Program-made: the position numbers and the translations under genes | Source of the DNA: a virus | Taxonomy: Duplodnaviria; Caudoviricetes | IMG/VR virus record: IMGVR_UViG_3300025018_000018 | Location: 1 to 52,349 of that record | DNA length: 52,349 nucleotides | Strand: one strand, 5' to 3' | The notes under the pieces: model-generated | The model's input: only the letters and a program-made list of their open reading frames with translations | What the model was told of the DNA's origin: nothing | Databases searched by the model: none | Shown here: positions 1 through 52,349 of the stretch, piece by piece | Numbering within the stretch: the first letter of the stretch is position 1 | How the letters are laid out: the number at the start of each line of letters is the position of its first letter

Positions 1-127
1 GCATCCCTCAATTAAAGCGAGGGATTATGTCAAAAATTAATGCACCAAAACCAGTTATCCAGAAAGAGGTAACGCCAACCGTCACAGTCATCTTGCCGGA
101 GTTGGCTGCCGAAATCGGTCTGAATGA
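1..127. repeat. Terminal direct repeat (identical to 52223-52349); circular-assembly overlap
   Basis: gcatccctca...ggtctgaatga occurs at both ends; 127 bp is a usual assembler k-mer; the repeat cuts into the start of the rep gene. Confidence 0.95.
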
Positions 128-1082
128 TAGCATCATGCTAATGCAGATTGCCTTCTGGATCAGTACGACCAATTTATATATTGATGGGCAATACTGGACG
201 TATCAAAGCACCGGCGATATGCAGTCTAAAGCGTTCCCATATTGGAGCCGTAGCACAATCAACCGTGCCGCCAAAAAATTGGTAGAGAAGGGGTTGCTTT
301 TTGAGGGCAGCTACAACAAAGCAAAGTTTGATCGCACACCTTGGTACGCGCTAAATCCGGATGGCATTAGCCAATTGAAAAGCATCTCACTAACATGGAT
401 AGATAACATGGTTGAGCCGCTTATCGTGTGTCAAAATGACACAAGCGTGTGTCAAAATGACACACGTAGAACGCAAAATGACACACGTAGAACGCAAAAT
501 GACACAACTATACCAGAGATTACTACAGAGACTCCTACAGAGATTACTACAGATGGTATTGCACCTAACGGTGCAGCGCGCTGGATCGCTCAGTTGTCAT
601 TGATGACGTTCATCAAGGATTTAATACCTGCGCTCCAAACCGCAAATGAAGAACTGGAAGCAAAGCGCGAACGCCCCATACAAATCGCCGCCATCATCAA
701 TGCAAAAGTCGTCTCAGATATTGACCGTAAAATCCCACACAACAAACAGGCTAATCCCTGGATGAACAAAACAGAACGCGGTTGGTGCGAGGCAATTATA
801 GACGCAGGCTTCACACCGGAGGATGTTGTCGCATATATCGCAGACCTCGTTCAGGAACCATTCTGGCACGGACGCAGCATCAGCCTAAAATATATCGCGC
901 AAAACATCCGCGCTTGGGCAGAAAAGCCTGTTGAACCAGAACGTGCATCTTTCCAGGAGTTCAAAGGCGAGTTACCCGAACCATTGTTCCCGCCGGAACG
1001 GTGGGACAAACACCGCGATTTTTTCACATCACTGTTTACGAAACCGAGGTGCGACAATGCCGCAGCCAGCACACCATCATAA
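27..1082 (+). CDS. Replication initiator protein (N-terminal winged-helix, phage replisome-organiser type)
   Basis: Motifs LAAEIGLNDSIMLMQIAFW, YWTYQS, FPYWSRSTINRA, FDRTPWY; iterons inside the gene; TIPEITTET linker; lies directly upstream of DnaB. Confidence 0.85.
   Translation: MSKINAPKPVIQKEVTPTVTVILPELAAEIGLNDSIMLMQIAFWISTTNLYIDGQYWTYQSTGDMQSKAFPYWSRSTINRAAKKLVEKGLLFEGSYNKAKFDRTPWYALNPDGISQLKSISLTWIDNMVEPLIVCQNDTSVCQNDTRRTQNDTRRTQNDTTIPEITTETPTEITTDGIAPNGAARWIAQLSLMTFIKDLIPALQTANEELEAKRERPIQIAAIINAKVVSDIDRKIPHNKQANPWMNKTERGWCEAIIDAGFTPEDVVAYIADLVQEPFWHGRSISLKYIAQNIRAWAEKPVEPERASFQEFKGELPEPLFPPERWDKHRDFFTSLFTKPRCDNAAASTPS
426..553. repeat. Iteron array / putative replication origin inside rep
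   Basis: CAAAATGACACA four times at 21-bp spacing (432, 453, 474, 495); the first two are palindromic TGTGTCA-AAA-TGACACA; followed by three 12-bp CAGAGAYTMCTA repeats (514-549). Confidence 0.8.
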
Positions 1083-2466
1083 ACCACCACTAGACCCAGA
1101 CTTTAAACAAAAGCCATCTGCGGAATCGCCTTACAGCCAGGAAGCAGAAGAAGCACTTATCGGGGCAGCACTAATTAGTGCCAATGCGGTCAATGCGGTT
1201 GTCAGATATTTGAAACCGCAGCACTTCTTTTTTCTGAAACATGCCTATATCTGGCAGGCAATGCTCAAGCTCCATGAAGCGGACATGGCAATTGATCCTG
1301 TGACAGTTGGCAACGAACTCCGCAGTATGGGCAAGCTAGAGGACATAGGCGGCGCGGCTTATCTAACACATTTGATTGCCAACACACCAACATCAGTCCA
1401 TGCGGAAGTCTACGCACAAATTGTCCTGATGGCAGCATATCGCAGAAGCGTAATGGTCGCATCCGACGATATGAAAAGCGCGGCGATGAATGAGGACATT
1501 CCAGCAGAGCAGGCGTTACGGGATGCTGTTGGGCAATTAGAGGACATGATTGTATCAATCAGAGGCTTAAACGCCCCAACAATTGTGGATCACCTAGAAC
1601 GCCACATGAGCGATGTTGAGCAGGCAATATCTAAAGCTGGCGATACGCCTGTTATGGGTGTGCCAAGCGGCATTAAATCGCTAGACGCCTTGCTGGACGG
1701 ATTTCATCGCCGTAAGGTATATGTGGTCGGTGGGCGTAAGCATATGGGTAAAACAGGCTTCATGACGACATGCCTTGTGGCTGCCTGTCGCAACCGCAAG
1801 AAGGTCGCATTTTTCAATGTGGCTGATGGTAGCGAACGGGATGTATTAAACAACATCCTATCGCAACTAACGGACATCGAGCCATTTAGAATTGAATCAG
1901 GGCGTATGTCATCAATGGAGTATCAACGCTACGTCCAGGCGTGCGGTGAGATGTCTAACTGGGACATTCTCATCATCAGCAAAAAGGGGATGTCGCCGCG
2001 CGAAATCTACTACGAAGCACGCGCCAAGCACCAACGGGGCGGTCTCGATATTGTGTTTATCGACTATCTACAGCGGATGTCACCAGGGACGCCAGATAAC
2101 GATGCTGCGCGTGCAGTTCTCCGTCAGCCGGAACGCGAGCAATTAAATTTCATCAGCCAGGCACTCACCAAAATGGCAGATGTAGACATGCTGAATGTTC
2201 CTATTGTTGTCGGCGCACAAATCAACCGTGCCAGTACACATGGTAAAGACAAGCGTCCAACGTCCGAACATCTCAAAGGATCGGGCAATCTGGAAGAAGA
2301 TGCCGATGTGGTGTTGTTAATCCATCGTGAGGGATATTACGATAAAAACTATGCTGAGCCAGATGTTACCGAAATCATCGTGGATAAAAACAAGGTGACC
2401 CGTCAGCTAGGGACTATCAAGTGTCGCACTTCACAGGCATCAGCACGATTTATGGACAATAAATGA
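1057..2466 (+). CDS. dnaB: Replicative DNA helicase, DnaB family
   Basis: PYSQEAEEALIG N-domain; Walker A variant GGRKHMGKT; VFIDYLQ; AQINR; LKGSGNLEEDADVV; start placed at the ATG after GAGGTG. Confidence 0.95.
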   Translation: MPQPAHHHKPPLDPDFKQKPSAESPYSQEAEEALIGAALISANAVNAVVRYLKPQHFFFLKHAYIWQAMLKLHEADMAIDPVTVGNELRSMGKLEDIGGAAYLTHLIANTPTSVHAEVYAQIVLMAAYRRSVMVASDDMKSAAMNEDIPAEQALRDAVGQLEDMIVSIRGLNAPTIVDHLERHMSDVEQAISKAGDTPVMGVPSGIKSLDALLDGFHRRKVYVVGGRKHMGKTGFMTTCLVAACRNRKKVAFFNVADGSERDVLNNILSQLTDIEPFRIESGRMSSMEYQRYVQACGEMSNWDILIISKKGMSPREIYYEARAKHQRGGLDIVFIDYLQRMSPGTPDNDAARAVLRQPEREQLNFISQALTKMADVDMLNVPIVVGAQINRASTHGKDKRPTSEHLKGSGNLEEDADVVLLIHREGYYDKNYAEPDVTEIIVDKNKVTRQLGTIKCRTSQASARFMDNK

Positions 2467-2467
2467 C

Positions 2468-2501
2468 GACACCCGCCAGAGGCTCATTTCCGGCGGGTGT
2501 C
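2468..2501. terminator. Hairpin terminator between convergent dnaB and HTH genes
   Basis: GACACCCGCC...GGCGGGTGTC inverted repeat. Confidence 0.6.
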
Positions 2502-2526
2502 TACACTTAAGAGTGTGCTATTCATT

Positions 2527-2793
2527 TTAGCACCTCTGCACAACTCCGTCACGTACAAACTCAATCAGATCATGGTATGAGCAATCTAACACGCGCATCA
2601 GCGCATCAATAATATCCGCCGTTACATACGCACGAAGTTTTTTGTCATCCTCTAAATCCATCAGGGTTTGATAGCGGATCCGCGTCGCGTAATGAAGCTC
2701 CTGGCGGGTTAACCCTTTTTTCTCAGTCAATTCTTTCAAGCCCTTCACACGGAACCCTGTGGTTCGTGTAGGTTCATCTTGTTTTTTTGGCAT
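2527..2793 (-). CDS. Cro/C1-type (XRE) HTH transcriptional regulator
   Basis: LKELTEKKGLTRQELHYATRIRYQTLMDLE ... LMRVLDCSYHDLIEF pattern; divergent from the methyltransferase. Confidence 0.8.
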   Translation of the reverse strand: MPKKQDEPTRTTGFRVKGLKELTEKKGLTRQELHYATRIRYQTLMDLEDDKKLRAYVTADIIDALMRVLDCSYHDLIEFVRDGVVQRC

Positions 2794-2841
2794 AGTCTGT
2801 TTCCCGATTAACATGGCTGTGACCACAACTCTATCCCCTCT

Positions 2842-2920
2842 ACCGTATACGGTCAATGAAACATTTGATCTATTCAGTTTATCACGATTGCATAATCTGT
2901 GCAATTGAACGTATACGATT
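2842..2920. promoter_or_regulatory. Divergent promoter region with GTATAC-centred operators
   Basis: ACCGTATACGGT palindrome (2842-2853) and AACGTATACGATT (2908-2920); the motif recurs at 4448-4470 and 42098-42124. Confidence 0.65.
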
Positions 2921-2939
2921 AAATGTATAAGGAGTTTGC

Positions 2940-4424
2940 ATGTTTAACGCAAATTTTTATCCCACACCATCCGCACTTGTTCACAAAATGATTGCACCGT
3001 TCAAAAAACAATTTGGCGGCAGGGATTATCTGTCAGGGTATCGTACCATCCTAGAGCCGTCCGCAGGCAAGGGCGATATTGCCGATGTCCTGGTTGACGA
3101 TTGCTACATCAAAAAGGATCAAATATCCTGCATCGAAATTGAGCCAGAACTCCGCATGATCCTGCAAGGCAAAGGCTATGCCGTGATCGAAACGGACTTC
3201 CTCGCCTACGCAGATCGGTTGATCTTTGATCTCATCATCATGAACCCCCCATTTGATACTGGTGCCGATCATTTGCTCAAAGCGTGGGAAATTTTACAAG
3301 CGGGTGATATTGTCTGCCTACTCAACGCAGAAACAATCCTGAACCCGCATACCGAGAAGCGGCGGCTCCTATGCCGGATCATCTCCGAGCATGGGCGTTA
3401 CGAAGTCATCGGCAACGCCTTTGCTTCCGCAGAGCGCAAAACGGATGTGAATGTGGCAATCGTCTGGTTGCACAAAGATAAGCCTGCATCGCCATTTCCA
3501 GACTTCACACCTACCGGCATGGACTTTGATGCAGAGGTCAAAGAAGAAACCTTTACATCTAACCCAATTGCATCGCGCAATATCGTGGATAGCCTTGTTG
3601 CCCAGTACAACGAAGCCTCACGTATCCTCACAGAGATGGCAACGCTGGAAAAGCAATATCGCTTCTATACCGCCAGCATCATCAAGAAAGATAGCGATGA
3701 GGTTGATAAATCCCTGAACGAAAAGCTCACCGAACTAAAAAAACGCTTCTGGATGTATATCTTTCAGAAGACCAACTTAGGCAAAGTGACGACCTCAAAT
3801 TTTAGACAGAAGTTTGAAGACTTCAGCACCAGCACGCAGCGGCTTAGCTTCACGGTTGCTAATGTCATGGAAGTTTTAGAGATGTTCTTTTTCAATCACG
3901 ATGCCATCATGCAGGATTGCATTGAAGCGGTGTTCAAAAAGGCAACCAGCTACCACGAGAAAAACAAAGTGCATGTCGAAGGTTGGAAGACGAATAAGAG
4001 CTACCGCGTCAACAAGAAGATTATCGTCCCATACGGCATTAAATACGATCAATTTGGGTTTGCGCTGACCTTTATGTACAGCACCAAAGATTTCTACGAT
4101 GACCTGGATAAAGCATTGTGTTTCTTAACAGGTCGCAAGCTGGATGCCATTACGACCATTCAGAGCGCGATTGAACGCCACATTGGTCATAAACCAAGCT
4201 ATCGCGAAGGCGACTATGAAGGCGCGACTTTTGAGGAGCGTTACGACAAATACAAGGCGGCGCACCATGTCCGTGAATGGGATGAAGTCTTCCCCTCTGA
4301 GTTCTTCAACATCCGCATTTTTAAGAAGGGTACGGTCCATCTTACCTTCCGTGATCCAGAACACTGTGCATTGCTCAATATAGCCGCCTCACAAGGCAAG
4401 AAAGAAGTGGGCGGCGGGTACTAA
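2940..4424 (+). CDS. SAM-dependent DNA amino-methyltransferase with DUF4942-like C-terminus
   Basis: FYPTP; LEPSAGKG (motif I); MNPPF (motif IV); GWKTN and FKKGTVHLTF C-terminal motifs. Confidence 0.9.
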   Translation: MFNANFYPTPSALVHKMIAPFKKQFGGRDYLSGYRTILEPSAGKGDIADVLVDDCYIKKDQISCIEIEPELRMILQGKGYAVIETDFLAYADRLIFDLIIMNPPFDTGADHLLKAWEILQAGDIVCLLNAETILNPHTEKRRLLCRIISEHGRYEVIGNAFASAERKTDVNVAIVWLHKDKPASPFPDFTPTGMDFDAEVKEETFTSNPIASRNIVDSLVAQYNEASRILTEMATLEKQYRFYTASIIKKDSDEVDKSLNEKLTELKKRFWMYIFQKTNLGKVTTSNFRQKFEDFSTSTQRLSFTVANVMEVLEMFFFNHDAIMQDCIEAVFKKATSYHEKNKVHVEGWKTNKSYRVNKKIIVPYGIKYDQFGFALTFMYSTKDFYDDLDKALCFLTGRKLDAITTIQSAIERHIGHKPSYREGDYEGATFEERYDKYKAAHHVREWDEVFPSEFFNIRIFKKGTVHLTFRDPEHCALLNIAASQGKKEVGGGY

Positions 4425-4441
4425 TCTTAACACTTTATAGA

Positions 4442-4470
4442 TTGACAGTATACGATTATACGTATACAAT
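4442..4470 (+). promoter_or_regulatory. Sigma70-type promoter overlapped by two GTATAC operators
   Basis: TTGACA-17 bp-TACAAT; GTATACGATT and CGTATACAAT lie within it. Confidence 0.8.
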
Positions 4471-4506
4471 CTATAGTATAGTTTAAGCACTTAAGAGGGT
4501 AACAAA

Positions 4507-4707
4507 ATGGCTCAAATTGAAAATACAAAATGTTTATGCTGCGGTCACGAGATGGGGCAGAAGCTCCAGCAACTCCCGCGCATGACCGTGACAATGGTCA
4601 CCTGTAAAAATCCGGCGTGCATCATGCACGAACAAACACTCACAACCGATAGTAACAACCCTGAGCATGTAGACTTCTGTCGCCAGGGCTTAGTGAAAGC
4701 AGGGTAG
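4507..4707 (+). CDS. Small zinc-ribbon-like protein
   Basis: CLCCG and CKNPAC motifs; RBS GAGGG. Confidence 0.7.
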   Translation: MAQIENTKCLCCGHEMGQKLQQLPRMTVTMVTCKNPACIMHEQTLTTDSNNPEHVDFCRQGLVKAG

Positions 4708-4711
4708 GGCG

Positions 4712-5659
4712 ATGCCATTCCAACTATTAAAAGACGCATACGAAAAATATGAAGCAATTGAAGCGGAAAAAGACGCGGCACGCCGCGCCAAATATCAGAC
4801 AGAACAAAAAGAGCAACGGCGAATTTATGTAGCAAACATCATCAATGTGATGTCTAAATTTTTTGGTGAGGAAATCACCGAAGATCAGATTAGTGATACT
4901 GACCGTGTGTCAATTGGCAATATTGGCATCCAGTTTCACTCGGCAGGCGGAACTTACTTTTCAGCGCAGACTTATAAGCTAGATGACAACGGTAAGCAAA
5001 ATAGTAGAAGCATTCCTATCAACGCATCATGGTCATCAAGTAGACCCCTTATTGATGCCCAACACGATGCATGGGAAGCGTTGCAACGCTTAGATGATTT
5101 TGAGGCTGATGAAGCACCGGAAACATCCGTTGATATTGATTATGGCGAGGCAATCTTTGCCCCCATCAGAGGGCTACGGATGGTGTTAAGCCAAATCACC
5201 GACGAGCTTGGCAACTACCAGGATGACTACATCACAATTTTCACATATGACGATTACGGATACAGAAGATGGTGGAAGGTTTCTGTCAACGATATGTACG
5301 TTTTCAGAATGTGCGAAAACGGCTATGAAGATCAATTCATCTATCGTCAGGGCGCATGGGAAGATTACGTGCGGGATCTCTATAAGATTGTCGAGGAACG
5401 CCGCAAGGAACGCGATCAAGCGCACTCCGAGGAGCAAGCAGCCTATGAAGCGTCACGGTTTGCTCCACTGGACATCAAGCCGAACATCTCAGCCTCCGAA
5501 GGGCTGGCAAAGTTTGAGGCGTTCGCTGCTGTTGAAAAGGAGATAGAACGCGAATACGGTGGTGGAACAGCACAATTGTACTCACCTGCTGAGGCAATGG
5601 TCGCAGCATTGGGTCAAATGATTGATGCCAAAATCAATCAAACTATGGAGCCGTACTAA
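4712..5659 (+). CDS. Hypothetical protein
   Basis: 315-aa ORF, tightly packed in the operon. Confidence 0.8.
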   Translation: MPFQLLKDAYEKYEAIEAEKDAARRAKYQTEQKEQRRIYVANIINVMSKFFGEEITEDQISDTDRVSIGNIGIQFHSAGGTYFSAQTYKLDDNGKQNSRSIPINASWSSSRPLIDAQHDAWEALQRLDDFEADEAPETSVDIDYGEAIFAPIRGLRMVLSQITDELGNYQDDYITIFTYDDYGYRRWWKVSVNDMYVFRMCENGYEDQFIYRQGAWEDYVRDLYKIVEERRKERDQAHSEEQAAYEASRFAPLDIKPNISASEGLAKFEAFAAVEKEIEREYGGGTAQLYSPAEAMVAALGQMIDAKINQTMEPY

Positions 5660-7158
5660 TGGGCGCGTTAACCATCCCATTCGGTACACCTAAGCCTGTC
5701 ACTAGACAGGCTTACCGCCCATCATCCGGCGTGTGGCTGTGCTTCGATATACGCCCACCCGATACCGACAATCCGATGCCCAAATGGTGGCATCTCTCAA
5801 CCATCCAACAATTGAACCCAGGAGCAAATCTGATGGATATGCAATCCGTAACCCAAAAATTGGCGGCGCAATCATTGAGTATTCGCCGCATGACATTCTC
5901 ACTAGGTATTTTCGACATGGTGGCATCTGGGGACAAATCATTCGTCGTTTCTCAGGTGCAGGCTGCTGGATATGAAATCATCCAAGACCCTCCACCTGCT
6001 GAGAAGCACACAGAGCAAGGCACAATCACACTGCTTCAATTCAAGCTGCCATCACAGCAAAATATGGTGGATAGCTACATCACGGTCATTCGTCGTATTG
6101 ACGGTGCAGCGCATGTGCAGCAAGGCAAGATTATCAGCATCTCCAACCTAGTTGAGGATCGCGTTTATCTCGCTTTCAAGGATGGCAAACCGATCTGGTA
6201 CGACTTATCCGCTGCCATCACACCAGAGCCGCATGAAAGCCTCTACAGCGTCGAATCACAGTATGGCGTGCATGTGGGGGATGATTGGCTTGCTGAGAAA
6301 AAGAAACAGGCTGAATCAATCACTGACGAAGAAGCCGCACGATTAGAAGCCACCTGGGAAGCCAAGGTTACACAAGAAGAAATCGCCAGCCTTTCGTCTC
6401 CCGATGGCGCACAGCCTATCGACCTGGATGATTATGTAGCAGCCGTGTATCAAGACGAACCACAGATTAAGCAATACAGATGGGGAACGCTGTATGGGGC
6501 TGTAGAAGCCACATACGCCCATATCCCAGGCGATGCCTATACCACTGTGACATTCAAGACAATGCTCAAACATCCTCATTTGAACGATACCAACACCTAC
6601 GAATGGCAGGTGGGCGAGAACTTCATCCCATACGATGAAGAATCCGATGGGTTGTCTGATGCACTCTACTATTTCACAGAACATCCCGATGATGGGGAAG
6701 CTGTCAGTGAAGCAATCCATAATTTTGAACATGCAATCGCAAACCTCATCATCGAACGCCTGGAAGCCGAGCTAACACAGCTTAAGCAGCGCGGAACAAT
6801 TGTTCCCGCACGTGGGGCAGGGCAGATCGTCAGCAGCATTGATGTCATCTATAAGGGTCAATCCGGTGTGATGGAAACCCGCTTTATCCCGAAGTCATCC
6901 CCAAGCCGGACCCGCGTTCGTGATGTGATCCCCGTTTCTCAAACCATCTATCAGAATGTCAATCCGCTTAACGGGCTGACAACGCCGGAACTGGATTTAG
7001 TACCGTCCAGTAGCGAAGCAATAAGTTTTACCGAAGCAATTGGTTTATTACAGGAAGGTAAACTTACTGATGATGAGGTTGCAAAGATTGGCAACGCCGA
7101 GGCACGAAATAACTTTGTATCATCCATGATGTCCCGTCGGGCGGTGCGGCATGACTAA
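5659..7158 (+). CDS. Hypothetical protein
   Basis: 499-aa ORF; TAATG stop/start coupling. Confidence 0.8.
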   Translation: MGALTIPFGTPKPVTRQAYRPSSGVWLCFDIRPPDTDNPMPKWWHLSTIQQLNPGANLMDMQSVTQKLAAQSLSIRRMTFSLGIFDMVASGDKSFVVSQVQAAGYEIIQDPPPAEKHTEQGTITLLQFKLPSQQNMVDSYITVIRRIDGAAHVQQGKIISISNLVEDRVYLAFKDGKPIWYDLSAAITPEPHESLYSVESQYGVHVGDDWLAEKKKQAESITDEEAARLEATWEAKVTQEEIASLSSPDGAQPIDLDDYVAAVYQDEPQIKQYRWGTLYGAVEATYAHIPGDAYTTVTFKTMLKHPHLNDTNTYEWQVGENFIPYDEESDGLSDALYYFTEHPDDGEAVSEAIHNFEHAIANLIIERLEAELTQLKQRGTIVPARGAGQIVSSIDVIYKGQSGVMETRFIPKSSPSRTRVRDVIPVSQTIYQNVNPLNGLTTPELDLVPSSSEAISFTEAIGLLQEGKLTDDEVAKIGNAEARNNFVSSMMSRRAVRHD

Positions 7159-7729
7159 TATCCTCGCCATCAATCCATACAACGACGAAGATCACCAGCG
7201 TATCACCACGATCAACCAGGAAGCAGATACAGCGTTGCAGGCAGCGATGAACGCTGTCCTGCACATCCAACAACTCTATCAGCATATGACCCCTGATGAA
7301 GTCACTTACATGCAGAGGATCGAAGTCGAACTCTCAATGCAGATTAACACCATGAAGCAACTGATGGACGACATGGAGAGCGAAGCAACCGCTAACTTGG
7401 AAAACTATCAGGATATGGTGCGCGTCGCCCAGGACTTCCAGATGCAGCGCGACCTCGCATTATCTGAATTACAAAATGTTGTTGTCAATACCACACGCCA
7501 GCAGCTTCGTGAACGCCTCGCACGTTTCCTGCAAATTGATTATGACCTTGAGCCACGTAAGTCCGAATGGCTGGCAGAGATGTTTATTGGTCAAACATGG
7601 TTTGATACACCATATCGCCTGGATGAAGACCTGCGCGAAGTGCTGCATAAGATTGCAGAAGACTTCTGGCAACAGGCAGCCGAATCACCTGAAATTCTGG
7701 CTTATCACGAAGATGGAGATGCTGAATGA
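7151..7729 (+). CDS. Hypothetical helical protein (paralog of 7726..8307)
   Basis: Shares RVAxxFQxQRD with the next gene. Confidence 0.75.
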   Translation: MTNILAINPYNDEDHQRITTINQEADTALQAAMNAVLHIQQLYQHMTPDEVTYMQRIEVELSMQINTMKQLMDDMESEATANLENYQDMVRVAQDFQMQRDLALSELQNVVVNTTRQQLRERLARFLQIDYDLEPRKSEWLAEMFIGQTWFDTPYRLDEDLREVLHKIAEDFWQQAAESPEILAYHEDGDAE

Positions 7730-8307
7730 ATCCGCAACACGATATTCAAGTCATTCAAACTGACCTATTGGAAGTGGGGCAATTCCCACTGGAAACGCAT
7801 GTATCAGAAGTCAATGATGCACTCAACCGCATTTATTCCTCTGCCCCCCAAGCAGAGGAAGACCTTGCCATTGTTCAGGCGAACACCCGCTATATCGCTG
7901 ATTACACCAAGCATGTAATCGCCTTATCCCAGGCGTTGATGCGTGTCGCGCTCACATTCCAGCAGCAGCGCGACGAATTGGTGAAGGTTCACGCTGATAT
8001 GCGTGAGGCTTTCCAGCGCAATGATAGTAACGACCCATTTGTGCGCCAGATCATGAGCAAACTCTATGATAAGGCGATGGATGAGCATAACGAAGCATTC
8101 TGGGCAAGCCTGCCATACGATATGGCAACCATGCTCGGTGATGATTGGGAACACTGGAACGCGGATACATTGTTTATGGCAATCACCGTTGATGCAAATG
8201 AAGTCGATGAGGATGGGGAATACTTTGGGTTTACCTACGATCAACTAACCGACTTCCGCGAGAAGTTGCTTGTCATGGTTCAGGAACTCATGGGGGAGGG
8301 CGATTAA
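7726..8307 (+). CDS. Hypothetical helical protein (paralog of 7151..7729)
   Basis: Overlaps the previous stop; shared RVAxxFQxQRD motif. Confidence 0.75.
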   Translation: MNPQHDIQVIQTDLLEVGQFPLETHVSEVNDALNRIYSSAPQAEEDLAIVQANTRYIADYTKHVIALSQALMRVALTFQQQRDELVKVHADMREAFQRNDSNDPFVRQIMSKLYDKAMDEHNEAFWASLPYDMATMLGDDWEHWNADTLFMAITVDANEVDEDGEYFGFTYDQLTDFREKLLVMVQELMGEGD

Positions 8308-8799
8308 ATGATCTTTCAACACACATGGCAGCGGGTGCTAGATGGCTCTCAGACGCAGGCGCGGCATATTGCAGGCGCAAATGACATCCCCATCCTCAAC
8401 GCCCAGAATACGATTGATGCAATCGTTGTGAAAGGCGCAAAACGTGCCAAATGGATCACAGGGAACACATATTCTGTGCAGCCAAAAGGCGGGATGAAGG
8501 GCGTTGCACGCATCCAGCTTATGCGCATGTGGCGCGAGGATGTGCGGCAGATCACCTATAAAGACGCACATGCTGAAGGATATTGGGCTTCAGAAGCGTT
8601 TTTAGGTCATTGGGCTGGTATGCACGACAAAGTAGCTTCGCGTGAATTGATGCGCTGCTTAGATGATGGTGGATCAGGTGTAGGACTTGATCCTGAGTTC
8701 GACATAAAAGAGCTACGCTGGTGGGCAAAGAAAGTGTTACCTAATCGCCCCGCGCATCTCTACACAGCATGGGTGCTTGAATTCAAGGTGGTGTCCTAA
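8308..8799 (+). CDS. ASCH/PUA-like domain protein
   Basis: VLDGSQTQAR (GxKTQTR-like) and ARIQLMRMWREDVRQITYKDAHAEGY; ends WVLEFKVV. Confidence 0.75.
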   Translation: MIFQHTWQRVLDGSQTQARHIAGANDIPILNAQNTIDAIVVKGAKRAKWITGNTYSVQPKGGMKGVARIQLMRMWREDVRQITYKDAHAEGYWASEAFLGHWAGMHDKVASRELMRCLDDGGSGVGLDPEFDIKELRWWAKKVLPNRPAHLYTAWVLEFKVVS

Positions 8800-9059
8800 T
8801 GGCGGCATTACCAAAAACAGATGATCTTGTGGATGAGATCGCCGCAGCGGTGGTTAAATCCAAATCACCAAAAAGCAAAATCCCGAAGAATCGCCAAACG
8901 GTTCGGCTGGTGGAAATTGATCGCGCTCAAAACAAGATGCGCGTCATTGAGGCGACCATCACGATCCACGTGGAGCATGACCTCACACCCCAGCGTGATG
9001 CACGTTGGGTACGCGCATTTTATCAAAAGATGGGTTACACAGTGGCGGTGGTGTCATGA
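8799..9059 (+). CDS. Hypothetical protein
   Basis: Coupled start and stop with both neighbours. Confidence 0.7.
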   Translation: MAALPKTDDLVDEIAAAVVKSKSPKSKIPKNRQTVRLVEIDRAQNKMRVIEATITIHVEHDLTPQRDARWVRAFYQKMGYTVAVVS

Positions 9060-9322
9060 ATGACCTACTCAGCTTTGATGTCTCCCGTCATCGGGGTGAA
9101 ATCGGGATGCTAGTGGTGATCGAGCGTATGCTTGAGCAAGCCACCACAGCACGCGCTATGGAAGCATTCGGGCAGCCAGAAGGTAGTCCCGCGTGGGAGC
9201 GTGTGGCGCGATCATCAAACATGCAGATGACCATTCAGAGCATCGTTGACGATACGCGGTTACTCCGCTGCGATGTAGCCGTAATAGGGAAGGGGGCTGG
9301 CGATGCCGAAAGCGCACGCTGA
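9056..9322 (+). CDS. Hypothetical protein
   Basis: ATGA overlap with the previous stop. Confidence 0.65.
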   Translation: MNDLLSFDVSRHRGEIGMLVVIERMLEQATTARAMEAFGQPEGSPAWERVARSSNMQMTIQSIVDDTRLLRCDVAVIGKGAGDAESAR

Positions 9323-9755
9323 TGTCTATCAAATACCTGGATTTAGCCGCTACGAGGTTCGTACAAATATCATTGTGGAAAAGGCTACGGGAAATGAGAT
9401 TGAACCCCGATCCATGCGCGGAAACTATCAATATGTTCACATCACAAATGATAGAAGTATCACACGCACATACAGTTACTTGCGTATTCTAGCTCTAGCG
9501 TATCATGGCTATCACCCACTAGGGCAGGCGTTCTATGCCCATCATTGGGGCGGCGAACTAAATAAAAAAACAGTTGTCTGGCTGCCAGCGCGCACCGTGA
9601 TACGGTTGAGAAAAGGCAAGCTATCACAAAATCACCGACACCAAATCCGAGAGGAATATTGGAATCTGCCTGTAACAATGAAAAAACTGGCAACGCAACA
9701 TGGCGTAAGCCTAGCGACAATTTCCCGCATTATTGCGGAAGGTTATCGGAACTAA
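9303..9755 (+). CDS. NUMOD4-like / degenerate HNH protein with C-terminal HTH
   Basis: YQIPGFSRYEV (NUMOD4-like); LRILALAYHG; eroded HNH segment; KKLATQHGVSLATISRII HTH. Confidence 0.65.
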   Translation: MPKAHADVYQIPGFSRYEVRTNIIVEKATGNEIEPRSMRGNYQYVHITNDRSITRTYSYLRILALAYHGYHPLGQAFYAHHWGGELNKKTVVWLPARTVIRLRKGKLSQNHRHQIREEYWNLPVTMKKLATQHGVSLATISRIIAEGYRN

Positions 9756-9782
9756 GCGAGTTGTTTCAATAGTGTAAAAGCA

Positions 9783-9866
9783 ACACCGCCTCACAGGGAG
9801 AGGCTTTGCACACGCTAACGGCGTGGTGTCAACAAGAGCAAGCGCGGGAGCGTCCCTGTAGCTCCC
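9783..9866 (+). ncRNA. Candidate structured RNA with loop-loop pseudoknot
   Basis: Hairpins GCCTC-ACAGGGA-GAGGC, CACGC-TAACG-GCGTG and GGGAGC-GTCCCTGTA-GCTCCC; loop ACAGGGA is complementary to TCCCTGT in the third loop. Confidence 0.6.
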
Positions 9867-9893
9867 AGCTTTCTAGCAATCAGGAGTTATATC

Positions 9894-10235
9894 ATGGGCA
9901 AGAAATGTGAATACTGTGGGCGGTTCATGAAGTTGTCCGACCTACTTCCAGATGATGATGAATTTGATATTGAACTAGCGATCAAATGCGGATTGCTTCC
10001 AGAAGATGAGCAGGAAGCATATGGCGATTTCGACGGAGAGTGGTCGCGCTTCCGGTTTGTGTATGACCAATGGCACTGTGATAATTGCGATGTTATGGAA
10101 GATCACACACAAGGTAAGCGGTATTACTGGAATGCCGACAGTGGAAATTATGACGCTAATGCACCACTTACGCCTGCGGAGATTGATGCGCTAGAACGCC
10201 AGGCTGCGGGTCAGTTGCCACTATTTGATAAATGA
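9894..10235 (+). CDS. Zinc-finger protein with C-terminal QLPLF clamp-binding-like motif
   Basis: CEYC and CDNC pairs; RBS AGGAG; ends GQLPLFDK. Confidence 0.75.
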   Translation: MGKKCEYCGRFMKLSDLLPDDDEFDIELAIKCGLLPEDEQEAYGDFDGEWSRFRFVYDQWHCDNCDVMEDHTQGKRYYWNADSGNYDANAPLTPAEIDALERQAAGQLPLFDK

Positions 10236-10606
10236 TGACCGCCATCATGCTATTTGACAACTGGAACTACATAGACGATCTCGTATATATTAGCGAGATC
10301 GAAGGGTCAATGTTCTGGATGGAAGACGCAGCCTGGACAGCAGCGCGAAGAATTGGATGGCGTGGGCTGTGGGAGATGCTTCAAGAGTCAGAGGAGAGCG
10401 ACCAGCAAAACGCGATTCTCCAAGCCCTCACATATACCCGATCACGCCTAGCCTCATACATCATCACGCAGATGTATGAGCAGATCATCGACCAATGGTT
10501 TGCAGATGACATCCTAGACTATCTGCGACCACGATGCACCCCGCCGCGTGTCATCTATGGCACGCCACCGGCACAGCCGAAACCCGTACAATTGAGTTTG
10601 TTCTAG
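10232..10606 (+). CDS. Hypothetical protein with terminal QLSLF clamp-binding motif
   Basis: ATGA overlap; ends PKPVQLSLF-stop. Confidence 0.75.
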   Translation: MMTAIMLFDNWNYIDDLVYISEIEGSMFWMEDAAWTAARRIGWRGLWEMLQESEESDQQNAILQALTYTRSRLASYIITQMYEQIIDQWFADDILDYLRPRCTPPRVIYGTPPAQPKPVQLSLF

Positions 10607-10614
10607 GAGCAAAC

Positions 10615-10833
10615 ATGAATAGTCTACAAAACGAATTTGACCAACTTACACCTGAAGCACAAGATGTTTTGATAAAACTGTTTAATGGGCAATCCGCATA
10701 TCCAACACACGCCGCAAAGAAGCAATTGATTGATGGTGAATGGTGTGTGCCACATCCCTATATGGCGTTTGCTTACGGATACGGTGACAAGACAAAAGAA
10801 TTGTTTGATGGATGGAAAGAATCACAGCCATGA
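10615..10833 (+). CDS. Hypothetical protein
   Basis: RBS AGGAG before the ATG at 10615. Confidence 0.7.
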   Translation: MNSLQNEFDQLTPEAQDVLIKLFNGQSAYPTHAAKKQLIDGEWCVPHPYMAFAYGYGDKTKELFDGWKESQP

Positions 10834-11234
10834 ACATAACACTCTACACTGATGGCGCATGTTCGGGTAACAATGGCGGCTGGGCGTTTGTCCTGGTCGC
10901 CACATCGGAAAGTGGGAATGTCATCAAGCAGATCGAAAACTTCGGCGCAGTCGCAGACACAACCAATAACCGCATGGAGATGGTCGCCGTGATTGAGGGC
11001 TTAAACGCCATTACCCGTTCATGCCGCGTGCATATCGTTTCTGATAGCCTCTATGTCATCAACACCATGACGCAGGGGTGGAAGCGCAAAAAGAATCACG
11101 ACCTCTGGCAGCAGCTAGACGCTGCCGTGAGCCGCCATAGCGTCACCTGGGAGCATGTACGAGGGCATCAGGGACACGCCTATAACGAACGCTGTGATGA
11201 ATTAGCAGTCGCAGCTAGGAAGGAACTTGTATGA
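10830..11234 (+). CDS. rnhA: Ribonuclease HI
   Basis: YTDGACSGN, TTNNRMEM, SDSLYV, KNHDLWQQL, WEHVRGHQGHAYNERCDELA; all catalytic acidic residues present. Confidence 0.97.
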   Translation: MNITLYTDGACSGNNGGWAFVLVATSESGNVIKQIENFGAVADTTNNRMEMVAVIEGLNAITRSCRVHIVSDSLYVINTMTQGWKRKKNHDLWQQLDAAVSRHSVTWEHVRGHQGHAYNERCDELAVAARKELV

Positions 11235-12670
11235 CCATCACCATGACCGACTTTTTCTGTTGGGCAGGTGGGACAACGGATGGCGCAATCCGTGTCCCAG
11301 ACGTTGAAGTGAAATACGCAATCAACCACTGGCAACAGGCGATTGATACCCATTCGCTCAATCACCCCCAGGCGGATCACTTTGTCAGCGATATTCAAAC
11401 CACGCCGCCATCGTATTACCCCGCGACGGATATTGCTTGGATGTCACCTTCATGCACGTTCCATTCAAGTGCTAGAGGGGCAAAGATTAAAGGTCGCCAC
11501 CAACTGTCATTCTGGAATGATGAATTTGACCCAGAGGCAGAACGTTCCCGCGCTACCATGCGAGAAGTTGTGGATATGACCGCTTACCATCGCTATAAAT
11601 ACGTGCTGGTGGAGAACGTCGTCAACGTCCGCGATTGGGAATTCTATCATGATTGGTGGGACGCGATGGTCACTCTAGGCTATCAGGGCAAAACGGTCTA
11701 CCTCAACAGCATGTTTTTTGATGTGCCACAATCGCGTGATCGCTGGTATACGGTCTGGTGGCGTAACGATATGCCCGCGCCTGATCTGGATTTCCGTCCG
11801 CGTGCCTACTGCGAACACTGTGATAATCAGGTAAACGCGGTGCAGGTGTGGAAGAATCCAGAGAAACAATATGGCAAATACGGCAGCAGAAATCAGTATC
11901 TCTATCGTTGCCCAGATTGCTATAACCGTGTGCATCCGTTCGTCAATGGCGCGTACACGGTCATTGACTGGACGCTCCACACGCCCACCATCGGCAGTCG
12001 TAAAAAGCCCCTTGTCCCTAAGACAATCGAACGTATCCGGGCAGGACTTGAAAAGCTGCGGCGGCAGGCAATGACCTACCAGTTATCCTACAATGGCAAG
12101 GTGAGAGACTTGAACGATCCCTTGCGGACACAAACCACCCGGCAGGATCAGGCACTCTATCTCTCGCCGTTCGTGATGAGCTACTACACACGAAAGAACA
12201 CAAGTTGGAGTACAGAGCAACCACTCGCCACCATTACATCGCAGAACCGGCACGCCCTTATCGTACCGTACTGGCACACCGTCCCGCCGCGTGGGCTGGA
12301 TCAGCCATTAGGTACGCTCACCGCGTCTGCCACCCACGATTACCTGCTGGATGCCCACCCCGCAATCATGGCGTACTACAACAATGCTGTGATGAAAGAT
12401 GCTCAAGAGCCAATGCCAACGCTCCGCACAAAAGACAGCCACGCGCTCCTGATGTTCCCGCCAGATTTGCAGATTACCAACGAGTTCATCATGGAGTCCG
12501 GATTTAGGATGCTAGAACCGCATGAGCTTCAGCAGGGGATGGCATTTCCTGTCACATATAAGTTTCTGGGCAGCAAGAAAGTCCAGGTTAAATTGATTGG
12601 TAACGCCGTTACACCGCCCGTTGCCACATGGCTGATAGGGCAGGTGGCTAAAGCAATGAAGGGAGCATAA
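11231..12670 (+). CDS. DNA (cytosine-5) methyltransferase
   Basis: DFFCWAGG (I), SPSCT (IV), VENV (VI), QSRDR (VIII), RMLEPHEL and IGNAVTPP (IX/X). Confidence 0.95.
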   Translation: MTITMTDFFCWAGGTTDGAIRVPDVEVKYAINHWQQAIDTHSLNHPQADHFVSDIQTTPPSYYPATDIAWMSPSCTFHSSARGAKIKGRHQLSFWNDEFDPEAERSRATMREVVDMTAYHRYKYVLVENVVNVRDWEFYHDWWDAMVTLGYQGKTVYLNSMFFDVPQSRDRWYTVWWRNDMPAPDLDFRPRAYCEHCDNQVNAVQVWKNPEKQYGKYGSRNQYLYRCPDCYNRVHPFVNGAYTVIDWTLHTPTIGSRKKPLVPKTIERIRAGLEKLRRQAMTYQLSYNGKVRDLNDPLRTQTTRQDQALYLSPFVMSYYTRKNTSWSTEQPLATITSQNRHALIVPYWHTVPPRGLDQPLGTLTASATHDYLLDAHPAIMAYYNNAVMKDAQEPMPTLRTKDSHALLMFPPDLQITNEFIMESGFRMLEPHELQQGMAFPVTYKFLGSKKVQVKLIGNAVTPPVATWLIGQVAKAMKGA

Positions 12671-12671
12671 G

Positions 12672-13214
12672 ATGAAAACCGCCAAACAGATAGAAACAAA
12701 AATCGCACAACTTAAGGAACGCATTTACTGCCTAGAAGAAATCACAAACGCGCCAATGCAAACACCGGGACCATTTGTAACAGGGCGCAGCGGCTATACA
12801 ATGGGCAAACGTCTGGATGCGGAAAATGAACGTAAAGCGAACGCCTTCCGCTTGCTCCAAGCAAACAAGCGCGAACTATCACAATTGGAATCGATCCTCG
12901 CTGGATATTACGCAGGTGAGTGTCATCTGGATGGACGACCATGCGCCAATGCACCGAGCCGCCAGCGGCGTGCCGAGCAACAGAACCTTCGCGCTCAATT
13001 TATGCGTGAACACATCAAGAAAGGGGATACGGTTGCTATTGCAGAAAACCCACGAAACAGCATAACCGTGAAGCGCGTTAACGCAAAAAGCGTTACATCG
13101 TCTGCTGGAACACTATGGCGATATGATGAAATCCTGCTTATGGAAGATGGGCATGTGATGAGCGATGATACATTACGCGCCAAGCTGCAAGCATGGTTTT
13201 CTAACCGATCCTAA
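12672..13214 (+). CDS. Hypothetical protein, possible C-terminal SH3/KOW-like barrel
   Basis: IKKGDTV...TVKRVNAKSVT pattern; RBS GGGAG. Confidence 0.65.
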   Translation: MKTAKQIETKIAQLKERIYCLEEITNAPMQTPGPFVTGRSGYTMGKRLDAENERKANAFRLLQANKRELSQLESILAGYYAGECHLDGRPCANAPSRQRRAEQQNLRAQFMREHIKKGDTVAIAENPRNSITVKRVNAKSVTSSAGTLWRYDEILLMEDGHVMSDDTLRAKLQAWFSNRS

Positions 13215-13267
13215 CCCCAAATGTGTGCATATTTCTGTATAATAAGAGAAAGTAAATTAACAGGAAC

Positions 13268-14233
13268 ATGCACATGCGTTACCTATACCTACTCACGTTT
13301 TTACTACTCCTAGTCATCGCACCAGCCGCAGCCATTCAGGTGAATGGCACAGCCGAGATTGTTGCCTTAACAGATATATCAGGCGACTGTGGTCAATCCC
13401 CCTGGATCTATGATGAATATATCGCAGCCCCCACATCAGGGTTTTATTTTGATGTTGATGTTGCAAATGTTACAGCTACGAATGCAGATCGTATTGATAT
13501 TATGGCACCGGGGCTTATCAATGAGACTGACTGGTTTTGGGTTGTAGTATTCGACGCACTAGGCAACCCAATTGCTGGCAGACGCTGGAATCCTTCAGTT
13601 GGACAAATATGGTTACAAAGTCCTGGATGGGCAGTGGCACTCCCGTTTGTTGGTGGATGGGTAACACCTCAGGCTAAACCGTTTATCATGAAAGTTTATG
13701 ATACTGACGGGACAAATCCTGATCCTGATTGGGTATGGGATGTAATCGCATTCGGCGATATTGCTGTGTCTGCGCCTTTTGATCCCTCGAATGCAAGTGC
13801 TGCCTGTGCCGCACTACCGGAATCTGATCCATACAATTTTACGGTGCAGCCTGTTCCACGCCCTGAAGACGAAGATTCCATTGGCGAAGAAACAGGCTTA
13901 ACCCCATCAGGAACATCATTAGCGATATATACATCAGATGGTGGCAATCAGCTTGATTTCTGGGGTGTTAATGGAGATGCTGAGGGATATTATCTAGCAT
14001 CGCTATCGGCAGCAGAGATACCAGTAGCATCTCCATTAGAAAACACGCTCATCAAATCCAGCGGTGATCTGACCGTGTGGCATCTTAGTACCGGAGAGGT
14101 ACAGGTTAATTGGACGAACGCGCAGGGCAAAACATTCGTCTATGTGTTCGATGACATCCCATATAGCAGCGTGTATAGCTATGTGATTGATCCTAATCCT
14201 GAGCCGGAGGCAACGCCAGAAGTCGGAATGTAA
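13268..14233 (+). CDS. Secreted/surface protein with Sec signal peptide (moron-like cargo)
   Basis: MRYLYLLTFLLLLVIAPAAA signal peptide; own TATAAT upstream and terminator downstream. Confidence 0.8.
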   Translation: MHMRYLYLLTFLLLLVIAPAAAIQVNGTAEIVALTDISGDCGQSPWIYDEYIAAPTSGFYFDVDVANVTATNADRIDIMAPGLINETDWFWVVVFDALGNPIAGRRWNPSVGQIWLQSPGWAVALPFVGGWVTPQAKPFIMKVYDTDGTNPDPDWVWDVIAFGDIAVSAPFDPSNASAACAALPESDPYNFTVQPVPRPEDEDSIGEETGLTPSGTSLAIYTSDGGNQLDFWGVNGDAEGYYLASLSAAEIPVASPLENTLIKSSGDLTVWHLSTGEVQVNWTNAQGKTFVYVFDDIPYSSVYSYVIDPNPEPEATPEVGM

Positions 14234-14253
14234 GCAACATGCAAAATTTGCAT

Positions 14254-14279
14254 AGACCCCCATTTCCTGGGGGTCTTTT
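14254..14279 (+). terminator. Rho-independent terminator
   Basis: AGACCCC-ATTTCCTG-GGGGTCT followed by TTT. Confidence 0.75.
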
Positions 14280-14354
14280 GATTCTGGCAGGTTGACAGAA
14301 TATTGTATCCGGATTCAACCTCTTTCCTCTCATAATTCTTTAATGTAAAACCCA

Positions 14355-14409
14355 TTGACTAACTAACGTTACTTGCTTTATAATGAGAGTATCAAATAAC
14401 GTTAGTTAA
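14355..14409 (+). promoter_or_regulatory. Promoter with two TAACGTTA operators
   Basis: TTGACT-18 bp-TATAAT; 22-bp AGTATCAAATAACGTTAGTTAA is identical to 17132-17153. Confidence 0.8.
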
Positions 14410-14427
14410 TTAGACAAGGACAAACTC

Positions 14428-14904
14428 ATGACAACATTCTCACTGAAAGACCAATCCTCAAAGCCCTACGCATGGATGATCGAAGGCGTGGAACTCGAAG
14501 ACGTGGAACGTGCAGGTGTGGAAGCCTGGGTGCGCGATTACGCGAAGGGAACCATCATGACCTTCGCCCAATGCGACGACTCCGATGCTAACGATGAAAC
14601 CATTTATCGCAACTGGCGGCGGGATACTTATGAGTTCGAGCAGGCAGTAGAGTTCATCAGCGAGTGCATCAATGAGGAACTGCACCCAGATGTAGAAGCC
14701 GAGTTCTCGGTTTCCTCTCCGTACAACCCTGGTGAATGGCGACTGTCCCGCAAGGTCTACGGACCACGCGGCGGTGTGAGTTGGGTTCGGATACACAGCA
14801 CCCCGGCAACAGGTGGTCTGCTGAAGCTGCGCGTTCCTAAGGGTGATTATAAAGTCACCTATTGGGGCAACGGTTTCCCGAACTCATACGAAATGAGCGT
14901 GTAG
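14428..14904 (+). CDS. Hypothetical protein
   Basis: RBS AAGGA; first gene after the promoter. Confidence 0.75.
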   Translation: MTTFSLKDQSSKPYAWMIEGVELEDVERAGVEAWVRDYAKGTIMTFAQCDDSDANDETIYRNWRRDTYEFEQAVEFISECINEELHPDVEAEFSVSSPYNPGEWRLSRKVYGPRGGVSWVRIHSTPATGGLLKLRVPKGDYKVTYWGNGFPNSYEMSV

Positions 14905-14905
14905 C

Positions 14906-15103
14906 ATGTACATCAATACATGGATCAACACAGATACAGGTGAAATTATCAAGAATTCGCCGGATCGCCCAGCAGGTGAGTACATCCACCCGCGCTATGC
15001 ACCAACCCGGATGCTCTCCCGCAATCGCTACATCCCTTACGAAGGGAATAGCGAATGGGTTAAGGCGGCTAATCGCGCGATGGCGCACAATAGCCGCCCA
15101 TAA
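14906..15103 (+). CDS. Hypothetical protein
   Basis: 65-aa ORF directly after the previous stop. Confidence 0.6.
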   Translation: MYINTWINTDTGEIIKNSPDRPAGEYIHPRYAPTRMLSRNRYIPYEGNSEWVKAANRAMAHNSRP

Positions 15104-15148
15104 ACCGTAGGGGAGAGACATCTCCCCATTTATCATTTAGGAGGAACA

Positions 15149-15670
15149 ATGTACAACGCAGAACAGCTAATCAACCAGGTCATCAACCGCGTAACAGATC
15201 ATTTGCGCTGGAAGTTTTTGAACGCGCTTTACTTCGCACATCCAGAATTGCCCATCGAACCACACCCGCTGCAACAATCGCCACTCCATGAGATCATCAC
15301 GACACTCGTCAAGGTCGCCAATGGCAAAACCGAAGGACAGAACCCCGGCGAGGTTATGGAGATGTGTCAGGACATTGCAGAAACGCTCTATAGCGTCCCA
15401 CTGGAAAACGCCTACACCATCCCGCCCCACTTCTGGGAGACGGACATGGGGCAGGTCATCCTTCGCGCTCAGATATGGGCATCCGGCGACGAACTCATTA
15501 CCATCTCTGATGCTGCGGAACTCGTGCATGGCGAGAACACGCAGAACAACCGCATGAAGATTCAGCGTGCCATCAAGCGCGGTGATCTGACCGCATATGT
15601 CGATAAGGCAGAGCCAAACCCGCAGCGCAGCACGCGGGTCAGTAAGCGCGAGGTCGAGAGCCTTGAGTAA
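15149..15670 (+). CDS. DNA-binding protein with C-terminal MerR/excisionase-like HTH
   Basis: ELITISDAAELV...KIQRAIKRGDL...RVSKREVESL; RBS AGGAGG. Confidence 0.7.
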   Translation: MYNAEQLINQVINRVTDHLRWKFLNALYFAHPELPIEPHPLQQSPLHEIITTLVKVANGKTEGQNPGEVMEMCQDIAETLYSVPLENAYTIPPHFWETDMGQVILRAQIWASGDELITISDAAELVHGENTQNNRMKIQRAIKRGDLTAYVDKAEPNPQRSTRVSKREVESLE

Positions 15671-16817
15671 TCCCTGGGCGTTTGAAACGATGGTCAACTT
15701 GGCTGACATCTATTGGGATGTCATCACCAAGCCCATGACCGACGACGAGACCAAAGCGCGGTTCATGTATATGTATATGACCATGAAGCTAGCGGTTGAG
15801 GCAGCGGTTGAGGACCTTAGCCTGCTGCCGCGTCACCTGCTGCCCGATACAATCCGCGAGGTTAACGATGCGTATCATGTTGCGTTGGTCATCGCCAGCG
15901 GCATCCATCATGGCAGGCGCATCAGCAAGGCAGAGATTAACTGGCTATGTCGTGCGGATCAGGGTATCTATACGCAACAGAACCTCGTCAGGTACATTGC
16001 GCCATCCACTGATGTAAACATCAACGTGGATATGACAGACATGGATGATACGATCACCAGCCTGGAACGCCACCTTCGTGAGAACATGCCTGACGAGTTG
16101 CGTGCAAATCCAGAGGCAATTGCGCTGGCGGATGCGTTCCGTATCCAGATGCTCAAAAAGGCAGACGATGATAGCAATGGCAGAGCACCGCTGATTGGAC
16201 AATTCGTTCTCACGCGCACCGGCTTAGACATTGTGGACGCGCTCGGTGTGGATCACCTACGCATCATCACCAATCCGTCTGGCATCTGGATCAGCCTCAT
16301 CTTTGGCAATCATTATTCGCTGGGATGGTGGTCGCCCAGCTACGACAATCTAAACCTGCAATTCGGACAGCGGTACGCCTGGATTTTCCGCACCATGCTT
16401 GCCTGCCTGTGGTACGATCTGCGCGTGGTAAAACGCTCACACTTCCGTGTTAAGCCTGTCGATGAGCGTAACGCTTGGCAGGGCAGGGCGAAACAAAAAA
16501 CTGGTGTGCGTCCACTCGTGCTGCCCAGAACCGTGCGCGAAATCACCTGGGATGATGGTATCAAACACGCCTGGGAACAATCGCGTGGGGTGATGTCACA
16601 GCACCCGGTACGCGCTCACTATCGCCTGCTAACGAACGATCAGCAGGCATCCGAACAGGCAATCGACAACGCGCTTAATCATGGCTTTCCAGAGCCGCCA
16701 GACGGTTACACTTTTGTGCGCCCGTATTGGGTGGGCGAAGGTGACGGCTCCCTGCCGCCACAGCGGATCGTAGCGAAGGGCTTGCAGGCTGCTAAGGTCG
16801 CATTAAGCAGATTATAG
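15663..16817 (+). CDS. Hypothetical phage protein with C-terminal HxVRxHxR...FVRPYWVG motif
   Basis: QHPVRAHYRLL and YTFVRPYWVG; start uncertain (TTG 15663 or ATG 15690). Confidence 0.75.
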   Translation: MSNPWAFETMVNLADIYWDVITKPMTDDETKARFMYMYMTMKLAVEAAVEDLSLLPRHLLPDTIREVNDAYHVALVIASGIHHGRRISKAEINWLCRADQGIYTQQNLVRYIAPSTDVNINVDMTDMDDTITSLERHLRENMPDELRANPEAIALADAFRIQMLKKADDDSNGRAPLIGQFVLTRTGLDIVDALGVDHLRIITNPSGIWISLIFGNHYSLGWWSPSYDNLNLQFGQRYAWIFRTMLACLWYDLRVVKRSHFRVKPVDERNAWQGRAKQKTGVRPLVLPRTVREITWDDGIKHAWEQSRGVMSQHPVRAHYRLLTNDQQASEQAIDNALNHGFPEPPDGYTFVRPYWVGEGDGSLPPQRIVAKGLQAAKVALSRL

Positions 16818-16826
16818 AGGAGCATC

Positions 16827-17078
16827 ATGGACGATTTGACACCAGAACAGATTGAGGCGATCAAGGCGTATCACGCAGAAGCTGAGGCGAAACTGGAAAC
16901 CATCCAGAGCTATATCAATGCGACGCTGACACTAATCCAGCAGGCAAAGGCGGCAGGGCATACGGACATCCCACAGGAAGCTGAAATGTGGGAAATCATC
17001 GCTAAAGCTGACTGGGCAGAGGATGAGCTTATAGGCAGGCTGCGAGAAATTGTCAAGCAGTTAGGGTCAAAGATTTAA
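16827..17078 (+). CDS. Hypothetical protein
   Basis: RBS GAGGAG. Confidence 0.75.
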   Translation: MDDLTPEQIEAIKAYHAEAEAKLETIQSYINATLTLIQQAKAAGHTDIPQEAEMWEIIAKADWAEDELIGRLREIVKQLGSKI

Positions 17079-17099
17079 TCTAATCTTAATCTAAATTGC

Positions 17100-17153
17100 T
17101 TTACAACTAACGTTAGTTGATATATACTTTAAGTATCAAATAACGTTAGTTAA
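17100..17153 (+). promoter_or_regulatory. Promoter with perfect 16-bp operator CAACTAACGTTAGTTG
   Basis: TTTACA-17 bp-TATACT; palindrome at 17104-17119; second site within 17132-17153. Confidence 0.8.
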
Positions 17154-17168
17154 GCGAGTGATGAAATA

Positions 17169-17378
17169 ATGACCACCTTAATCCAGAACTGTATCAACAT
17201 GACAATCGCCGAGAGCCGTTCCCAGACGTTTATCTTCGCTGAGTGGGAACTCACAATGATCGTCGTGTTTGATGGCGACGGACTCGTCGTCGAGCTGCAC
17301 GACTGGATTTATGGTGATCAACTCGTAACTGACGATTTCTCAACCGTCGTAGCGGCACTCGAAACCGCTATTAGCTAA
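17169..17378 (+). CDS. Hypothetical protein
   Basis: First ORF after the promoter. Confidence 0.65.
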   Translation: MTTLIQNCINMTIAESRSQTFIFAEWELTMIVVFDGDGLVVELHDWIYGDQLVTDDFSTVVAALETAIS

Positions 17379-17391
17379 GAAAGAGGAAAGC

Positions 17392-17673
17392 ATGAACCAA
17401 AAAATCAGTATTAATGAAGCAAAGCGGATGATTAAAGGTAGTAACCTGATTGTCAAGGATGTGTCAGGCAGCGGCAGCTACGGCTATAAATTCGCCATCT
17501 TCCGCGGCGAAACCATCACCGAACCGATTGTTGATACCCGCGCAGTTGGTGAACCACTGGTCGGCTCTATCAGCATCTATGAGCCGGAAACACGCAACAA
17601 AGCCGGTGGCATGGGCGCATTTCGCACCGTGTTTAATCGCCAGGACGTTGAACGCCTAGTCAGTAGTAAATAG
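17392..17673 (+). CDS. Hypothetical protein
   Basis: RBS GAGGA. Confidence 0.75.
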   Translation: MNQKISINEAKRMIKGSNLIVKDVSGSGSYGYKFAIFRGETITEPIVDTRAVGEPLVGSISIYEPETRNKAGGMGAFRTVFNRQDVERLVSSK

Positions 17674-17758
17674 GGGATAACCCCTAAAGACAAACCCTGC
17701 CAGTGGGGTACACTGGCAATATCGAATGAACGAATAGAATAGAATGAGGAGCAAGATC

Positions 17759-17797
17759 ATGGCAAACCAAGAATTCACAGTTGATACAAGTAAATAG
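17759..17797 (+). CDS. Possible 12-aa micropeptide MANQEFTVDTSK (or gene remnant)
   Basis: RBS GAGGAG 7 nt before the ATG; terminator follows directly. Confidence 0.35.
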   Translation: MANQEFTVDTSK

Positions 17798-17803
17798 ATA
17801 CGA

Positions 17804-17831
17804 AGCCCTGGCGATTGTCAGGGCTTTTTTT
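17804..17831 (+). terminator. Rho-independent terminator ending the + strand early region
   Basis: AAGCCCTGGC-GATT-GTCAGGGCTT then T-run. Confidence 0.85.
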
Positions 17832-17905
17832 GATGTATTTTTACTACCCTGAATATACATTTTGTGTAGTAAATATCATTAATATATTCCACGTATCAAC
17901 CACGC

Positions 17906-17933
17906 AAAAAAAGAGCCTGGGTAACAGGCTCTT
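17906..17933 (-). terminator. Rho-independent terminator ending the late (- strand) region
   Basis: AAGAGCCTG-GGTAA-CAGGCTCTT with an A-run on + (T-run on -). Confidence 0.85.
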
Positions 17934-18774
17934 ATCTTCCATCTACATTAATACTGTTCAACGGTTCTAACCCCTCACAATGCCCACCAGTAGGATCATG
18001 CCACACTTCCCACCAGTCGAATGTAAGTGAGCTATTCACGAACACGGCGAAGTTGATGTTTACACCCATCCACAAATAATAATTGTGGTATCCATCGCCA
18101 AGTCGGAAGGGAAATACGAATCCCCCGCCCTTCTCACCCCATGTCCCATACATGGGCGGTGTCTGACCATTCAACGTCCATTGCAATCCGTTCTCAGCAT
18201 ATAGAATCGCAAGCAGCTGGATATTATCATCAAGCATCTGTTGTGTGGTGCTATTGTCAAATTCGCTTGATCCTCTCAGCACCCCAAAATAACACTCTCC
18301 AGGCGTATACAGAATATTCGGGCTTTGCCATCCCCATAAACCATCAATCTGAGTAATTTCCATCCGATATACACCTGTGCCGCTGTTCCAGGTATTTTCC
18401 GCTGGACTGTTACTCTTGTCCTCATCACAGAAGACAAACGGCGGCGTATTCTGGGCATAGGCATGACCATCGAACGACATATTCCGCGGTTCGGAGACAA
18501 TGCGCGGAGCTTGCCCAATAAACTCGCTAAATCGCGGACGTGTATGAGCATAAAACACATCACAGTACAGCATGTTCGGATTGGCTTCCACCAGACCTAA
18601 TTCACCCCCACCGTTCGGTAGTTGGGTAAGTGTTGGCTCTGGTGTCCATGTCACCGTTTCTTGAGTAGGTGTGGTGGATGATCCGGCAGGCGTAAACGTC
18701 ACAAAACGTTCACTTGTTACTGGCGCACATGCAGCCAGTAACAGTAGGCTAATTACCAGTAGGAGTCGCTTCAA
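17932..18774 (-). CDS. Predicted lipoprotein
   Basis: TTG start after GGAGGAGG; MKRLLLVISLLLLAAC lipobox; T/P-rich linker. Confidence 0.8.
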   Translation of the reverse strand: MKRLLLVISLLLLAACAPVTSERFVTFTPAGSSTTPTQETVTWTPEPTLTQLPNGGGELGLVEANPNMLYCDVFYAHTRPRFSEFIGQAPRIVSEPRNMSFDGHAYAQNTPPFVFCDEDKSNSPAENTWNSGTGVYRMEITQIDGLWGWQSPNILYTPGECYFGVLRGSSEFDNSTTQQMLDDNIQLLAILYAENGLQWTLNGQTPPMYGTWGEKGGGFVFPFRLGDGYHNYYLWMGVNINFAVFVNSSLTFDWWEVWHDPTGGHCEGLEPLNSINVDGR

Positions 18775-19210
18775 CAATGTTGCCTCCTCCAAACACAGCT
18801 TGATTAACTGCCATCACATCAGCCTGCACCACCCCATAGCCCTTGTCTTTCAGGTAATCAATCAAGGCATTAAGCGGTATTGATCCAAGCTGCACCGCGA
18901 GATCATCCAACGGTGTGTCAGTTTCCTGCGCCTTCTTCTGCATGTCACTAACAGTCTTAGTTGCAAAATCGAGGATGTCTTTGGTGACAGATTGCGGGAC
19001 CTGAATATAGATCAACTGTAACGCCTGGGAAACAACATAGAGTAGCCCTAAGACTGCGCTTGCAATCACCAGCCCGGTAACTACTGCACCCACATCCGTC
19101 AAAACTGGATTGACTTCCGTCACCACTACCCCGCCATCCTGCGCCATCGCTGGAGCAGCCATCAAAAGCAATACCATAAGCATGAAGAACTTGAACAAAC
19201 CGCGAAACAT
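18749..19210 (-). CDS. Membrane protein (signal peptide plus TM helix), holin-like position
   Basis: FFMLMVLLLMAAPAMA and VGAVVTGLVIASAVLGLLYVV; TDTPLDD motif. Confidence 0.7.
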   Translation of the reverse strand: MFRGLFKFFMLMVLLLMAAPAMAQDGGVVVTEVNPVLTDVGAVVTGLVIASAVLGLLYVVSQALQLIYIQVPQSVTKDILDFATKTVSDMQKKAQETDTPLDDLAVQLGSIPLNALIDYLKDKGYGVVQADVMAVNQAVFGGGNIVEATPTGN

Positions 19211-19214
19211 GAGA

Positions 19215-19991
19215 TTATCCTCCAATTAACAATTTAATGAGATCGTATCCACCAATGCCCAGAGTTGCCCCACCTGCTAGAAGAAGCAACCATTTAAGCG
19301 TTGGCGTATTAAACGCATACAGAGCAACCTTCATCATTCGTTCCCGACGTGCAGCAGCTTCGGCATAAATCCGTTGCTGCTCACGCTGCCAGCGTTCCAT
19401 CATCTCTAGCCGCTGGTTGGATTGGGCAACACTATTCGCTTGTGTCGCCTTGATGGTCTTTAATTCATCAAAGATACCCGCCGCCCCACCCTCCCGACCA
19501 AACAAAGCATCCGTTATGCGATCCAGCTTGGATGTGATCCCTGCCATTGATGAAGCATGAAGTTTGATGTCCCGTGTATGTTCATTCAGATCGTCTTGGA
19601 TTTCTTTAATCGCATCATCTCGCGCACCAATTAGCGCATTCTGCGCCTGGATGGTGGCAGTGATTGGTGCGAGTTCTACTTTGATGTCCGACCTAAAATC
19701 CTTTAACATCCCGCGAACCGAGTCCATGAATGAATTGGTCAATTCGCTTACATGGCGGGTAAATTCATTCTGCACCTCACCCACACGGGCATTCACCAGA
19801 TTGGCGGTATGCTGCCTTTCATCCTTAATTGCATCTGAAATGGCGCGTGGCAGTTTATCATCAATCGCACGTTGAACCTCATCGTGAATCACAAGCCGAA
19901 GCTCATCCATAGGATTGCTAGGTGGTATCTCTGGCACATCATCAAGAGGTAGCCTATTCAATTCTTCGATGGGTGTTGTGTCGTCGCTCAT
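19215..19991 (-). CDS. Coiled-coil protein with C-terminal TM segment (lysis-module position)
   Basis: Heptad-rich body; WLLLLAGGATLGIGG tail. Confidence 0.7.
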   Translation of the reverse strand: MSDDTTPIEELNRLPLDDVPEIPPSNPMDELRLVIHDEVQRAIDDKLPRAISDAIKDERQHTANLVNARVGEVQNEFTRHVSELTNSFMDSVRGMLKDFRSDIKVELAPITATIQAQNALIGARDDAIKEIQDDLNEHTRDIKLHASSMAGITSKLDRITDALFGREGGAAGIFDELKTIKATQANSVAQSNQRLEMMERWQREQQRIYAEAAARRERMMKVALYAFNTPTLKWLLLLAGGATLGIGGYDLIKLLIGG

Positions 19992-20005
19992 CTCATCACC
20001 AATTA

Positions 20006-20030
20006 AGAACTTTTGTTCTATATTATACCA
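20006..20030 (-). promoter_or_regulatory. Extended -10 promoter followed by a perfect LexA-type box
   Basis: Minus strand reads TGGTATAAT-AT-AGAAC-AAAA-GTTCT. Confidence 0.75.
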
Positions 20031-20033
20031 TAA

Positions 20034-20384
20034 CTACTTATTTGTTTTCGGATGCTTCTCTTTTACCGCATCACGCAGTCCGACGATGGTTGCAAATGAT
20101 TCAACAAAGGGTATCTTCTGGTTATCACAAATGGCAATCAATTGCTCTACAACCGCTTCCATAAATGCATCTGTACCGAATGCTTCGCGGTAATCAATCA
20201 TGCGCTGCACGCTAATGTCGGATGTGTCATAGCCTGCTTGCTGGTAAATATTCTTAAGTTGATCTTCTCTGGTGAGTGAGTTACTCACCAGAAATCGTTT
20301 ACCATCTAACTCCCATAGTGTTTGTAATTTAGATGGGTCGCTCCCATCTGTTCCACTTGCGGTAATGTCAATAATGATGTGCAT
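20034..20384 (-). CDS. Hypothetical protein (tail-fibre associated position)
   Basis: ORF coupled to the fibre gene. Confidence 0.65.
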   Translation of the reverse strand: MHIIIDITASGTDGSDPSKLQTLWELDGKRFLVSNSLTREDQLKNIYQQAGYDTSDISVQRMIDYREAFGTDAFMEAVVEQLIAICDNQKIPFVESFATIVGLRDAVKEKHPKTNK

Positions 20385-20385
20385 A

Positions 20386-22146
20386 CTATTGCTCCAAAAG
20401 TTCGATATTGGTTATTGCAATATAATAGTTTCCACCTGATCCAGCGGAAGTCACTGTACCTCGCAATGTATGTGTGCCGGTATAAGTCACTGTCACTGTG
20501 TTGTTGAATATGGTGTTAAATACATCCGCTGCTGCTGCATGGTGATTCTGACCTGTGACAACATCTACCCCGTCCAATGTCCATTTCATAACGCCTCTGT
20601 TTGAGCCTGCCACACATAGGACTCGCAAGGTATATGTGCCAGCCCGTAAAACGAATGTCTGCTCAAACGAATCAGCAGCCGCAGCAGTAAATTGATAGCT
20701 GTAAAACTGGTATGGCTGAGAGGCACTTAACGTCATAGCGACTGCATTACCGCTAACAATTGTGCTGTTTTTATGCCATAGCTGAACATAATTAGGTGCA
20801 ATCGTTAATTCGCGCCATACTGCTGCACCTGTACTGGCATCCAAACATTCATATTTCCTGCGCTGTGTCGTGTTCCACCAGGTACTCCCAACGCTATACC
20901 CCGCTGTATTGTCGTCTGATACAGTTGGATTTGTGGTCGTCTTGGTATCTTTCAACACCACCAGATTTGTGCCATTGGTATAAACACGCCCTGCTGTCCC
21001 TGTACCAATCGTGTCAATCTTTGCCTGTGGCACAGTCGGGAGATCATCAGCCACAAGCGCACGCAAGCTCACTGGACCCGTTGATCCATCAGGCGTTGCA
21101 AGCACATGGTTGGCAGTCAATCCAGATGTGGGGTTAATCGCCAATGTGCCTGATGCTGTAACAGGCGATCCAGATACCGTCATCCATCCGGCAGTCGTGG
21201 ATAAGCCTACACTCGTTACCGTGCCACCGCCCCCGCTACTTCCGATCTCTGTCCATACCGCTGCGCTTGCGCTGTTATCTACGCAGACAAACAAACCGTC
21301 GTCTGTTGTGTTCAGCCACCATGTCAGTCTTCCGTATCCGGCAGCAACATCGTCCCCAGTTGTGGGGTCAGTCGTTTTCACTACCAGTCTGTTGTCTGTA
21401 TTTACCAATTGACGTAGGTTGTAGATCAAGTCCTGCTGCGTGACTGCGGTTTGCCCGTTTGCAATTTGCCACACCGCGAACGGAATTGCCTGAGGCGACA
21501 GCGTGGAGATCAGCGGCTCAACATCATCAGCAAAAATCCAGTTTAGCAATTCAGATTTTTCGCTGCCCTGGACGACATCTACCGATCCATCCAGCGGATT
21601 GAGATACAACAGCACCAGACGCTTCTTGCTGGATGTCCCTGGAGCATAGGTTGAGAGGTCAACCGCATCTGATAAGGATGGCGACCAGAATTTTAATTCG
21701 CCCTCGTGCGTTAGATAGATCAATTGTGTGACTGCTACTTTTGTGCTGGGTGTGGTTGCAGTTCCGAGCGGATACGGTTTTAAAATATTAAGCTCTGCCA
21801 CTTGGTTGGTATACGGATTACCAATATTAAAATTACTAGTATCGTATCCACCTGCAATTGCTCCTGTGTGATCTGCACCCTTGATCGCAATTTCATCATC
21901 ATCGTCACGATGTAATCGTACCGCCGCACCTGGTGTAAACGGAAACCCTACACCAAATGGCGCGCGCACCTGAAATGGATCAGAGAATTGTGGATTGCCA
22001 GATTGATCTACTCCTGAGACAATTCGTACCCATACTGTGCCACCATCTGCCTTAATTGTTCCATCTGCCTTTCCTAGAAATGCTACGACCTTTTTGAGAT
22101 CCAGCTTATTTTCTAGGAATCGGCGGGCATCATAAATGCTATTCAT
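20386..22146 (-). CDS. Tail fibre / receptor-binding protein
   Basis: Two copies of TTxPTxxDDxxAGY...WWxNTT...CxDxSxxAAVW; GGGGTVTSVGL; beta-rich C-terminal domain. Confidence 0.8.
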   Translation of the reverse strand: MNSIYDARRFLENKLDLKKVVAFLGKADGTIKADGGTVWVRIVSGVDQSGNPQFSDPFQVRAPFGVGFPFTPGAAVRLHRDDDDEIAIKGADHTGAIAGGYDTSNFNIGNPYTNQVAELNILKPYPLGTATTPSTKVAVTQLIYLTHEGELKFWSPSLSDAVDLSTYAPGTSSKKRLVLLYLNPLDGSVDVVQGSEKSELLNWIFADDVEPLISTLSPQAIPFAVWQIANGQTAVTQQDLIYNLRQLVNTDNRLVVKTTDPTTGDDVAAGYGRLTWWLNTTDDGLFVCVDNSASAAVWTEIGSSGGGGTVTSVGLSTTAGWMTVSGSPVTASGTLAINPTSGLTANHVLATPDGSTGPVSLRALVADDLPTVPQAKIDTIGTGTAGRVYTNGTNLVVLKDTKTTTNPTVSDDNTAGYSVGSTWWNTTQRRKYECLDASTGAAVWRELTIAPNYVQLWHKNSTIVSGNAVAMTLSASQPYQFYSYQFTAAAADSFEQTFVLRAGTYTLRVLCVAGSNRGVMKWTLDGVDVVTGQNHHAAAADVFNTIFNNTVTVTYTGTHTLRGTVTSAGSGGNYYIAITNIELLEQ

Positions 22147-25100
22147 ACCATTCAAATCCTGTTAAACTCGCCGGTGCCGTTTTCTCTATAAATGTCAATG
22201 TTCCAGTTCCATCCCATGCGGCATACCACATAGATGATCCCTCAATCACCATTACATGATATATTCCAGAACTAACATATTTCATACGTGCATAGGTCGC
22301 GCTGTTTCCAATCTGTGTATTGAAGTTCCAGTTAGACCCACCATCAACTGTGTAGGCAACCTTCCGTACCCCGCCAAATGCCAGCACGCAAACATAATGC
22401 GTTTCAATTCCGCGTGCAACTGCGATGCAGTTTGCGCCTACTGAAACACCGTCACTCACACCATCGTTTGGTGTAATATCATTCGTTGTGCTGCCATCGT
22501 ATTGATAAAGCGTTGTAGAGGTCGCATACAGATACTTCAATGTGTCATCACCATAGGTTGCAACACATAGAGGCTCACCACTTCCTCCGCCTGTTGTATC
22601 TGAGTAGCTCCCTCCATCTGTTGCATCTCTTACAATGCTATTGGCAGATAGCAGAATGCGAGTAGTTGGAAATAGGACATCTGCGCCTGCCACATTCCCC
22701 GCAGCATTCGCCAAAACTGGTGAACCAAATAGTGCTGCCCCATCAATTGAATAGACAGTGACAATGTCACCGCTACTGGTGCCAATAGTCCAAGATGCCT
22801 TCGTTAAATAACAATAACTACCATCACTATCATTGACGTTTTGTGCTAATCCGCGCAGACGAATAGAAGTAACGCTGCTACTACCAGACCAATTAACGGT
22901 AATTGTTCCAGATGATGCTCCTGATGACTGAGTAGCGACAGTTGATCCATTAATCTGGATGTCTGCTGAGGTTGCCGGACCACGTGTAGATCTAAATGCA
23001 ATGGTTAGGCTAATCGCGCTCATAGTCTGTCCGCTAAATGTTTTAGTCAAGCGGAATCCAACTGAAGCATTAGAGGTTGCACTTGTGCCTTCGATACGGT
23101 CTTCAATTGCATTGTAGGTTGGTGTAGGCGCAGATGGGTATCCTGTAATACCCGTTTCTAGCGCATATGGTGATGGTATATCACCATCACCGCTATAGTA
23201 TGGATTGGTAATCCCCGCATTTGCTTCTCCATACGCATAGACTTTGTTTGTTTCATAGGTCGGGCGTAGCATAGAATATAATCCATCAAGCTCAGATTGG
23301 ATGTATGCCAATTGCCCCAATGCTTTTGTGCGATATACCCATGATAAATTATTACTACTATCCTGTTCCAACACATACACGTTTTTGCCAACTTTATCAA
23401 ACTTCGCATCTTTGATAGTCTCTGTAACTTGGCTTGGCGTAACATTATTGAATGTAGGTGTGTTGCTGAGATTGATGTCTTTGACCTCATATACGGCACC
23501 TGTAGACCATGCTAATCCATAATCACCACCCTGCTTACGCTGTTGATCGATGTTCTGTGGGTTGGGGTTGCTGGGGCTTGGATCGGTCGGCTTCACAATT
23601 GGTATGTCCAACGGATCAGGATTAGTCGGATCGGGCAAGAACACGTCCAGTGGTGGCGGGCTATAATCATAAGGTGGTGCCGTTGGCATTACCGGATTAG
23701 TTAAATCGGTTTGTGTCAGTGGGATTTGTGTTAATGTTTGATAACCATCTCCGGCTGTTTCGCGTGTAAACACTGCATCAACATACCGACCACCTGCATG
23801 ATCGTAGCTGACGCTAATGCTTGTTAACTGCCAATAGTCGCTCGTCGAGTAGCCGACCCCGCGAGGGTCTTGTGACGCAGGGATTGTCCAAGAATACCGA
23901 TCGCTCACAGACGGAATCAATTCATGATAACCGTCCAGCAACTGCACCGTCAGCGTCGTAAGCGGCTGCACCCGCGCAAAGTAATTCGCGCAGCGTCCGC
24001 CCAACTCAATAAACGATGAACCAATGTCCGTATTAGCGGTCAGAATTTGTCCGTTGAGCTGCTGCTGGAAATCGCCCTCCGTTGGTGTTACGGCGGGAGT
24101 AGCTGCGCGCAAACCTTGCACGTTATCATCTGCTGATCGGTATGTTCCTCCCCCTGCCAGTATCAGCCCAATAGTATTTTTAGGATCACGCGCAATATCA
24201 TAGATACTGCCATCAGTTGCATCTACATCGCTAAATCCCATGTCTAAAATTGTAGTAATGCTTATGCGGTTCGTTAGCATCCAGGTTTCGCGTGTGCTGC
24301 GGATGTCGCCCTGCGGTGCATGTTCCAGTCGTGCGTTGATTCGCTGTAATAGCACCCGCATGGTTTCCCCTACACTATTTTGCTCGATTGGGAAACCCTT
24401 GTAATTGTATGTATCTCCTGTGTCGTGCCAGTCTACAGAACAAATGTTCCCTAATGTGGTATGTTCTGAGAGATACCACCATGCAGCACGGACCGGAGTC
24501 ATTTTATTAATTTGACCCCATTCGCTGCTATCAACTGCGTTTAATACCTGTGTATTTGTTCCATTGAGATTGCTCAATTGTTGAGCGATCCCTTCCATTG
24601 AGAATTGCGTAGATGTCGCATACCCACCATTGATGATCGTGAGGCTGTTCTGCTCCTGGCGGAATCGTCCGACAAAGCGAATGTCATTGGTAAGTGCTGT
24701 CAGGTTAGATGGCGCGTATAGTGCAACGAAGGTGTTGTCTGCGATGTCATCCACACCATCAAACGCACTGATTTGCATACTCCATCCAGAGTCAATATCT
24801 CCTGTGATTTGTGCAGGGGTATAGGTGGTATCCACTACACTACTGTAGTCCGCAGGTATCACAAATACATGGAAGGTCATCCAGCTAGACCGCCCACCAT
24901 TGTCTGTGACTGTCAGACGGGGCATGTAATGCCCCGCGCTTGTATAGCGGAGTGTAACGTTCTGGCTCGACGATGTGCCTACCTGAAACGTGCCACCATC
25001 AGCATCCCATAGCCATGATGAGATACTCGCCCCATCTTCTATCGCAACGGCGTCAGGCGCGAACGCAAAGTCCGCATTTCCGCTGCTCAGCACACCTGCA

Positions 25101-25561
25101 TAAGCATTCTGTAATCCGCTGATTGCAGGTAACAGCTTGCGGAATGATACATCGTAATCACGATATATTGCGTCATCCAGAACACGTGGCAATTTGAACC
25201 ACAGCCGCACATCCTTGACAACCATAATGTATTGATTATCTGATATTTCCGCAGATGTCTGGTTAATGTATAGTTTTTGTGCTGTTGGGGATTTACGAAT
25301 ACGCCCAACAAATGATGCTGTTCGGATGTCTCCGGCAGTATCGCCAATGTAGACTGTGAAGCCTTCTTTTACATCGGTATATGCGCCGGTTGTCACGCCA
25401 TCATACCCAATATCAGCAAATGAACTATTAGTTATTACTTGGTTAACTTGCGCTTGGAAAACGATGGTATTGGGGCAAATGAGGAGATATTGCTTACCGT
25501 TGTAAGCTCCAGCGCGAATATTGTCGCGCTGGGTGTTGTTAATTGCAGATAAGAAAGGCAT
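22139..25561 (-). CDS. Large tail tip / baseplate hub protein with PKD-like domain
   Basis: 1140 aa; SSWLWDADGG...YTSAGHYMPRLTVTDNGG PKD motif; lies after the distal tail gene. Confidence 0.8.
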   Translation of the reverse strand: MPFLSAINNTQRDNIRAGAYNGKQYLLICPNTIVFQAQVNQVITNSSFADIGYDGVTTGAYTDVKEGFTVYIGDTAGDIRTASFVGRIRKSPTAQKLYINQTSAEISDNQYIMVVKDVRLWFKLPRVLDDAIYRDYDVSFRKLLPAISGLQNAYAGVLSSGNADFAFAPDAVAIEDGASISSWLWDADGGTFQVGTSSSQNVTLRYTSAGHYMPRLTVTDNGGRSSWMTFHVFVIPADYSSVVDTTYTPAQITGDIDSGWSMQISAFDGVDDIADNTFVALYAPSNLTALTNDIRFVGRFRQEQNSLTIINGGYATSTQFSMEGIAQQLSNLNGTNTQVLNAVDSSEWGQINKMTPVRAAWWYLSEHTTLGNICSVDWHDTGDTYNYKGFPIEQNSVGETMRVLLQRINARLEHAPQGDIRSTRETWMLTNRISITTILDMGFSDVDATDGSIYDIARDPKNTIGLILAGGGTYRSADDNVQGLRAATPAVTPTEGDFQQQLNGQILTANTDIGSSFIELGGRCANYFARVQPLTTLTVQLLDGYHELIPSVSDRYSWTIPASQDPRGVGYSTSDYWQLTSISVSYDHAGGRYVDAVFTRETAGDGYQTLTQIPLTQTDLTNPVMPTAPPYDYSPPPLDVFLPDPTNPDPLDIPIVKPTDPSPSNPNPQNIDQQRKQGGDYGLAWSTGAVYEVKDINLSNTPTFNNVTPSQVTETIKDAKFDKVGKNVYVLEQDSSNNLSWVYRTKALGQLAYIQSELDGLYSMLRPTYETNKVYAYGEANAGITNPYYSGDGDIPSPYALETGITGYPSAPTPTYNAIEDRIEGTSATSNASVGFRLTKTFSGQTMSAISLTIAFRSTRGPATSADIQINGSTVATQSSGASSGTITVNWSGSSSVTSIRLRGLAQNVNDSDGSYCYLTKASWTIGTSSGDIVTVYSIDGAALFGSPVLANAAGNVAGADVLFPTTRILLSANSIVRDATDGGSYSDTTGGGSGEPLCVATYGDDTLKYLYATSTTLYQYDGSTTNDITPNDGVSDGVSVGANCIAVARGIETHYVCVLAFGGVRKVAYTVDGGSNWNFNTQIGNSATYARMKYVSSGIYHVMVIEGSSMWYAAWDGTGTLTFIEKTAPASLTGFEWYE

Positions 25562-25563
25562 GA

Positions 25564-25983
25564 TTACAAAGCCTCTAAGTCGCTAAATTCCCAGATAAAG
25601 TCATTCAGCCAATTGCCATTCAACTGGTACTCCGTAATGTTGCGGATGGTCAGAATGGCGTTGTAATTGGAATAGGTGGATGTGCTGAATTTGCGGGTAC
25701 GAATGGTTACATTGCCGGATAGCGCATCGCTCAGAATGTCATGATAGATGTAATACCACTGCCCTATCGTGATGGGGTTGCGCCAGTAGGTGGTTTCACC
25801 CCCGCGTGTGACTTTCTGTTTATCGCCTCTTATGATCTCCTGACCCAGCGACCAGTGGGGATAATCCTCAACATACCAGAAGTACACTCCATCTGCGTCT
25901 TGTAATGTTTCAATATTCGCTAGAGTTCCTGCATTGTTGTGTCCAGCAACTATCTGGTTATCTTTAAATGTCTCAGCCATCAT
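25564..25983 (-). CDS. Putative distal tail protein
   Basis: Position directly after tape measure; beta-rich 139 aa. Confidence 0.55.
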   Translation of the reverse strand: MMAETFKDNQIVAGHNNAGTLANIETLQDADGVYFWYVEDYPHWSLGQEIIRGDKQKVTRGGETTYWRNPITIGQWYYIYHDILSDALSGNVTIRTRKFSTSTYSNYNAILTIRNITEYQLNGNWLNDFIWEFSDLEAL

Positions 25984-27869
25984 CGCCCCCCAAATACTGC
26001 GATTAATGCGCCAACAGATGAATCACTTACATTACGACCCAGACGCTGATATTCCCTGCCATTGGCAGAAATGTTATTGTTGATTGTTGCTGTATTGTTG
26101 TTGACTGTTTGCGATACTGGCGCACCGCCCAATAAACCGCCTTGTGAACCTGAGCGTTGTAACGTCAGTGAGCGTTCAAAGTAACTTTGTTCCAGTCGCA
26201 GCTTGGCATCATAGCCTTTTTGCGCGATGTCCAACTCGTTTTTGAGTGCGGTATTAGCGTCCTCGATCTGACGCTTATAAGCTGTTTGGGCATCTTCAAT
26301 TTGCCGCCTCAGTGCGCGGTTTCGCTCATCACGCTCACGGTTGAGGCTGATCTTCAGGTCAGTTAACGCACGTTCATTCTCTGTTTTACGATCCTCAGCA
26401 GCATCCTCAGCAGCTTGGGCGGCATCCTCGTTTTGTTCCCTGACATTTTTTTCTAAATCGAATAATCCCAGGAAATCCAAATTAAATGCCAAATCCTCGC
26501 GGTCTCTCTGCGCCTGCTTCTGGATATCTCTAAGCGTGCGCTGATGATCCTTGTAATCATCTAGTTCTTCTCTGTACGCATCAAATCTGAGATCATTCAG
26601 GTCATTCCGCGCTTCGCGTCGTGCATCTGCTTCATCGCGTGCAGCATCTTTTTGGATGTCTAGGTTTTTGCGTCGTAGATCAATACCTGCTTTATCCAGT
26701 GCCTCAGCATTTTTTTGCCATGCCTGGGTAATTTTTTCTGCTGCTTGCTCTGCTTCGCGTGCCGCCTCATCCGCTGACTTGCCTAGCTCATCAGTGGAAT
26801 CCGCTGCGTTTTTGGTATACTGCGATACGATATCGGCTTCATCGCCCAATGACGAGATTTCTTTTTTGAGGTCTTCAATGCGTTCACGAGATTTTTCATT
26901 CTGTACATCTGATGCTTCCAGTGTGGCAAGCTCTGCTTCCAACGCACGTCGCTCAATATCAATCTGACGTAAGCGTTCTTGGTTTGCCTCTGCTGTAGCG
27001 TTTCTCGCATCTTCCTCAATGCGGATTTTATCGCCTGTTGATTTTGCTTCATCTAGGAGAGCGTTTACCGTGTCATTTATGATGACACGTTCGTCCTCAC
27101 GTAATTTAATAAGTTGTTCCAATTCTTCGGATAACAGCTGATTTTCTTCAGTTGCATCTTTGACTGTTCCTTTGGCGGCATCCAATTCCCCGCCTAGCAA
27201 CCCAAGCCCATCCCCTAACGCAAAAAGACCCTGCGCAGCAGGGTTTAGACTATCTATATAATCATTGGATGCATCAATCCCGCGTTGTGTCTCATCAATC
27301 AATTGCTGATTGATTTCGATTTCGCGTTCTTTTTGCCTGATTAAATCTTCAATATCTTCAGTGGTTGCAGTATCACCAAAGGCGATCATCTCCTTACGTT
27401 GTTTAAGAAGTTGATTGGTATAATCCTCAGCAGCCTGTTCAGTGTTTCTCAGACCTTCGCTGAGCTTAAACAATGCAACGCTTGCGCCTGCTGTGATAAT
27501 GCCGCCAATCCCTAACGATTTCCACAACGCCTGGAGCGAAGCTGGTAACCCCTTTGCAGATGAAATTAACTGCGCTGCGCCTTCTGCAACGGCAAATAAT
27601 TCCCCAGCTGCTGTTTCTCCTAATGCGCTTAATGCGGTATCAACATCTCCAAGAAGCCCGGCTTGTTCGCGGATTGTCGAGTTATATTTATCAGCCGCCT
27701 CAAAAGCGGTTTTCTCGGCTTCGCGGCTGCCTTTAGATTTTCCGCTGTCGTTGACCAACTTACGTAAATCATTTTGCATCTGGTTAACAGCGGTTTTGGA
27801 TTTGTTGATGCTGGCTTGATCGACATCAATACCAAATGTCGCACGTATATCATTTGTGTCGCTTGACAT
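25980..27869 (-). CDS. Tail tape measure protein
   Basis: 629 aa; long Ala/Glu/Arg helical coiled coil with Gly/Ala hydrophobic patches; follows the chaperone pair. Confidence 0.85.
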   Translation of the reverse strand: MSSDTNDIRATFGIDVDQASINKSKTAVNQMQNDLRKLVNDSGKSKGSREAEKTAFEAADKYNSTIREQAGLLGDVDTALSALGETAAGELFAVAEGAAQLISSAKGLPASLQALWKSLGIGGIITAGASVALFKLSEGLRNTEQAAEDYTNQLLKQRKEMIAFGDTATTEDIEDLIRQKEREIEINQQLIDETQRGIDASNDYIDSLNPAAQGLFALGDGLGLLGGELDAAKGTVKDATEENQLLSEELEQLIKLREDERVIINDTVNALLDEAKSTGDKIRIEEDARNATAEANQERLRQIDIERRALEAELATLEASDVQNEKSRERIEDLKKEISSLGDEADIVSQYTKNAADSTDELGKSADEAAREAEQAAEKITQAWQKNAEALDKAGIDLRRKNLDIQKDAARDEADARREARNDLNDLRFDAYREELDDYKDHQRTLRDIQKQAQRDREDLAFNLDFLGLFDLEKNVREQNEDAAQAAEDAAEDRKTENERALTDLKISLNRERDERNRALRRQIEDAQTAYKRQIEDANTALKNELDIAQKGYDAKLRLEQSYFERSLTLQRSGSQGGLLGGAPVSQTVNNNTATINNNISANGREYQRLGRNVSDSSVGALIAVFGGR

Positions 27870-28201
27870 TAAATCCCTCCCCCACTATTAACCCATTCAG
27901 CCCAGCGGTAGTTTGTCCTCAACCATTGAATCGCTTCATACATGCTTGTATCGAGTAATTCATATAAACGTGGCACCATGACATATGCCTCAAGTGTATT
28001 ACCCGCTTGGTCAATCCAATAATCAATCTCCAGTAGATACTCTATGTCATATCCTGGCAGGTTGAAATCTGGCGTTGTAACTGCCAACTTTTTGCCTTCG
28101 CGTGTGCGATTGATTGCCTTTGTCCGCTGACGCACATGATCCTGTATCCGCGTTAATACAGGTCGTGCTACTTGTTGTCGCCAGCGGAGTCGGCTTCCCC
28201 C
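27869..28201 (-). CDS. Tail assembly chaperone T segment (reached by -1 frameshift)
   Basis: The -1 frame is open from the G-GGG-GAA site through ORF 27869..28135. Confidence 0.7.
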   Translation of the reverse strand, partial: GGSRLRWRQQVARPVLTRIQDHVRQRTKAINRTREGKKLAVTTPDFNLPGYDIEYLLEIDYWIDQAGNTLEAYVMVPRLYELLDTSMYEAIQWLRTNYRWAEWVNSGGGI

Positions 28202-28590
28202 TCAGATGGTTCCACGTCTGCTGTCGGCGGCGGCGTGACAACATGCTCAAACATTACGCGCAGTTCATCAAGCAATGACTCTGGAATGTATTGATAAAAT
28301 TGCAACCAACGCTCTGATAGAGCGTATGGGGCAGTCTGCATATAGTTGCAAAATGCCTGCCATTCCTCAGTTGCATCTTTCCCACAACTCACAACACTAT
28401 GGAAGTGGCTATCAAAGCCAAAGCATGTCAACTGTGTATCGTGCTGCCACTCTCCAACATTATCACCCCAGATCGTTGTGATCGACTGGAAGTTCATCAG
28501 TCTGCGTGGTGTTCGATGGGGTATCATTCTCAGGGTCACGTTCCCGTCCGCTGATGTCACCTGCTTTGTGAGTAGTTGCAGATAGTCCAC
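28168..28590 (-). CDS. Tail assembly chaperone G
   Basis: Between tail tube and tape measure; slippery GGGGGAA at 28201-28195. Confidence 0.75.
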   Translation of the reverse strand: MDYLQLLTKQVTSADGNVTLRMIPHRTPRRLMNFQSITTIWGDNVGEWQHDTQLTCFGFDSHFHSVVSCGKDATEEWQAFCNYMQTAPYALSERWLQFYQYIPESLLDELRVMFEHVVTPPPTADVEPSEGEADSAGDNK

Positions 28591-28771
28591 GTTTCACATC
28601 CTTAATTGCTTTTTTGAGGTCAAAATCTTTTGGTGGAAATGCGTCAATGATGATGTAATACCCATCCCCGATGTTGCTCCGTGTGATATTCCCATCGTGC
28701 AGTACGGGTTGTCCGCAGATGGTTTCAGTTGGAGCGAACTCACCGTGCTTGCCAACGCGCTTATCCATCAT
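28463..28771 (-). CDS. Hypothetical protein
   Basis: ORF after the tail tube gene, overlapping the chaperone 5' end. Confidence 0.55.
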   Translation of the reverse strand: MMDKRVGKHGEFAPTETICGQPVLHDGNITRSNIGDGYYIIIDAFPPKDFDLKKAIKDVKRGLSATTHKAGDISGRERDPENDTPSNTTQTDELPVDHNDLG

Positions 28772-28778
28772 GCACCCC

Positions 28779-29645
28779 CTACGGGACGACATATTCTGTG
28801 CCGTATAGCAGCACCACGATGTCAGCCGCGCCAGTAGCGGTGCGTGTCACCACGCCTGTACTGGTATTGATGCCTGTCACGCTGCCCTGCGTGCCATCCG
28901 TGGTAATGTTGTTGTCCGCCGTACCCGTTGCGGTAGACAATGCTGGGCGATACGGCAGGGTGAATGTCCCTGCGCTGCCGTCGTCAACATAGGTTGCTAA
29001 ATGAAGTGGGTAAGCCCCCTGCCAGCGTTCCACCATCGCCACGCTTCCGAACGAGCCTGTTCCCATGCCCGAGAACAATTCGCCGGACGCGCTGCGTGTG
29101 CTTTCGCTTGGGATAAGCACGTAGCTCAGGTTATTAGGATTGGACACGTCACCAGTCACGTTGCCCGCGCCGCCTTCGGCTGTCTGCCGAATGACCGCGT
29201 TAGGATAGATGCGTGTTTCCCACTTATCCTTCCCGGTTGTTATATCGTGCGTTCTGATGTTGAACCCCACGATAAACTTCGGTGTGCTTGCCTGGCGCGG
29301 GTTATCGGTTGTGATGGTGTGCGTGGTGTTGGTGGATGTATCCACCGTTGTCTTGGTGATGTAGGCGTAGAACGTCGGGTCAAACGTGTTGAGCGTAAAT
29401 GGCACATTGCCCTTGACCGCGCCTGCGGCGTATGTTGTGCCTTTGCGCGTGCCGCCATTGTCGAATGTAACCGCCGCCTGGGTGTCCGCGTCCGGGGCGA
29501 ACTCTACCGCGTTGTTCAGGACATACGCGCCGTAGACTGTGCCATTCACGGGACTGTCTGGTGTGGTTAACGCGCCCATCGGGTAGCCGTTGCTGTCCCG
29601 GAACGCAATCCACATCTGTGCTTGAAGAACATATCCGTAAGCCAT
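28779..29645 (-). CDS. Major tail (tube) protein
   Basis: Thr/Gly-rich beta protein at the canonical position. Confidence 0.8.
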   Translation of the reverse strand: MAYGYVLQAQMWIAFRDSNGYPMGALTTPDSPVNGTVYGAYVLNNAVEFAPDADTQAAVTFDNGGTRKGTTYAAGAVKGNVPFTLNTFDPTFYAYITKTTVDTSTNTTHTITTDNPRQASTPKFIVGFNIRTHDITTGKDKWETRIYPNAVIRQTAEGGAGNVTGDVSNPNNLSYVLIPSESTRSASGELFSGMGTGSFGSVAMVERWQGAYPLHLATYVDDGSAGTFTLPYRPALSTATGTADNNITTDGTQGSVTGINTSTGVVTRTATGAADIVVLLYGTEYVVP

Positions 29646-30178
29646 TATCTGTTTCTCCGTCTGCTTTTCACGGCGCGATTGAGTGCCGCGACAATTTCTT
29701 TCTGATAGAGTTCCCGCGCCGCCTCAAACCAGAATGACACGGTGTCTACCGCATCCTGCCAGCCTGTGTTGTCGTGGAATTTCTGCTTGCTTTTCAGGGC
29801 ATTGTTCCGAGATCGGAAGTCAATCGCCCCGACGACATACTTTGCATAATCGAATGGGTTGCGAACCACCAGCGTAAAACGCCCCTTTGCAGCGCGGGTG
29901 TCTAGTATCCAACCGTTGACCATCTTGTTGCTGCGAACAGTTGGGATGCCTCGCCCGAAGCCATTCGTCGCAAAAAACGCCCGCCGCTGTTTCTCGGATG
30001 TCCACTGAATCGGGTATTTGACTTTGCCGGGCTTTGCCCTGAGTTCATCCATCAGTTGCGGTTCGATGAGGTTTCGCACACGCTCCCCAACGAACGCGAC
30101 GCGCTCATCAACCTGCACCATGAAGTCCTCAAGCCCATCGAGCGGGGCTGCGTCAATACGCCAGCGTGCGGTTATCAT
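29645..30178 (-). CDS. Neck / tail completion protein (HK97 gp10-like)
   Basis: Basic protein; WTSEKQRRAFFA; NPFDYAKYVVG; QKFHDNTGW. Confidence 0.7.
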   Translation of the reverse strand: MITARWRIDAAPLDGLEDFMVQVDERVAFVGERVRNLIEPQLMDELRAKPGKVKYPIQWTSEKQRRAFFATNGFGRGIPTVRSNKMVNGWILDTRAAKGRFTLVVRNPFDYAKYVVGAIDFRSRNNALKSKQKFHDNTGWQDAVDTVSFWFEAARELYQKEIVAALNRAVKSRRRNR

Positions 30179-30645
30179 GTCGCCTCCGCGTTTTTCGTGA
30201 CATACTGCTGCCATGCCAACTGCCCACGCGCCCCGACCCACTGACCGTTGTCCTGGACAATTCCGACATTGGCGACGTTGATTTGCGTCAACTGCACCAT
30301 TCCCCACAAGCCCGCTGGTGCAGTGGGGTAGTTCGTGGTGCGGAAGTCGAATTTATCCTGCCAGTAATCAAGAATGGCTTCCATGTCCGTCTCAATCTGG
30401 TCAATCGTGTTGTCCAGATGCACGTTGTTGTCTCGTGCGCGGATCAGCATAAAGTCAGACGTTACGGTATGGATGAAGGTGCGGGCGTTCTGACGCGATG
30501 TGCGTGTGATCTTGATGTCGATGAGCCAGAACGGGAGATGCGCTGCGCTGGCAGGTAAGTAGCTCACCACCGGCGCATTGACGATCATCTGGCACGCATC
30601 TGCCAGCCGTAGTCGGTACGCACTGAAATCCATTTCGCCTGCCAT
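30175..30645 (-). CDS. Putative tail terminator / head-tail joining protein
   Basis: Position and size. Confidence 0.55.
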   Translation of the reverse strand: MAGEMDFSAYRLRLADACQMIVNAPVVSYLPASAAHLPFWLIDIKITRTSRQNARTFIHTVTSDFMLIRARDNNVHLDNTIDQIETDMEAILDYWQDKFDFRTTNYPTAPAGLWGMVQLTQINVANVGIVQDNGQWVGARGQLAWQQYVTKNAEAT

Positions 30646-30651
30646 CGCTTA

Positions 30652-31518
30652 TCACCCCGCTGTATTGCCAAAAAACACATGCTGATACCGCGCTAGAATT
30701 GCCGTCGCTTCATCCGGTATCTCAATCCCTGAAGTCAGAAACTGCCCATCAAAGCTCGTGCGCGTAAATTTACCGCGATTGTCAAAGTTGTACGCGGCAA
30801 TCAGTTGCGCGGCGCGTGCGATCTCCGGTTCAACTGTCCATACGTCAATCTGCGTTCCGTTGTCATGCGTTGCGGCGGTGCTGCCCAACGCCCCACGCAA
30901 CACGGTGAGAACATTGGTGCTGGTGTTGGTCGCGGACACAATCATGAACTCATCATCCACACGAATGACCTGCCCCGGCGTAAAGCGTGGCGTTTCGCCG
31001 TTGTAGTCCGCACCATCGGCATCCGTCACCGTGATGGTTGTCGCCGTCGTGTTGATGCCGCTACCATCCTGCACCGTGTCCAGACTGTTGAGCCATCCAT
31101 CCCGGCTATAGTTGGTGCGATAGCCGAAGACACCAGCGATGCTGATTTGATCGTCGGTGTCATTGAGGCTATCCAGCCATGTGCTGTTGTTGATCGCCTC
31201 AATCATGGATGCTGGTGAAACAGAATACGGAAACAGACGATAGTTGCTGCTGCTGACCGTATTCCCTGCTGCCGTGATGGATGTCACGCTGAGTATTACG
31301 TGCTGATTGAGTTCCAGCATCCGCGCCATGCGCCGCGTGACAATCTCCGCATATCCGATGATGTGCGTTTTGGTCTCCGGCACAAACACGCGATGCGTCA
31401 TGCCCTCGATGCGTTTCGTGACCTGACGCAGGTAACGCAGGACAACCGCCTGATCGGTGCTGGTGGTCGTCTTGGTGGTCTGGTCATCAAAGCCTCTCAG
31501 ATATGCGTAGGTATACAT
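30652..31518 (-). CDS. Head-tail connector (adaptor) protein with inserted beta domain
   Basis: VTKRIEGMTHRVF; AGVFGY; EPEIARAAQLIAA; insert IRVDDEFM...VLRGALGSTAATH. Confidence 0.75.
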   Translation of the reverse strand: MYTYAYLRGFDDQTTKTTTSTDQAVVLRYLRQVTKRIEGMTHRVFVPETKTHIIGYAEIVTRRMARMLELNQHVILSVTSITAAGNTVSSSNYRLFPYSVSPASMIEAINNSTWLDSLNDTDDQISIAGVFGYRTNYSRDGWLNSLDTVQDGSGINTTATTITVTDADGADYNGETPRFTPGQVIRVDDEFMIVSATNTSTNVLTVLRGALGSTAATHDNGTQIDVWTVEPEIARAAQLIAAYNFDNRGKFTRTSFDGQFLTSGIEIPDEATAILARYQHVFFGNTAG

Positions 31519-31841
31519 CAGACGTTTTCCAATATCCGAGCAATAATACTTTCTCGCTTGGTTAGTCTGCCCAAATCAATACCGTTTTCGTCAGCATAAT
31601 CCACAAGCGCATCATCGGTCATGCCATTGAGCATGGTTTCTATGAGCATGGTTTCTAGTGTCTCCTCAACATCAAGCGCATTAGTGTTGTCATCCACAAT
31701 TGGCGTTACAACCTCTGCGATGCCGTTATTTACCAGATATTGCCCCAACCCTTGCAAGGCTTTGGCATTGATGTCATATTCGCCTGGCTTGATGTATGCT
31801 CCCGCGCTGTTTTGGTAGATTCGTGTGAGTCTGATAATCAT
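31518..31841 (-). CDS. Small head-associated protein with C-terminal HeH-like motif
   Basis: MTDDALVDYADENGIDL...KRESIIARI. Confidence 0.6.
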   Translation of the reverse strand: MIIRLTRIYQNSAGAYIKPGEYDINAKALQGLGQYLVNNGIAEVVTPIVDDNTNALDVEETLETMLIETMLNGMTDDALVDYADENGIDLGRLTKRESIIARILENV

Positions 31842-31842
31842 A

Positions 31843-32211
31843 TTACACCTCGATCAATTGAACGATCACTGTTACAGCAGATGTAAGCTCCGCGCCTGCA
31901 CTGTCCACCGTCACTAAAAAGTTGTCGGTTTCGATATACGGACGTTGACTGTATTCCGTCTCCCCCGCCCCACTGGTATTCTGTGCTTGAATACGTGGGT
32001 GGTAGGTTGCATCTGTGTTGCTGGTGTTGATGTCCAGCAGCGTTCGCACGACCCCACGCGGTTCGGTGATGGTGACGTTTATCCCTGCATCTGCTGAGGC
32101 GTTGAAATCGAGGCGAATTGCCTCGATATAGCCTTTTGCATACAACCCGTTAAATGTTCCTGTTCCATCCCCGCCGCTGTCTGTATCAACCTTCAGCGTG
32201 TAGAATGTCAT
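31843..32211 (-). CDS. Putative capsid decoration / minor virion protein
   Basis: Beta-rich 122 aa downstream of capsid. Confidence 0.55.
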   Translation of the reverse strand: MTFYTLKVDTDSGGDGTGTFNGLYAKGYIEAIRLDFNASADAGINVTITEPRGVVRTLLDINTSNTDATYHPRIQAQNTSGAGETEYSQRPYIETDNFLVTVDSAGAELTSAVTVIVQLIEV

Positions 32212-32213
32212 GG

Positions 32214-32630
32214 TTATACATCCCAATCACAGAACATAACATATACCACAATGTTGATGTCTGCCGTTGTTGGATCGAGGCTGCCATCACTGGTATATGT
32301 CACGCCGAGTTTTGCACCGGCTGAGAATGGTTCGTTCCCAAATTCGATTGTGCTATAGAATTCGGTTGTGCTGGCGGTGTCTGCTGCAATTGTGAGCGTA
32401 GATGCCCCACCAATTTCCAAGTCAATATCCAAACTGCCTGCTGCAACCGCTGCGCTCAGTTGGATGCCATACCCTACAATGCAACCGTCTTTTGGCATAA
32501 CATAGGTATTGTTTACCCCGCCCAAAATAGGCACATCAGTTGCATCTTGAGACGCTGCAAGATTTGCTAATGCAAATACAAACTGGTGCTGCGGGCTACG
32601 TGTTGGTTCAATGATTTGTCCGATAGACAT
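32214..32630 (-). CDS. Putative capsid decoration protein
   Basis: Beta-sandwich-like 138 aa directly after capsid; RBS GAGGAG. Confidence 0.6.
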   Translation of the reverse strand: MSIGQIIEPTRSPQHQFVFALANLAASQDATDVPILGGVNNTYVMPKDGCIVGYGIQLSAAVAAGSLDIDLEIGGASTLTIAADTASTTEFYSTIEFGNEPFSAGAKLGVTYTSDGSLDPTTADINIVVYVMFCDWDV

Positions 32631-32649
32631 AGTAATCTCCTCAAATATA

Positions 32650-32675
32650 AAGGGTAGAGCGATTGCCCTACCCTT
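32650..32675 (-). terminator. Hairpin after the capsid gene
   Basis: AAGGGTAG...CTACCCTT inverted repeat. Confidence 0.6.
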
Positions 32676-32696
32676 CAGTTTGTCTCAGGTTGATGC

Positions 32697-35156
32697 TTAC
32701 ACGCCGATATTATACAGAATTGAGGCATCATCGTTGGATTGCGCGGTAAACGCAAACCGCACGGTTACCGTCAGTTGCCATGAGTCGTAGTAGCTCAGAT
32801 AATCGAAATTCGCAGCGATGCGACGACGATACCCGATATACCAAGACGGACGATGGACGATCAGCAGGCGACCCCGTTCAACAGCATTACCGCCACTGGT
32901 GATCTTGCCATCAGCATCCGCCAGATCAAGCTCATTCGAGATGAACACGGGAATGCCATCAATCACACCAATCTGTCCGTTCATGTTGGTGGCGCGATTG
33001 CCAGCCTTGTCCATTGTCAAGAATTCGTTCATGCCCAGGAGCTTTGCCTCAACCTCCGGATGGGTGATGATTGCTAGGTCAGATACATTCTGCTTGCTGC
33101 GATCCAGAAGGAACCGTGCCTTGCGGATGGCTGCCAGCGTTGGGGCTGCCCCGCTATGATCAGAGGCATTGGCACTCACTGTCACCAATGCGTGCTTAAT
33201 CAGCCCATTCATCGCAAAATACTTGCTAGGGGCAGCCGCGCTACCACCATCAAGGTTGATGTTGTTGCTTGTAGCGGTGTCGCCATTCAGCAGCACATTA
33301 TCAATGCTATTGAGGATGGCACGTTCAGCTTGTTGACGATACAACGGGATTGCGCCAGCAACCGCATCCTCTTCCAATTCGGATGCAATACCCACACGCA
33401 ATGCCAGCTTCTTAGCGGTCAATGTCACCTTTGCTGACCCAACCTTGCTATCTGGAATTGCAGAACCTGAACCAGATAATAACAACTGGTCTTCATTGGT
33501 TGTTTCGCTAACAAAGTATACAGAAGGATCGGTGCCTTCAACGGGCAGTTCATACGGATTGGTGGGCATTTCCATCACATTGAACAATGGGGCAACCACG
33601 TTATCCCGCCGCGCCTTACGCCAAATTTCTTCGCGCCAAGCAGTCGGGACATGCTCATCACCATAGCCGGACTGCGTGGGGTGGTTCAGTTCATTCGCCT
33701 TGACCGCGCCGGACTTAATTGCCCGTGCCAGATGGGTGAGTTGCGGATCGTAGGATTTACCCGCGCTCTGCGGATCGTCTACTTTATGAGCAAATGCCTG
33801 CCAGAAGCCATCCCCAAACGAGATGCCTTTACCGGATGACTGTTGCGCTTTGTTGAGTTCCGCTGCATAGCTAAAATCCTCAACATCCCAATGGTCGTAC
33901 CGCCGATCAACCATGCCAGTTACGCTTGTACCATTCCCGCTTTTCACGTTCGGGCGGCTGTATTCGGCGGGCTGCTGCTTTTCCCATGCTTCACGCTGAG
34001 AGGAGAACGCACCCTTGAGCGCGGATTCTGCCTGCTTCTGCGTCTCAGACCATTTCTTGAACAGCGCAAAGGTCTTCTGAGAAGCCTTCTCCGCCAGTTC
34101 TTCATAGTCCATCTTGTCGGGGTCTTCCGGCATGTTCTGCTTCATGTCGTCCACGACTTCTTCAGTCATGGCAGTAGCATCCGCCGGGGCAACACCGAGT
34201 TCCTTGAGTTGGTCGGCAACGATCTTGCTAATCATCGCCTGTAATTCTTCGGGTGTCATTTCTGCACTCTCCATCATTGTTGATTTGCTTACGTTAACCG
34301 CGTCTGTCGTCTCATCCTGCCCTGCTTCTATAGGCTCTTGGACAGCCTCTCTAAGCAGCAACTCATCAAACGATTTCTGCGAGTGGATTTTGGTTTCAAA
34401 TGGCATTGCAGGCGCAACGGTCAGCGACCCTTCCACCAATGCCCATTCCGCGATACGCCCATCGGGCAGTACCTTGACGCTGTGCGGGATTGCGCCGGAC
34501 GACCACCCAAGCCGACCATCCTTGACCAGCTTCATAATGGCTTCCGCATAGCGATTGCTCATGTCAATCTCCGCTTCGACCCATAGCCCGATGTCGTCCT
34601 GCTTGGCAGAGACGAATGTCCCGACGTTGTGGAACTTCGTACCTTCCTTGAAGCCGTGATTGTAGAGCGTCTTCAGCTTCAGCAAGCCATCTGGTATGTC
34701 GGTAAAGAACTCCGTTTCAGGCGTAAAATACTCACCTTCCAGATCTTTCTTGCTGGCATCGGAATACACCACCAGATACCCGCCCACGCGGTTGCCGCCT
34801 ACTGCCTTGACCGCGCTGCCGAAGTAATATTGTTTGGCATCCATCGCTACACTCTTTTCATCCGTGTTAATCCAGTCATAGCACGCCCAGAACCCTGGGC
34901 TGAACGGGTCTTTTTTCTCATCGCAACTGTGCCGCGTGATAAATGCCTCACGGCTCTCAGGGACATCGCGTTCCATCTGCTCGCCGGGTTGCCCGTAGTG
35001 GACGGTACGTTCATCATCCTGGTAGCGGACGGTGCGTTCGTACTTCTTATCATCCCGGCTGGATGGTCTGCGGCGGGTCGCCTGACACCGCACGCCGTTC
35101 AATTGGTAATCAAAAAAGTCTGCCTTGATAGCAGACTTATCTTGTGTATCGCTCAT
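32697..35156 (-). CDS. Fused HK97-type prohead protease / scaffold / major capsid protein with extra N-terminal domain
   Basis: Protease motifs DLEGEYFT, LYNHG, GLWVEAEI, GWSSGAIP; capsid motifs VTLTAKKLA, IASELEEDA, LLNGD, GQIGVIDGIPV. Confidence 0.92.
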   Translation of the reverse strand: MSDTQDKSAIKADFFDYQLNGVRCQATRRRPSSRDDKKYERTVRYQDDERTVHYGQPGEQMERDVPESREAFITRHSCDEKKDPFSPGFWACYDWINTDEKSVAMDAKQYYFGSAVKAVGGNRVGGYLVVYSDASKKDLEGEYFTPETEFFTDIPDGLLKLKTLYNHGFKEGTKFHNVGTFVSAKQDDIGLWVEAEIDMSNRYAEAIMKLVKDGRLGWSSGAIPHSVKVLPDGRIAEWALVEGSLTVAPAMPFETKIHSQKSFDELLLREAVQEPIEAGQDETTDAVNVSKSTMMESAEMTPEELQAMISKIVADQLKELGVAPADATAMTEEVVDDMKQNMPEDPDKMDYEELAEKASQKTFALFKKWSETQKQAESALKGAFSSQREAWEKQQPAEYSRPNVKSGNGTSVTGMVDRRYDHWDVEDFSYAAELNKAQQSSGKGISFGDGFWQAFAHKVDDPQSAGKSYDPQLTHLARAIKSGAVKANELNHPTQSGYGDEHVPTAWREEIWRKARRDNVVAPLFNVMEMPTNPYELPVEGTDPSVYFVSETTNEDQLLLSGSGSAIPDSKVGSAKVTLTAKKLALRVGIASELEEDAVAGAIPLYRQQAERAILNSIDNVLLNGDTATSNNINLDGGSAAAPSKYFAMNGLIKHALVTVSANASDHSGAAPTLAAIRKARFLLDRSKQNVSDLAIITHPEVEAKLLGMNEFLTMDKAGNRATNMNGQIGVIDGIPVFISNELDLADADGKITSGGNAVERGRLLIVHRPSWYIGYRRRIAANFDYLSYYDSWQLTVTVRFAFTAQSNDDASILYNIGV

Positions 35157-35165
35157 AGTCAACCC

Positions 35166-35372
35166 CTAGCAGGTAATGATGAACGGAGGCTTTAACGTGG
35201 GTGGTCTTCCGCACCTGCGACAACGTCCGCAACATGGGCAAACATCATCAAGTGGAGTAAGCACATGTGGAATCACAACGGTAGGCATAGTCTTCGCCGT
35301 AATGGATGTAGCATCTGTTACTCCCGTATAGGGTGACGTTATCACGTCTGAAAGTTTGTCATAATAAAACAT
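35166..35372 (-). CDS. Small Cys-rich protein
   Basis: CPCCGRCRRCGRPP; RBS GGAGGT. Confidence 0.6.
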   Translation of the reverse strand: MFYYDKLSDVITSPYTGVTDATSITAKTMPTVVIPHVLTPLDDVCPCCGRCRRCGRPPTLKPPFIITC

Positions 35373-35378
35373 CGCTTA

Positions 35379-36086
35379 TTACCTCCACAAACTTGGCGAT
35401 GTGGTGTTCGTCACAATCACCCCGCCGCGTATCTGCAACGGATTCCACGCTGCCTCACGTGCCTTACACGTCGGACAATGCTCCGCAATGCCCAGATCCC
35501 AATAGACATCCCAATTGCCTTCACCCGGTAGCTTGACCGGCTTCCATGCGCATTTGCAATTCGTCAGGCATTGGGTTGTCCCATCCCCCGGATAGGCGGG
35601 TAGATCGCCGATGCCTAATGCCTGGGTGTAGGCATTCTGTACCGTGCTGGTGGCGTTGCCGCCATACAGCATCGCCCGGCTGCGGATTGCGTCCGGGTTG
35701 TATTCATCCATGTTTCGTAGCTCATTCGTCCAGTTGTCCAGATAGGACAATTGTTCGTCAACCTTGCGCTGCACCCGCTGCATATCCGCCTGGGTGTAGT
35801 TGCTCAATCCGCCCGCCCCGCTAATGTCAGCGGTCAGGTGCAGGCTTGAGATTTCATCCGCCATACCGTTCCGCCATGCTTGCAGGTCGATGTCTCCATT
35901 GGCGAGTTGTTTCGCCAGTTCATCAGCCCTGCGGGCATAATGATTCAGATAGCGACGATACGCCCGATCCTGGATGCGCGGAACGCGGGTGCGTCGGTCA
36001 AATACATTCGAGATAACACCCCACAGGCGGCGTAATGTCTCACGCCCCCAGGCTTTGGTTGCGGTTGTCTCACACTGCTCGCACAT
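35379..36086 (-). CDS. Minor head / head morphogenesis protein (Mu gpF-like)
   Basis: PAYPGDGTTQCLTNCKC and AEHCPTC; lies after portal. Confidence 0.7.
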   Translation of the reverse strand: MCEQCETTATKAWGRETLRRLWGVISNVFDRRTRVPRIQDRAYRRYLNHYARRADELAKQLANGDIDLQAWRNGMADEISSLHLTADISGAGGLSNYTQADMQRVQRKVDEQLSYLDNWTNELRNMDEYNPDAIRSRAMLYGGNATSTVQNAYTQALGIGDLPAYPGDGTTQCLTNCKCAWKPVKLPGEGNWDVYWDLGIAEHCPTCKAREAAWNPLQIRGGVIVTNTTSPSLWR

Positions 36087-37788
36087 TGCCTGTATCCTCA
36101 ATCAGCGGATCAACCTCGCGGGTTAGCTCCGTAATGCCAAGCTCATCCCACAGATTAACCACATCCGCGAACAATGACGCATCAATGCGCCCTGGGATAT
36201 GATCGTCATTTTCGACTTGCTTAATTGTGTTGTTGATAACCGTCGCAAGGTCTGTCCCGCCTGCGACCTGGGACTTGATATAGCCTTCCAGGTGCGTGGG
36301 GATTGTCTCGCAATTAAAGTCGCGTGACTTGTTTTTCTTGGCGAAGTTCCGCCACGCCTTCAGTTCATCTACAATCGCGGTATTGCTGTTCATCGTTTGC
36401 TCCGGTAGTCTCAAAGTTGTTGGCTGTGGTAATTCCGGCGCAGGGGTAGCTTGGGCAATCGCGCCAAACGCCTGAGATAAATCTAGCACGCTCTGGCTTG
36501 GCATAGTGTTGGCAACCTTCAGCAAAATATCTTTGCTCATCGGTTGACCATTGATGATATAAATATTTGCCAATTCCTCATCAATATCATATCCGCGTGC
36601 CTCGCGTCCTTCGCCAATGCTGATAATGCCTGTTTGGACATCAGCGCGCGCCATGTCCGCTTTCCGTAGATCATTGTCCGTCATCAGGTTGAAGTCTGAA
36701 AAATCAAACTCGATGCGGTAATAATCATTACCCATCATGACAGGCAGCACGCTGTCATTAAAAAATGTTGCAATGCGTTCCAGTAACGGCTTGACCTTCA
36801 TCTGAATAAAACTGGCGCGAACATCCTCGGTTTCTTTATAGTTGGTGTTGGATGTATCACCAACTAATGCCAGCGGAACACCAAACGCCGCAAAAATTTC
36901 TTTACGAATTTCGATATTTGTTGCATACTGGCGATCTGTCTCTGGTTGTTCAAATGGTTGAAAAGTCAGCGGTGTAGAGGAGAAAAATCCATTGAAGCGA
37001 TTACCCGAACCACGTGCAAATTTTTGGAACTCGCGCTTCAATGCCTCAATTGCTTGCTGATTTCCAGCATATTTTTCCTCTGTTAAATAGGCTATAAAAT
37101 CAGGACGTGATCCATTTGCAAACCAATCCCGCAAGAATCGTTTGAAATTACGATTAATGTTAATCGTGTCCAAAGCTGCCATGATTGTGCTAGATCCACG
37201 TAGATCGTCCTCAGCATTAAATCCATGATCGTAAGCAACATCACGCACACCTAGCGTTAAATAATTACCGCGTCGGTCACTATATCGGTAACCTGTTATT
37301 TCCCCGGTGTAATCGTCGATTTCCACACCTAGCGGATTTAGCCAACATAGGTCGGTAGTCCAACCATAGTTGTTGCGGACCATCCACAAATAGGTTTCAT
37401 CATATAGCAGCGTGCTGTATGCAATGTGACGCAACAGGCTCATATTATATTTGCGTCGGTATCGGTTCATTGCTATATCAAGCGGGTGACGTGGACGAAT
37501 ATCTGTGCTGGCAGACGCTTCCGTATCATTATCAGAATCGCCACTTGCGTTCTCATAGATCGTCCAGGGTACGCTTTCCACGAGATCGGCATATAGATCA
37601 ACAGAGACTCGTACTGCCTCAACTAACGTATAGGATTGTGCCAATCCCATGCTTGACTGTGAGAGGTCACCGTTCGTCATCCAGCCAGTTAAACCAGATA
37701 GTGCCGATCCTCCCCATAATTTTGCACCCTGATGGGGCGTAGTCATAAAGCTTTTATATGCCCCTAAGAGGCGTTGTGTTAGTCCCAT
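36070..37788 (-). CDS. Portal protein (HK97 family)
   Basis: LCWLNP; DDLRGSS; WFANGSRP; EIFAAFGVPLALVG; ISIGEGREARGY. Confidence 0.93.
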   Translation of the reverse strand: MGLTQRLLGAYKSFMTTPHQGAKLWGGSALSGLTGWMTNGDLSQSSMGLAQSYTLVEAVRVSVDLYADLVESVPWTIYENASGDSDNDTEASASTDIRPRHPLDIAMNRYRRKYNMSLLRHIAYSTLLYDETYLWMVRNNYGWTTDLCWLNPLGVEIDDYTGEITGYRYSDRRGNYLTLGVRDVAYDHGFNAEDDLRGSSTIMAALDTININRNFKRFLRDWFANGSRPDFIAYLTEEKYAGNQQAIEALKREFQKFARGSGNRFNGFFSSTPLTFQPFEQPETDRQYATNIEIRKEIFAAFGVPLALVGDTSNTNYKETEDVRASFIQMKVKPLLERIATFFNDSVLPVMMGNDYYRIEFDFSDFNLMTDNDLRKADMARADVQTGIISIGEGREARGYDIDEELANIYIINGQPMSKDILLKVANTMPSQSVLDLSQAFGAIAQATPAPELPQPTTLRLPEQTMNSNTAIVDELKAWRNFAKKNKSRDFNCETIPTHLEGYIKSQVAGGTDLATVINNTIKQVENDDHIPGRIDASLFADVVNLWDELGITELTREVDPLIEDTGNVRAV

Positions 37789-37790
37789 AA

Positions 37791-39224
37791 TCACCCCATG
37801 AAAAACTGAATGCGGGAAAGGTCGGCTGATACAATGCCATACCATGCCAGTGCGCGGGCTATTACAGTATCATCATGCGCGCCTGCTGCTGCTTGGTATT
37901 TCCATGCGCCTGTTACGCTTTGTACTGTTACAAATGAGTAAATCTCTTGTCTGCCAACCGGATCAGCAAGAAGCCGCAAACCGTTTTCATTCATACCTTG
38001 GTATAAACCTGCAATAAGCGGTGGCTTACTAATAGCTGTTGTTGTGAACGGAACTACACTGGTATTTTCTGATCCATGTTCACTGAGCGCATTCCACACA
38101 TACGATAGATCAACACCGCCGAGCGTGTTTGTTTCAATCACTAGCGATTGGACATTCCATTGCTTGCATCTTTGCGCTACCTCGCGCCAGATGTCATCCC
38201 AGGGGCGTTTGTTAACACGCATTAGGTCGACCTCAATACCATTGTCACGGTCCATAATGGATAGCACCGTAAAATCGTTGGATTGACCAAGGTCAAGTCC
38301 TGCCACATATACCCTGCCATCCTGCGGTGTTGCATCGCCTGGCGCAGTGAACACGTCTGCCAGATGTGGTATTGTTGAGAAGTACCCATCGCCAGATGTC
38401 AGGAAGCAGGTGCGCGGGTCCTCGGGATATTCCTGGATGAATAGCCTTGCGCCAAGCTCTTTGACCTTCTCACGTCGCCACTTGATTTGCTCCGGTGTTA
38501 GACCATATTTTGCAACAACCTGTTCTTCTTCGGATGTATATTCCAACCGTTCATCAGGCAGCAAAGGTGTGCGGTATTCCATGCTCCTAAACCAAGGGAA
38601 AAAGTGTAGAGTAAATGCACTATCTCCATCGAGGGCTTTCATGCATTCTTCGTAAAACCATCCCTGTGCGCCATTTGGCGTAGACTCAACTACCACCCAT
38701 TTAGGCGATCCAGCCTGAAGCGCAGATGCGATTAGCAATTCAGCTTCCTGCACAAATGCGGCTTCAGAGAAGTGGATGTGGGTAAATGTACCCGAACGTC
38801 CTGCATTTTTGTTGCCCGCCGTTTGGATAATCGAAAATGACTGAACAATAGGATATTCAGTCATCACTTCATTATCTGCCTTCTTGGTTGGTCTAAAATC
38901 CGTCGGCAGGTTGTTATAGAAAAACCGAGACATTGCCCGGAAGTATTTTGTGTTTGCATCGTCCTTGGTCAATGTCAGCGACCTAGACGGACGTGTCCAG
39001 CCGATTCTACACAAGTCACCCTGGATGCATGTGCTAAACCCTATTTGGCGCGGCTTCAATATAATGTCGCGGCTGGTGCGGCTTCTCATATATTCGCGCT
39101 GTTCTGGCTTGTATATGAGTGGTAATGTTGTCATCTCTTTGTTCTGGATTTTCAGAAATATACGCGCAAATAACTCAGGATCACGGACAACATCCCTGGG
39201 CGATGGGAGTATAGCATTTGTCAT
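37791..39224 (-). CDS. terL: Terminase large subunit
   Basis: LKPRQIGFST Walker A; HFSEAAF Walker B; VESTPNG; GLDLG and HDDTVIA nuclease motifs. Confidence 0.95.
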   Translation of the reverse strand: MTNAILPSPRDVVRDPELFARIFLKIQNKEMTTLPLIYKPEQREYMRSRTSRDIILKPRQIGFSTCIQGDLCRIGWTRPSRSLTLTKDDANTKYFRAMSRFFYNNLPTDFRPTKKADNEVMTEYPIVQSFSIIQTAGNKNAGRSGTFTHIHFSEAAFVQEAELLIASALQAGSPKWVVVESTPNGAQGWFYEECMKALDGDSAFTLHFFPWFRSMEYRTPLLPDERLEYTSEEEQVVAKYGLTPEQIKWRREKVKELGARLFIQEYPEDPRTCFLTSGDGYFSTIPHLADVFTAPGDATPQDGRVYVAGLDLGQSNDFTVLSIMDRDNGIEVDLMRVNKRPWDDIWREVAQRCKQWNVQSLVIETNTLGGVDLSYVWNALSEHGSENTSVVPFTTTAISKPPLIAGLYQGMNENGLRLLADPVGRQEIYSFVTVQSVTGAWKYQAAAGAHDDTVIARALAWYGIVSADLSRIQFFMG

Positions 39225-39295
39225 TAGGCTGGTCTTTATACGTGGTATTGTCTTATCTTAATTATATCATGCTATGTCAACAGGTCGTTAATAGA

Positions 39296-39595
39296 TCAAA
39301 TGTGCTGTTCAAACACCATCACCTTCTCATCGCCTACCGTATCCAGCATGGATTGATACTTCTCAATCTCATCCGGCGTTAGCTTTCGCTCATCAACTTG
39401 GGCATACATGCGTTGTAGATCACCCCGCCATTCCACCATCACCACCCGGAAGCGTACCTTATGCCAGTCACACTGCACACCTGTCGGTGTATTCATCTTG
39501 GGATACACCACATCATAGACCGTGCCAATGGGCAATTCTGAGGATGAACGCCCATCCGTGTGCAGATAGAACAATCCATACCTATACAGAATCAT
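39296..39595 (-). CDS. Hypothetical protein
   Basis: ATGA-coupled to the upstream ORF. Confidence 0.65.
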   Translation of the reverse strand: MILYRYGLFYLHTDGRSSSELPIGTVYDVVYPKMNTPTGVQCDWHKVRFRVVMVEWRGDLQRMYAQVDERKLTPDEIEKYQSMLDTVGDEKVMVFEQHI

Positions 39596-40023
39596 CGCGC
39601 GGATGCTGTAGTATATACAGGTGATAAACTCTGCGTATAGGTATACGCTACGCGACTTGGTGTAGGTTTAGGCTGGATCAATCGCAAATCAGCCTCATCG
39701 AACGCTTTGGGATCGTCTGCAATCTCCGAACAAATACCTTCCACCACCAGATCAATTTCCTCAAGAATCGACATCACACGATACATAGATAGGCTATAGT
39801 TGGCTGAGATTGCAGCGGCACGTTGGCGAAGTGGAACGCCCCGTCGTTTCAAGTCCTCATTAGCACGATCAATACGACGTTCTAGCGGCGATAATGCCGC
39901 GCGAAACGTGTTTGACATCCGCGCACGATGATTCCAGTGGCGCAGTCCCCCGCGCCACTCGGCAGGCTTATAAAACAGGTTCTTATCGTATGGCTCGTAG
40001 CTTTCTGCCTCTGGTGTCATCAT
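39592..40023 (-). CDS. Hypothetical protein, possibly DNA-binding
   Basis: Own promoter with LexA-type box; RQRAAAISANYSLSMYRVMSIL resembles an HTH. Confidence 0.65.
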   Translation of the reverse strand: MMTPEAESYEPYDKNLFYKPAEWRGGLRHWNHRARMSNTFRAALSPLERRIDRANEDLKRRGVPLRQRAAAISANYSLSMYRVMSILEEIDLVVEGICSEIADDPKAFDEADLRLIQPKPTPSRVAYTYTQSLSPVYTTASAR

Positions 40024-40038
40024 GTGTAATTTATCCTA

Positions 40039-40060
40039 AAACATTTGTTCTATTATACCA
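40039..40060 (-). promoter_or_regulatory. Extended -10 promoter plus LexA-type box
   Basis: Minus strand reads TGGTATAAT-AGAAC-AAAT-GTTT. Confidence 0.7.
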
Positions 40061-40062
40061 CA

Positions 40063-40096
40063 CAAACAAAACGGACAGGCTGTACACACCTGTCCG
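40063..40096 (-). terminator. Terminator downstream of the tRNA-like gene
   Basis: CGGACAGG/CCTGTCCG stem followed on - by TTTTGTTTG. Confidence 0.7.
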
Positions 40097-40138
40097 CTTC
40101 GCACTGCTATTTTTTTGACTCACATATCCAAAAAAGTG

Positions 40139-40212
40139 CCCCCAGGGCAGGAGTCGAACCTGCTACCTCAGCGTTGATTTAACGCTGCGCTCTACCGTTG
40201 AGCTACCCGTGG
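40139..40212 (-). tRNA. tRNA-like gene with non-canonical 9-nt anticodon loop (isotype undetermined)
   Basis: CCACGGG-TA-GCTC-AACGGTA-GAGC-G-CAGCG-TTAAATCAA-CGCTG-AGGTA-GCAGG-TTCGACT-CCTGC-CCTGGGG-G; no encoded CCA. Confidence 0.8.
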
Positions 40213-40303
40213 TTGTGTCCGCTGGTTTTTGAATACGCCACAAGATGGATTACGAACGAAAGAACGATCCAGCGGACAGTGACTATACTCTAACACAGAG
40301 AAT

Positions 40304-40317
40304 AGCACGTATGTTCT
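40304..40317. promoter_or_regulatory. LexA-type box upstream of the tRNA-like transcript
   Basis: AGCAC-GTAT-GTTCT (1 mismatch); TATAGT -10 on - at 40287-40282. Confidence 0.55.
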
Positions 40318-40323
40318 ATATTG

Positions 40324-40887
40324 TCAAATATCATCCTCATCCATCATTGCAGGTAAGATGATACTCTCCCATGCAATCTTCTCTCCACCACTGGTTACAT
40401 CCGTCCGGTCCGTCGGCTCACCAAACGTCAACCGCGCTTCCTTCATGATGACACCAAAGCCCAGCATAAACTCCTTGAAGCCCTTCAGGTCGATCTTATC
40501 GGGTTCATGTTTAGCCTGCTCACCCATTGTATTGATAATGCGCCCTGCGATGCCTTGAAGGGCTTGCAGGCTCGTCCACATAATCTCTCGTGCCTTTGCC
40601 ACCTCATTCGCACGTCGGGCATCTGCTTCCTTTACCCTTAACTGACGCTCGTGTTCATCCCAGGCGTGCGCCCGTGTTTCCCATTGGTAATCAATGATAC
40701 GCTGAGTCCATGACCCAGGCGTGGATTTTGGCTGCTTAAACTCATGCCCCTGTTGCGCTGCCCTATCCCGCTTCTCTTGGGTATACACGCCCAGGAAGGA
40801 ACGATTAATCCCCATCAGGCGATAGCGTTCAAACCGATCCCACCATTTGTTATCTTCCTCTGGAAGACGTTCCCATAACTCAGCCAT
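40324..40887 (-). CDS. terS: Terminase small subunit
   Basis: WERLPEE...RFERYRLMG...WETRAHAWD family pattern; DVTSGGEKI C-terminal motif. Confidence 0.75.
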   Translation of the reverse strand: MAELWERLPEEDNKWWDRFERYRLMGINRSFLGVYTQEKRDRAAQQGHEFKQPKSTPGSWTQRIIDYQWETRAHAWDEHERQLRVKEADARRANEVAKAREIMWTSLQALQGIAGRIINTMGEQAKHEPDKIDLKGFKEFMLGFGVIMKEARLTFGEPTDRTDVTSGGEKIAWESIILPAMMDEDDI

Positions 40888-40958
40888 TGTCCACCCTCTT
40901 GACATCTAACCCCTCATCCACCATGCGCTGAAGGATGAAAAATCTAATTCGTTTTATA

Positions 40959-40981
40959 TAACATTTGTTCTAATTATACAG
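40959..40981 (-). promoter_or_regulatory. -10 element plus LexA-type box upstream of terS
   Basis: Minus strand reads TATAAT-T-AGAAC-AAAT-GTTA. Confidence 0.65.
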
Positions 40982-41061
40982 TAAAATGATAACAAAGTTC
41001 TCACGCATGAGTCGTATTCGCGCCAACACGCGCCAATTTCCGCTAAACCAGAGGAAATATA

Positions 41062-42042
41062 ATGACCATAACCATTTACACCGCACAAATGGGCATCAGT
41101 GATCCTGATGCCATAGACATAACCGTGAAAGGCGATAAAGTTGGCGCATGTCTCGCCCCCACCTGGGAGCTAGTCGGCGGGCATAAGGCAGCCGCCGGAC
41201 ATGAGAAGTTCGTTGGGAAGTATCCACCACTGACGGACGAAGAATACACCGAAGCATATAAAGAGTTGCTTAGGGAACGCTATCGCAAAGATAAACAGCC
41301 TTTCCTTGATCTTCTGTCACGTGAACGGCTGGTCTTAAAATGCTACTGCAATTCCAATCCAGACACGTTTTGCCATCGCCATATTGCAAAAGATGTTTTG
41401 AGGCGAATTGCCCACTTTCACGGCATCCAGACGCGCAACGGCGGGGAGTTGCTCAATTACGATTACAGCAAGCGGGATGAAGCGATCATCCAAGCCTGGG
41501 CAATCGCACAGAAACCGCCTGCAACCGTTTGCTATCTGGATACAGAGACAACCGGAGCCGATCCAGAATCAGATGAACCCGTGACCATCGGAATTATCGA
41601 CGGAAATGGCGACGTGCTAATGAACGTTCGTATCAAACCATCTGTACCGATCCATCCCGACGCGCAGGCGGTACACGGTATATCAAATGAGATGGTTGCC
41701 CACTGCCGCACGTTTAGAGACATTGCAGATGAATTAAACGCCATTGTCGCTAAACGCCTAGTGGTAGTCTATAACGCAAAATTCGACATGAATCTGCTCA
41801 TCAATACCGCACTTCGCCAAAACGTATTTTTAACCATCCCCACGTTTACATGCGCTCAGGACATATTCTCAAAATATAATGGGCATTATAGCGACTACCA
41901 TCAAACATTTATCCCAAGAAAATTGACCGAAGCGGCAAAACAGCTTGGGATAAAAGCCCAAAATGCCCACGACGCGGTGGGTGATATTCAAATGACACGC
42001 CTACTAATCCACGCCCTCGCCTCTCAATTCCAACCAGCATAA
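41062..42042 (+). CDS. DUF488-like domain fused to DEDDh (DnaQ-like) 3'-5' exonuclease
   Basis: N-terminus LAPTWELV...YTEAY...LVLKCYC...FCHRHI; C-terminus YLDTETTG, VHGI, YNAKFD, AHDAVGD. Confidence 0.85.
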   Translation: MTITIYTAQMGISDPDAIDITVKGDKVGACLAPTWELVGGHKAAAGHEKFVGKYPPLTDEEYTEAYKELLRERYRKDKQPFLDLLSRERLVLKCYCNSNPDTFCHRHIAKDVLRRIAHFHGIQTRNGGELLNYDYSKRDEAIIQAWAIAQKPPATVCYLDTETTGADPESDEPVTIGIIDGNGDVLMNVRIKPSVPIHPDAQAVHGISNEMVAHCRTFRDIADELNAIVAKRLVVVYNAKFDMNLLINTALRQNVFLTIPTFTCAQDIFSKYNGHYSDYHQTFIPRKLTEAAKQLGIKAQNAHDAVGDIQMTRLLIHALASQFQPA

Positions 42043-42070
42043 GCCCTGAAAAAATCAGGGCTTTTTATTT
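42041..42070 (+). terminator. Rho-independent terminator
   Basis: AAGCCCTGA-AAAAA-TCAGGGCTT then TTTATTT. Confidence 0.85.
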
Positions 42071-42081
42071 ACCTCTTTGGT

Positions 42082-42124
42082 TTGCATATATTCACCTAAT
42101 CGTATACAATTAAACGTATACGTT
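42082..42124 (+). promoter_or_regulatory. Promoter with two GTATAC operators
   Basis: TTGCAT-17 bp-TACAAT; AATCGTATAC and palindromic AACGTATACGTT. Confidence 0.75.
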
Positions 42125-42147
42125 AAACATACTTAAGGGTTAGGCTC

Positions 42148-42564
42148 ATGCAAATCAGATGGGACAACGAAACAACACAATATAGCGATGGTGGCATGTT
42201 TGTTACCATCCGCACCGGGGTTTCACAGCGTATGTGGAACCAATTCACAGCACTGCAAATCCAGGGGCATAACACGGAAGCCTTCGATCTATGGCAGGAA
42301 ATCAAGCAGGCGTTGGAGCGCGTCGGATCAGGCGCACGCAATCTATATCCATCCATTCCAGAAATGCATGTATTTAGCAAATGGACATCAATAGGGAAAT
42401 TTTTTGAGTGCGTCATTATCATGGGCATCGTGCCCACCGGCGCACGACGCGGTAAGCAATTGATGGCTGATTACAAGGTGGTGATCGTCGATCCTGCGGA
42501 AGTGGACGACGTGCTAACTCGCGTGTTTAATTTCGATAAGATGATAGAGAAGGCGGTACGCTGA
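42148..42564 (+). CDS. Hypothetical protein
   Basis: First ORF after the promoter. Confidence 0.7.
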   Translation: MQIRWDNETTQYSDGGMFVTIRTGVSQRMWNQFTALQIQGHNTEAFDLWQEIKQALERVGSGARNLYPSIPEMHVFSKWTSIGKFFECVIIMGIVPTGARRGKQLMADYKVVIVDPAEVDDVLTRVFNFDKMIEKAVR

Positions 42565-42917
42565 TGAAAATCCAATGGATACCTGTACCAGAAAAACCGC
42601 AGCACATCATCATGAAGCAGATGGATACCGACCCGGATACCATCCGCGCCAAACGACTGATCGTTTTAGACATCCGCAAGCGTCAATTATCCGGCGTGCA
42701 ATTATCCGACTTGGAAGACACGATCCATAAAATTGAGCGCGTAGCCCGCAGCTATTGGATCAACACAAATTTTGATTGCCTGTGGGAAGACTACGGCGAG
42801 GATGAAATTTTTCAGATACTCTATCAACGGTTCGATGAATCCGCGTTCTGGGCAGCGGTATGGATACATTTGATATGGTGTACCATCCCACACCGCAAGA
42901 TGGAGGACCCGCTGTGA
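42564..42917 (+). CDS. Hypothetical protein
   Basis: TGATG coupling. Confidence 0.7.
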   Translation: MKIQWIPVPEKPQHIIMKQMDTDPDTIRAKRLIVLDIRKRQLSGVQLSDLEDTIHKIERVARSYWINTNFDCLWEDYGEDEIFQILYQRFDESAFWAAVWIHLIWCTIPHRKMEDPL

Positions 42918-43228
42918 GAGTAGCACAGCTTCAAAAACCCGAAGATTTGACATGCCTTATCATCTCCATAGATGGTGGCTATGACTGGATACTGGCGACC
43001 AAGGAAGTAATCTACGATGCGCCTAGTTATGTGCGGTGGGTCATTATTCAAATGATCTCAATTGCCAATAACGGGGTATTTTCTGACTTTGAAATTTATC
43101 AGGCATTGGTTGAAAATGGAGAAGTCAATGCAGCTATTGCATATGTTCAAAGGCATGGACGTAAAGTGGAGCGTGTGTTTGAGGACATCTACAACTCAAT
43201 CGTAGCGATCAATCAAGCTTATTCGTAA
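42914..43228 (+). CDS. Hypothetical protein
   Basis: GTGA overlap; RBS GGAGG. Confidence 0.65.
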   Translation: MRVAQLQKPEDLTCLIISIDGGYDWILATKEVIYDAPSYVRWVIIQMISIANNGVFSDFEIYQALVENGEVNAAIAYVQRHGRKVERVFEDIYNSIVAINQAYS

Positions 43229-43265
43229 AAATAAACCCCTCGAATGTGAGGGGTATACTTTTTTA
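43229..43265. terminator. Hairpin terminator between convergent operons
   Basis: ACCCCTC-GAATGT-GAGGGGT with A- and T-rich flanks. Confidence 0.65.
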
Positions 43266-43266
43266 T

Positions 43267-44001
43267 CTACAACTCATCCCGCAACTTACGCAATTCCTCG
43301 ATCTGATCGTCAATCAACTGCCGCACCTGCGCTTTCTCATGCGCCTGCAATTGCTTACTTTTCCGTGTGAAATTGCGATATTTCAGCCGACTTTTAATCA
43401 AAAACATCTCAAACTTGCCCGCTTCCCCCGGTAGGGCAGGGGGCTTTCCATGTTTTAGGTAATATTGAAACTTATCGACGCTGGTAAGATTTAGATCAAT
43501 GGCAGCTTGGATCAATTTTCGCTGATCATCCTCAGAATATGGAGCTAGCAACTTATGGTGAGAGAAAGTCAATTTATCGGTGCGCACCGATAAATTGACT
43601 TGTCGTGCTACATATGCCATATCATTAATTGTGGTCACGCTGTATCCGGTTAAGTCCGCCAGCTCATCGTATTTCTTGCCCCAAAAATCTGCACCATAAA
43701 GGGCAAGGTCTGCAATGATCCACTGAATAGCGCGGTTGACTTGCTCCGTGTGGCGGAACATCGTCAGCCACTCGTCCTCATCAAGCCCTTCCAGTACTTG
43801 CACAATGCCAACGTCGCTCAAGACAAAATGTCCGATGTGTGTATGCCCGTTTTCATCTGTACGGAATGGAGCAATACCATTTTTGCGCGTGGGCAGCTTC
43901 AACCCAAACGCTTGGGTAATATCCGGCACGATGGCAGATGATCTATTATCCCCATTCTCCAACGCATCCATAAATTTACTGCGGCTGTCGTCTTTTGCCA
44001 T
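43267..44001 (-). CDS. LmbU-family-like HTH DNA-binding protein (candidate ParA partner)
   Basis: QWIIADLALYG...YDELADLTGYSVTTINDMAYVARQV...KLTFSHHKLLA matches the LmbU pattern; TAATG-coupled to parA. Confidence 0.7.
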   Translation of the reverse strand: MAKDDSRSKFMDALENGDNRSSAIVPDITQAFGLKLPTRKNGIAPFRTDENGHTHIGHFVLSDVGIVQVLEGLDEDEWLTMFRHTEQVNRAIQWIIADLALYGADFWGKKYDELADLTGYSVTTINDMAYVARQVNLSVRTDKLTFSHHKLLAPYSEDDQRKLIQAAIDLNLTSVDKFQYYLKHGKPPALPGEAGKFEMFLIKSRLKYRNFTRKSKQLQAHEKAQVRQLIDDQIEELRKLRDEL

Positions 44002-44816
44002 TAGGCTACCTCACCCGCTTGAATTTTTTCCAGGATGTTATCAACGATTGGTTGTAGCTCGGCTACTGCCACCTTCGCTTGACGACGCTCAGAATAATCT
44101 TTCGTGTTGGCACGCTTATAGATGCTACGCTGTAATTGTGATGCCTGCACCCATGCGGTTAATGAACGCATAGGATTGAATACATTTAAGTGATCATACT
44201 TACCACACAGCCACCCATAATTGACCTGTTGCACCTTCTGGCTTGCGTCAAACTGATTTGGCACGATGCCTAGAATTTTGGCTGTTGATAGCCCTTGAGA
44301 TTCTGCCTGTTTACCAATCTGCTGCAAGTACCCCATTGTTGTTCCCAAACTTCGCACGCTGTCCGGCTGTGTTAGCGTTGGTAGCAAAATATAATCAGAT
44401 GCAAAATACAATCCAGCATGGATGTTCGTCAGTCCTGGCGATGTGTCCACCAGAATAACATCAAATGCTGGACGCAGATTATCCAAATGTTCCATCAAAA
44501 GAGAAGGCGTGTCAGTATGTGATTCAACTTGAATTTGACCATCACTGGATGGCAATAACGCCATCACCGCATTTTTGTCACCTGTGAACTCATGATCCAC
44601 TGGCAGCAATACGTCCTGATAATCCGCGCCATGCAGCATCATTGCCAGTAGTCCATCTGTGCGCGGATGACGTAAACCAGTAGTAGCATTACCCTGCCCA
44701 TCTGCGTCGATGACCAACACTCTAGCACCTGCACGTGCCAGCCCTGCTCCCAAATTAATTGTAATCGTTGTTTTACCAACGCCACCTTTACGCCCCATCA
44801 CTGAAATAACTTTCAT
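44001..44816 (-). CDS. parA: ParA/Soj family partition ATPase
   Basis: KGGVGKTT deviant Walker A; VLVIDADGQGNAT; DVILVDTSP; ILGIVPN. Confidence 0.95.
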   Translation of the reverse strand: MKVISVMGRKGGVGKTTITINLGAGLARAGARVLVIDADGQGNATTGLRHPRTDGLLAMMLHGADYQDVLLPVDHEFTGDKNAVMALLPSSDGQIQVESHTDTPSLLMEHLDNLRPAFDVILVDTSPGLTNIHAGLYFASDYILLPTLTQPDSVRSLGTTMGYLQQIGKQAESQGLSTAKILGIVPNQFDASQKVQQVNYGWLCGKYDHLNVFNPMRSLTAWVQASQLQRSIYKRANTKDYSERRQAKVAVAELQPIVDNILEKIQAGEVA

Positions 44817-44880
44817 GAGTCTTGTCTCCCTTTGTTTTGGTATATAATATGATCGAAACAGGCTGGTCTCCCTGCCTGGC

Positions 44881-44914
44881 AAAACCCGCCCTCGGATCAG
44901 GGCGTTTTTTGTTT
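44881..44914. terminator. Hairpin terminator separating par genes from the upstream operon
   Basis: CGCCCT-CGGATC-AGGGCG flanked by A- and T-runs. Confidence 0.6.
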
Positions 44915-45311
44915 ATTTTAGCGTAATCTGTGGAACACGCTCACCATCCCACATGAGATTGCTCACCGTCGCGCTGATAGGATGTGTCCCGCCGACCTGC
45001 CACACAGTAGCCTGGGCAAACTTATCATGCATTACTGTTGCGTCTAGTTCTGCCTCTTGGCGTGATTCAAATACCTCACCATGCTCCGGCATCGCTATAT
45101 TAGGTGGCTGCTGTCCGCGCAAAACGATTACAACATATTGCTCCACGCCGGAAATCTCCACCGGCATTGAACCATCCGTGTAATCCTCAACCTCAACAAT
45201 CTGCGTCTTGATGCCGCGCAGCATATATTCCCGCATAGCATCCACCGTTTGCTCAGGAGCGTAACGCTGCACCCGCAGCTTGCCATTTACTTCCACCATG
45301 AGCAATTTCAT
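44913..45311 (-). CDS. Hypothetical protein
   Basis: ATGA-coupled ORF. Confidence 0.7.
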   Translation of the reverse strand: MKLLMVEVNGKLRVQRYAPEQTVDAMREYMLRGIKTQIVEVEDYTDGSMPVEISGVEQYVVIVLRGQQPPNIAMPEHGEVFESRQEAELDATVMHDKFAQATVWQVGGTHPISATVSNLMWDGERVPQITLK

Positions 45312-45505
45312 TTCTGCACCGTGAGGTCGTCCGGCTGCTCACCAGGTTTGAAAATTTCAGGAGTAAGTGTATAAAGCCCCTGAACATTGGGATGATTGGA
45401 ATTTCTTACCATCCAATTCACAGCATCATTATGTTCTGCAAATATAAGTATACGCGGTAACTGGTCTTGATCCTTCATCTTCACATATAAAACCGCTGTT
45501 ATCAT
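45308..45505 (-). CDS. Hypothetical protein
   Basis: ATGA-coupled ORF. Confidence 0.65.
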   Translation of the reverse strand: MITAVLYVKMKDQDQLPRILIFAEHNDAVNWMVRNSNHPNVQGLYTLTPEIFKPGEQPDDLTVQK

Positions 45506-46439
45506 TCTTGCACCTTCTCAACTTTTGCTTGGATCGCCTCCGCAATCTCCATCAGATAATCCTCTGTAAACAACCGACTCAGCACCGTGACGCATAGTGC
45601 AGCGTCATTCGTGTACAGCGTCAGGTTGACCGGATCCACGCGCTTGGATGCGCGCTTCGTCTCTGCCGCTGCCTGCTGATGCTCACGGTATTTTTCGTCC
45701 AAGTAATCCCGCAGGTCTGACCGCTTCATGTCAGATACTTTAATTGCCTGACCTTCCGCAAATTGAAGATAGCCACTTGCTACGATTTCACTATAGCTTT
45801 CCCTCTCGCGGATTCTATTCATCTCGCGGATGACCACAGGATCAACAATACCCAGGCGCAGCATGTCGCCGCGTACCTTTGGTCTACAATCATGCAACGC
45901 ATCCACCAGCGCGAGTGCCTTTGTCGGCGTGAGCTTACCCGTATCCATCCAAACAATGACAGGTGCAAATCCAGCTTCAACCACCTGCCGCTTCACGCGC
46001 TCCTCTGCGCTCACCTCCGGCTCTGGATCAGGCGTGCGTTCAGTAACAGCCTTAACTTGCTTCTGCGTCGGACTACTGCCATATACAGAGGTCACCTCAC
46101 CCCATTGACGCACAGCCACCTCCACATCAGCCGCCAATGGGCGAACCTGGCTTTCATGCGTCGGCTCTGGCAGCGGATCAGACGCGACCTGGTTGTACGC
46201 CTGAATTGCCTTGACCTTGTCCTTTGCTGCAATAACTGCTCGGCGCGTTTCGTCGTCCAGTCCCACCGCTGCGCGACGTAGTTTTCCCATGTTCCGTATT
46301 CACGGTAGAGGTGATTATTTCTAATCATCTCCAATGCCTCACCGACATCGACCAAGCCACGCTGAATTTTGATTTCGTTTAGCTCCAGCGAACGTTGCTC
46401 AATATCGGATAGGGGGGTGATAATTTGATGGATCGCCAT
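45502..46439 (-). pseudogene. DNA-binding phage protein split by a 1-nt frameshift near 46233
   Basis: VGEALEMIRNNHLYREYGTWENYVAQRWDWTTKRAEQL continues naturally as IAAKDKV...PTHESQVRPL in the -1 frame. Confidence 0.7.
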
Positions 46440-46450
46440 TGTTATCCTGC

Positions 46451-46693
46451 TTATTCTGCGTTGACGTATTTGTCAAAAGCTTGCTGACATAATTCACTCA
46501 CAACAATCATATCTGCGCGTTGCTCTGCCACCATCGCTCGGAATTCTTGGACATTTGTAGTAAGGTGACCAGCATGAGCGCGGTTAGCATCGTGATGGGG
46601 TTTCTCCGTCATGCCTACAAAAACGCTAAACGTAACGTGCGATGGTGACACACTTATAACATTGAATGCTACCGATAGCTTCATCATAAACAA
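46451..46693 (-). CDS. Hypothetical protein
   Basis: ORF in operon, purine-rich RBS upstream. Confidence 0.6.
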   Translation of the reverse strand: MFMMKLSVAFNVISVSPSHVTFSVFVGMTEKPHHDANRAHAGHLTTNVQEFRAMVAEQRADMIVVSELCQQAFDKYVNAE

Positions 46694-46708
46694 CCACCCA
46701 TCCCTTCT

Positions 46709-46722
46709 GGAACAATTGTTCC
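46709..46722. promoter_or_regulatory. Perfect LexA-type box
   Basis: GGAAC-AATT-GTTCC in the gap upstream of 46693(-). Confidence 0.55.
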
Positions 46723-46750
46723 GTCCAACTCGTGCAAATTTTGCACAGGT

Positions 46751-46927
46751 TCAATCTTCTTTTGACTGTTGACGCAACCATTCGACATGCGCCTGCACTG
46801 CTTCTTCCGTCGTCTGCACATCCGTGTGATGCGTAAACCCGCAATCATGACATGAATTGATACAGTCCATCAGATCACGGTAAATCATCATACTGCCGCA
46901 CGCCGGACACGCCATGTAATCATCCAT
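46751..46927 (-). CDS. Small zinc-ribbon protein (58 aa, not in the ORF track)
   Basis: MDDYMACPACGS...SCHDCGF...QSKED-stop, translated by hand. Confidence 0.7.
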   Translation of the reverse strand: MDDYMACPACGSMMIYRDLMDCINSCHDCGFTHHTDVQTTEEAVQAHVEWLRQQSKED

Positions 46928-47183
46928 GGAAGAAAATACCTTTTATCACATCTTCCGGCGTGCCATCTGCCAAATGATCTGCAAATGTTCTAGGCTCTCC
47001 TGTCAGAAGATACCCATAGCTAACATCGTATATCACCATCATTTTTTCTTGAACAAATGACTCTGGGGTGCGATCCCCATTCTCAATATGTGCAAGCCTG
47101 CGCTGTTCGATTCCAATTAATTTTGCCGCCTGTGATTGGGAAAGACCTGCGCCTTCTCTGGCACGTGTAAACTGATTCTTCAT
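46920..47183 (-). CDS. XRE-family HTH regulator
   Basis: AREGAGLSQSQAAKLIGIEQRRLAHIENGDRTP...YDVSYGYLLTG. Confidence 0.9.
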   Translation of the reverse strand: MKNQFTRAREGAGLSQSQAAKLIGIEQRRLAHIENGDRTPESFVQEKMMVIYDVSYGYLLTGEPRTFADHLADGTPEDVIKGIFFHG

Positions 47184-47186
47184 TGT

Positions 47187-47576
47187 CTAATCCTCATCTT
47201 TCCACAGCGTACTAATATCATGTGTTTCACCATCGAGAACCTGTCCCCAGGATTTTGCAAAACTAATAATAGTAGGATTATCCCAAAACGGCTCCGTCAT
47301 CAGATCAAACGCCTCATGTTTCACCTCGGCTTTGACCGTAACACCCGCTTTCTCGCCACCAAGCCGCCGGATTTTCGCCTTACTCTTACCGCTTTTGGTA
47401 CGGCGATCCAGCCACGCCCGACAATCCTCAAATGGATCGTCCAGGCGTGCATCCAGCTTGGTAATCCAGTCCTTCGCCTTTGGATGATCTACGCCGCGCA
47501 GGAGTTGACGCGCCTCTCTGTATCGCTTCTGTTGGATAAGCTCACGCGCCCGTGCCATCTTGCTATCGTCAGACAT
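47187..47576 (-). CDS. Hypothetical protein
   Basis: RBS AGGAG; N-terminal helical hairpin ARELIQQKRYREARQLL. Confidence 0.7.
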   Translation of the reverse strand: MSDDSKMARARELIQQKRYREARQLLRGVDHPKAKDWITKLDARLDDPFEDCRAWLDRRTKSGKSKAKIRRLGGEKAGVTVKAEVKHEAFDLMTEPFWDNPTIISFAKSWGQVLDGETHDISTLWKDED

Positions 47577-47603
47577 AGTTTATACTCCTATAGAAATTAC
47601 TCT

Positions 47604-47634
47604 ATTCTAGTTTGCAGTTTAGAACAATCGTGCT
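47604..47634 (-). promoter_or_regulatory. Promoter with LexA-type box
   Basis: AGAAC-AATC-GTGCT at 47621-47634; TAGAAT -10 on - at 47609-47604. Confidence 0.6.
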
Positions 47635-47664
47635 ACATTTTATATAACAAAATTGAAATACGGG

Positions 47665-47910
47665 TTATTGCTCGATGCTATCCAAATACAGCAGGTCACT
47701 AATATCACATGGAACCCAGTTGCATAGCGCAACAATCACATCACTATGCACGTGCTTAATCTCGTTCGCAGGTGACATCCAAGTACCAACCGTGTTAGGA
47801 GATAAGCCTGTTGCCTGTGCAATCTCCCTATTGGTAATGTTCCGTTTTTCGTTCATCCCCTTCTGGGCAACCAGGATTTGTAATGCTGATCTGACGACAG
47901 TTTTACTCAT
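47665..47910 (-). CDS. Cro/C1-type HTH regulator (no peptidase domain)
   Basis: ITNREIAQATGLSPNTVGTWM...ALCNWVPCDISDLL. Confidence 0.85.
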   Translation of the reverse strand: MSKTVVRSALQILVAQKGMNEKRNITNREIAQATGLSPNTVGTWMSPANEIKHVHSDVIVALCNWVPCDISDLLYLDSIEQ

Positions 47911-47920
47911 CAGGTATCGC

Positions 47921-48139
47921 CTAATGCTTTGTGTCAGTTTCATCTTCATCAGTTGGATACACCTTCTTAATATCTTCCAACCGATCCATCAAATCTGGGC
48001 GATACCGTTTGAAAAGCTCTGCAAGCGCGTCGTTATCACTTACAGACTTGCCCGTTTCCATCTGGATTTCACCCGCGAATATGCGTACCAACCGACGAGT
48101 ATCTTCACTGGTTCTCATATACACGTTCTTTTCTCCCAT
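47921..48139 (-). CDS. Small putative DNA-binding protein (ribbon-helix-helix-like)
   Basis: KNVYMRTSEDTRRLVR...SDNDALAELF; RBS AGGAG. Confidence 0.55.
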   Translation of the reverse strand: MGEKNVYMRTSEDTRRLVRIFAGEIQMETGKSVSDNDALAELFKRYRPDLMDRLEDIKKVYPTDEDETDTKH

Positions 48140-48283
48140 ATTTATATCTCCTATTTATTATATCAAATGTTTGGTTTGACAAAATGTTTTCATATGCTAT
48201 ACTGTTAGATGTGTATAAGAAAATCACATTGTCGCCTCTTTATAAATAATAACACATAAAGAGCAGCACATTAACAACCGCAT

Positions 48284-48395
48284 TTCCGGCGCGTATGCCA
48301 AACATACCGATCCGCTAAGAACGGATAATCGCCCGCCGGAAGCCTCCATCAATTCCCCCTCACCGGAACCGTGGAGGGGGCTAGGGGGTGGGGGC
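48284..48395 (+). ncRNA. Candidate structured leader RNA
   Basis: TTCCGGCG/CGCCGGAA stem enclosing GTATG/CATAC and ATCCG/CGGAT hairpins; a second long GC hairpin follows. Confidence 0.45.
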
Positions 48396-48426
48396 ATCTA
48401 AAAAACTAATCACTCAGGATTTAACG

Positions 48427-48594
48427 ATGAACGATATTAACCAACTCAGAGAGCAAATTGAGGCATTACAGCTTCAACACGCAATAGCAAAAACCGCCGA
48501 AGCACGTAAAGCCTGCCTCGATCAAATCGAACAATTACAGAAGCAAGCACAGGAAATCTCATGGAAGAACTCAAGCAAGCGCACGCGCTCCTAA
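48427..48594 (+). CDS. Small coiled-coil protein
   Basis: RBS AGGA; heptad pattern. Confidence 0.6.
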   Translation: MNDINQLREQIEALQLQHAIAKTAEARKACLDQIEQLQKQAQEISWKNSSKRTRS

Positions 48595-48758
48595 GCGCAA
48601 ACGGTGTCCCAGAAGGGCAGTCACTCATCAGCCGCCTGCAATGGCTGCTGGACAAATCGGTCATTGTCGATTTCGACATTGAGACAGATACCATCCTCAC
48701 ATCATTGACCAACCTTGTAACGGAGCTTGACCACCATGTCACCACAACAACTCTTTGA
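48561..48758 (+). CDS. Hypothetical protein
   Basis: RBS AGGA. Confidence 0.6.
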   Translation: MEELKQAHALLSANGVPEGQSLISRLQWLLDKSVIVDFDIETDTILTSLTNLVTELDHHVTTTTL

Positions 48759-48948
48759 AGCCCGCACTTTTATCAAGAATCAGTTGAATTTTAACGACAT
48801 CCCCGTTGTAGATGTGCAACTCGTCGGCGAAGTCTGGCACGTGGAAACACCGTATCCAGTCATCCGTGATGACTTCGTGAAGAACGGCGTGCAAGTCATC
48901 GACTACCAATGCCTCACCGACGGTCACGTCGTCTACATTTGCAAGTAG
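48736..48948 (+). CDS. Hypothetical protein
   Basis: RBS GGAG. Confidence 0.6.
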   Translation: MSPQQLFEARTFIKNQLNFNDIPVVDVQLVGEVWHVETPYPVIRDDFVKNGVQVIDYQCLTDGHVVYICK

Positions 48949-49027
48949 TAGGTATTCCGTAGGACAAACGTTATTGAAACTATTAACCGGAAACGTTAGA
49001 ATGTAGTTTGTCCTGATGGTATAGCAC

Positions 49028-49055
49028 GTACAAACGTTCTAAATTGTTATACAAT
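49028..49055 (+). promoter_or_regulatory. LexA-type box plus -10 element
   Basis: GTAC-AAAC-GTTCT (1 mismatch); TACAAT at 49050-49055. Confidence 0.55.
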
Positions 49056-49074
49056 TGTTACGTAGGAGGAACGG

Positions 49075-49527
49075 ATGAACATACCAACAACCGGACCCGC
49101 GCTCAATCGCATGATGACACAGCATGGCATCCCGCCTGCAACCGCCATCACGAAGAAACGCGGCACATCACAGTTCACAATCGAATACACGAAATTTAAT
49201 CTCGCCGGGCACGCAGATGCACAGCATCAAACACCCGCCGCTGAGGATATTGCAGAAAAGTTGAAGCGCGCCTTCAATGGTGTGCAGATTATCGACACAC
49301 AGAATTATAAGGCTCACTGGATCGCAGATGCTCCGCGTTTTGGGACGCTCGTCCAGGTGGGGTGGGGCAACAACGATGCGGTAGCAGGACAATCGGTAAA
49401 CGTTTACCAGACAGACCCGATTGCCCCGCCGATCACGCCGCGCGCAAAGGAAGTGATGGTGAAGCCTAGCTTTCCCATCATGACCGCCCCATGTAGAGCA
49501 ATCATTCCATTTGTGCCACAGAAATAA
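49075..49527 (+). CDS. Hypothetical protein
   Basis: RBS AGGAGG. Confidence 0.75.
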   Translation: MNIPTTGPALNRMMTQHGIPPATAITKKRGTSQFTIEYTKFNLAGHADAQHQTPAAEDIAEKLKRAFNGVQIIDTQNYKAHWIADAPRFGTLVQVGWGNNDAVAGQSVNVYQTDPIAPPITPRAKEVMVKPSFPIMTAPCRAIIPFVPQK

Positions 49528-49550
49528 AAAAAGCCCTCGCGATAGGGCTT
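49526..49550. terminator. Hairpin terminator (T-run on - strand)
   Basis: AAGCCCT-CGCGAT-AGGGCTT. Confidence 0.55.
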
Positions 49551-49601
49551 AAGGGTGGCTGGAATGTTTTGTCTCTATGCCGCCCTTGAGGAGATACTAA
49601 C

Positions 49602-49763
49602 ATGAATCAGAAAGTTTTACAAGCTAACTTTTCGCAATTAGCCGAATTGGGCTATATGCGCTATCCAAAACGCCGCAGCGGTGGTCGTAGCAGCATCCGG
49701 CAATCGTTAAAGAAATACGCGGCGGAATTAAACCGCAAACGAGGAGTCCGCCATGTCAACTGA
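49602..49763 (+). CDS. Small basic protein (53 aa, not in the ORF track)
   Basis: RBS GAGGAG; MNQKVLQANFSQLAELGYMRYPKRRSGGRSS..., translated by hand. Confidence 0.6.
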   Translation: MNQKVLQANFSQLAELGYMRYPKRRSGGRSSIRQSLKKYAAELNRKRGVRHVN

Positions 49764-51123
49764 TTTAGTAGTTGTTCCAAGCGTGTACGACATCAATGCT
49801 ACAATCGCTATCGAACGCGCCAAGACCTTTAAGAGCATCGTTTCTACCATGCGAAATGATGATGTGCTGGTAGAGAAAGTTGATTATGGCGTTATTCCAG
49901 GTACAGGCAATAAGCCAACACTTCTTAAGCCAGGTGCAGAACGCCTTTGTTCTGCCTTCGGGCTTGCACCAGATTATGAGTTGACATCCAAGCAGGAAAG
50001 TTGGGATCCAACCAAGCCACTATTCCACTATGAATATCGCTGCACACTCTATCATGTTGAAACAGGTAAGCGGATGGGCAGCGGCATTGGATCATGCAAT
50101 TCGATGGAATCGCGCTATCGCTGGCGGTGGGTCAAGGAAAATGCAGCTAAAGATATGGGCTTAGAGCCATCAACACTTATCAGCAAAAGCAATCAATGGG
50201 GTAAAACCTACCGCGTTGAAAATGACAGCATCTTTGATCTGGTCAATACCATTAGCAAGATCGCTCAAAAACGCGCCTTGATTGCTGCCGTACTTGTCAC
50301 CACCAACGCATCCGAATTTTTTACACAGGATGTAGAAGACCTTAAAGACTTCATCGTGGATGGTGAAATCGTTGAAGATGAACCTGCACCGCGCAAGCCT
50401 GCTGCCAAAAAGAATGACCCCAAACCACAGCAGCCCAAAGAAGCATGGCACACGCCAGAGAACATTGACAAGCTACTGCATTTCATCGGTGATAAGCTGC
50501 ATTTGTCACACGCAGAAATAATGGGGCTTGCAGGTGTCAAAGGCAAAGATGATGTAGAAGGATGGGGGAAATACGAATCTGGCAAGGCAGCAGGGGCAGC
50601 CATTGAAGCAGCTTTCAACGCTGTTTTGGATGTAGCACCTAAGCATCAACAACCCGCACCACAAGAACCGCCTGAAGAAGTGCAGCCCTGGCACGATGGG
50701 CTTGATCGTGACCTTTTAGAAGGCATGATCTTAGACAACTTCACCAAATTTTCGCCCGATGACTACAAAAAGGTCATCTGCGGCAAGGATGGCGACTGGT
50801 CAAAGTTCGGGTCACTCAACGCGGCACAGCAGGCAGTTATTGATTATGTGCTGAAAAGCAATCACCCAATCACAACCCAACTGGTGAAACGCCCACACAA
50901 CAACTATGTGGAGTTCCAGGCAGGACGCGGCACATTGAAGCCACGCCTCTATGGACGTGACCAACTGCGTAAGTTATTCCCAGATTTTGCAACAGAAATC
51001 GACGGATGGAAGGTCGGCAACGATCCCCACAAGCTAGATACCGCAATCCGCATCACCGAGTACAACGTCAAGGACAACTATATCGAAGTGGTGAAGATCG
51101 AAAGGATCGACATCCCTTTTTAG
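49753..51123 (+). CDS. Putative single-strand annealing recombinase
   Basis: DYGVIPGTGNKPTLLKPGAERLC, GIGSCNSMESRY, NTISKIAQKRALIAAVL, FFTQDVED; long low-complexity tail. Confidence 0.65.
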   Translation: MSTDLVVVPSVYDINATIAIERAKTFKSIVSTMRNDDVLVEKVDYGVIPGTGNKPTLLKPGAERLCSAFGLAPDYELTSKQESWDPTKPLFHYEYRCTLYHVETGKRMGSGIGSCNSMESRYRWRWVKENAAKDMGLEPSTLISKSNQWGKTYRVENDSIFDLVNTISKIAQKRALIAAVLVTTNASEFFTQDVEDLKDFIVDGEIVEDEPAPRKPAAKKNDPKPQQPKEAWHTPENIDKLLHFIGDKLHLSHAEIMGLAGVKGKDDVEGWGKYESGKAAGAAIEAAFNAVLDVAPKHQQPAPQEPPEEVQPWHDGLDRDLLEGMILDNFTKFSPDDYKKVICGKDGDWSKFGSLNAAQQAVIDYVLKSNHPITTQLVKRPHNNYVEFQAGRGTLKPRLYGRDQLRKLFPDFATEIDGWKVGNDPHKLDTAIRITEYNVKDNYIEVVKIERIDIPF

Positions 51124-51179
51124 AAAGCGATCCAGTCTCTGTCCACTCAGATGGACGGGGCGAGTTTCATAACCATCTC

Positions 51180-51485
51180 ATGCAAGTTAAGAAATTGGAT
51201 GTTGGCAAAAATGGTAACAACGCCAAACACTGGATCGCTAAAGGAACAGAGATGGAATATGTCAATCTATACGTTGAAGACTACAACGCCGCCAAACGTG
51301 CCGGATACGATGTCCGCCAGTGGGATTATCCCGATCCGCAGCTTGACTATGATCTGTACCTTTTGCTTCGGCACAATCACGGGTTGATCCGCGTCGAAGC
51401 AATCATGAAACCTGATGGCACATATGAGCCGGTCCTGCGTCGGGAAGATGTAAGACGACAAGTTGAGAAAGAGATGAAGAAATGA
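51180..51485 (+). CDS. Hypothetical protein
   Basis: ORF coupled to the next gene; start uncertain. Confidence 0.6.
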   Translation: MQVKKLDVGKNGNNAKHWIAKGTEMEYVNLYVEDYNAAKRAGYDVRQWDYPDPQLDYDLYLLLRHNHGLIRVEAIMKPDGTYEPVLRREDVRRQVEKEMKK

Positions 51486-52033
51486 CAGATTTATCAACCA
51501 TTCAGAATGAACTCGCCGCCGCGCTCCAAGAAGCAGAGCAGGCGAAGGCAGAATTTAACACCATTGAAACAGCCTACCAAGAGCAGCGCGAAGCCGCCCT
51601 GAAGGCATGGGAAGCCGCCAACTCGGAACTCGTCGCCAAGCGCGAAGCTGCTAAGGCGAAGGCTGACGAAGCAAACGAAAGCGCATCCAGCAAGCGCGAA
51701 GCGGCAAAGGAAGCACTCATCGAACACTGGGAATCCAATCCCGAAGACAAGAAGCCTGTCGATGGCTTCTCCCTGCGACTGGACAAGGACATCAACTTGG
51801 ATGCTTTGAGAATCAATGAAATTATTGCAGCAGGGGCGACCTTCCTTCTCAAAGTGGACGAGAAGGTGGCAAAGACCTTTATTGCCGATAACGCCGAGCA
51901 ACTAGCGGATAATTGGGTTATCAAGCCGCATCTGCGCTCCTGGATGCCATCCTTAGCGAACGCTATCAGCACCAAGCACACGCCCATGATTAGCGATGCA
52001 AAGCTGTTAAATATAAGTGTTGGCGAAGGTTAA
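51482..52033 (+). CDS. Coiled-coil protein, Gam/gp157-like
   Basis: Ala/Glu-rich N-terminal coiled coil then FLLKVDEK; sits next to the recombinase. Confidence 0.5.
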   Translation: MTDLSTIQNELAAALQEAEQAKAEFNTIETAYQEQREAALKAWEAANSELVAKREAAKAKADEANESASSKREAAKEALIEHWESNPEDKKPVDGFSLRLDKDINLDALRINEIIAAGATFLLKVDEKVAKTFIADNAEQLADNWVIKPHLRSWMPSLANAISTKHTPMISDAKLLNISVGEG

Positions 52034-52036
52034 TAT

Positions 52037-52064
52037 TTGCACAACTAGGGTGTTGTGCTATACT
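52037..52064 (+). promoter_or_regulatory. Predicted rep promoter overlapped by a palindrome
   Basis: TTGCAC-16 bp-TATACT with TG extension; GCACAAC-TAGGGT-GTTGTGC. Confidence 0.7.
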
Positions 52065-52079
52065 CTGAAAACGTCGCAT

Positions 52080-52156
52080 AAAGCAAAAGCCACCGGGGAA
52101 AACGGTGGCAGCGGCTAAATGTACGGTTTTCGGGGTGTGGGAACACCCTACGGGAT
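52080..52156 (-). ncRNA. Predicted antisense counter-transcript (about 75 nt) in the rep leader
   Basis: Minus-strand TTGACA(52191-52186)-17 bp-TAGTAT(52168-52163); terminator GCCACCG-N7-CGGTGGC-TTTTGCTTT. Confidence 0.6.
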
Positions 52157-52206
52157 GCCCTTATACTACCGTGTAAGGTTAGATGTGTCAATATACTCAT
52201 CTGATT

Positions 52207-52222
52207 TGGAACAATTGTTCCA
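52207..52222. promoter_or_regulatory. Perfect LexA-type box 27 bp upstream of the rep start codon
   Basis: TGGAAC-AATT-GTTCCA. Confidence 0.65.
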
Positions 52223-52349
52223 GCATCCCTCAATTAAAGCGAGGGATTATGTCAAAAATTAATGCACCAAAACCAGTTATCCAGAAAGAGGTAACGCCAA
52301 CCGTCACAGTCATCTTGCCGGAGTTGGCTGCCGAAATCGGTCTGAATGA
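52223..52349. repeat. Copy of bases 1-127
   Basis: Identical sequence. Confidence 0.95.

Follow-up and report, generated by a model that had tools for sequence, protein, structure and literature searches.

The virus record IMGVR_UViG_3300025018_000018 is a complete phage of 52,349 bp with direct terminal repeats, and this entire stretch of DNA was analysed as the window. PHROG and Pfam matches across the genome identified the virus as a tailed phage. It is a novel orphan, and its nearest known phages are remote, as measured by the percentage identity of DnaB (at most 31%), of the portal (24%) and of a methyltransferase-like ORF (at most 30%). A replication block on the plus strand contains a DnaD-like loader, a DnaB-like helicase, methyltransferases and RNase H, and the structural genes for the portal, the large terminase and the major head protein are located on the minus strand. 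An 821-aa ORF on the minus strand (32697-35162) was matched by phrog_80, a head maturation protease, over residues 163-347 and by phrog_10, a major head protein, over residues 261-754, and may be a fused protease-capsid gene. The phage also has its own tRNA-Ile, whose anticodon AAT is unusual; ARAGORN placed it on the minus strand at 40138-40212, and it was found by Rfam as well.

Within the plus-strand gene block at about 4507-13214, the genes abut or overlap. According to the ORF and gap lists, the untranslated intercistronic spacer of 138 nt at 9756..9893 on the plus strand is the sole real gap of more than 60 nt in this block. An apparent gap at 10607-10681 is an artefact of crude gene calling, as an ATG with a Shine-Dalgarno (SD) sequence is present at 10615. 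Reading by eye revealed a sigma70 consensus promoter, TTGACA-17-TACAAT, elsewhere in the phage at 4442-4470, and canonical U-tract terminators at about 14254-14283 and 15110-15140. When the plus strand of the spacer was scanned, no promoter-like or terminator-like site was found. The spacer is therefore expected to be read through and transcribed within the operon mRNA.

The spacer region of the promoter at 4442-4470 is itself a palindrome of the GTATACGAT type. A similar motif, CGTATACGAT, lies at about 2890-2930, before the gene at 2940 and beside the minus-strand ORF 2527-2904. Read by eye, the two motifs look like a repressor-operator pair.

Genes on both sides of the spacer

The upstream ORF (9303..9755, plus strand) encodes a protein of 150 aa that is homing-endonuclease-like, of the HNH/NUMOD4 type, with a C-terminal helix-turn-helix (HTH). 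In the ESM Atlas, the language-model features of this protein scored 0.95 and 0.93 to HNH_3 and NUMOD4 clusters, and all of its best 10 named matches belonged to one family or clan. The predicted structure gave TM values of 0.56-0.62 to ten HNH_3/NUMOD4 clusters. In Pfam, weak HTH matches alone were obtained at E<=10, with no match to HNH_3 or NUMOD4 at that threshold, and PF13392 found nothing anywhere in the genome at E<=1. A word-based search recovered no sequence relatives of the protein beyond itself, no paralogue is present in the genome, and a phmmer search of the neighbouring genes against PDB sequences returned nothing meaningful. The homing-endonuclease label thus comes from a single source, the ESM Atlas features and structure. 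On these predictions, the protein looks like an HNH/NUMOD4 homing endonuclease, and a divergent or degenerate one since the Pfam HNH_3 model does not match it.

The first 20 nt of this ORF are shared with the end of the ORF before it (9056-9322). A direct repeat with 11 of 12 identical positions, GCGTGGGAGCGT at 9191-9202 and GCGCGGGAGCGT at 9842-9853, brackets the endonuclease-like ORF; we estimate that a stretch of 950 nt would contain about one such repeat by chance.

The downstream ORF (9894..10235, plus strand) encodes a small protein of 113 aa with two CxxC motifs. The ORF is intact and has an SD and an ATG of its own, and the relatives of the protein begin at the same Met. Among representatives, 63 relatives were found at E<=1e-3, and 27 of these at <=1e-10. 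They came mostly from Logan, ENA and NCBI assemblies, on contigs of 1-42 kb. The family is unnamed and shares a conserved block, RxYWNP..G.YDA..PLTP, and a conserved C-terminal tail of the QEAAGQLRLF type, which we take to resemble the beta-clamp-binding QLxLF motif. Some relatives carry a Cys-rich N-terminal extension of about 50 aa. The AF2 model of the 113-aa protein reached a pLDDT of 88.9, and comparison of this model with the PDB by Foldseek gave 0 fold matches at E<=0.001. The protein had no Pfam or PHROG match. The gene can be described as zinc-ribbon-like.

Several coding explanations of the spacer were tried and rejected. A decayed N-terminal extension of the 113-aa protein was sought with 21 longer relatives by tblastn against 9650-9950, and none matched in the spacer below E 0.03; the one good match of that search (E 2e-7) covers the true start of the 113-aa gene. 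Read by eye, no in-frame start exists upstream of the ATG at 9894 after the TAA at 9816-18. The sole candidate for a small ORF in the spacer, a TTG-started frame of 34 codons at 9806-9910, is without support. The 3' half of a group I intron was also rejected, as no intron model matched and the downstream gene is complete.

Hairpins of the spacer, their statistics and the search for relatives

Four hairpins can be drawn in the plus-strand RNA of the spacer. H0 (9760..9784) is a stem of 7 bp, GUUGUUU/AAGCAAC, with an 11-nt loop, a folding energy of -4.3 kcal/mol and pair probabilities of 0.74-0.87, and it is also present in the centroid of the 9750-9900 fold. H1 (9788..9804, -8.1 kcal/mol) consists of GCCUC at 9788-92, the loop ACAGGGA at 9793-99 and GAGGC at 9800-04. 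H2 (9811..9825, -7.0 kcal/mol) consists of CACGC at 9811-15, the loop UAACG and GCGUG at 9821-25; it appears in all folds, with pair probabilities of 0.56-0.98. H3 (9846..9866, -11.9 kcal/mol, probability 0.84) consists of GGGAGC at 9846-51, a loop at 9852-60 and GCUCCC at 9861-66. The H3 loop is GTCCCTGTA as DNA and GUCCCUGUA as RNA. The stems are followed by the tails UUUGCACA (H1) and AGCUUUCU (H3). The loops of H1 and H3 are complementary over exactly 7 nt, ACAGGGA at 9793-99 with UCCCUGU at 9853-59, with no extension beyond these 7 nt, and they form a candidate kissing contact spanning 9793..9859.

The sequence-only reading of this DNA had described H1, H2 and H3, together with the strands ACAC and GTGT, and all were present where it placed them. 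Inspection of the pairing also bore out its description of the H1 and H3 loops as exact reverse complements over 7 nt. The distance that it gave to the next ribosome-binding site, about 15 nt, agrees with the 15 nt between the end of H3 and AGGAG at 9882-86. Its remark that the element lacks a U-tract and is not a terminator is in agreement with the scan of 8500-11000, in which no terminator-like site was found on the plus strand. The junction that it proposed did not stand. The helix ACAC 9783-86/GUGU 9826-29 (9783..9829) is in the sequence and unsupported by folding, with +0.28 kcal/mol when taken alone, a pair probability of 0.00 and a contribution of about 1 kcal/mol in context. It is missing from the MFE structures of both 9750-9900 and 9780-9870, and H0 overlaps its ACAC strand and competes with it. 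A three-way-junction riboswitch fold was consequently rejected, there being no stable closing helix P1.

The formation of H1 depends on the context. H1 is present in the MFE and centroid structures of shorter contexts, and its probability is 0.13 in the 9740-9920 context, which includes downstream coding sequence. The folding predictions thus indicate that H0, H2 and H3 are robust and that H1 is context-dependent.

The stability of the nested fold was compared with that of shuffled sequences. The region 9750-9900 gave a z value of -0.44, with 66 of 200 shuffles as stable, and the core at 9780-9870 gave -1.02 (26 of 200). In a scan of 223 windows of 120 nt across 4400-13300, the window at 9760 had a z of -1.58, against a mean of -0.44 and an sd of 1.2, and at least 12 of the 223 windows reached -2.4 or lower. 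An RNA on the minus strand was rejected: the fold of that strand of the spacer has a z of -0.68, with 49 of 200 shuffles as stable, and a terminator-like hairpin exists there, but no promoter or minus-strand genes are nearby.

Stronger folding outliers were seen at other places on the plus strand. The region 10420-10620 had a z of -3.51, with 0 of 200 shuffles as stable, which makes it a stronger outlier than the spacer at 9756-9893, and 10440-10559 reached -4.4. This region includes a 10-bp hairpin, CUCAUACAUC/GAUGUAUGAG, and lies in the 3' part of ORF 10232-10606, close upstream of the SD and ATG (10615) of the next gene. Values of -3.9 to -4.3 were obtained for the region 5600-5800, which lies within ORFs 4712-5659 and 5659-7158 or where they meet. 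This region also holds the only other loop-loop complement noted in the genome, of 6 nt, between the hairpins at 5619-5636 and 5784-5804.

The frequency of the loop match was determined by scanning the 52 kb for two perfect hairpins of at least 5 bp, with loops of 5-12 nt, at most 150 nt apart and complementary over at least 7 nt. The real genome contained 1 such pair, H1 with H3. Dinucleotide shuffles contained 0.10 on average, and at least one was present in 14 of 150 shuffled genomes. The loop match is therefore uncommon and not rare, roughly a one-in-ten event per genome of such size. The rate would be lower if non-coding DNA alone were counted, but the region was picked after the fact. 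The H1/H3 loop duplex has an energy of -11.2 or -10.3 kcal/mol before any pseudoknot penalty, and as a nested long-range helix the pairing has a probability of at most 0.01. Clusters of at least three hairpins within 80 nt numbered 15 in the real genome and 8.8 +/- 2.8 in 60 shuffles. This excess indicates that some clusters in the genome are probably selected.

Relatives of the spacer were searched for at the RNA and DNA levels. With Rfam 15 at the gathering score, the sole match in the whole window was the tRNA at 40139-40212, and at E<=10 nothing overlapped 9756-9893 in searches of 9600-10050 and 8700-10300. The view that the element fits no known consensus is therefore upheld as far as Rfam covers it. 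ARAGORN found no tRNA or tmRNA in the spacer, the tRNA-Ile already mentioned being its only hit. In the phage collection, no related DNA was recovered by blastn or by tblastn with four proteins, including a 499-aa ORF. Viral contigs yielded no relative with four single proteins, one 17-nt pattern and two protein alignments, and metagenome contigs yielded none with one protein alignment and one relative from the 113-aa family. Genome contigs were queried with 113-aa-family relatives, a degenerate pattern and RNase H; when the resulting 204 loci were screened with an HMM of the 113-aa family, the window itself was the sole match, and the other loci included two motif-only or marginal cases and one subtilisin-like protease. 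No related DNA was present in E. coli genomes and plasmids. None of the contigs encoding the 63 relatives of the 113-aa protein was recovered from the DNA collections searched. Within the phage genome, no second copy of the element was found; a shared 12-mer occurs once, at 35902, and no motif is enriched. Counted over the two strands, ACAGGGA/TCCCTGT has 5 occurrences, close to the number expected at random.

Taken together, the support for a selected structure is weak. The proposal that the element is a riboswitch, a ribozyme or an RNP scaffold is not favoured by what could be tested, since the fold lies within about 1 sd of shuffles, the junction is not predicted, the loop match has a chance rate of about 9%, and no second copy exists. 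A cis-regulatory role keeps some probability, as the loop duplex would be strong and would affect the exposure of the SD. The hairpins of the spacer match no known RNA family and would not terminate transcription.

Shine-Dalgarno exposure and the competing explanations

The 3' arm of H3 is an anti-SD, a feature absent from the earlier description of the element; its 5' arm is SD-like. The downstream gene has the SD AGGAG at 9882-86 and the start codon ATG at 9894-96 (9882..9896 together). In a 9-bp helix, UGUAGCUCC at 9857-65 with GGAGUUAUA at 9883-91 (9857..9891), the 3' arm and part of the loop of H3 pair with the SD region. This SD-burying helix is present in the MFE and centroid structures of 9750-9900, and it replaces H3 in that MFE. 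It takes up the 3' arm of H3 and 3 nt of the H3 loop, and it excludes both H3 and the loop-loop contact. Its energy is -8.8 kcal/mol and its probability in the 9740-9920 context is 0.12-0.15. Constrained partition functions in 8 context windows placed the difference between H3 and the SD-burying helix at -1.11 to +1.27 kcal/mol. Such near-isoenergetic alternatives are common in RNA and are not evidence of selection. The start region from -16 to +3 had a mean unpaired probability of 0.56, compared with 0.43 +/- 0.14 for 62 gene starts, and ranked as the 11th most open. At equilibrium without kissing, the start region is already fairly open. As the two pairings are mutually exclusive, the loop-loop contact, if formed, would tip the balance to H3 and lock the SD open.

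The spacer is best explained, with modest confidence, as an ordinary structured intercistronic leader that flanks a mobile endonuclease-like gene and in which the loop match is incidental. According to this explanation, the spacer would be an untranslated leader inside a polycistronic plus-strand mRNA and the 3' flank of a free-standing homing-endonuclease-like gene. Translational coupling would be broken at the spacer, and ribosomes would initiate anew on the downstream gene, which has a strong SD of its own. The sole anti-SD nearby, the CUCCC arm of H3, would either stay within H3, with the SD free, or pair with the SD. The hairpins would mainly set the openness of the SD and would at most tune SD exposure or decay. 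What the analysis directly establishes is a spacer with hairpins, two competing helices of nearly equal energy and a start region that is largely open at equilibrium. We infer three further points: the spacer came with the endonuclease gene or was left by it, translation or the decay of the mRNA is tuned by the hairpins, and the loops match over 7 nt by coincidence. A free-standing endonuclease gene offers a simple origin for a non-coding flank. Excerpts of PMC2988022 describe free-standing endonuclease genes of T4-like phages in intergenic spaces, with non-coding flanks and regulatory hairpins linked to ribosome-binding sites. Several points were counted against the ordinary-leader explanation: the 7-nt loop match, of which 0.10 are expected per 52 kb, falls in the operon's sole sizeable spacer, the loop duplex would be strong (-10.3 to -11.2 kcal/mol), hairpin clusters exceed the shuffles genome-wide, and the homing-endonuclease label comes from one source. 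If the position of the match is counted, its chance origin becomes less comfortable.

A bolder proposal makes the spacer a kissing-loop translational switch. Pairing of the H1 loop with that of H3 would lock H3 and keep the anti-SD GCUCCC off the SD, and the gene would be translated; if H1 were not available, for instance through another pairing or a bound factor, translation would fall as the 9-bp anti-SD:SD helix formed. The switch would respond to anything that exposes or engages H1, such as ribosomes on the upstream ORF, a trans factor or the gene's own product. The exact 7-nt match and its duplex energy speak for it. So does the near equality of H3 and the SD-burying helix in all 8 context windows, in which a modest tertiary bonus would decide the outcome, together with the exclusion of the SD-burying helix by the loop contact, which shares 3 nt of the H3 loop with it. 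The sensitivity of H1 to its context, with its low probability when downstream coding sequence is included, would suit a switching hairpin, and the chance rate of the match, 14 of 150 shuffled genomes, is lower for non-coding DNA alone. Against the switch stand the nested-fold z values of -0.4 to -1.6, the unpredicted junction and the lack of an evident ligand- or protein-binding pocket. The pattern was also chosen post hoc from a very large scan, its energies were obtained with a model that is not pseudoknot-aware, and the SD is fairly open at equilibrium even without kissing. A kissing contact that locks the SD open would be a phage translational switch of a previously undescribed kind, and we consider both this mechanism and its novelty rather unlikely. 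The same unremarkable z values and the same 14 of 150 shuffles would be expected if the spacer were neutral DNA, left by the insertion or decay of a mobile endonuclease cassette, with hairpins and loop match arising by coincidence. About 9 hairpin clusters arise per genome by chance, and the upstream ORF is an orphan that resembles a mobile element and is flanked by the 11/12 direct repeat, of which about one is expected. Against neutral DNA, phage genomes are compact and this is the sole sizeable spacer of the block, and three GC-rich hairpins within 79 nt of a given spacer have a chance of about 4% by our own scaling. Neutral DNA overlaps with the ordinary leader and differs from it solely on whether the hairpins matter; we regard it as an unlikely but reasonable account.

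Two further explanations place the function elsewhere. Any RNA hairpin is equally a DNA palindrome, and the three palindromes GCCTC-N7-GAGGC, CACGC-N5-GCGTG and GGGAGC-N9-GCTCCC, with the inverted 7-mers 53 bp apart, could be protein-binding sites in the DNA, such as an operator to which the HTH of the endonuclease-like protein binds, or a junction used in recombination or homing. The upstream protein does end in an HTH, as judged from weak Pfam matches, and operator-like palindromes were read by eye elsewhere in the genome, at 4448-4470 and about 2900-2925. A precedent is I-TevI, which an excerpt of PMC2988022 describes as an autorepressor that binds an operator. This explanation is nevertheless very unlikely: the three palindromes differ from one another, none recurs in the genome, ACAGGGA/TCCCTGT is no more frequent than at random (5 occurrences on both strands), and an operator at this place would have no promoter to act on. 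The least probable account, to which hardly any weight is given, is a leaky terminator or a site of mRNA processing or stability at H1, with UUUG after its stem, or at H3, with AGCUUUCU after its stem, where partial termination, pausing or an exonuclease block would make the two halves of the operon decay differently. At -11.9 kcal/mol, H3 exceeds the other local hairpins in stability, and the sequence after it is weakly rich in U; a weak terminator is associated with the endonuclease gene mobE of T4 in an excerpt of PMC2988022. The hairpins do not have the features of a terminator, while the clear terminators of this phage carry real U-tracts, and there is no continuous dsRNA of at least 20 bp for RNase III.

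The ordinary structured leader therefore remains the preferred explanation, and the significance of the locus depends on the loop contact. A genuine contact would offer a compact, readily tested case of tertiary RNA pairing that holds an SD open, located beside a mobile endonuclease gene in a phage lineage without cultured relatives. More probably the contact does not exist; the spacer is then one more structured intercistronic leader, valuable mainly as a caution. Exact 7-nt loop matches between short hairpins occur by chance about once per ten 52-kb genomes, so findings from single sequences need homologues before they are believed.

Comparison with known systems

Riboswitches of the purine type contain a three-way junction in which the two enclosed hairpins kiss through their loops. 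The element as first drawn was similar, with its closing helix, its pair of hairpins and its contact between loops. In the spacer, however, the kissing partner of H1 would be H3, a hairpin outside the junction. Folding does not predict the closing helix, and no riboswitch model matches.

In packaging RNA of the phi29 type, complementary loops are used for the assembly of a ring. The spacer is similar in that complementary loops are present in one RNA and could pair between molecules. It differs in having no Rfam match and in its setting, as the element lies inside an early or replication operon of a phage that has a large terminase and a portal of the usual kind. Intrinsic terminators share with the spacer the short GC-rich hairpins in an intergenic gap, but the spacer has no U-tract, whereas the phage's own terminators do.

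The translational operator of E. coli rpsO equilibrates between a double hairpin and a pseudoknot, as described in an excerpt of PMC3985624. The likeness is a leader just upstream of the SD in which hairpins exist with or without a tertiary pairing and the balance between these states sets translation. The pseudoknot of rpsO is of the H type and is bound by protein S15, whereas the contact in the spacer would be from hairpin loop to hairpin loop. The rpsO operator has no sequence or Rfam relation to the spacer.

The hairpins that sequester ribosome-binding sites in genes of T4-type phages and in homing-endonuclease genes, described for I-TevI/II/III, segB and mobE in excerpts of PMC2988022, are similar to the spacer in their operon setting beside a homing-endonuclease-like gene. 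They are also similar in their logic, as a local helix can bury the SD and an alternative pairing can free it. Compared with the T4 hairpins as these excerpts present them, the spacer has no late promoter within its hairpin, and its SD-burying helix is of 9 bp and is not dominant. The gene that would be controlled is also a different one: in the T4 cases of these excerpts it is the endonuclease gene itself, and here it is the gene downstream of the endonuclease gene.

Follow-up and report, generated by a model that had tools for sequence, protein, structure and literature searches.

Which protein reads the GAAC-N4-GTTC palindromes that lie between the genes of the caudovirus IMGVR_UViG_3300025018_000018, and what does it control? 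An earlier note on this DNA interpreted eight such palindromes as SOS boxes at rep, terminase, tRNA-like and lysis-position promoters, and proposed a distributed switch with no cleavable CI in which host LexA holds these genes individually.

Here, we determine the distribution, classes and gene context of these boxes, survey the same promoter design in other viral genomes, and weigh host LexA against other candidate binders. The window, that is, the whole stretch of 52,349 nucleotides that was analysed, comprises the entire virus record, with a 127-bp terminal repeat and an estimated completeness of 100%, and this 52-kb genome is that of a complete, very novel phage.

Box distribution and enrichment

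Perfect GAAC-N4-GTTC boxes occur six times in the genome against 0.62 expected, a count reached in 0/100 shuffles, and boxes with at most one mismatch occur 30 times against 17.4 expected, again reached in 0/100 shuffles. By our own gene map, intergenic DNA amounts to 2853 bases (5.4% of the genome), and it holds 8 of the 30 boxes (binomial p = 1.5e-4); shuffling the intergenic DNA alone gave a mean of 0.70 boxes and did not reach eight in any of 1000 rounds. These are the eight boxes that the earlier note had listed, perfect at 20007, 46710 and 52209 and with one mismatch at 40039, 40305, 40959, 47622 and 49028, and the intergenic enrichment that it had suggested looking for is borne out. Its statement that all eight are intergenic holds on our gene map, with the proviso that 52209 is intergenic only if rep starts at ATG 27 (equivalent to 52249) and not at 52183. 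Three more perfect boxes lie within ORFs (978, 6794 and 24438). Unlike this motif, CTGT-N8-ACAG, the LexA box of gamma-proteobacteria, shows no enrichment (16 versus 17.3 expected). No Rfam family matched over the boxes.

Promoters in this genome are consensus predictions. The layout TATAAT-N-AGAAC, previously described for three late promoters as TATAAT-N1-3-AGAACAAAwGTT, has exactly three instances (20015-20027, 40047-40057 and 40967-40978), all on the minus strand. The box lies over a promoter at 20007, 40039, 40959 and 40305 and tentatively at 47622; no promoter was recognised over 46709, 52208 or 49028. The proposed placement of boxes at promoters is thereby upheld for terminase, for the tRNA-like gene (a genuine tRNA gene) and for the lysis position, and it fails for rep (52209) and for 46710, neither of which is overlapped by a recognised sigma-70-type promoter. 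Taken together, the GAAC-N4-GTTC elements are real operator sites: non-random, intergenic and promoter-linked.

Table 1. Boxes and associated genes in the phage genome
Feature	Coordinates	Strand	Details
Class A box	20007..20018	-	TATAAT-AT-AGAACAAAAGTTCT; perfect 14-bp palindrome
Class A box	40039..40050	-	TGGTATAAT-AGAACAAATGTTT; -10 at 40052-40057
Class A box	40305..40316	-	TAGAACATACGTGCTA
Class A box	40959..40970	-	CTGTATAAT-T-AGAACAAATGTTA; -10 at 40973-40978
Class A box (probable)	47622..47633	+	TTAGAACAATCGTGCTA
Class B site	46709..46722		GGAACAATTGTTCC; 20 nt upstream of ATG 46693
Class B site	52208..52221		GGAACAATTGTTCC; 27 nt upstream of rep ATG (52249 = position 27)
Class B site	6793..6806		GGAACAATTGTTCC; within ORF 5659-7158
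One-mismatch box	49028..49039	-	TAGAACGTTTGTAC; gene 49075-49527 downstream
DnaD-like replication initiator (rep)	27..1082	+	downstream of class B site 52208 via the 127-bp terminal repeat
Three-gene cassette downstream of box 20007	17932..19991	-	followed by terminator 17933-17911
tRNA gene	40138..40212	-	ARAGORN: Ile, anticodon AAT; Rfam 49.5 bits
HTH_3 (XRE-type) regulator, 87 aa	46920..47183	-	weak RstR-family match, E = 7.8e-7, below family cut-off
HTH_26 regulator, 94 aa	47665..47949	-	leftward arm of divergent early region 48140-48426

Two classes of site

Class A sites read (T)AGAAC-AAAw-GTTn, and at three leftward promoters (20007, 40039 and 40959) an extended -10 lies 1-3 nt before the box (Table 1). 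The distance from TATAAT to the box is 1 nt at 40039, 2 nt at 40959 and 3 nt at 20007, and this variation argues against a fixed promoter element. Some 22 nt, TG(G/T)TATAAT...TAGAACAAAwGTT, are common to the three late promoters, a clear -35 being absent, and TAGAACAAATGTT is the same at 40039 and 40959. The TAGAAC flank is present in 6/6 class A sites, and 5/6 have a single imperfect arm, always opposite TAGAAC.

At 20007 the -10 (20022-20027) is preceded by TGG, making an extended -10, and ATG 19991 begins 15 nt past the box. The three-gene cassette that follows occupies the usual position of a lysis module and encodes proteins of 258 aa (coiled coil, hydrophobic C-terminal tail), 158 aa (two TM-like segments) and 286 aa (lipoprotein-like signal); no endolysin was recognised within the cassette. 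Box 40039 ends 15 nt ahead of ATG 40023, the start of an operon (39592-40023, 39296-39595) that continues into the large terminase gene (37791-39224), and a small-terminase-like gene (40324-40905) lies downstream of box 40959. Box 40305 sits in the 17-nt spacer of the tRNA promoter, between TTGACA (40327-40322) and TATTCT (40304-40299). Box 47622, which probably belongs to class A, has the HTH_26 gene on one side and on the other a leftward operon (47187-47576/46920-47183/46751-46927) encoding a 129-aa protein, the 87-aa HTH_3 protein and a 58-aa zinc-ribbon protein; the minus strand before the box is AT-rich with a -10-like stretch, a tentative promoter assignment.

Class B consists of one identical 14-mer, GGAACAATTGTTCC, present three times with a recognisable promoter at none. 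The copy at 46709 precedes a gene (ATG 46693) that heads a leftward operon ending in ParA and ParB-like genes, and is followed by a second palindrome, GTGCAAATTTTGCAC, at 46732. The copy at 52208 falls within the rep leader: it follows promoter 52036-52064, lies 16 nt upstream of the -35 element in a candidate antisense promoter on the minus strand (52191 to 52163), and also has a candidate terminator beside it. Two-mismatch variants of the 14-mer occur in ORFs at 977-990 (rep gene) and 24437-24450. Box 49028, positioned about 20-30 nt past promoter TTGAAA-17-TAGAAT (48974-49002), is ambiguous in its assignment and may belong to another operator family, because AACGTTA half sites surround it.

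Phage regulators, partition and lifestyle

The phage encodes three HTH regulators, all short (87, 94 and 125 aa), and a six-frame search of the genome detected no Peptidase_S24 domain, in agreement with the earlier description of short regulators free of S24. Six-frame searches likewise detected no LexA DNA-binding domain (PF01726), for which diverged homologues could escape the profile, and no tyrosine integrase (PF00589); among the annotated genes there was no phage sigma factor or RNA polymerase. The operon of the HTH_3 protein is flanked by GAAC boxes, 47622 upstream and 46709 downstream, which is the usual signature of an autoregulated phage repressor, and the 87-aa HTH_3 protein is our main candidate for a phage-encoded binder. 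At least three other palindromic operator families occupy intergenic DNA (AACTAACGTTAGTT; ATCGTATAC/ACGTATACGT; TGCAAAwTTTGCA), and early and middle promoters carry such non-GAAC operators, phage-specific in look. The main, strongest early promoter (48176-48203) has no GAAC box. Together with the three regulators, these other operators and the boxless early promoter contradict the notion of a switch with no dedicated repressor. 

The ParA gene (44001-44882) has a PHROGs match at E = 2.7e-41, and the neighbouring ParB-like gene (43267-44001) matches the LmbU family at E = 3.6e-14, below the cut-off, and the ParB HTH at E = 0.033. Within the ParB-like gene lies a perfect 36-bp palindrome (43566-43601), a better centromere candidate that set back a parS role for class B. 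The complete genome thus combines a partition cassette with regulators and yields no tyrosine integrase match, as expected of a plasmid prophage, and by its gene content the phage is probably temperate and maintained as a plasmid.

Host and relatives

Several proteins hint at a host in the Chloroflexota. Six named hits appear among the 120 best relatives of DnaB, all of them metagenome-assembled genomes (MAGs), and five are labelled Chloroflexota, Anaerolineae or Phototrophicaceae, the sixth being labelled only 'bacterium'. A 'Chloroflexi bacterium' MAG encodes a protein with 58% identity to the ParB-like protein, and one of the three nearest clusters of the RNase H is mostly Chloroflexota. 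Chloroflexota use a GAAC-N4-GTTC LexA box, and a Dehalococcoides paper (J Bacteriol 2002) is said to report this LexA box for Chloroflexi. Our literature search returned no description of a Chloroflexi LexA box, and PMC8565304 contains no occurrences.

Among protein records, relatives reach 92% identity for the large terminase, 63% for DnaB (both encoded on one 51,106-bp contig) and 64% for the ParB-like protein. Megablast of 24 kb against a phage collection and a small-terminase protein search in IMG/VR gave no match. With the large terminase (against isolate phages) and ParA (against plasmids) as queries, tblastn reached no more than 29-33% identity, with mixed hosts. Profile searches of IMG/VR, JGI metagenomes and GTDB genomes retrieved only distant loci, with identities of up to 48% for the large terminase and up to 34% for both DnaB and the ParB-like protein, and these loci share neither the regulatory region nor the box pattern; the single box near one terminase gene (L085) is within an ORF.

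The nearest structural relative found in a genome, a large terminase of 44% identity, belongs to a Gammaproteobacteria-labelled MAG (G002), a search of which revealed neither a LexA domain nor a true RecA. The sole S24 protein of this MAG, 312 aa long, resembles a CI repressor and has no box nearby, and the box count is 56 versus 54 for the control. An unrelated phage-like contig in this MAG (G002:C24) carries three perfect boxes over promoters beside its own HTH regulator, a protein barely similar to the HTH proteins of the window (E = 0.13 and 0.01). Another 14 perfect boxes of G002 were inspected, and 11 lie within ORFs.

Recurrence of the promoter design

The pattern TATAAT-N0-3-AGAACAAATGTT matched 98 stretches in IMG/VR, and the 80 that were examined reduce to 62 distinct, unrelated contexts. 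The base that follows AGAACAAATGTT completes GTTC in 36/62 contexts and is otherwise T (13), A (7) or G (6); a second box with at most one mismatch lies within 45 nt upstream in 13/62. A mirror-image control returned 75 stretches in 21 contexts, with the mirrored C in 2/21. Among the genes downstream of such sites, from a scan of 27/42 downstream ORFs, are those for a portal protein (L230) and a late sigma factor (L204). This survey suggests that phages widely use a promoter design in which a -10 is followed by a Cheo box over the start point, and an operator common to so many unrelated phages speaks for a conserved factor of the host.

A model of late-promoter control

The placement of class A boxes directly past an extended -10, or within a -35/-10 spacer, means that a bound dimeric repressor would block RNA polymerase, and on these positions the direction of regulation at the boxes is presumably repression. 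Both the Gram-positive LexA consensus CGAACRNRYGTTYC and the Cheo box GAACN4GTTC (PMC2248561; PMC9578287) agree with the core, with the AT-rich spacer and with a distal arm that varies between GTTC, GTTT and GTTA. We put at roughly 0.5 the probability that the late promoters are gated by host LexA, acting as one of several layers of control. In this model, the binder would be the LexA of a host with a Gram-positive/Chloroflexota-type SOS box, and four leftward 'late' promoters would be blocked, namely those of the small-terminase-like gene, the tRNA, the operon into the large terminase and the terminal membrane-protein cassette; the promoter of the small regulatory operon 47576-46751 would probably also come under a class A box. 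DNA damage, by way of RecA-stimulated LexA self-cleavage, would then license transcription of late genes and regulators directly. Early and middle promoters would answer to the other, phage-specific operators, and LexA would not be the whole switch. The three class B 14-mers would serve as high-affinity sites for the same protein within leaders or genes.

If LexA represses structural genes directly, the activation of late genes after a damage-free infection is left without an explanation, which counts against the model. Invariant flanks and two tight classes moreover fit a phage-specific operator better than a host regulon. Also weighing against LexA are the A or G flanks where the Bacillota consensus has C, the constant side of the imperfect arm, the three perfect boxes within ORFs, the class B sites off recognisable promoters, the pair of boxes around the HTH_3 operon, the boxless main early promoter, and the Gammaproteobacteria label of the MAG with the nearest structural relative. 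A fuller version strikes us as rather doubtful: in it, the phage would be a plasmid prophage of an uncultured Chloroflexota, host LexA would switch each late unit, and the three off-promoter LexA sites (rep leader, start of the partition operon, gene interior) would work as roadblocks or LexA sinks, coupling both replication and partition to the SOS response. If true, it would amount to a hitherto undescribed multi-node SOS wiring of a caudovirus.

Other candidate binders

The strongest competitor, and a quite possible one, is a phage-encoded repressor that binds the GAAC family, the likeness to a LexA box being coincidental. The 87-aa HTH_3 protein would be the best candidate, with the 94-aa HTH_26 protein as an alternative, and the late promoters, the repressor's own operon and further targets would be shut in the prophage. 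Several observations speak for such a protein: GAAC is one of at least three to four palindromic operator families in a genome with three HTH regulators of its own, the HTH_3 operon lies between two boxes, and conservation reaches far past the 8-bp core, with TAGAACAAATGTT recurring twice and the 14-mer three times and the imperfect arm constantly on the same side. SinR illustrates that an XRE-type protein is able to read GTTCT-type half sites. The phage repressor would nevertheless have to match the LexA core, the AT-rich spacer and the post--10 position by chance, in a design that recurs in 62 unrelated IMG/VR contexts, and none of the regulators showed an S24 domain or another induction handle. 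The G002:C24 contig bears on both sides, since its boxes adjoin its own HTH regulator in a MAG where boxes otherwise fall mostly in ORFs, yet that regulator and the window's HTH proteins are dissimilar while the box is the same, which a shared host factor fits better.

It is unlikely that the two classes have two different binders, with class A as a promoter operator for LexA or a phage repressor and GGAACAATTGTTCC as a partition centromere or a roadblock/copy-control site. The identity of class B over 14/14 bp, its G/C flanks where class A has A/T, and its positions off recognisable promoters, one of them inside a gene, one at the head of the ParA/ParB-like operon and one in the rep leader by a candidate antisense promoter and terminator, would suit such a division, and N15 provides a precedent for scattered partition-centromere sites. 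Against it, 10/12 core positions are common to classes A and B, which would be surprising for unrelated binders, the class A weight matrix places 52206 among its top ten sites, and the 36-bp palindrome is the much better centromere. Highly improbable, in our view, is an element of the late promoter or initial transcript that is read by RNA polymerase, a phage activator or an antiterminator and is not a repressor site at all. The 22 nt common to the late promoters in place of a clear -35, and a conserved arm that constantly adjoins the -10, are what such an element would look like; however, the TATAAT-GAAC distance varies, the same box occurs in the spacer at 40305 and off promoters, the extended -10 promoter 13235 has no GAAC box, and the genome offered neither a phage polymerase or sigma factor nor an Rfam family to go with it.

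The interpretation of the earlier note is thus partly supported. Should host LexA prove to be the binder, direct SOS regulation of late genes in the style of GIL01 would extend from a small Bacillus tectivirus to a large tailed phage-plasmid in a little-studied phylum, with structural, tRNA and lysis-position promoters each separately gated by a host repressor, and the LexA reading would bear on prophage induction in uncultured Chloroflexota. If a phage protein binds, the boxes would form an ordinary multi-operator phage circuit with an operator that mimics the LexA box by chance.

Comparison with known systems

The closest parallel is GIL01, a 15-kb tectivirus of Bacillus thuringiensis which is said to have no dedicated phage repressor and in which host LexA together with gp7 represses both P1 (early) and P3 (late) (PMC6182141). 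LexA on several phage promoters is accordingly not new; the earlier note had placed GIL01 with the phages in which LexA acts on an antirepressor or a single promoter. Like GIL01, our phage is probably an extrachromosomal prophage, with no tyrosine integrase found; both have Cheo-type boxes on the replication side and on late (virion/lysis) promoters, and no RecA-cleavable phage repressor is recognised in either. They differ in that ours is a 52-kb tailed phage with ParA and ParB-like proteins, at least three HTH regulators and other operator families, so that lysogeny through LexA alone does not describe it; in that a homologue of the LexA-like gp6 was not detected here (PF01726, six frames); and in that the boxes are on four or five separate predicted promoters and not on the main early one.

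The boxes resemble the Cheo box in their 8-bp palindromic core, their 4-nt AT-rich spacer, the GTTY tolerated in one arm, and their overlap with the -10/start point or the promoter spacer. Differences lie in the base flanking the half sites, which is C in the Bacillota consensus and mostly A or G here (of 16 half sites in the eight intergenic boxes, A in 11, G in 4, C in 1), in two arms that read GTGC and one that reads GTAC, and in the three identical 14-mers off promoters.

Phage P1 combines the non-cleavable repressor C1 and distributed operators with late genes under an activator. Like P1, the present phage appears to be a plasmid prophage with a partition system and has many dispersed, partly asymmetric operators on separate operons; P1 operators, however, are unlike the host LexA box, and no homology to C1 was seen in this phage. 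In 186 (Tum), N15 (AntC) and CTXphi (RstR/LexA), one LexA site triggers a phage repressor cascade. Box 47622 is reminiscent of this arrangement, as it precedes a small immunity-region operon with a weakly RstR-like HTH protein, but here the late promoters themselves also carry the box.

GAAC-N4-GTTC boxes are enriched between genes and form two classes

The perfect LexA-type (Cheo) box GAAC-N4-GTTC occurs six times in the window against 0.62 expected, and 30 sites carry at most one mismatch against 17.4 expected; counts of at least 6 and at least 30 were each reached in 0/100 shuffles. By our own gene map, the 2853 intergenic bases (5.4% of the window) contain 8 of these 30 sites (binomial p = 1.5e-4), and dinucleotide-shuffled intergenic segments alone yielded a mean of 0.70 sites, with 8 reached in 0/1000. 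The intergenic placement described in the earlier note is borne out and all eight sites that it named are present, but it overlooked three perfect boxes within ORFs (978, 6794 and 24438).

We distinguish class A sites, which stand mostly on predicted promoters, from class B, a repeated 14-mer (see table). In class A the TAGAAC arm is invariant, the spacer is AT-rich and the second arm is degenerate (GTTC, GTTT, GTTA, GTGC, GTGC, GTAC). The previously described layout TATAAT-N-AGAAC has exactly three occurrences, all on the minus strand. At these sites (20007, 40039 and 40959) the TATAAT is preceded by TG(G/T), forming an extended -10 with no clear -35, and because the boxes begin 1–3 nt after it they cover the expected start point. 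The operon next to box 47622 (47576-46751) encodes proteins of 129 aa, 87 aa (HTH_3) and 58 aa (zinc ribbon). Three sites of the form ATAGATCAA(A/T)TGT (2856, 21715 and 39291) score highly against the class A weight matrix with GATC replacing GAAC, and may be weak variants or chance matches.

The class B 14-mer, GGAACAATTGTTCC, is identical at its three positions, where chance predicts 0.24 matches even with two mismatches allowed, and 0/3 sites overlap a recognisable promoter. The minus-strand region 52089-52191, antisense to the rep leader, contains a promoter-like TTGACA-17-TAGTAT with a strong terminator-like hairpin about 55–100 nt downstream; it has no Rfam match and could make an antisense RNA, a candidate for copy control. 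We also considered class B as a partition centromere, for which a perfect 36-bp palindrome (43566-43601; 18-nt arms, no gap) inside the ParB-like gene 43267-44001 is the better candidate. Chromosomal parS likewise sits inside spo0J.

Gene blocks, GAAC-family sites and other operators of the phage
Feature	Position	Strand	Context
Rightward genes	27-17,673	+	Include DnaD-like initiator, DnaB, two or three DNA methyltransferases, RNase H
Leftward genes	40,905 down to 17,932	-	Small-terminase-like gene, tRNA, two small genes, large terminase, portal, 821-aa fusion, tail genes, membrane-protein cassette
Right-end region	41-52 kb		Exonuclease operon; leftward operon with ParA and ParB-like gene at its end; three short HTH regulators; divergent early promoter region
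Class A box	20007	-	Starts 3 nt past TATAAT; start codon 15 nt after box
Class A box	40039	-	Starts 1 nt past TATAAT; start codon 15 nt after box
Class A box	40959	-	Starts 2 nt past TATAAT
Class A box	40305		Occupies spacer of TTGACA-17-TATTCT, predicted tRNA promoter
Class A box	47622		Just upstream of operon 47576-46751
Class A site, ambiguous	49028		Surrounded by AACGTTA half sites of another family
Class B site	46709		Ahead of first gene of operon with partition genes at its end
Class B site	52208		Rep leader, beside minus-strand promoter (52191 to 52163) and terminator (52109 to 52089)
Class B site	6793		Within a gene
AACTAACGTTAGTT operators	14360-14412, 17104-17156		Two copies at each promoter, before 14428 and 17169
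ATCGTATAC/ACGTATACGT operators	2908-2925, 4448-4468, 42097-42125		Rightward promoters before 2940/2904, 4507, 42148
TGCAAAwTTTGCA palindromes	14239-14253, 46732-46746		ATGCAAAATTTGCAT and GTGCAAATTTTGCAC (7-1-7), each directly after a stop codon

The phage carries several regulons of its own

The window comprises a complete virus record of IMG/VR (52,349 bp), whose 127-bp direct terminal repeat indicates a circular or permuted map, and the phage is very distant from all members of the isolate-phage collection. The leftward arm closes with a three-gene membrane-protein cassette followed by a terminator. Within this arm, the 821-aa protein (32697-35162) contains both a head-maturation-protease-like region (residues 163-347) and a major capsid region (about 261-772) and looks like a fused protease/scaffold/capsid gene, and the tRNA (40138-40212; Rfam score 49.5 bits) is assigned by ARAGORN to Ile, with an AAT anticodon that is uncommon in bacteria. 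A six-frame search of the window found no integrase (PF00589), LexA DNA-binding domain or S24 peptidase, the last in agreement with the earlier note.

Intergenic DNA holds at least three further repeated palindromic motifs besides the GAAC family. At each AACTAACGTTAGTT promoter one copy occupies the -35/-10 spacer and the other lies some 30 nt downstream; half sites of this motif also occur at 48967 and 48992. The HTH_26 gene 2527-2904, adjoining the divergent ATCGTATAC/ACGTATACGT region, likely encodes the binder of that family. The strongest early promoter (TTGACA-16-TATACT, 48176-48203) has no GAAC box; it and the rep leader have the 10-mer TTAGATGTGT in common (two exact copies). Several regulons with the phage's own operators are therefore present, which contradicts the proposal of a switch without a dedicated repressor. 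Two overlapping copies of TGTGTCAAAATGACACA, nested inverted repeats at 427-465 in the DnaD-like initiator gene, may mark a replication origin or serve as binding sites for the initiator.

The same layout recurs in other viral contigs

We surveyed IMG/VR for TATAAT-N0-3-AGAACAAATGTT and obtained 98 matching stretches, of which the 80 that were read represent 62 distinct contexts. Among these, the pattern is followed by the C of a full GTTC in 36 of 62 (otherwise T 13, A 7, G 6; median G+C 37%), and in 13 of 62 another box, with one mismatch or none, lies within 45 nt upstream, often in the promoter spacer. A mirror-image control pattern gave 75 stretches and 21 contexts, of which 2 had the mirrored C. 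The same operator at the same position in dozens of unrelated viral contigs is a signature of a conserved host factor. Of the 27 downstream ORFs scanned (42 in all), seven fall into a single small unknown family, phrog_6785; others include DNA polymerase, an ImmA-like protease, a late sigma factor and a portal protein. In the stretch with the portal gene (L230, about 8130-8190), tandem Cheo-type boxes stand on both sides of TATAAT, 25 nt upstream of the gene, and a similar site precedes the late sigma factor gene of L204, so such boxes do occur immediately upstream of late or structural genes.

Hints to the host favour Chloroflexota, a phylum that uses a GAAC-N4-GTTC-type LexA box. Six of the best 120 DnaB matches are named, all MAGs, five being Chloroflexota, Anaerolineae or Phototrophicaceae and one 'bacterium'; a Chloroflexi MAG encodes a protein with 58% identity to the ParB-like protein, and Chloroflexota sequences make up most of one of the three nearest RNase H clusters. 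Pointing the other way, the relative of the large terminase that was located in a genome (44% identity) comes from a MAG annotated as Gammaproteobacteria (G002), in which searches detected no LexA or RecA, leaving its own SOS box unreadable. A phage-like contig of this MAG, G002:C24, unrelated to the window, carries three perfect boxes over promoters (1868-1903 and 2518-2529) adjoining a 156-aa HTH regulator: two lie on either side of a TTGTCA-16-TATTAT promoter, and the third overlaps the TTGACA promoter of a cro-like gene. A shared host factor would explain this arrangement, as would a family of phage repressors.

Candidate binders of the GAAC family

We consider host LexA the leading candidate repressor of this family, with a probability of about 0.5. 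The core and spacer seen here match the Cheo box and the Gram-positive consensus given in PMC2248561 and PMC9578287, and that consensus itself allows GTTY in one arm. A dimeric repressor would cover the transcription starts at the late promoters and at one regulatory operon until removed upon induction, and LexA would then form one layer over phage-encoded early and middle control. It is also quite conceivable that a phage-encoded repressor, best the 87-aa HTH_3 protein, binds these sites. Classes A and B are each far more uniform than a usual host regulon, the imperfect arm always falls on the same side, and boxes 47622 and 46709 bracket the HTH_3 operon, as expected of an autoregulated phage repressor. 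The flanking base is A or G, versus C in the Bacillota consensus, and the class B sites and three perfect boxes lie off promoters or within genes.

Overlapping with both the LexA and the phage-repressor readings, class B might be bound by a different protein than class A, which we regard as unlikely. That the conserved sequence is itself a promoter or RNA element is very improbable: the -10-to-box distance varies from 1 to 3 nt and box 40305 lies in a promoter spacer, a pattern that looks like an independent repressor site rather than an element read by polymerase.

The closest known system is GIL01, a Bacillus thuringiensis tectivirus, for which the relevant passages of PMC6182141 describe LexA with gp7 repressing both early P1 and late P3 with no dedicated phage repressor. 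The earlier characterization of GIL01 as LexA control of a single promoter was therefore wrong, and the general idea of LexA-controlled late genes is not new. The phage studied here differs as a large tailed phage and probable phage-plasmid, and if LexA binds, what would be new is the combination of such a phage, probably of Chloroflexota, with four or five late or regulatory promoters that LexA gates separately and three identical off-promoter sites.

Follow-up and report, generated by a model that had tools for sequence, protein, structure and literature searches.

A Solitary tRNA-Shaped Gene With a Lengthened Anticodon Arm in a Phage Packaging Module

Introduction

Natural tRNAs with non-standard anticodon arms are rare, and they are raw material for frameshift decoding and for tRNA mimics. 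Among the exceptions, Atkins et al. (PMC5009743) name a tRNA of yeast mitochondria, "tRNAs in a phage" and a mitochondrial tRNA-Gly of a sponge. In the passages of that paper on enlarged loops, the mitochondrial tRNA-Gly of Iphiteon panacea has a 9-nt loop matching the codon of a +1 shift, and mutant tRNAs with 9- or 10-nt loops are described as having been studied in E. coli (PMC5009743). Nine-base loops of S. pombe tRNA-Leu and Astasia longa tRNA-Met are mentioned by Wang et al. (2016; PMC4759687), who also refer to a Euplotes suppressor tRNA. Mutants of E. coli tRNA-Arg with 7-, 8- and 9-membered loops are attributed to Tuohy et al. (1992, as cited in PMC4759687 and PMC5009743), and libraries with 8- or 9-base loops are stated to give quadruplet decoders (PMC11231383). 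In phages, mutations of the tRNA anticodon loop have been proposed to evade host tRNA nucleases (van den Berg et al., 2023; PMC10264068).

The gene described here lies in a virus record that is complete, has direct terminal repeats and comprises 52,349 bases; this record in its full length is the window of the analysis. The tRNA-like stable RNAs of phages T4 (RNA C/D) and T5 have, like this gene, a tRNA-derived fold without a usable anticodon, but they exceed it in size, belong to tRNA clusters and are conserved, whereas the present gene is 74 nt long, solitary and without a known homologue. The phage tRNAs in the list of exceptions above probably come from cluster M mycobacteriophages, reportedly described by Pope and colleagues in 2014.

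With the frameshift suppressors (the 8-nt sufB2/SufJ type and the tRNA-Arg mutants), the gene shares extra arm nucleotides in an otherwise normal cloverleaf. In the cited accounts, however, these suppressors are mutants of charged tRNAs with known shift sites, whereas here no such site was found, identity elements have changed and pairing is predicted for the extra bases. The natural 9-nt-loop tRNAs, as far as these sources describe them, also have nine formally unpaired bases in a presumed wild-type gene, but they come from organelles or eukaryotes; the I. panacea loop has four bases that match the shift codon, whereas no needed match was found here. The phage tRNAs of van den Berg et al. (2023; PMC10264068) resemble the gene in having an anticodon loop off the host-type consensus. 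The model in the relevant part of that paper concerns substitutions in 7-nt loops and keeps both loop length and anticodon, whereas here the arm length and the anticodon have changed and the arm is no longer that of a canonical elongator. An earlier sequence-only reading of this DNA had drawn a link to anticodon nucleases, which in its published form does not deal with longer arms.

In the full-text literature, from which subscription journals are mostly absent, no published phage tRNA with a 9-nt loop or a 6-bp anticodon stem like this one was found. Odd-looped phage tRNAs and tRNA look-alikes are already known, and what is new here is a solitary member with a modest defect that shows no sign of having been selected so far. 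The gene is most likely of modest interest and not a novel way of decoding.

Detection and Cloverleaf Anatomy

The tRNA-shaped gene is a 74-nt cloverleaf on the minus strand (40212..40139), composed of acceptor stem, D arm, lengthened anticodon arm, 5-nt variable loop, T arm and discriminator G. The Rfam covariance model RF00005 matches it over model positions 1-71 of 71 with 49.5 bits (E 1.1e-07; gathering threshold, 29 bits), which is the sole Rfam match at or above the gathering threshold in the window. ARAGORN likewise finds one gene in the whole window, with a score of 107.5, and the entire virus record holds only this tRNA match. The likeness to a tRNA thus goes beyond chance. ARAGORN calls it tRNA-Ile(AAU), a label that gene finders will give to this gene and that should be taken with caution.

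According to the segment table, the strands of the acceptor stem are CCACGGG and CCUGGGG, mismatched at A3.G70 and with a wobble pair at G5.U68. The two mismatched bases (40210 and 40142, minus strand) are marked as non-standard ("v") in the Rfam alignment, and they form an A-U pair in both of the tRNA-Ile relatives introduced below. GCUC-AACGGUA-GAGC forms the D arm and precedes G26; the variable loop and the T arm are AGGUA and GCAGG-UUCGACU-CCUGC. The discriminator G is followed by CAC and then by six U, and an encoded CCA is absent. The gene therefore has neither a fully paired 7-bp acceptor stem nor a 3' CCA, its encoded tail being GCAC. The sequence-only reading had recognized a tRNA-like RNA at this place, without giving its strand, and had reported canonical D and T arms, an A-G mismatch in the acceptor stem and a missing CCA; all of this agrees with the searches and the segment table.

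Twenty of the 21 stem pairs are intact. The nucleotides that make up the conserved elbow and core of tRNAs follow established position rules, as does the R15-Y48 pair. All 11 of the elbow and core nucleotides U8, A14, G18, G19, A21, G53, U54, U55, C56, A58 and C61 are present in the gene, and the 15:48 pair is A.A. The fold of the tRNA alone is unremarkable for its composition (z -1.54; 14 of 200 shuffles fold equally well or better).

Anticodon Arm

The anticodon arm is CAGCG-UUAAAUCAA-CGCUG (40169..40187, minus strand), with the nine loop bases at 40182..40174. Its pairing was described in three ways, from the Rfam alignment, from ARAGORN and from the energy model. In the Rfam register, a 5-bp stem closes a 9-nt loop, with six loop bases where the model has four. 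In the ARAGORN register, the stem is shifted by one pair, which gives six stacked pairs, a 7-nt loop UAAAUCA and the "anticodon" AAU. The minimum-free-energy fold has a 7-bp stem and a 5-nt AAAUC loop. The sequence-only reading had offered a 9-nt loop or a 7-bp stem with a 5-nt AAATC loop; both descriptions fit, and the energy model favors the second.

Although nine bases are formally unpaired, the U-A pairs that flank the loop have high predicted probabilities (0.99 for U31-A39 and 0.88 for U32-A38), and each of them lowers the computed energy by 1.3-1.7 kcal/mol. Since both pairs are predicted to form, the arm would be a helix of 6-7 bp with a loop of 7 or 5 nt at its tip. Ordinary anticodon loops carry U33 and a purine at position 37. 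These two nucleotides occur together in no register of the gene, and the ARAGORN register has A33 and C37. A canonical elongator arm, with a 5-bp stem, a 7-nt loop, U33 and purine 37, is thus not found here, and the arm is two bases longer. The opinion of the sequence-only reading that the RNA is tRNA-shaped but not an ordinary decoder is borne out in this respect. An antisense target of the loop was also sought, and its complement TTGATTTAA occurs nowhere else in the window than in the gene itself.

Kinship With Viral tRNA-Ile

When the acceptor 5' strand and the D arm were combined into one search pattern with 23 fixed bases, five viral loci in IMG/VR matched. Three of them (L255, L257 and L258) carry one identical tRNA-Ile(GAT), and the other two are not recognizable tRNAs. 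The 5' half pattern of acceptor and D arm had no match in 185,579 species genomes. Independently, in an unforced blastn search, the match of highest identity (79.4%) was a tRNA-Ile(GAT) that the record of Erythrobacter phage XM05 leaves unannotated (PV416404.1, at about 1650-1725) and that has the same CCACGGG start. The body of the gene shows mixed likeness in blastn, with 76% identity to a phage tRNA-Phe and 79% to tRNA-Ile. Since G73 fits neither Phe nor Ile, the isotype is judged by the match of acceptor and D arm only.

The gene is identical to the tRNA-Ile of XM05 and of IMG/VR in the acceptor 5' strand, U8-A9, both strands of the D stem and G26. The T stem also ends in GG/CC in all of them, and their T loops start alike. 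The G5.U68 wobble is shared with the IMG/VR form, and when the ARAGORN register is used, the gene has A35, U36 and A38 in common with the Ile relatives. The differences lie elsewhere. Both relatives have a 7-nt loop CCGAUAA on a 5-bp stem, A3-U70, A73, an encoded CCA and G15-C48, whereas the tRNA-shaped gene has UUAAAUCAA in an arm longer by two bases, A3.G70, G73, CAC and A.A at 15:48. In the T and anticodon stems, pairs change between the two relatives as well as between them and the gene; the T-stem pair 50:64 is C-G, U-A and G-C across the three sequences. The anticodon stem has three of five pairs in common with XM05 in the ARAGORN register and none in the Rfam register.

The "Ile" call of ARAGORN and the kinship of the acceptor agree, and from this we conclude that the gene probably descends from a viral tRNA-Ile(GAU) lineage, on a comparison of three sequences, one of which was found with the 23-base fixed pattern. 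The Ile relatives, with C33 in their loops, may themselves fit the nuclease-evasion model in the part of it set out for phage anticodon loops (PMC10264068).

Recent capture of a host tRNA was considered as another origin and rejected. The 3' half of the gene had one match, in genome contigs, which is not a tRNA by ARAGORN, and the 5' half had none; E. coli genomes gave no match and plasmids gave weak matches only. The origins offered by the sequence-only reading did not include the simplest one, a diverged copy of a viral tRNA-Ile(GAU) that has lost the loop, A73, CCA and A3-U70 of its lineage.

Genomic Setting and Expression Signals

The gene belongs to the packaging module, in which all genes are on the minus strand. 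It lies between TerS (40324-40905; PHROG match phrog_6299, 3.2e-10) and an operon of ORF143, ORF99, TerL (phrog_2, 8.7e-26), portal (phrog_12, 7.2e-37) and a protease-capsid fusion. Regarding the function of ORF143 and ORF99, searches found no Pfam or PHROG family and no Atlas match. The tRNA-shaped gene lies in a stretch of 300 nt (40024 to 40323) that is the largest ORF-free gap when 73 ORFs are mapped greedily. That the unit takes up the largest non-coding gap in so compact a genome suggests that it is retained.

Upstream of the gene there is a promoter-like site, TTGACA-17-TATTCT, whose second hexamer is preceded by TG (40299..40327, minus strand). It agrees with a sigma-70-like consensus at 10 of 12 positions and is the best of five sites in 39500-41100. 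Inside it lies the 13-nt motif ATAGAACATACGT (40307..40319, minus strand), which is common to the promoter regions of TerS, ORF143 and the operon at 19991. With up to two mismatches, this motif has 14 matches against 4.6 expected, a number that none of 100 shuffles reached. Its relatives come after TGnTATAAT boxes before TerS (40961-40973), ORF143 (40041-40053) and the gene starting at 19991 (20009-20021).

The leader contains an inverted repeat (40216..40279, minus strand) with perfectly complementary arms of 10 nt (40269-40278 and 40216-40225). The hairpin is present in the fold of the 261-nt unit, ends 3 nt before the 5' end of the tRNA and, with the rest of the leader, has no match in Rfam. 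The 261-nt unit as a whole folds better than expected (z -2.61), and none of 200 shuffles folded as well. Downstream, a run of six U (40130..40135, minus strand) begins three bases past the discriminator and looks like a terminator together with the hairpin of T arm and acceptor. A second terminator-like hairpin (40063..40099, minus strand), AAGCGGACAGG-9 nt-CCUGUCCGUUU and then a stretch rich in U, is an inverted repeat with 11-nt arms that are 91% complementary, and it forms a 15-bp stem in the fold. A consensus terminator scan missed it because its loop has 9 nt. The next promoter, TGGTATAAT with the 13-nt motif coming after it, lies before ORF143 (40041..40060, minus strand) and marks the end of the tRNA unit. 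Together, the promoter-like site, the leader hairpin and the terminator-like signals make the gene look like an autonomous small transcription unit, which is probably transcribed to judge by these signals.

Searches for Homologues

All pattern scans reported exact pattern matches only and left out the record of the window itself. An exact 25-mer of the anticodon arm had no match in other viruses. The same stem with any loop of 5-11 nt was found at six viral and at least 119 genomic loci, and no 9-nt loop occurs among the matches listed; where these are recognizable tRNAs, the loop is always 7 nt. One 8-base gap on the same stem (L099) is not a tRNA by ARAGORN. A pattern of loop and T arm was found at 12 loci, none of which is a tRNA at the match.

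The neighborhood gave a similar result. At the DNA level, the 4.3-kb region had no match in phage records. Relatives of TerL were found at 54 viral loci (at most 47% identity), 44 metagenomic loci (at most 49%) and two genomic loci (43%), and the nearest cellular match is in a Gammaproteobacteria assembly at 43% identity. At the 54 viral loci, ARAGORN with default settings found tRNAs in three, none adjoining TerL as here. With relaxed settings, the 98 viral and metagenomic loci (the two genomic ones being left out) gave ordinary types and low-scoring calls, none of them at an equivalent place. The ordinary types seen at TerL relatives by ARAGORN and Rfam are tRNAs for Arg, Thr, Met, Leu and Val. 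In whole-record searches, each of ten related virus records has zero to two tRNA matches with 21.6-64.3 bits, of which only the weakest (21.6) is below 29; the calls listed by ARAGORN for them include Thr, Arg and Met types besides low-scoring ones. Within the exact-pattern and locus searches made here, the tRNA-shaped gene is an orphan.

Codon Use and Recoding

The standard code suffices to read the genes of the phage without a break. In code 11 the ORF map is continuous and has ORFs of up to 1140 aa, and the 73 ORFs end in TAA (30), TGA (24) and TAG (19). Standard-code ORFs and this use of stops give no sign that a stop codon is reassigned. An opal suppressor, suggested by UCA in the loop, was rejected; TGA ends 24 of the 73 ORFs, including TerS, ORF143, ORF99, TerL and portal, and UCA is off centre. 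The commonest codon of the genome is GAT (662 of 14,615). Its abundance would suit a reading in which the 3'-stacked AUC is presented, although such a reading would be without U33 and would have a wobble A34.

In-frame words of four or five bases complementary to the loop were found 472 times in 65 ORFs, and the long shifted frames were all overlaps with neighboring genes. The one candidate for a +1 site is a tail-chaperone-like pair upstream of a 629-aa tape-measure-like gene, with a G-like ORF (28792..28463) and a T-like ORF in the +1 frame. The G-like ORF ends in CUG GGG UGA U, and AUCA of the loop is complementary to UGAU; by chance, about one match of a 4-mer is expected in the 44-codon overlap window. 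The one close relative, a 51,106-base phage contig known from its proteins, has a G-like protein 70% and a T-like protein 79% identical to those here. In the overlap of G and T, the comparison with this relative shows changes in two of 13 codons in the +1 frame vs. six of 13 in the 0 frame. The N-terminus of the T-like protein is conserved as MNFQSI.TIWGD, with MNFQ at the start in both phages, and the ATG is conserved. With the +1 frame better conserved than the 0 frame, the T-like protein probably has its own start. A +1 frameshift driven by the tRNA was therefore rejected for this pair, the match being expected by chance and the conserved ATG being the better explanation. No gene needing a frameshift at a loop-matching codon was found in the ORF-based scan, and the recoding tRNA suggested by the sequence-only reading gained no support from the standard-code genes, the use of TGA as a stop and the loop matches, which mark gene overlaps.

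Origin and Possible Roles

In the reading that we prefer, at even odds, the gene is a degenerate, non-decoding and probably decaying descendant of a phage tRNA-Ile gene, rather than a purpose-built recoding tRNA. A viral tRNA-Ile(GAU) gene would have lost the CCGAUAA loop, A73, the encoded CCA, A3-U70 and G15-C48. Its anticodon arm would have become two bases longer, and the added bases, which are predicted to pair, would leave a tip of 7 or 5 bases without U33 and purine 37. Transcription of the RNA would continue, RNase P and RNase Z would probably trim it, and the core of the L-shape would still fold, with decoding presumably lost. The lengthened arm, the missing U33 and R37 and the changes in A73, A3-U70 and CCA suggest that the tRNA-shaped gene most likely no longer reads codons. 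A decaying or repurposed phage tRNA-Ile would be a snapshot of how phage tRNA genes die or become look-alikes.

Several observations speak against plain decay. With 20 of 21 stem pairs and the elbow nucleotides intact, there is little damage for a drifting gene, and both the promoter-like site, with its motif common to late-type operons, and the terminator are kept. In the ARAGORN register, the two extra bases add a C-G pair to a stem in which three of five pairs are those of XM05, and random decay does not predict such a compensated change. The score of 49.5 bits also falls within the range of 29-64 bits of the tRNAs of related phages. The sequence-only reading had argued against random decay because all stems still pair. 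This holds for all pairs but one, but as an argument it does not dispose of recent decay in a gene without homologues. The intact stems, the kept signals, the position in the gap and the paired extra bases are the reason for giving weight to a retained role and to a decoding role.

A retained role without decoding, which we consider unlikely, would make the RNA a tRNA look-alike, either a handle for RNase P and RNase Z or a decoy for a host tRNA-binding enzyme or nuclease. As a handle, its cleavage would free or stabilize the upstream leader hairpin or a read-through transcript of TerS. The autonomous unit with its promoter-like and terminator signals, placed in the largest non-coding gap of the genome, is consistent with such a role, as are the intact core beside changed identity elements and an anticodon arm predicted to close as a stable 7-bp helix. 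So is the 10-bp hairpin 3 nt upstream of the tRNA 5' end, since a cut by RNase P would leave a 3' end protected by this hairpin. However, an ordinary tRNA would do equally well as a processing handle, the pattern and locus searches found no homologue with the odd arm, the leader has no Rfam match and no partner gene was identified, the neighbors ORF143 and ORF99 being without family. It is equally doubtful that the gene encodes a working tRNA with an expanded anticodon arm. Such a tRNA could be of Ile type with a 6-bp anticodon stem and the anticodon AAU reading AUU, it could present AUC to GAU by 3'-side stacking, or it could read a codon of four or five bases and shift the frame; in a variant, the odd loop would resist host anticodon nucleases. 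The canonical flanks UU...AA are kept around the five loop bases, as are A35, U36 and A38 of the Ile relatives in the ARAGORN register, GAT is the commonest codon, and the promoter motif is common to structural operons. In the sections of the literature on loop size, moreover, 9-membered loops of E. coli mutants can take part in +1 frameshifting, and natural 9-nt loops are on record for a few tRNAs (PMC5009743, PMC4759687). Against this stand the want of any register with both U33 and purine 37, the change from A73 of the Ile relatives to G, the A.G mismatch at 3:70 and the predicted pairing of the extra bases. A wobble A34 is also unusual in bacteria. Furthermore, no gene needs recoding, the 472 in-frame matches being ordinary gene overlaps, and the T-like ORF of the tail-chaperone-like pair, with its two vs. 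six changes in 13 codons, indicates a start codon of its own.

As a bolder form of the decoding role, the lengthened arm could have been selected, with a charged tRNA of 6-bp stem or 9-nt loop expressed together with structural genes as a nuclease-invisible decoder of AUU or GAU, or as a frameshifter at a level too low to show in the ORF-based scan; we hold this to be improbable. If charged and used, the RNA would be a natural expanded-arm decoder of a bacterial virus, with a bearing on genetic-code expansion and on the contest between phage tRNAs and host nucleases. An ordinary tRNA gene with an assembly or sequencing error of two bases in the loop is a very improbable account of the arm. The record is a metagenome assembly and the loop contains a run of AAA, both of which would favor an error. 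Two-base errors, on the other hand, are rare in short-read assemblies. Dropping any two adjacent bases of the central five would give AUC, AAC or AAA, all with a wobble A34 and none of them GAU, and the deviations G70, G73, the absent CCA and A15.A48 lie outside the loop.

Probable Promoter Motif and Repeats Around the tRNA-Shaped Gene

Several operons of the phage share a promoter architecture, in which TGnTATAAT is followed, after 0–2 nt, by (A)TAGAACAAA(T/A)GT. On the minus strand of the window, it is conserved among the regions upstream of the small terminase gene TerS (40961–40973), of ORF143, the first gene of the ORF143-ORF99-TerL-portal operon (40041–40053), and of the gene starting at 19991 (20009–20021). 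The same 13-mer lies in the promoter-like site of the tRNA-shaped gene, between its -35 and -10 boxes (40307–40319, minus strand). With up to two mismatches allowed, the motif has 14 matches in the window against 4.6 expected. Together with TGnTATAAT, it probably serves as a phage-specific promoter or operator.

The 5′ arm of the leader hairpin (40271–40279) is perfectly complementary over 9 nt to the 5′ arm of the terminator-like hairpin, and therefore an alternative pairing that could open the terminator is possible. The tRNA-shaped gene is also flanked by an 8-nt direct repeat, TGTCCGCT (40091–40098 and 40216–40223), which is not striking, as at one mismatch it has 16 matches where 9.4 are expected and 4 of 100 shuffles reach that number.

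Related and Partial tRNA Loci

The CCACGGG acceptor strand of the tRNA-shaped gene recurs in a small viral tRNA-Ile(GAU) lineage that carries C33 in place of the near-universal U33, with the loop CCGAUAA. One form is found in Erythrobacter phage XM05 (PV416404.1; locus L252, 64–139), where it is without annotation in the GenBank record, and the other in three IMG/VR loci (L255, 148–226; also L257 and L258). The stems of the two forms differ by paired changes, and the loop is unchanged between them.

Two other IMG/VR contigs carry viral tRNAs with a short variable arm that are called Leu(UAA), one with the loop GGUAACU (L060, 274–345, minus strand; contig of 10.6 kb) and one with GUUAACU (L061, 284–355; contig of 5.2 kb), so that both loops have G32 and C37. 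The D arm, the anticodon stem and the variable loop AGGUA are common to both and to the tRNA-shaped gene of the window, a likeness that is partly forced by the search pattern; the acceptor stem differs. In both contigs, the tRNA is located between a small gene that matches phrog_474 and one for a metallophosphoesterase.

Only the 5′ half of a tRNA, that is the CCACGGG acceptor strand and the D arm, was recognised in a 37-kb contig (L256, 201–330) and a 292-kb contig (L259, 100–227) of IMG/VR. This half is identical to that of the window's gene and is preceded by a TATAAT box in both; in the sequence beyond it, neither ARAGORN nor manual reading recognised a tRNA. These loci may represent an interrupted or intron-bearing tRNA gene. 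The T arm and the acceptor 3′ strand of the window's tRNA-shaped gene have a single exact cellular match, in a Gemmatimonadaceae MAG contig (L250, 301–324). ARAGORN called no tRNA in the stretch around it, and pairing of the flanking CCCCCAGG...CCUGGGGG suggests that a different tRNA-like RNA ends here.

Other Genes of the Phage

A tail-chaperone-like ORF pair (28168–28792, minus strand), neither member of which matched a Pfam or PHROG family, has a putative tail tube gene on one side and a tape-measure-like gene of 629 aa on the other. The second ORF is read in the +1 frame, as opposed to the usual -1. The first ends in CUG GGG UGA U, which resembles the classical sites of stop-stimulated +1 shifting and is also retained in the 51-kb relative, a 51,106-base contig with similar tail proteins. 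The second ORF has a conserved ATG of its own, which counts against the need for such a shift.

A ParA-like partition ATPase (44001–44882, minus strand) matches phrog_164 (2.7e-41) and Pfam AAA_31/CbiA. Since no integrase was found among the window ORFs scanned with Pfam and PHROGs, its presence hints at a plasmid-like prophage lifestyle. An 821-aa ORF (32697–35162, minus strand) has two matches, one to the major head protein phrog_10 (5.7e-17) and one, at its N-terminal end, to the head maturation protease phrog_80 (3.3e-07), which suggests a fused protease-capsid gene.

Follow-up and report, generated by a model that had tools for sequence, protein, structure and literature searches.

An antisense RNA probably throttles rep, the replication-initiator gene of an uncultured phage, in the manner by which small plasmids set their copy number; this reading comes from the motifs of the 215-nt gap that precedes rep and from the folds that they are predicted to adopt. 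The gap likely encodes a counter-transcribed RNA of ~76 nt directed against the rep leader, and the elements concerned are collected in Table 1. The window, meaning the whole stretch of 52,349 nt that was analysed, represents the complete circular phage contig, and since its last 127 nt repeat its start, rep continues at position 27.

Sense transcripts from the promoter in front of the leader, perhaps joined by read-through of the upstream operon, would carry a leader of ~178 nt that takes two nearly equal folds. In the first, GGGAUGC (52152-52158, the pre-emptor) would pair with GCAUCCC (52223-52229), leaving the Shine-Dalgarno (SD) sequence GAGGGA free and rep translated, whereas in the second, ATCCCTC (52225-52231) would pair with GAGGGAT (52241-52247) and hide the SD. 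The antisense RNA, read from 52156 to ~52081, would pair with the leader, probably loop to loop at first, and would thereby remove the pre-emptor, so that the SD-hiding hairpin would prevail and less Rep would be made. Since more genome copies would yield more antisense RNA, replication would be under negative feedback, and host LexA bound at GGAACAATTGTTCC would make it responsive to DNA damage as well. Motifs, positions and predicted folds are read directly from the DNA, and from them we infer promoter firing, RNA pairing, the translational response and LexA binding. Plasmid-style control by a counter-transcribed RNA in the gap before rep is given about an even chance of being the right description.

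Table 1. Features of the rep leader and its surroundings, with positions in the window; functions are predicted
Feature	Position	Strand	Remarks
Sense promoter of the rep leader	52036..52064	+	TTTGCA-17-TATACT, TG before the -10; 9/12 plus TG
Inverted repeat GCACAAC-N6-GTTGTGC	52039..52058		Between sense -35 and -10
Rep leader	52071..52248	+	~178 nt, five local hairpins
Predicted counter-transcribed RNA	52081..52156	-	~76 nt; 3' end ~52081
Intrinsic terminator stem	52089..52109 (52109-52089)	-	7 pairs, 6 GC, 7-nt loop
Leader ORF, 47 codons	52119..52262	+	Begins inside the antisense target, stops 11 nt past the rep ATG
Pre-emptor GGGAUGC	52152..52158	+	Pairs with GCAUCCC 52223-52229
Antisense promoter	52163..52191 (52191-52163)	-	TTGACA-17-TAGTAT, 10/12
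Iteron half-site match TGTGTCAA	52184..52191	+	Overlaps antisense -35
Perfect palindrome GGAACAATTGTTCC, GAAC-N4-GTTC (LexA-type) box	52208..52221		27 nt before the rep ATG
RBS-sequestering hairpin ATCCCTC/GAGGGAT	52225..52247	+	9-nt loop; local hairpin -9.8 kcal/mol
Rep start	52249..52349, continuing 27-1082	+	351 aa; ATG 52249 = position 27
Iteron array inside rep	425..515	+	Four CAAAATGACACA copies, 21-nt spacing, first two palindromic

Genomic setting

The product of rep matches the replication-initiator families PHROG 6493, 11233, 428 and 678 (E 1.7e-31 to 2e-5) and is, by these matches, an O/DnaD-like replication initiator, with a DnaB gene directly after it. An earlier note, made from the sequence alone, had recognised the gene and placed its start at 52250; the ATG lies one nucleotide before that, in agreement with a homologue (L019) aligned from residue 1. 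The upstream ORF ends with a stop codon at 52033. Genes for terminase, portal and capsid on the same genome are those of a tailed phage, ParA is encoded at 44001-44882, and no integrase was found in Pfam and PHROG scans of the listed ORFs. A plasmid state of this phage, and with it the switch between plasmid and lytic replication that the earlier note envisaged, is hypothetical.

The assignment of a host is a guess whose sole basis is the 30-47% similarity of DnaB to Chloroflexota, and a search for the portal in 401 Anaerolineae genomes returned nine weak matches of at most 30% identity. No Rfam family matched 45000-52349 at an E-value limit of 1, and over the whole window it recognised one tRNA and nothing else. 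An SD core precedes 34 of 69 putative starts in this genome against a background of 8.2%, and the accessibility of the SD is thus relevant in this phage.

The predicted antisense RNA

The plus-strand promoter with its leader of about 180 nt, the minus-strand promoter and a minus-strand RNA of about 75 nt ending in an intrinsic terminator, all put forward in the earlier note, were each recovered with the properties listed in Table 1. The sense promoter sits in the non-coding gap and has its predicted start at ~52071; the inverted repeat between its -35 and -10 is a possible operator, and no second exact copy of the repeat occurs in the genome. The antisense RNA is predicted to start with the A at 52156 and to consist of a short 5' tail, stem-loop 1 (52149-52132), a spacer and the terminator stem-loop, and its target accordingly spans 93-168 nt upstream of the rep ATG. 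Its fold of -24.2 kcal/mol (z -3.46) contains two stem-loops and was equalled in one of 200 shuffles. After the terminator stem, the minus strand continues with the T-rich tail TTTTGCTTTA.

An unlikely alternative is that no antisense RNA is made, in which case the minus promoter-like site would be a product of chance and the hairpins would be ordinary leader structure, with the one at 52089-52109 serving the plus strand as a 5' stabiliser of rep mRNA or as the end-point of the upstream operon. The frequency of promoter-like sites is consistent with this, as the genome holds ten scoring at least 10/12 and shuffles give 9.6. Taken alone, the local counts of promoter-like sites (2 versus 0.9 +/- 0.8 in shuffles) and of terminator-like sites (2 versus 1.4 +/- 1.2) are not above chance. 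What speaks against the alternative is where the strong sites fall: seven of the ten, the antisense promoter among them, are located in the non-coding DNA that makes up 6.3% of the genome by the analysis's own gene list, and the remaining six of the seven point at a same-strand downstream gene, with the reservation that the next plus gene after 48176 is not clear-cut. The promoter model is therefore informative in this phage, and the match in the gap is probably real.

Throughout the genome, the antisense unit is the only promoter with a same-strand terminator within ~200 nt, one such pair compared with a shuffle mean of 0.15, yet at least one pair somewhere appeared in 27 of 200 shuffles. A second minus-oriented terminator (49550-49531) is situated in a plus operon and has no minus promoter, hence a terminator alone is no proof of a transcript. 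The lack of an Rfam match and of conserved relatives (96 related loci for the leader; 0/51 Rep-related loci for the promoter and terminator) also suits the absence of an antisense RNA. Against it, a T run follows the 52089-52109 hairpin on the minus strand only, with none on the plus strand, and the antisense start falls exactly on the pre-emptor.

Targets in trans were sought by duplex folding of the antisense RNA against 68 start regions, a procedure that over-extends duplexes, and no clear outlier emerged (best duplex -38.3 kcal/mol, mean -22.9, sd 6.9).

A leader with two predicted competing folds

The predicted fold of the leader has an energy of -72.9 kcal/mol (z -5.5), and none of 200 shuffles was equally stable. 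All five leader hairpins described in the earlier note form in this fold, CTTATAC/GTGTAAG with one G-U pair; among the five is the hairpin that had been assigned to the rep ribosome-binding site (RBS), in which the SD occupies 52241-52246. The 7-nt pairing made by the pre-emptor may be fortuitous, about one of its kind being expected in a leader of this length by our own estimate.

The conformer with the pre-emptor helix is predicted at -74.0 kcal/mol and that with the RBS hairpin at -73.6 kcal/mol, and the first 5 nt of the pre-emptor lie inside the antisense target. In a folding check of the kind proposed in the earlier note, with and without the antisense RNA, blocking the target closed the RBS hairpin in silico and hid the SD, the probability of the SD being unpaired falling from 0.276 in the free leader to 0.009-0.015 once 52081 to 52152 or beyond was blocked. 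When 52071-52159 was subjected to mononucleotide shuffling, 0.276 or more was reached in two of 200 cases and the median was 0.010. By this modelling, the leader would be bistable and the antisense RNA would remove a competing upstream pairing, an element newly added here to what the earlier note had described. The argument for a switch is a thermodynamic prediction only, and when the folded transcript extends to 52270 or 52340, the RBS hairpin is closed from the outset in the structure of lowest energy.

Transcription attenuation as the main mode was rejected, since the scan recognises no terminator on the plus strand of the leader, and the RBS hairpin is followed by the poor U tract UUAUGU, which makes translational control the likelier mode.

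It is also conceivable, and quite improbable, that the antisense RNA is made and acts in some other way than through the pre-emptor, and three modes can be distinguished. Firstly, it could block the start of the 47-codon leader ORF, where ribosomes moving across the RBS hairpin would otherwise make rep accessible through translational coupling, as with tap of R1 and repY of ColIb-P9. The position of this ORF, which begins within the target and ends just past the rep ATG, fits such an arrangement, but no SD core is present in its -20 to -4 region, and its status as a real gene is speculative. Secondly, RNase III could cut the duplex and the rep mRNA would then decay, as with lambda OOP, a short antisense RNA whose duplex with the cII message is cut along both RNase III-dependent and RNase III-independent pathways according to the account in PMC5869508; an OOP-like action is disfavoured by the finding that ~48 nt separate the end of the predicted RNA from the stop codon at 52033, so that it overlaps no upstream gene. 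Thirdly, the convergent promoters, with starts at ~52071 and ~52156 and hence ~85 nt apart, could interfere directly. The data do not separate these modes from the removal of the pre-emptor, and they are not mutually exclusive.

Iterons and the half-site at the antisense promoter

The iteron array inside rep is likely the replication origin, and the QNDT repeats that the iterons encode are conserved in the Rep family. According to the earlier note, an iteron half-site overlaps the antisense -35 and would bring Rep feedback to the promoter. The overlap of TGTGTCAA with the -35 does exist, but the match is at chance level: the 8-mer occurs four times versus 2.6 expected, a count reached in 23 of 100 shuffles, and is not enriched. 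The half-site has three mismatches to the 12-nt iteron core and is just one of 86 sites in the genome with three mismatches or fewer, where 66 are expected. The promoter has no full iteron-like site, and Rep feedback by this route finds no support.

A LexA-type palindrome in the leader

The antisense promoter and the RBS flank the palindrome GGAACAATTGTTCC, which is placed 17 nt upstream of the antisense -35 and whose core GAACAATTGTTC at 52209-52220 matches the palindromic GAAC-N4-GTTC motif. What the earlier note called a perfect SOS box is indeed a perfect palindrome of this type and is not of the E. coli type CTGT-N8-ACAG. The GAAC-N4-GTTC motif is described as the LexA motif of Firmicutes and Actinobacteria in PMC3323433. 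In the phage, boxes of this type number six compared with 0.62 expected (0/100 shuffles reach six), and the exact 14-mer is present three times, being the only thing to stand out when repeated 10-mers were compared between the leader and the rest of the genome.

Besides 52208-52221, candidate LexA sites of the phage lie at 46709-46722, 6793-6806 and 20007-20018.

Of 34 Anaerolineae lexA loci, 33 have a relaxed version of this box, in most cases positioned between TTGACA and TATAAT; the identical 12-mer occurs in one lexA promoter, that of Bellilinea caldifistulae (L180). GGAACAATTGTTCC is most likely a host LexA site, as suggested by this resemblance. The SOS input that the earlier note had envisaged is plausible on the indirect grounds of the box type and of the three 14-mers. 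However, no predicted promoter overlaps the box, whose position is ~+138 to +151 relative to the sense start and -52 to -65 relative to the antisense start, and the identity of the host is a guess.

A rather unlikely competing explanation is that GGAACAATTGTTCC serves something other than LexA, either as an operator at which a phage-encoded regulator would form a roadblock within transcription units, the HTH proteins encoded at 2527-2904, 46920-47183 and 47665-47949 being candidates, or as an RNA hairpin that is bound by a phage protein and closely precedes the start codons at 46693 and 52249. The stoperators of mycobacteriophages are comparable regulator roadblocks inside transcription units. 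Several features agree with such a role: the three 14-mers are letter-perfect and more uniform than host LexA boxes; two of them are found within operons, at distances of 21 and 27 nt ahead of a start codon, and each is followed by AG; none covers a predicted promoter; the outer G...C flanks differ from the A/C...G/T/A flanks common to Anaerolineae lexA boxes; and the RNA hairpin of GGAACAATTGTTCC is predicted at -7.3 kcal/mol. However, the identity of the core 12-mer with the Bellilinea caldifistulae box favours LexA, the looser GAAC-N4-GTTC family is enriched as well, and one member of this family takes the normal LexA position right after a -10 box. That member is the phage box at 20007, located 2 nt after TGgTATAAT; the gene after it has no Pfam or PHROG family, and its Atlas clusters are unnamed.

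Comparison with known antisense systems

The RNAI of the staphylococcal plasmid pSK41 is ~83 nt long with two stem-loops and a 5' tail, targets the leader ~100 nt upstream of the start region, and on binding induces a hairpin that hides the RBS, as set out in PMC5703833. The predicted RNA resembles it, with ~76 nt, two stem-loops, a target 93-168 nt upstream of the ATG and predicted hiding of the RBS. The differences are that Rep here is O/DnaD-like and unrelated to the RepA_N protein of pSK41, that the surroundings are a tailed-phage genome, that the two share no sequence similarity, that the leader here contains a LexA-type box, and that the present system is predicted from sequence. RNAI of pT181 and RNAIII of pIP501 work by removing a pre-emptor that competes for the 5' arm of an RBS-containing hairpin before rep, as reported in PMC5703833. 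The predicted pre-emptor would likewise compete for pairing with the 5' arm of a hairpin that immediately precedes rep, although the induced hairpin of pT181 and pIP501 is a terminator, whereas the one here has the poor U tract.

Lambda OOP is an RNA of 77 nt that this temperate phage reads leftward from just upstream of O. It shares with the predicted antisense RNA its shortness, its direction away from an O-type gene and the location of its promoter just before that gene. OOP covers the 3' end of cII and exerts its effect on the cII message, whereas the RNA predicted here would act on the rep leader itself and reaches into no upstream gene. A LexA site is placed within the oop-pO region of lambda in PMC5869508. 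The site of OOP thus lies within the promoter, whereas the GAAC-N4-GTTC box here lies upstream of the -35. GIL01 of Bacillus thuringiensis and N15, the latter through its antirepressor, are prophages kept outside the chromosome whose replication or regulatory genes have LexA operators; these operators overlap promoters, unlike the box here, for which LexA binding is only predicted.

Significance

Antisense control at the rep leader is a plausible further case of a known plasmid mechanism, of a textbook kind either way, in which the device is familiar and the virus unfamiliar. If it is real, the logic by which small Gram-positive plasmids control copy number through antisense RNA would have been incorporated independently into the replication module of a tailed phage from an uncultured lineage, with an unrelated initiator and an adjoining host SOS operator. 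It would also provide a worked example of phage-plasmids possibly coupling copy number to DNA damage, and a compact part of ~220 nt whose use in copy control could be tried out in bacteria without genetic tools. If it is not real, the region is simply a structured leader.

A more ambitious and doubtful proposition is that a plasmid-living phage of Chloroflexota (Anaerolineae) unites in one 180-nt leader a pSK41-like pre-emptor switch and identical high-affinity LexA roadblocks of the kind placed inside its operons; a single RNA would then integrate the control of copy number with runaway replication triggered by SOS. To our knowledge, almost no phage or plasmid biology has been studied in Chloroflexota.

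Relatives of the phage and distribution of the predicted device

No match to the leader was obtained by blastn against the phage collection, and the exact 21-mer of the terminator had no match in IMG/VR. Leader homology was likewise absent among 96 related loci, the best blastn alignment covering 17 nt at E 1. The combination of antisense promoter and terminator was found in none of the 51 Rep-related loci with enough upstream DNA, and the antisense device is therefore not a trait of the Rep family.

At the protein level, neither Rep in GTDB genomes, nor DnaB in IMG/VR and GTDB, nor P0038, the closest relative's DnaB, in IMG/VR yielded a match, and this Rep was present in none of 10 long TerL-related viral records. 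Searches of IMG/VR identified one locus for Rep (45% identity, with a different upstream layout), 15 loci for the upstream 456-aa protein (34-67% identity) and 54 loci for TerL, and the Rep alignment recovered 80 loci from metagenomes at 34-55% identity. The closest comparator is a contig of 51,106 nt, in which TerL (P0146) is 92% identical, DnaB (P0038) 63% and the C-terminal half of Rep (P0002) 74%.

Predicted antisense transcription unit in the rep leader

The leader of rep, the gene of an O/DnaD-like replication initiator, contains a predicted minus-strand transcription unit, and control of rep by the corresponding antisense RNA is regarded as the best explanation, with roughly even chances judging from sequence. 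An earlier note had proposed that antisense copy-number control, Rep feedback and SOS input converge on this leader and would switch the phage between plasmid and lytic replication. All of its named motifs were found where it had placed them, antisense control stands at these odds and LexA input is plausible, whereas Rep feedback was unsupported. The promoters and the terminator, recovered by promoter and terminator scans, are listed in the table together with the other features.

Predicted promoters and terminator of the rep leader, the iteron array and the GAAC-N4-GTTC boxes
Feature	Position	Strand	Description
Sense promoter	52036-52064	plus	TTTGCA-17-TATACT with TG extension
Antisense promoter	52191-52163	minus	TTGACA-17-TAGTAT
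Intrinsic terminator	52109-52089	minus	7-pair stem, 6 GC, then T-rich tail
Iteron array	425-515		inside rep; four CAAAATGACACA cores, 21-nt spacing; first two extended to palindromes
Box copy	6793-6806		inside ORF 5659-7158; exact GGAACAATTGTTCC
Box AGAACAAAAGTTCT	20007-20018	minus	2 nt after TGgTATAAT, ~16 nt before ATG of gene 19215-19991
Box copy	46709-46722		between two small minus-operon genes; 21 nt before start codon; adjoins 15-nt palindrome GTGCAAATTTTGCAC (46731-46745)

The T run after the terminator stem is present on the minus strand only. Local site counts are unremarkable, with two promoter-like sites versus 0.9 expected and two terminator-like sites versus 1.4 expected. Genome-wide, our own copy of the promoter scan (threshold at least 10/12; null of 200 block-shuffles) returned 10 promoter-like sites against a shuffle mean of 9.6, and exactly one of them, the rep-leader antisense unit, was followed by a terminator on the same strand within ~200 nt. 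The shuffled genomes averaged 0.15 pairs of this kind, with at least one in 27 of 200, so the pair alone is not significant. In this phage a strong promoter-like site in a gap is nevertheless likely to be genuine, because seven of the 10 strong sites fall in non-coding DNA, which by our own gene list comprises 6.3% of the genome, versus ~0.6 expected from shuffles. Each of the other six faces a gene ahead of it in the same orientation, in one case a tRNA gene, the next plus-strand gene being ambiguous for site 48176; the antisense promoter is the only non-coding strong site pointing backwards. A contrary result is another minus-oriented terminator (49550-49531) in a plus-strand operon, near which no minus-strand promoter was found. 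On the plus strand this strong hairpin is preceded by an A run and lacks a T run on its other side. It counts against the antisense reading of the rep leader.

Leader folding and the proposed switch

The hairpin-packed leader of about 180 nt described earlier was borne out by folding, as ~178 nt with five local hairpins reached -72.9 kcal/mol (z -5.5; 0/200 shuffles as stable). Two stem-loops form when the 80-nt stretch of the minus strand is folded (-24.2 kcal/mol, z -3.46, 1/200 shuffles), and the hairpin said to sequester the ribosome-binding site (RBS), ATCCCTC 52225-52231 with GAGGGAT 52241-52247, forms on its own at -9.8 kcal/mol. SD-led initiation is relevant to rep control, since an SD core occurs in the -20 to -4 region of 34 of 69 putative starts versus 8.2% of random positions.

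The antisense target occupies the stretch 93-168 nt ahead of the rep ATG. In the minimum-energy fold of 52071-52290, the pre-emptor GGGAUGC (52152-52158) is paired with GCAUCCC (52223-52229), with the three-hairpin junction closed and the SD open. This fold depends on the 3' end, with the RBS hairpin closed at 52270 and 52340 and open at 52260, 52280, 52290 and 52310, and ~1 chance 7-nt complement is expected in a leader of this length by our rough estimate. Forcing the pre-emptor helix or the RBS hairpin gave -74.0 and -73.6 kcal/mol, near-equal energies that predict a bistable leader. As the predicted antisense start is the A at 52156, seven nt past the -10, the antisense duplex would extend into the pre-emptor and include its first five nt. 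In the leader fold, blocking 52081-52156 reduced the mean probability of an unpaired SD from 0.276 to 0.009; the value was 0.009-0.015 for any block reaching 52152 or beyond and 0.157 when the block ended at 52150. Among mononucleotide shuffles of 52071-52159, 2/200 reached 0.276 (median 0.010). All fold results are thermodynamic predictions. The antisense RNA would thus pair with its leader target and mask the pre-emptor from 52152 onward, upon which the RBS hairpin would close and hide the SD; this specific mechanism is less certain than antisense control as a whole.

Other modes of action were weighed as well. Leader-peptide coupling would fit, as a 47-codon ORF (52119-52262) starts within the antisense target and stops 11 nt beyond the rep ATG, although it has no SD core. 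Cleavage by RNase III and interference between the promoters are further possible modes. As the scan called no plus-strand terminator in the leader, transcription attenuation as in pT181 is a less probable one.

For antisense control, the closest system in design is plasmid pSK41, the phage side of the likeness being a prediction. In PMC5703833 its antisense RNA is described as ~83 nt long and made up of two stem-loops plus a 5' tail; the target is in the leader, ~100 nt before the start region, and an RBS-hiding hairpin is induced. The pre-emptor concept is derived from pT181. Closest in position is lambda OOP, transcribed leftward from just before O, from which the predicted phage antisense RNA differs in overlapping no upstream gene. 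OOP is a short antisense RNA whose promoter region carries a LexA site, and the hybrid that it forms with cII mRNA is subject to RNase III-dependent cleavage (PMC5869508). The phage element has no sequence kinship with pSK41, pT181 or OOP, and the likeness is in the mode of working, if it works. Antisense rep control is a known type of device, and the interest lies mainly in where it is found.

Proposed Rep feedback and LexA-type boxes

Rep feedback was proposed to act through an iteron half-site at the antisense -35. The overlap of TGTGTCAA with the -35 is present, but this 8-mer occurs in four copies versus 2.6 expected (23/100 shuffles reach four), and the site, with three mismatches to the 12-nt iteron core, is one of 86 such sites versus 66 expected.

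The proposed SOS box is a perfect palindrome of the GAAC-N4-GTTC type. In total, six such sites are present in the phage versus 0.62 expected (0/100 shuffles reach six), and the full 14-mer GGAACAATTGTTCC has three exact copies, at 6793, 46709 and 52208. The rep-leader copy occupies nt ~138-151 of the sense transcript and, relative to the antisense promoter, sits 17 nt upstream of the -35. A LexA site is a reasonable and plausible reading of this copy, but it overlaps no predicted promoter, so that LexA would need to serve as a roadblock or work in another unusual mode. Alternatively, the copy may be the site of a regulator encoded by the phage or a hairpin that acts in the RNA. No promoter was found near the copy at 46709. 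A box just past a -10 is in the normal LexA position, and the box at 20007-20018 probably marks a LexA-controlled promoter where the structural block ends, ahead of the gene of a 258-aa protein for which no family was found. A 2002 paper reportedly showed that a Chloroflexi LexA binds this motif. The motif is described as common to Firmicutes and Actinobacteria (PMC3323433).

The host may be a member of the Anaerolineae (Chloroflexota), which is a weak guess from homology. Five of six DnaB homologues with an organism-named source were Chloroflexota MAGs (Anaerolineae, Phototrophicales; 34-47% identity), and a GTDB alignment scan returned mostly Anaerolineae, biased by the Anaerolineae sequences in the query alignment. 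A portal search of 401 Anaerolineae genomes gave nine matches at 23-30% identity. Among 34 Anaerolineae lexA loci (the 30 best of 114 genomes with a match, 121 searched, plus four others), 33 have a relaxed box in the 300 nt before the gene, almost always flanked by TTGACA and TATAAT, so canonical promoters are used in this class. The Bellilinea caldifistulae lexA box is a 12-mer identical to the phage box core. These lexA promoters (loci L179-L225) are very regular, reading TTGACA, 2-3 nt, GAAC-N4-GTTC, 2-3 nt and (TG)nTATAAT, and at least seven loci have a second box 20-30 nt downstream.

Relatives

No record in the phage collection matched the rep-leader region, and none of 96 loci with genes related either to rep or to that of the 456-aa protein upstream showed leader homology. 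Among the 51 Rep-related loci in which the upstream sequence spans at least 350 nt, none combined an antisense promoter with a terminator; antisense promoter-like sites occurred in 12 and sense ones in nine, mostly a composition effect. The best metagenomic Rep relative (55%; locus L019, 2083-2266) has a TTGACA-17-TAGTAT promoter, a ~150-nt leader, a small gene and then rep, and no antisense promoter or terminator was found at its leader.

This Rep was absent from the 10 TerL-related viral records checked. A close relative, a 51,106-nt contig, shares TerL (92%), DnaB (63%) and the C-terminal half of Rep (74%). The N-terminal domain of its Rep (P0002) is unrelated to that of the phage, where this domain probably binds the origin. 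Given the shared C-terminal half and TerL, close phages appear to have exchanged the specificity module of Rep.

Genome and replication module

Positions 1-127 are exactly repeated at 52223-52349, leaving 52,222 unique nt; the window is a complete circular (or terminally redundant) genome, and the rep leader region spans the contig join. The rep gene starts at 52249 and continues across the join at 27-1082, giving a 351-aa product that matches PHROG families of DnaD-like helicase loader (1.7e-31), replication initiation protein (6e-24 and 1.5e-14) and O-like protein (2.2e-9); the Pfam scan gave no family. The DnaB helicase gene (1075-2466) follows directly. The QNDT repeats encoded by the iterons recur among Rep family members, so the origin is probably within rep, as in lambda O. 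The phage is also represented by another assembly, a contig of 52,342 nt, whose Rep (P0001, 344 aa) is identical except for one missing 7-aa repeat (window 453-515, residues about 147-153), equal to one 21-nt iteron, and iteron number thus differs between populations.

Terminase, portal, capsid-protease, methyltransferases, RNase H, exonuclease, ParA with its neighbour and three small helix-turn-helix proteins are also encoded. No integrase was found among the ORFs scanned with Pfam and PHROG, which together with ParA is consistent with a candidate plasmid prophage. ParA and the adjoining 244-aa protein are encoded at 43267-44882 (minus), the latter with a weak LmbU family match (53 bits versus a cut-off of 125). 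A lone minus-strand gene (2527-2904) within the plus-strand replication block, with its own terminator (2500-2469), encodes a 125-aa Cro/CI-type helix-turn-helix protein, a candidate prophage repressor. A tRNA-Ile gene (40138-40212, minus) with the unusual anticodon AAT has its own TTGACA-17-TATTCT promoter-like site at 40327-40299.
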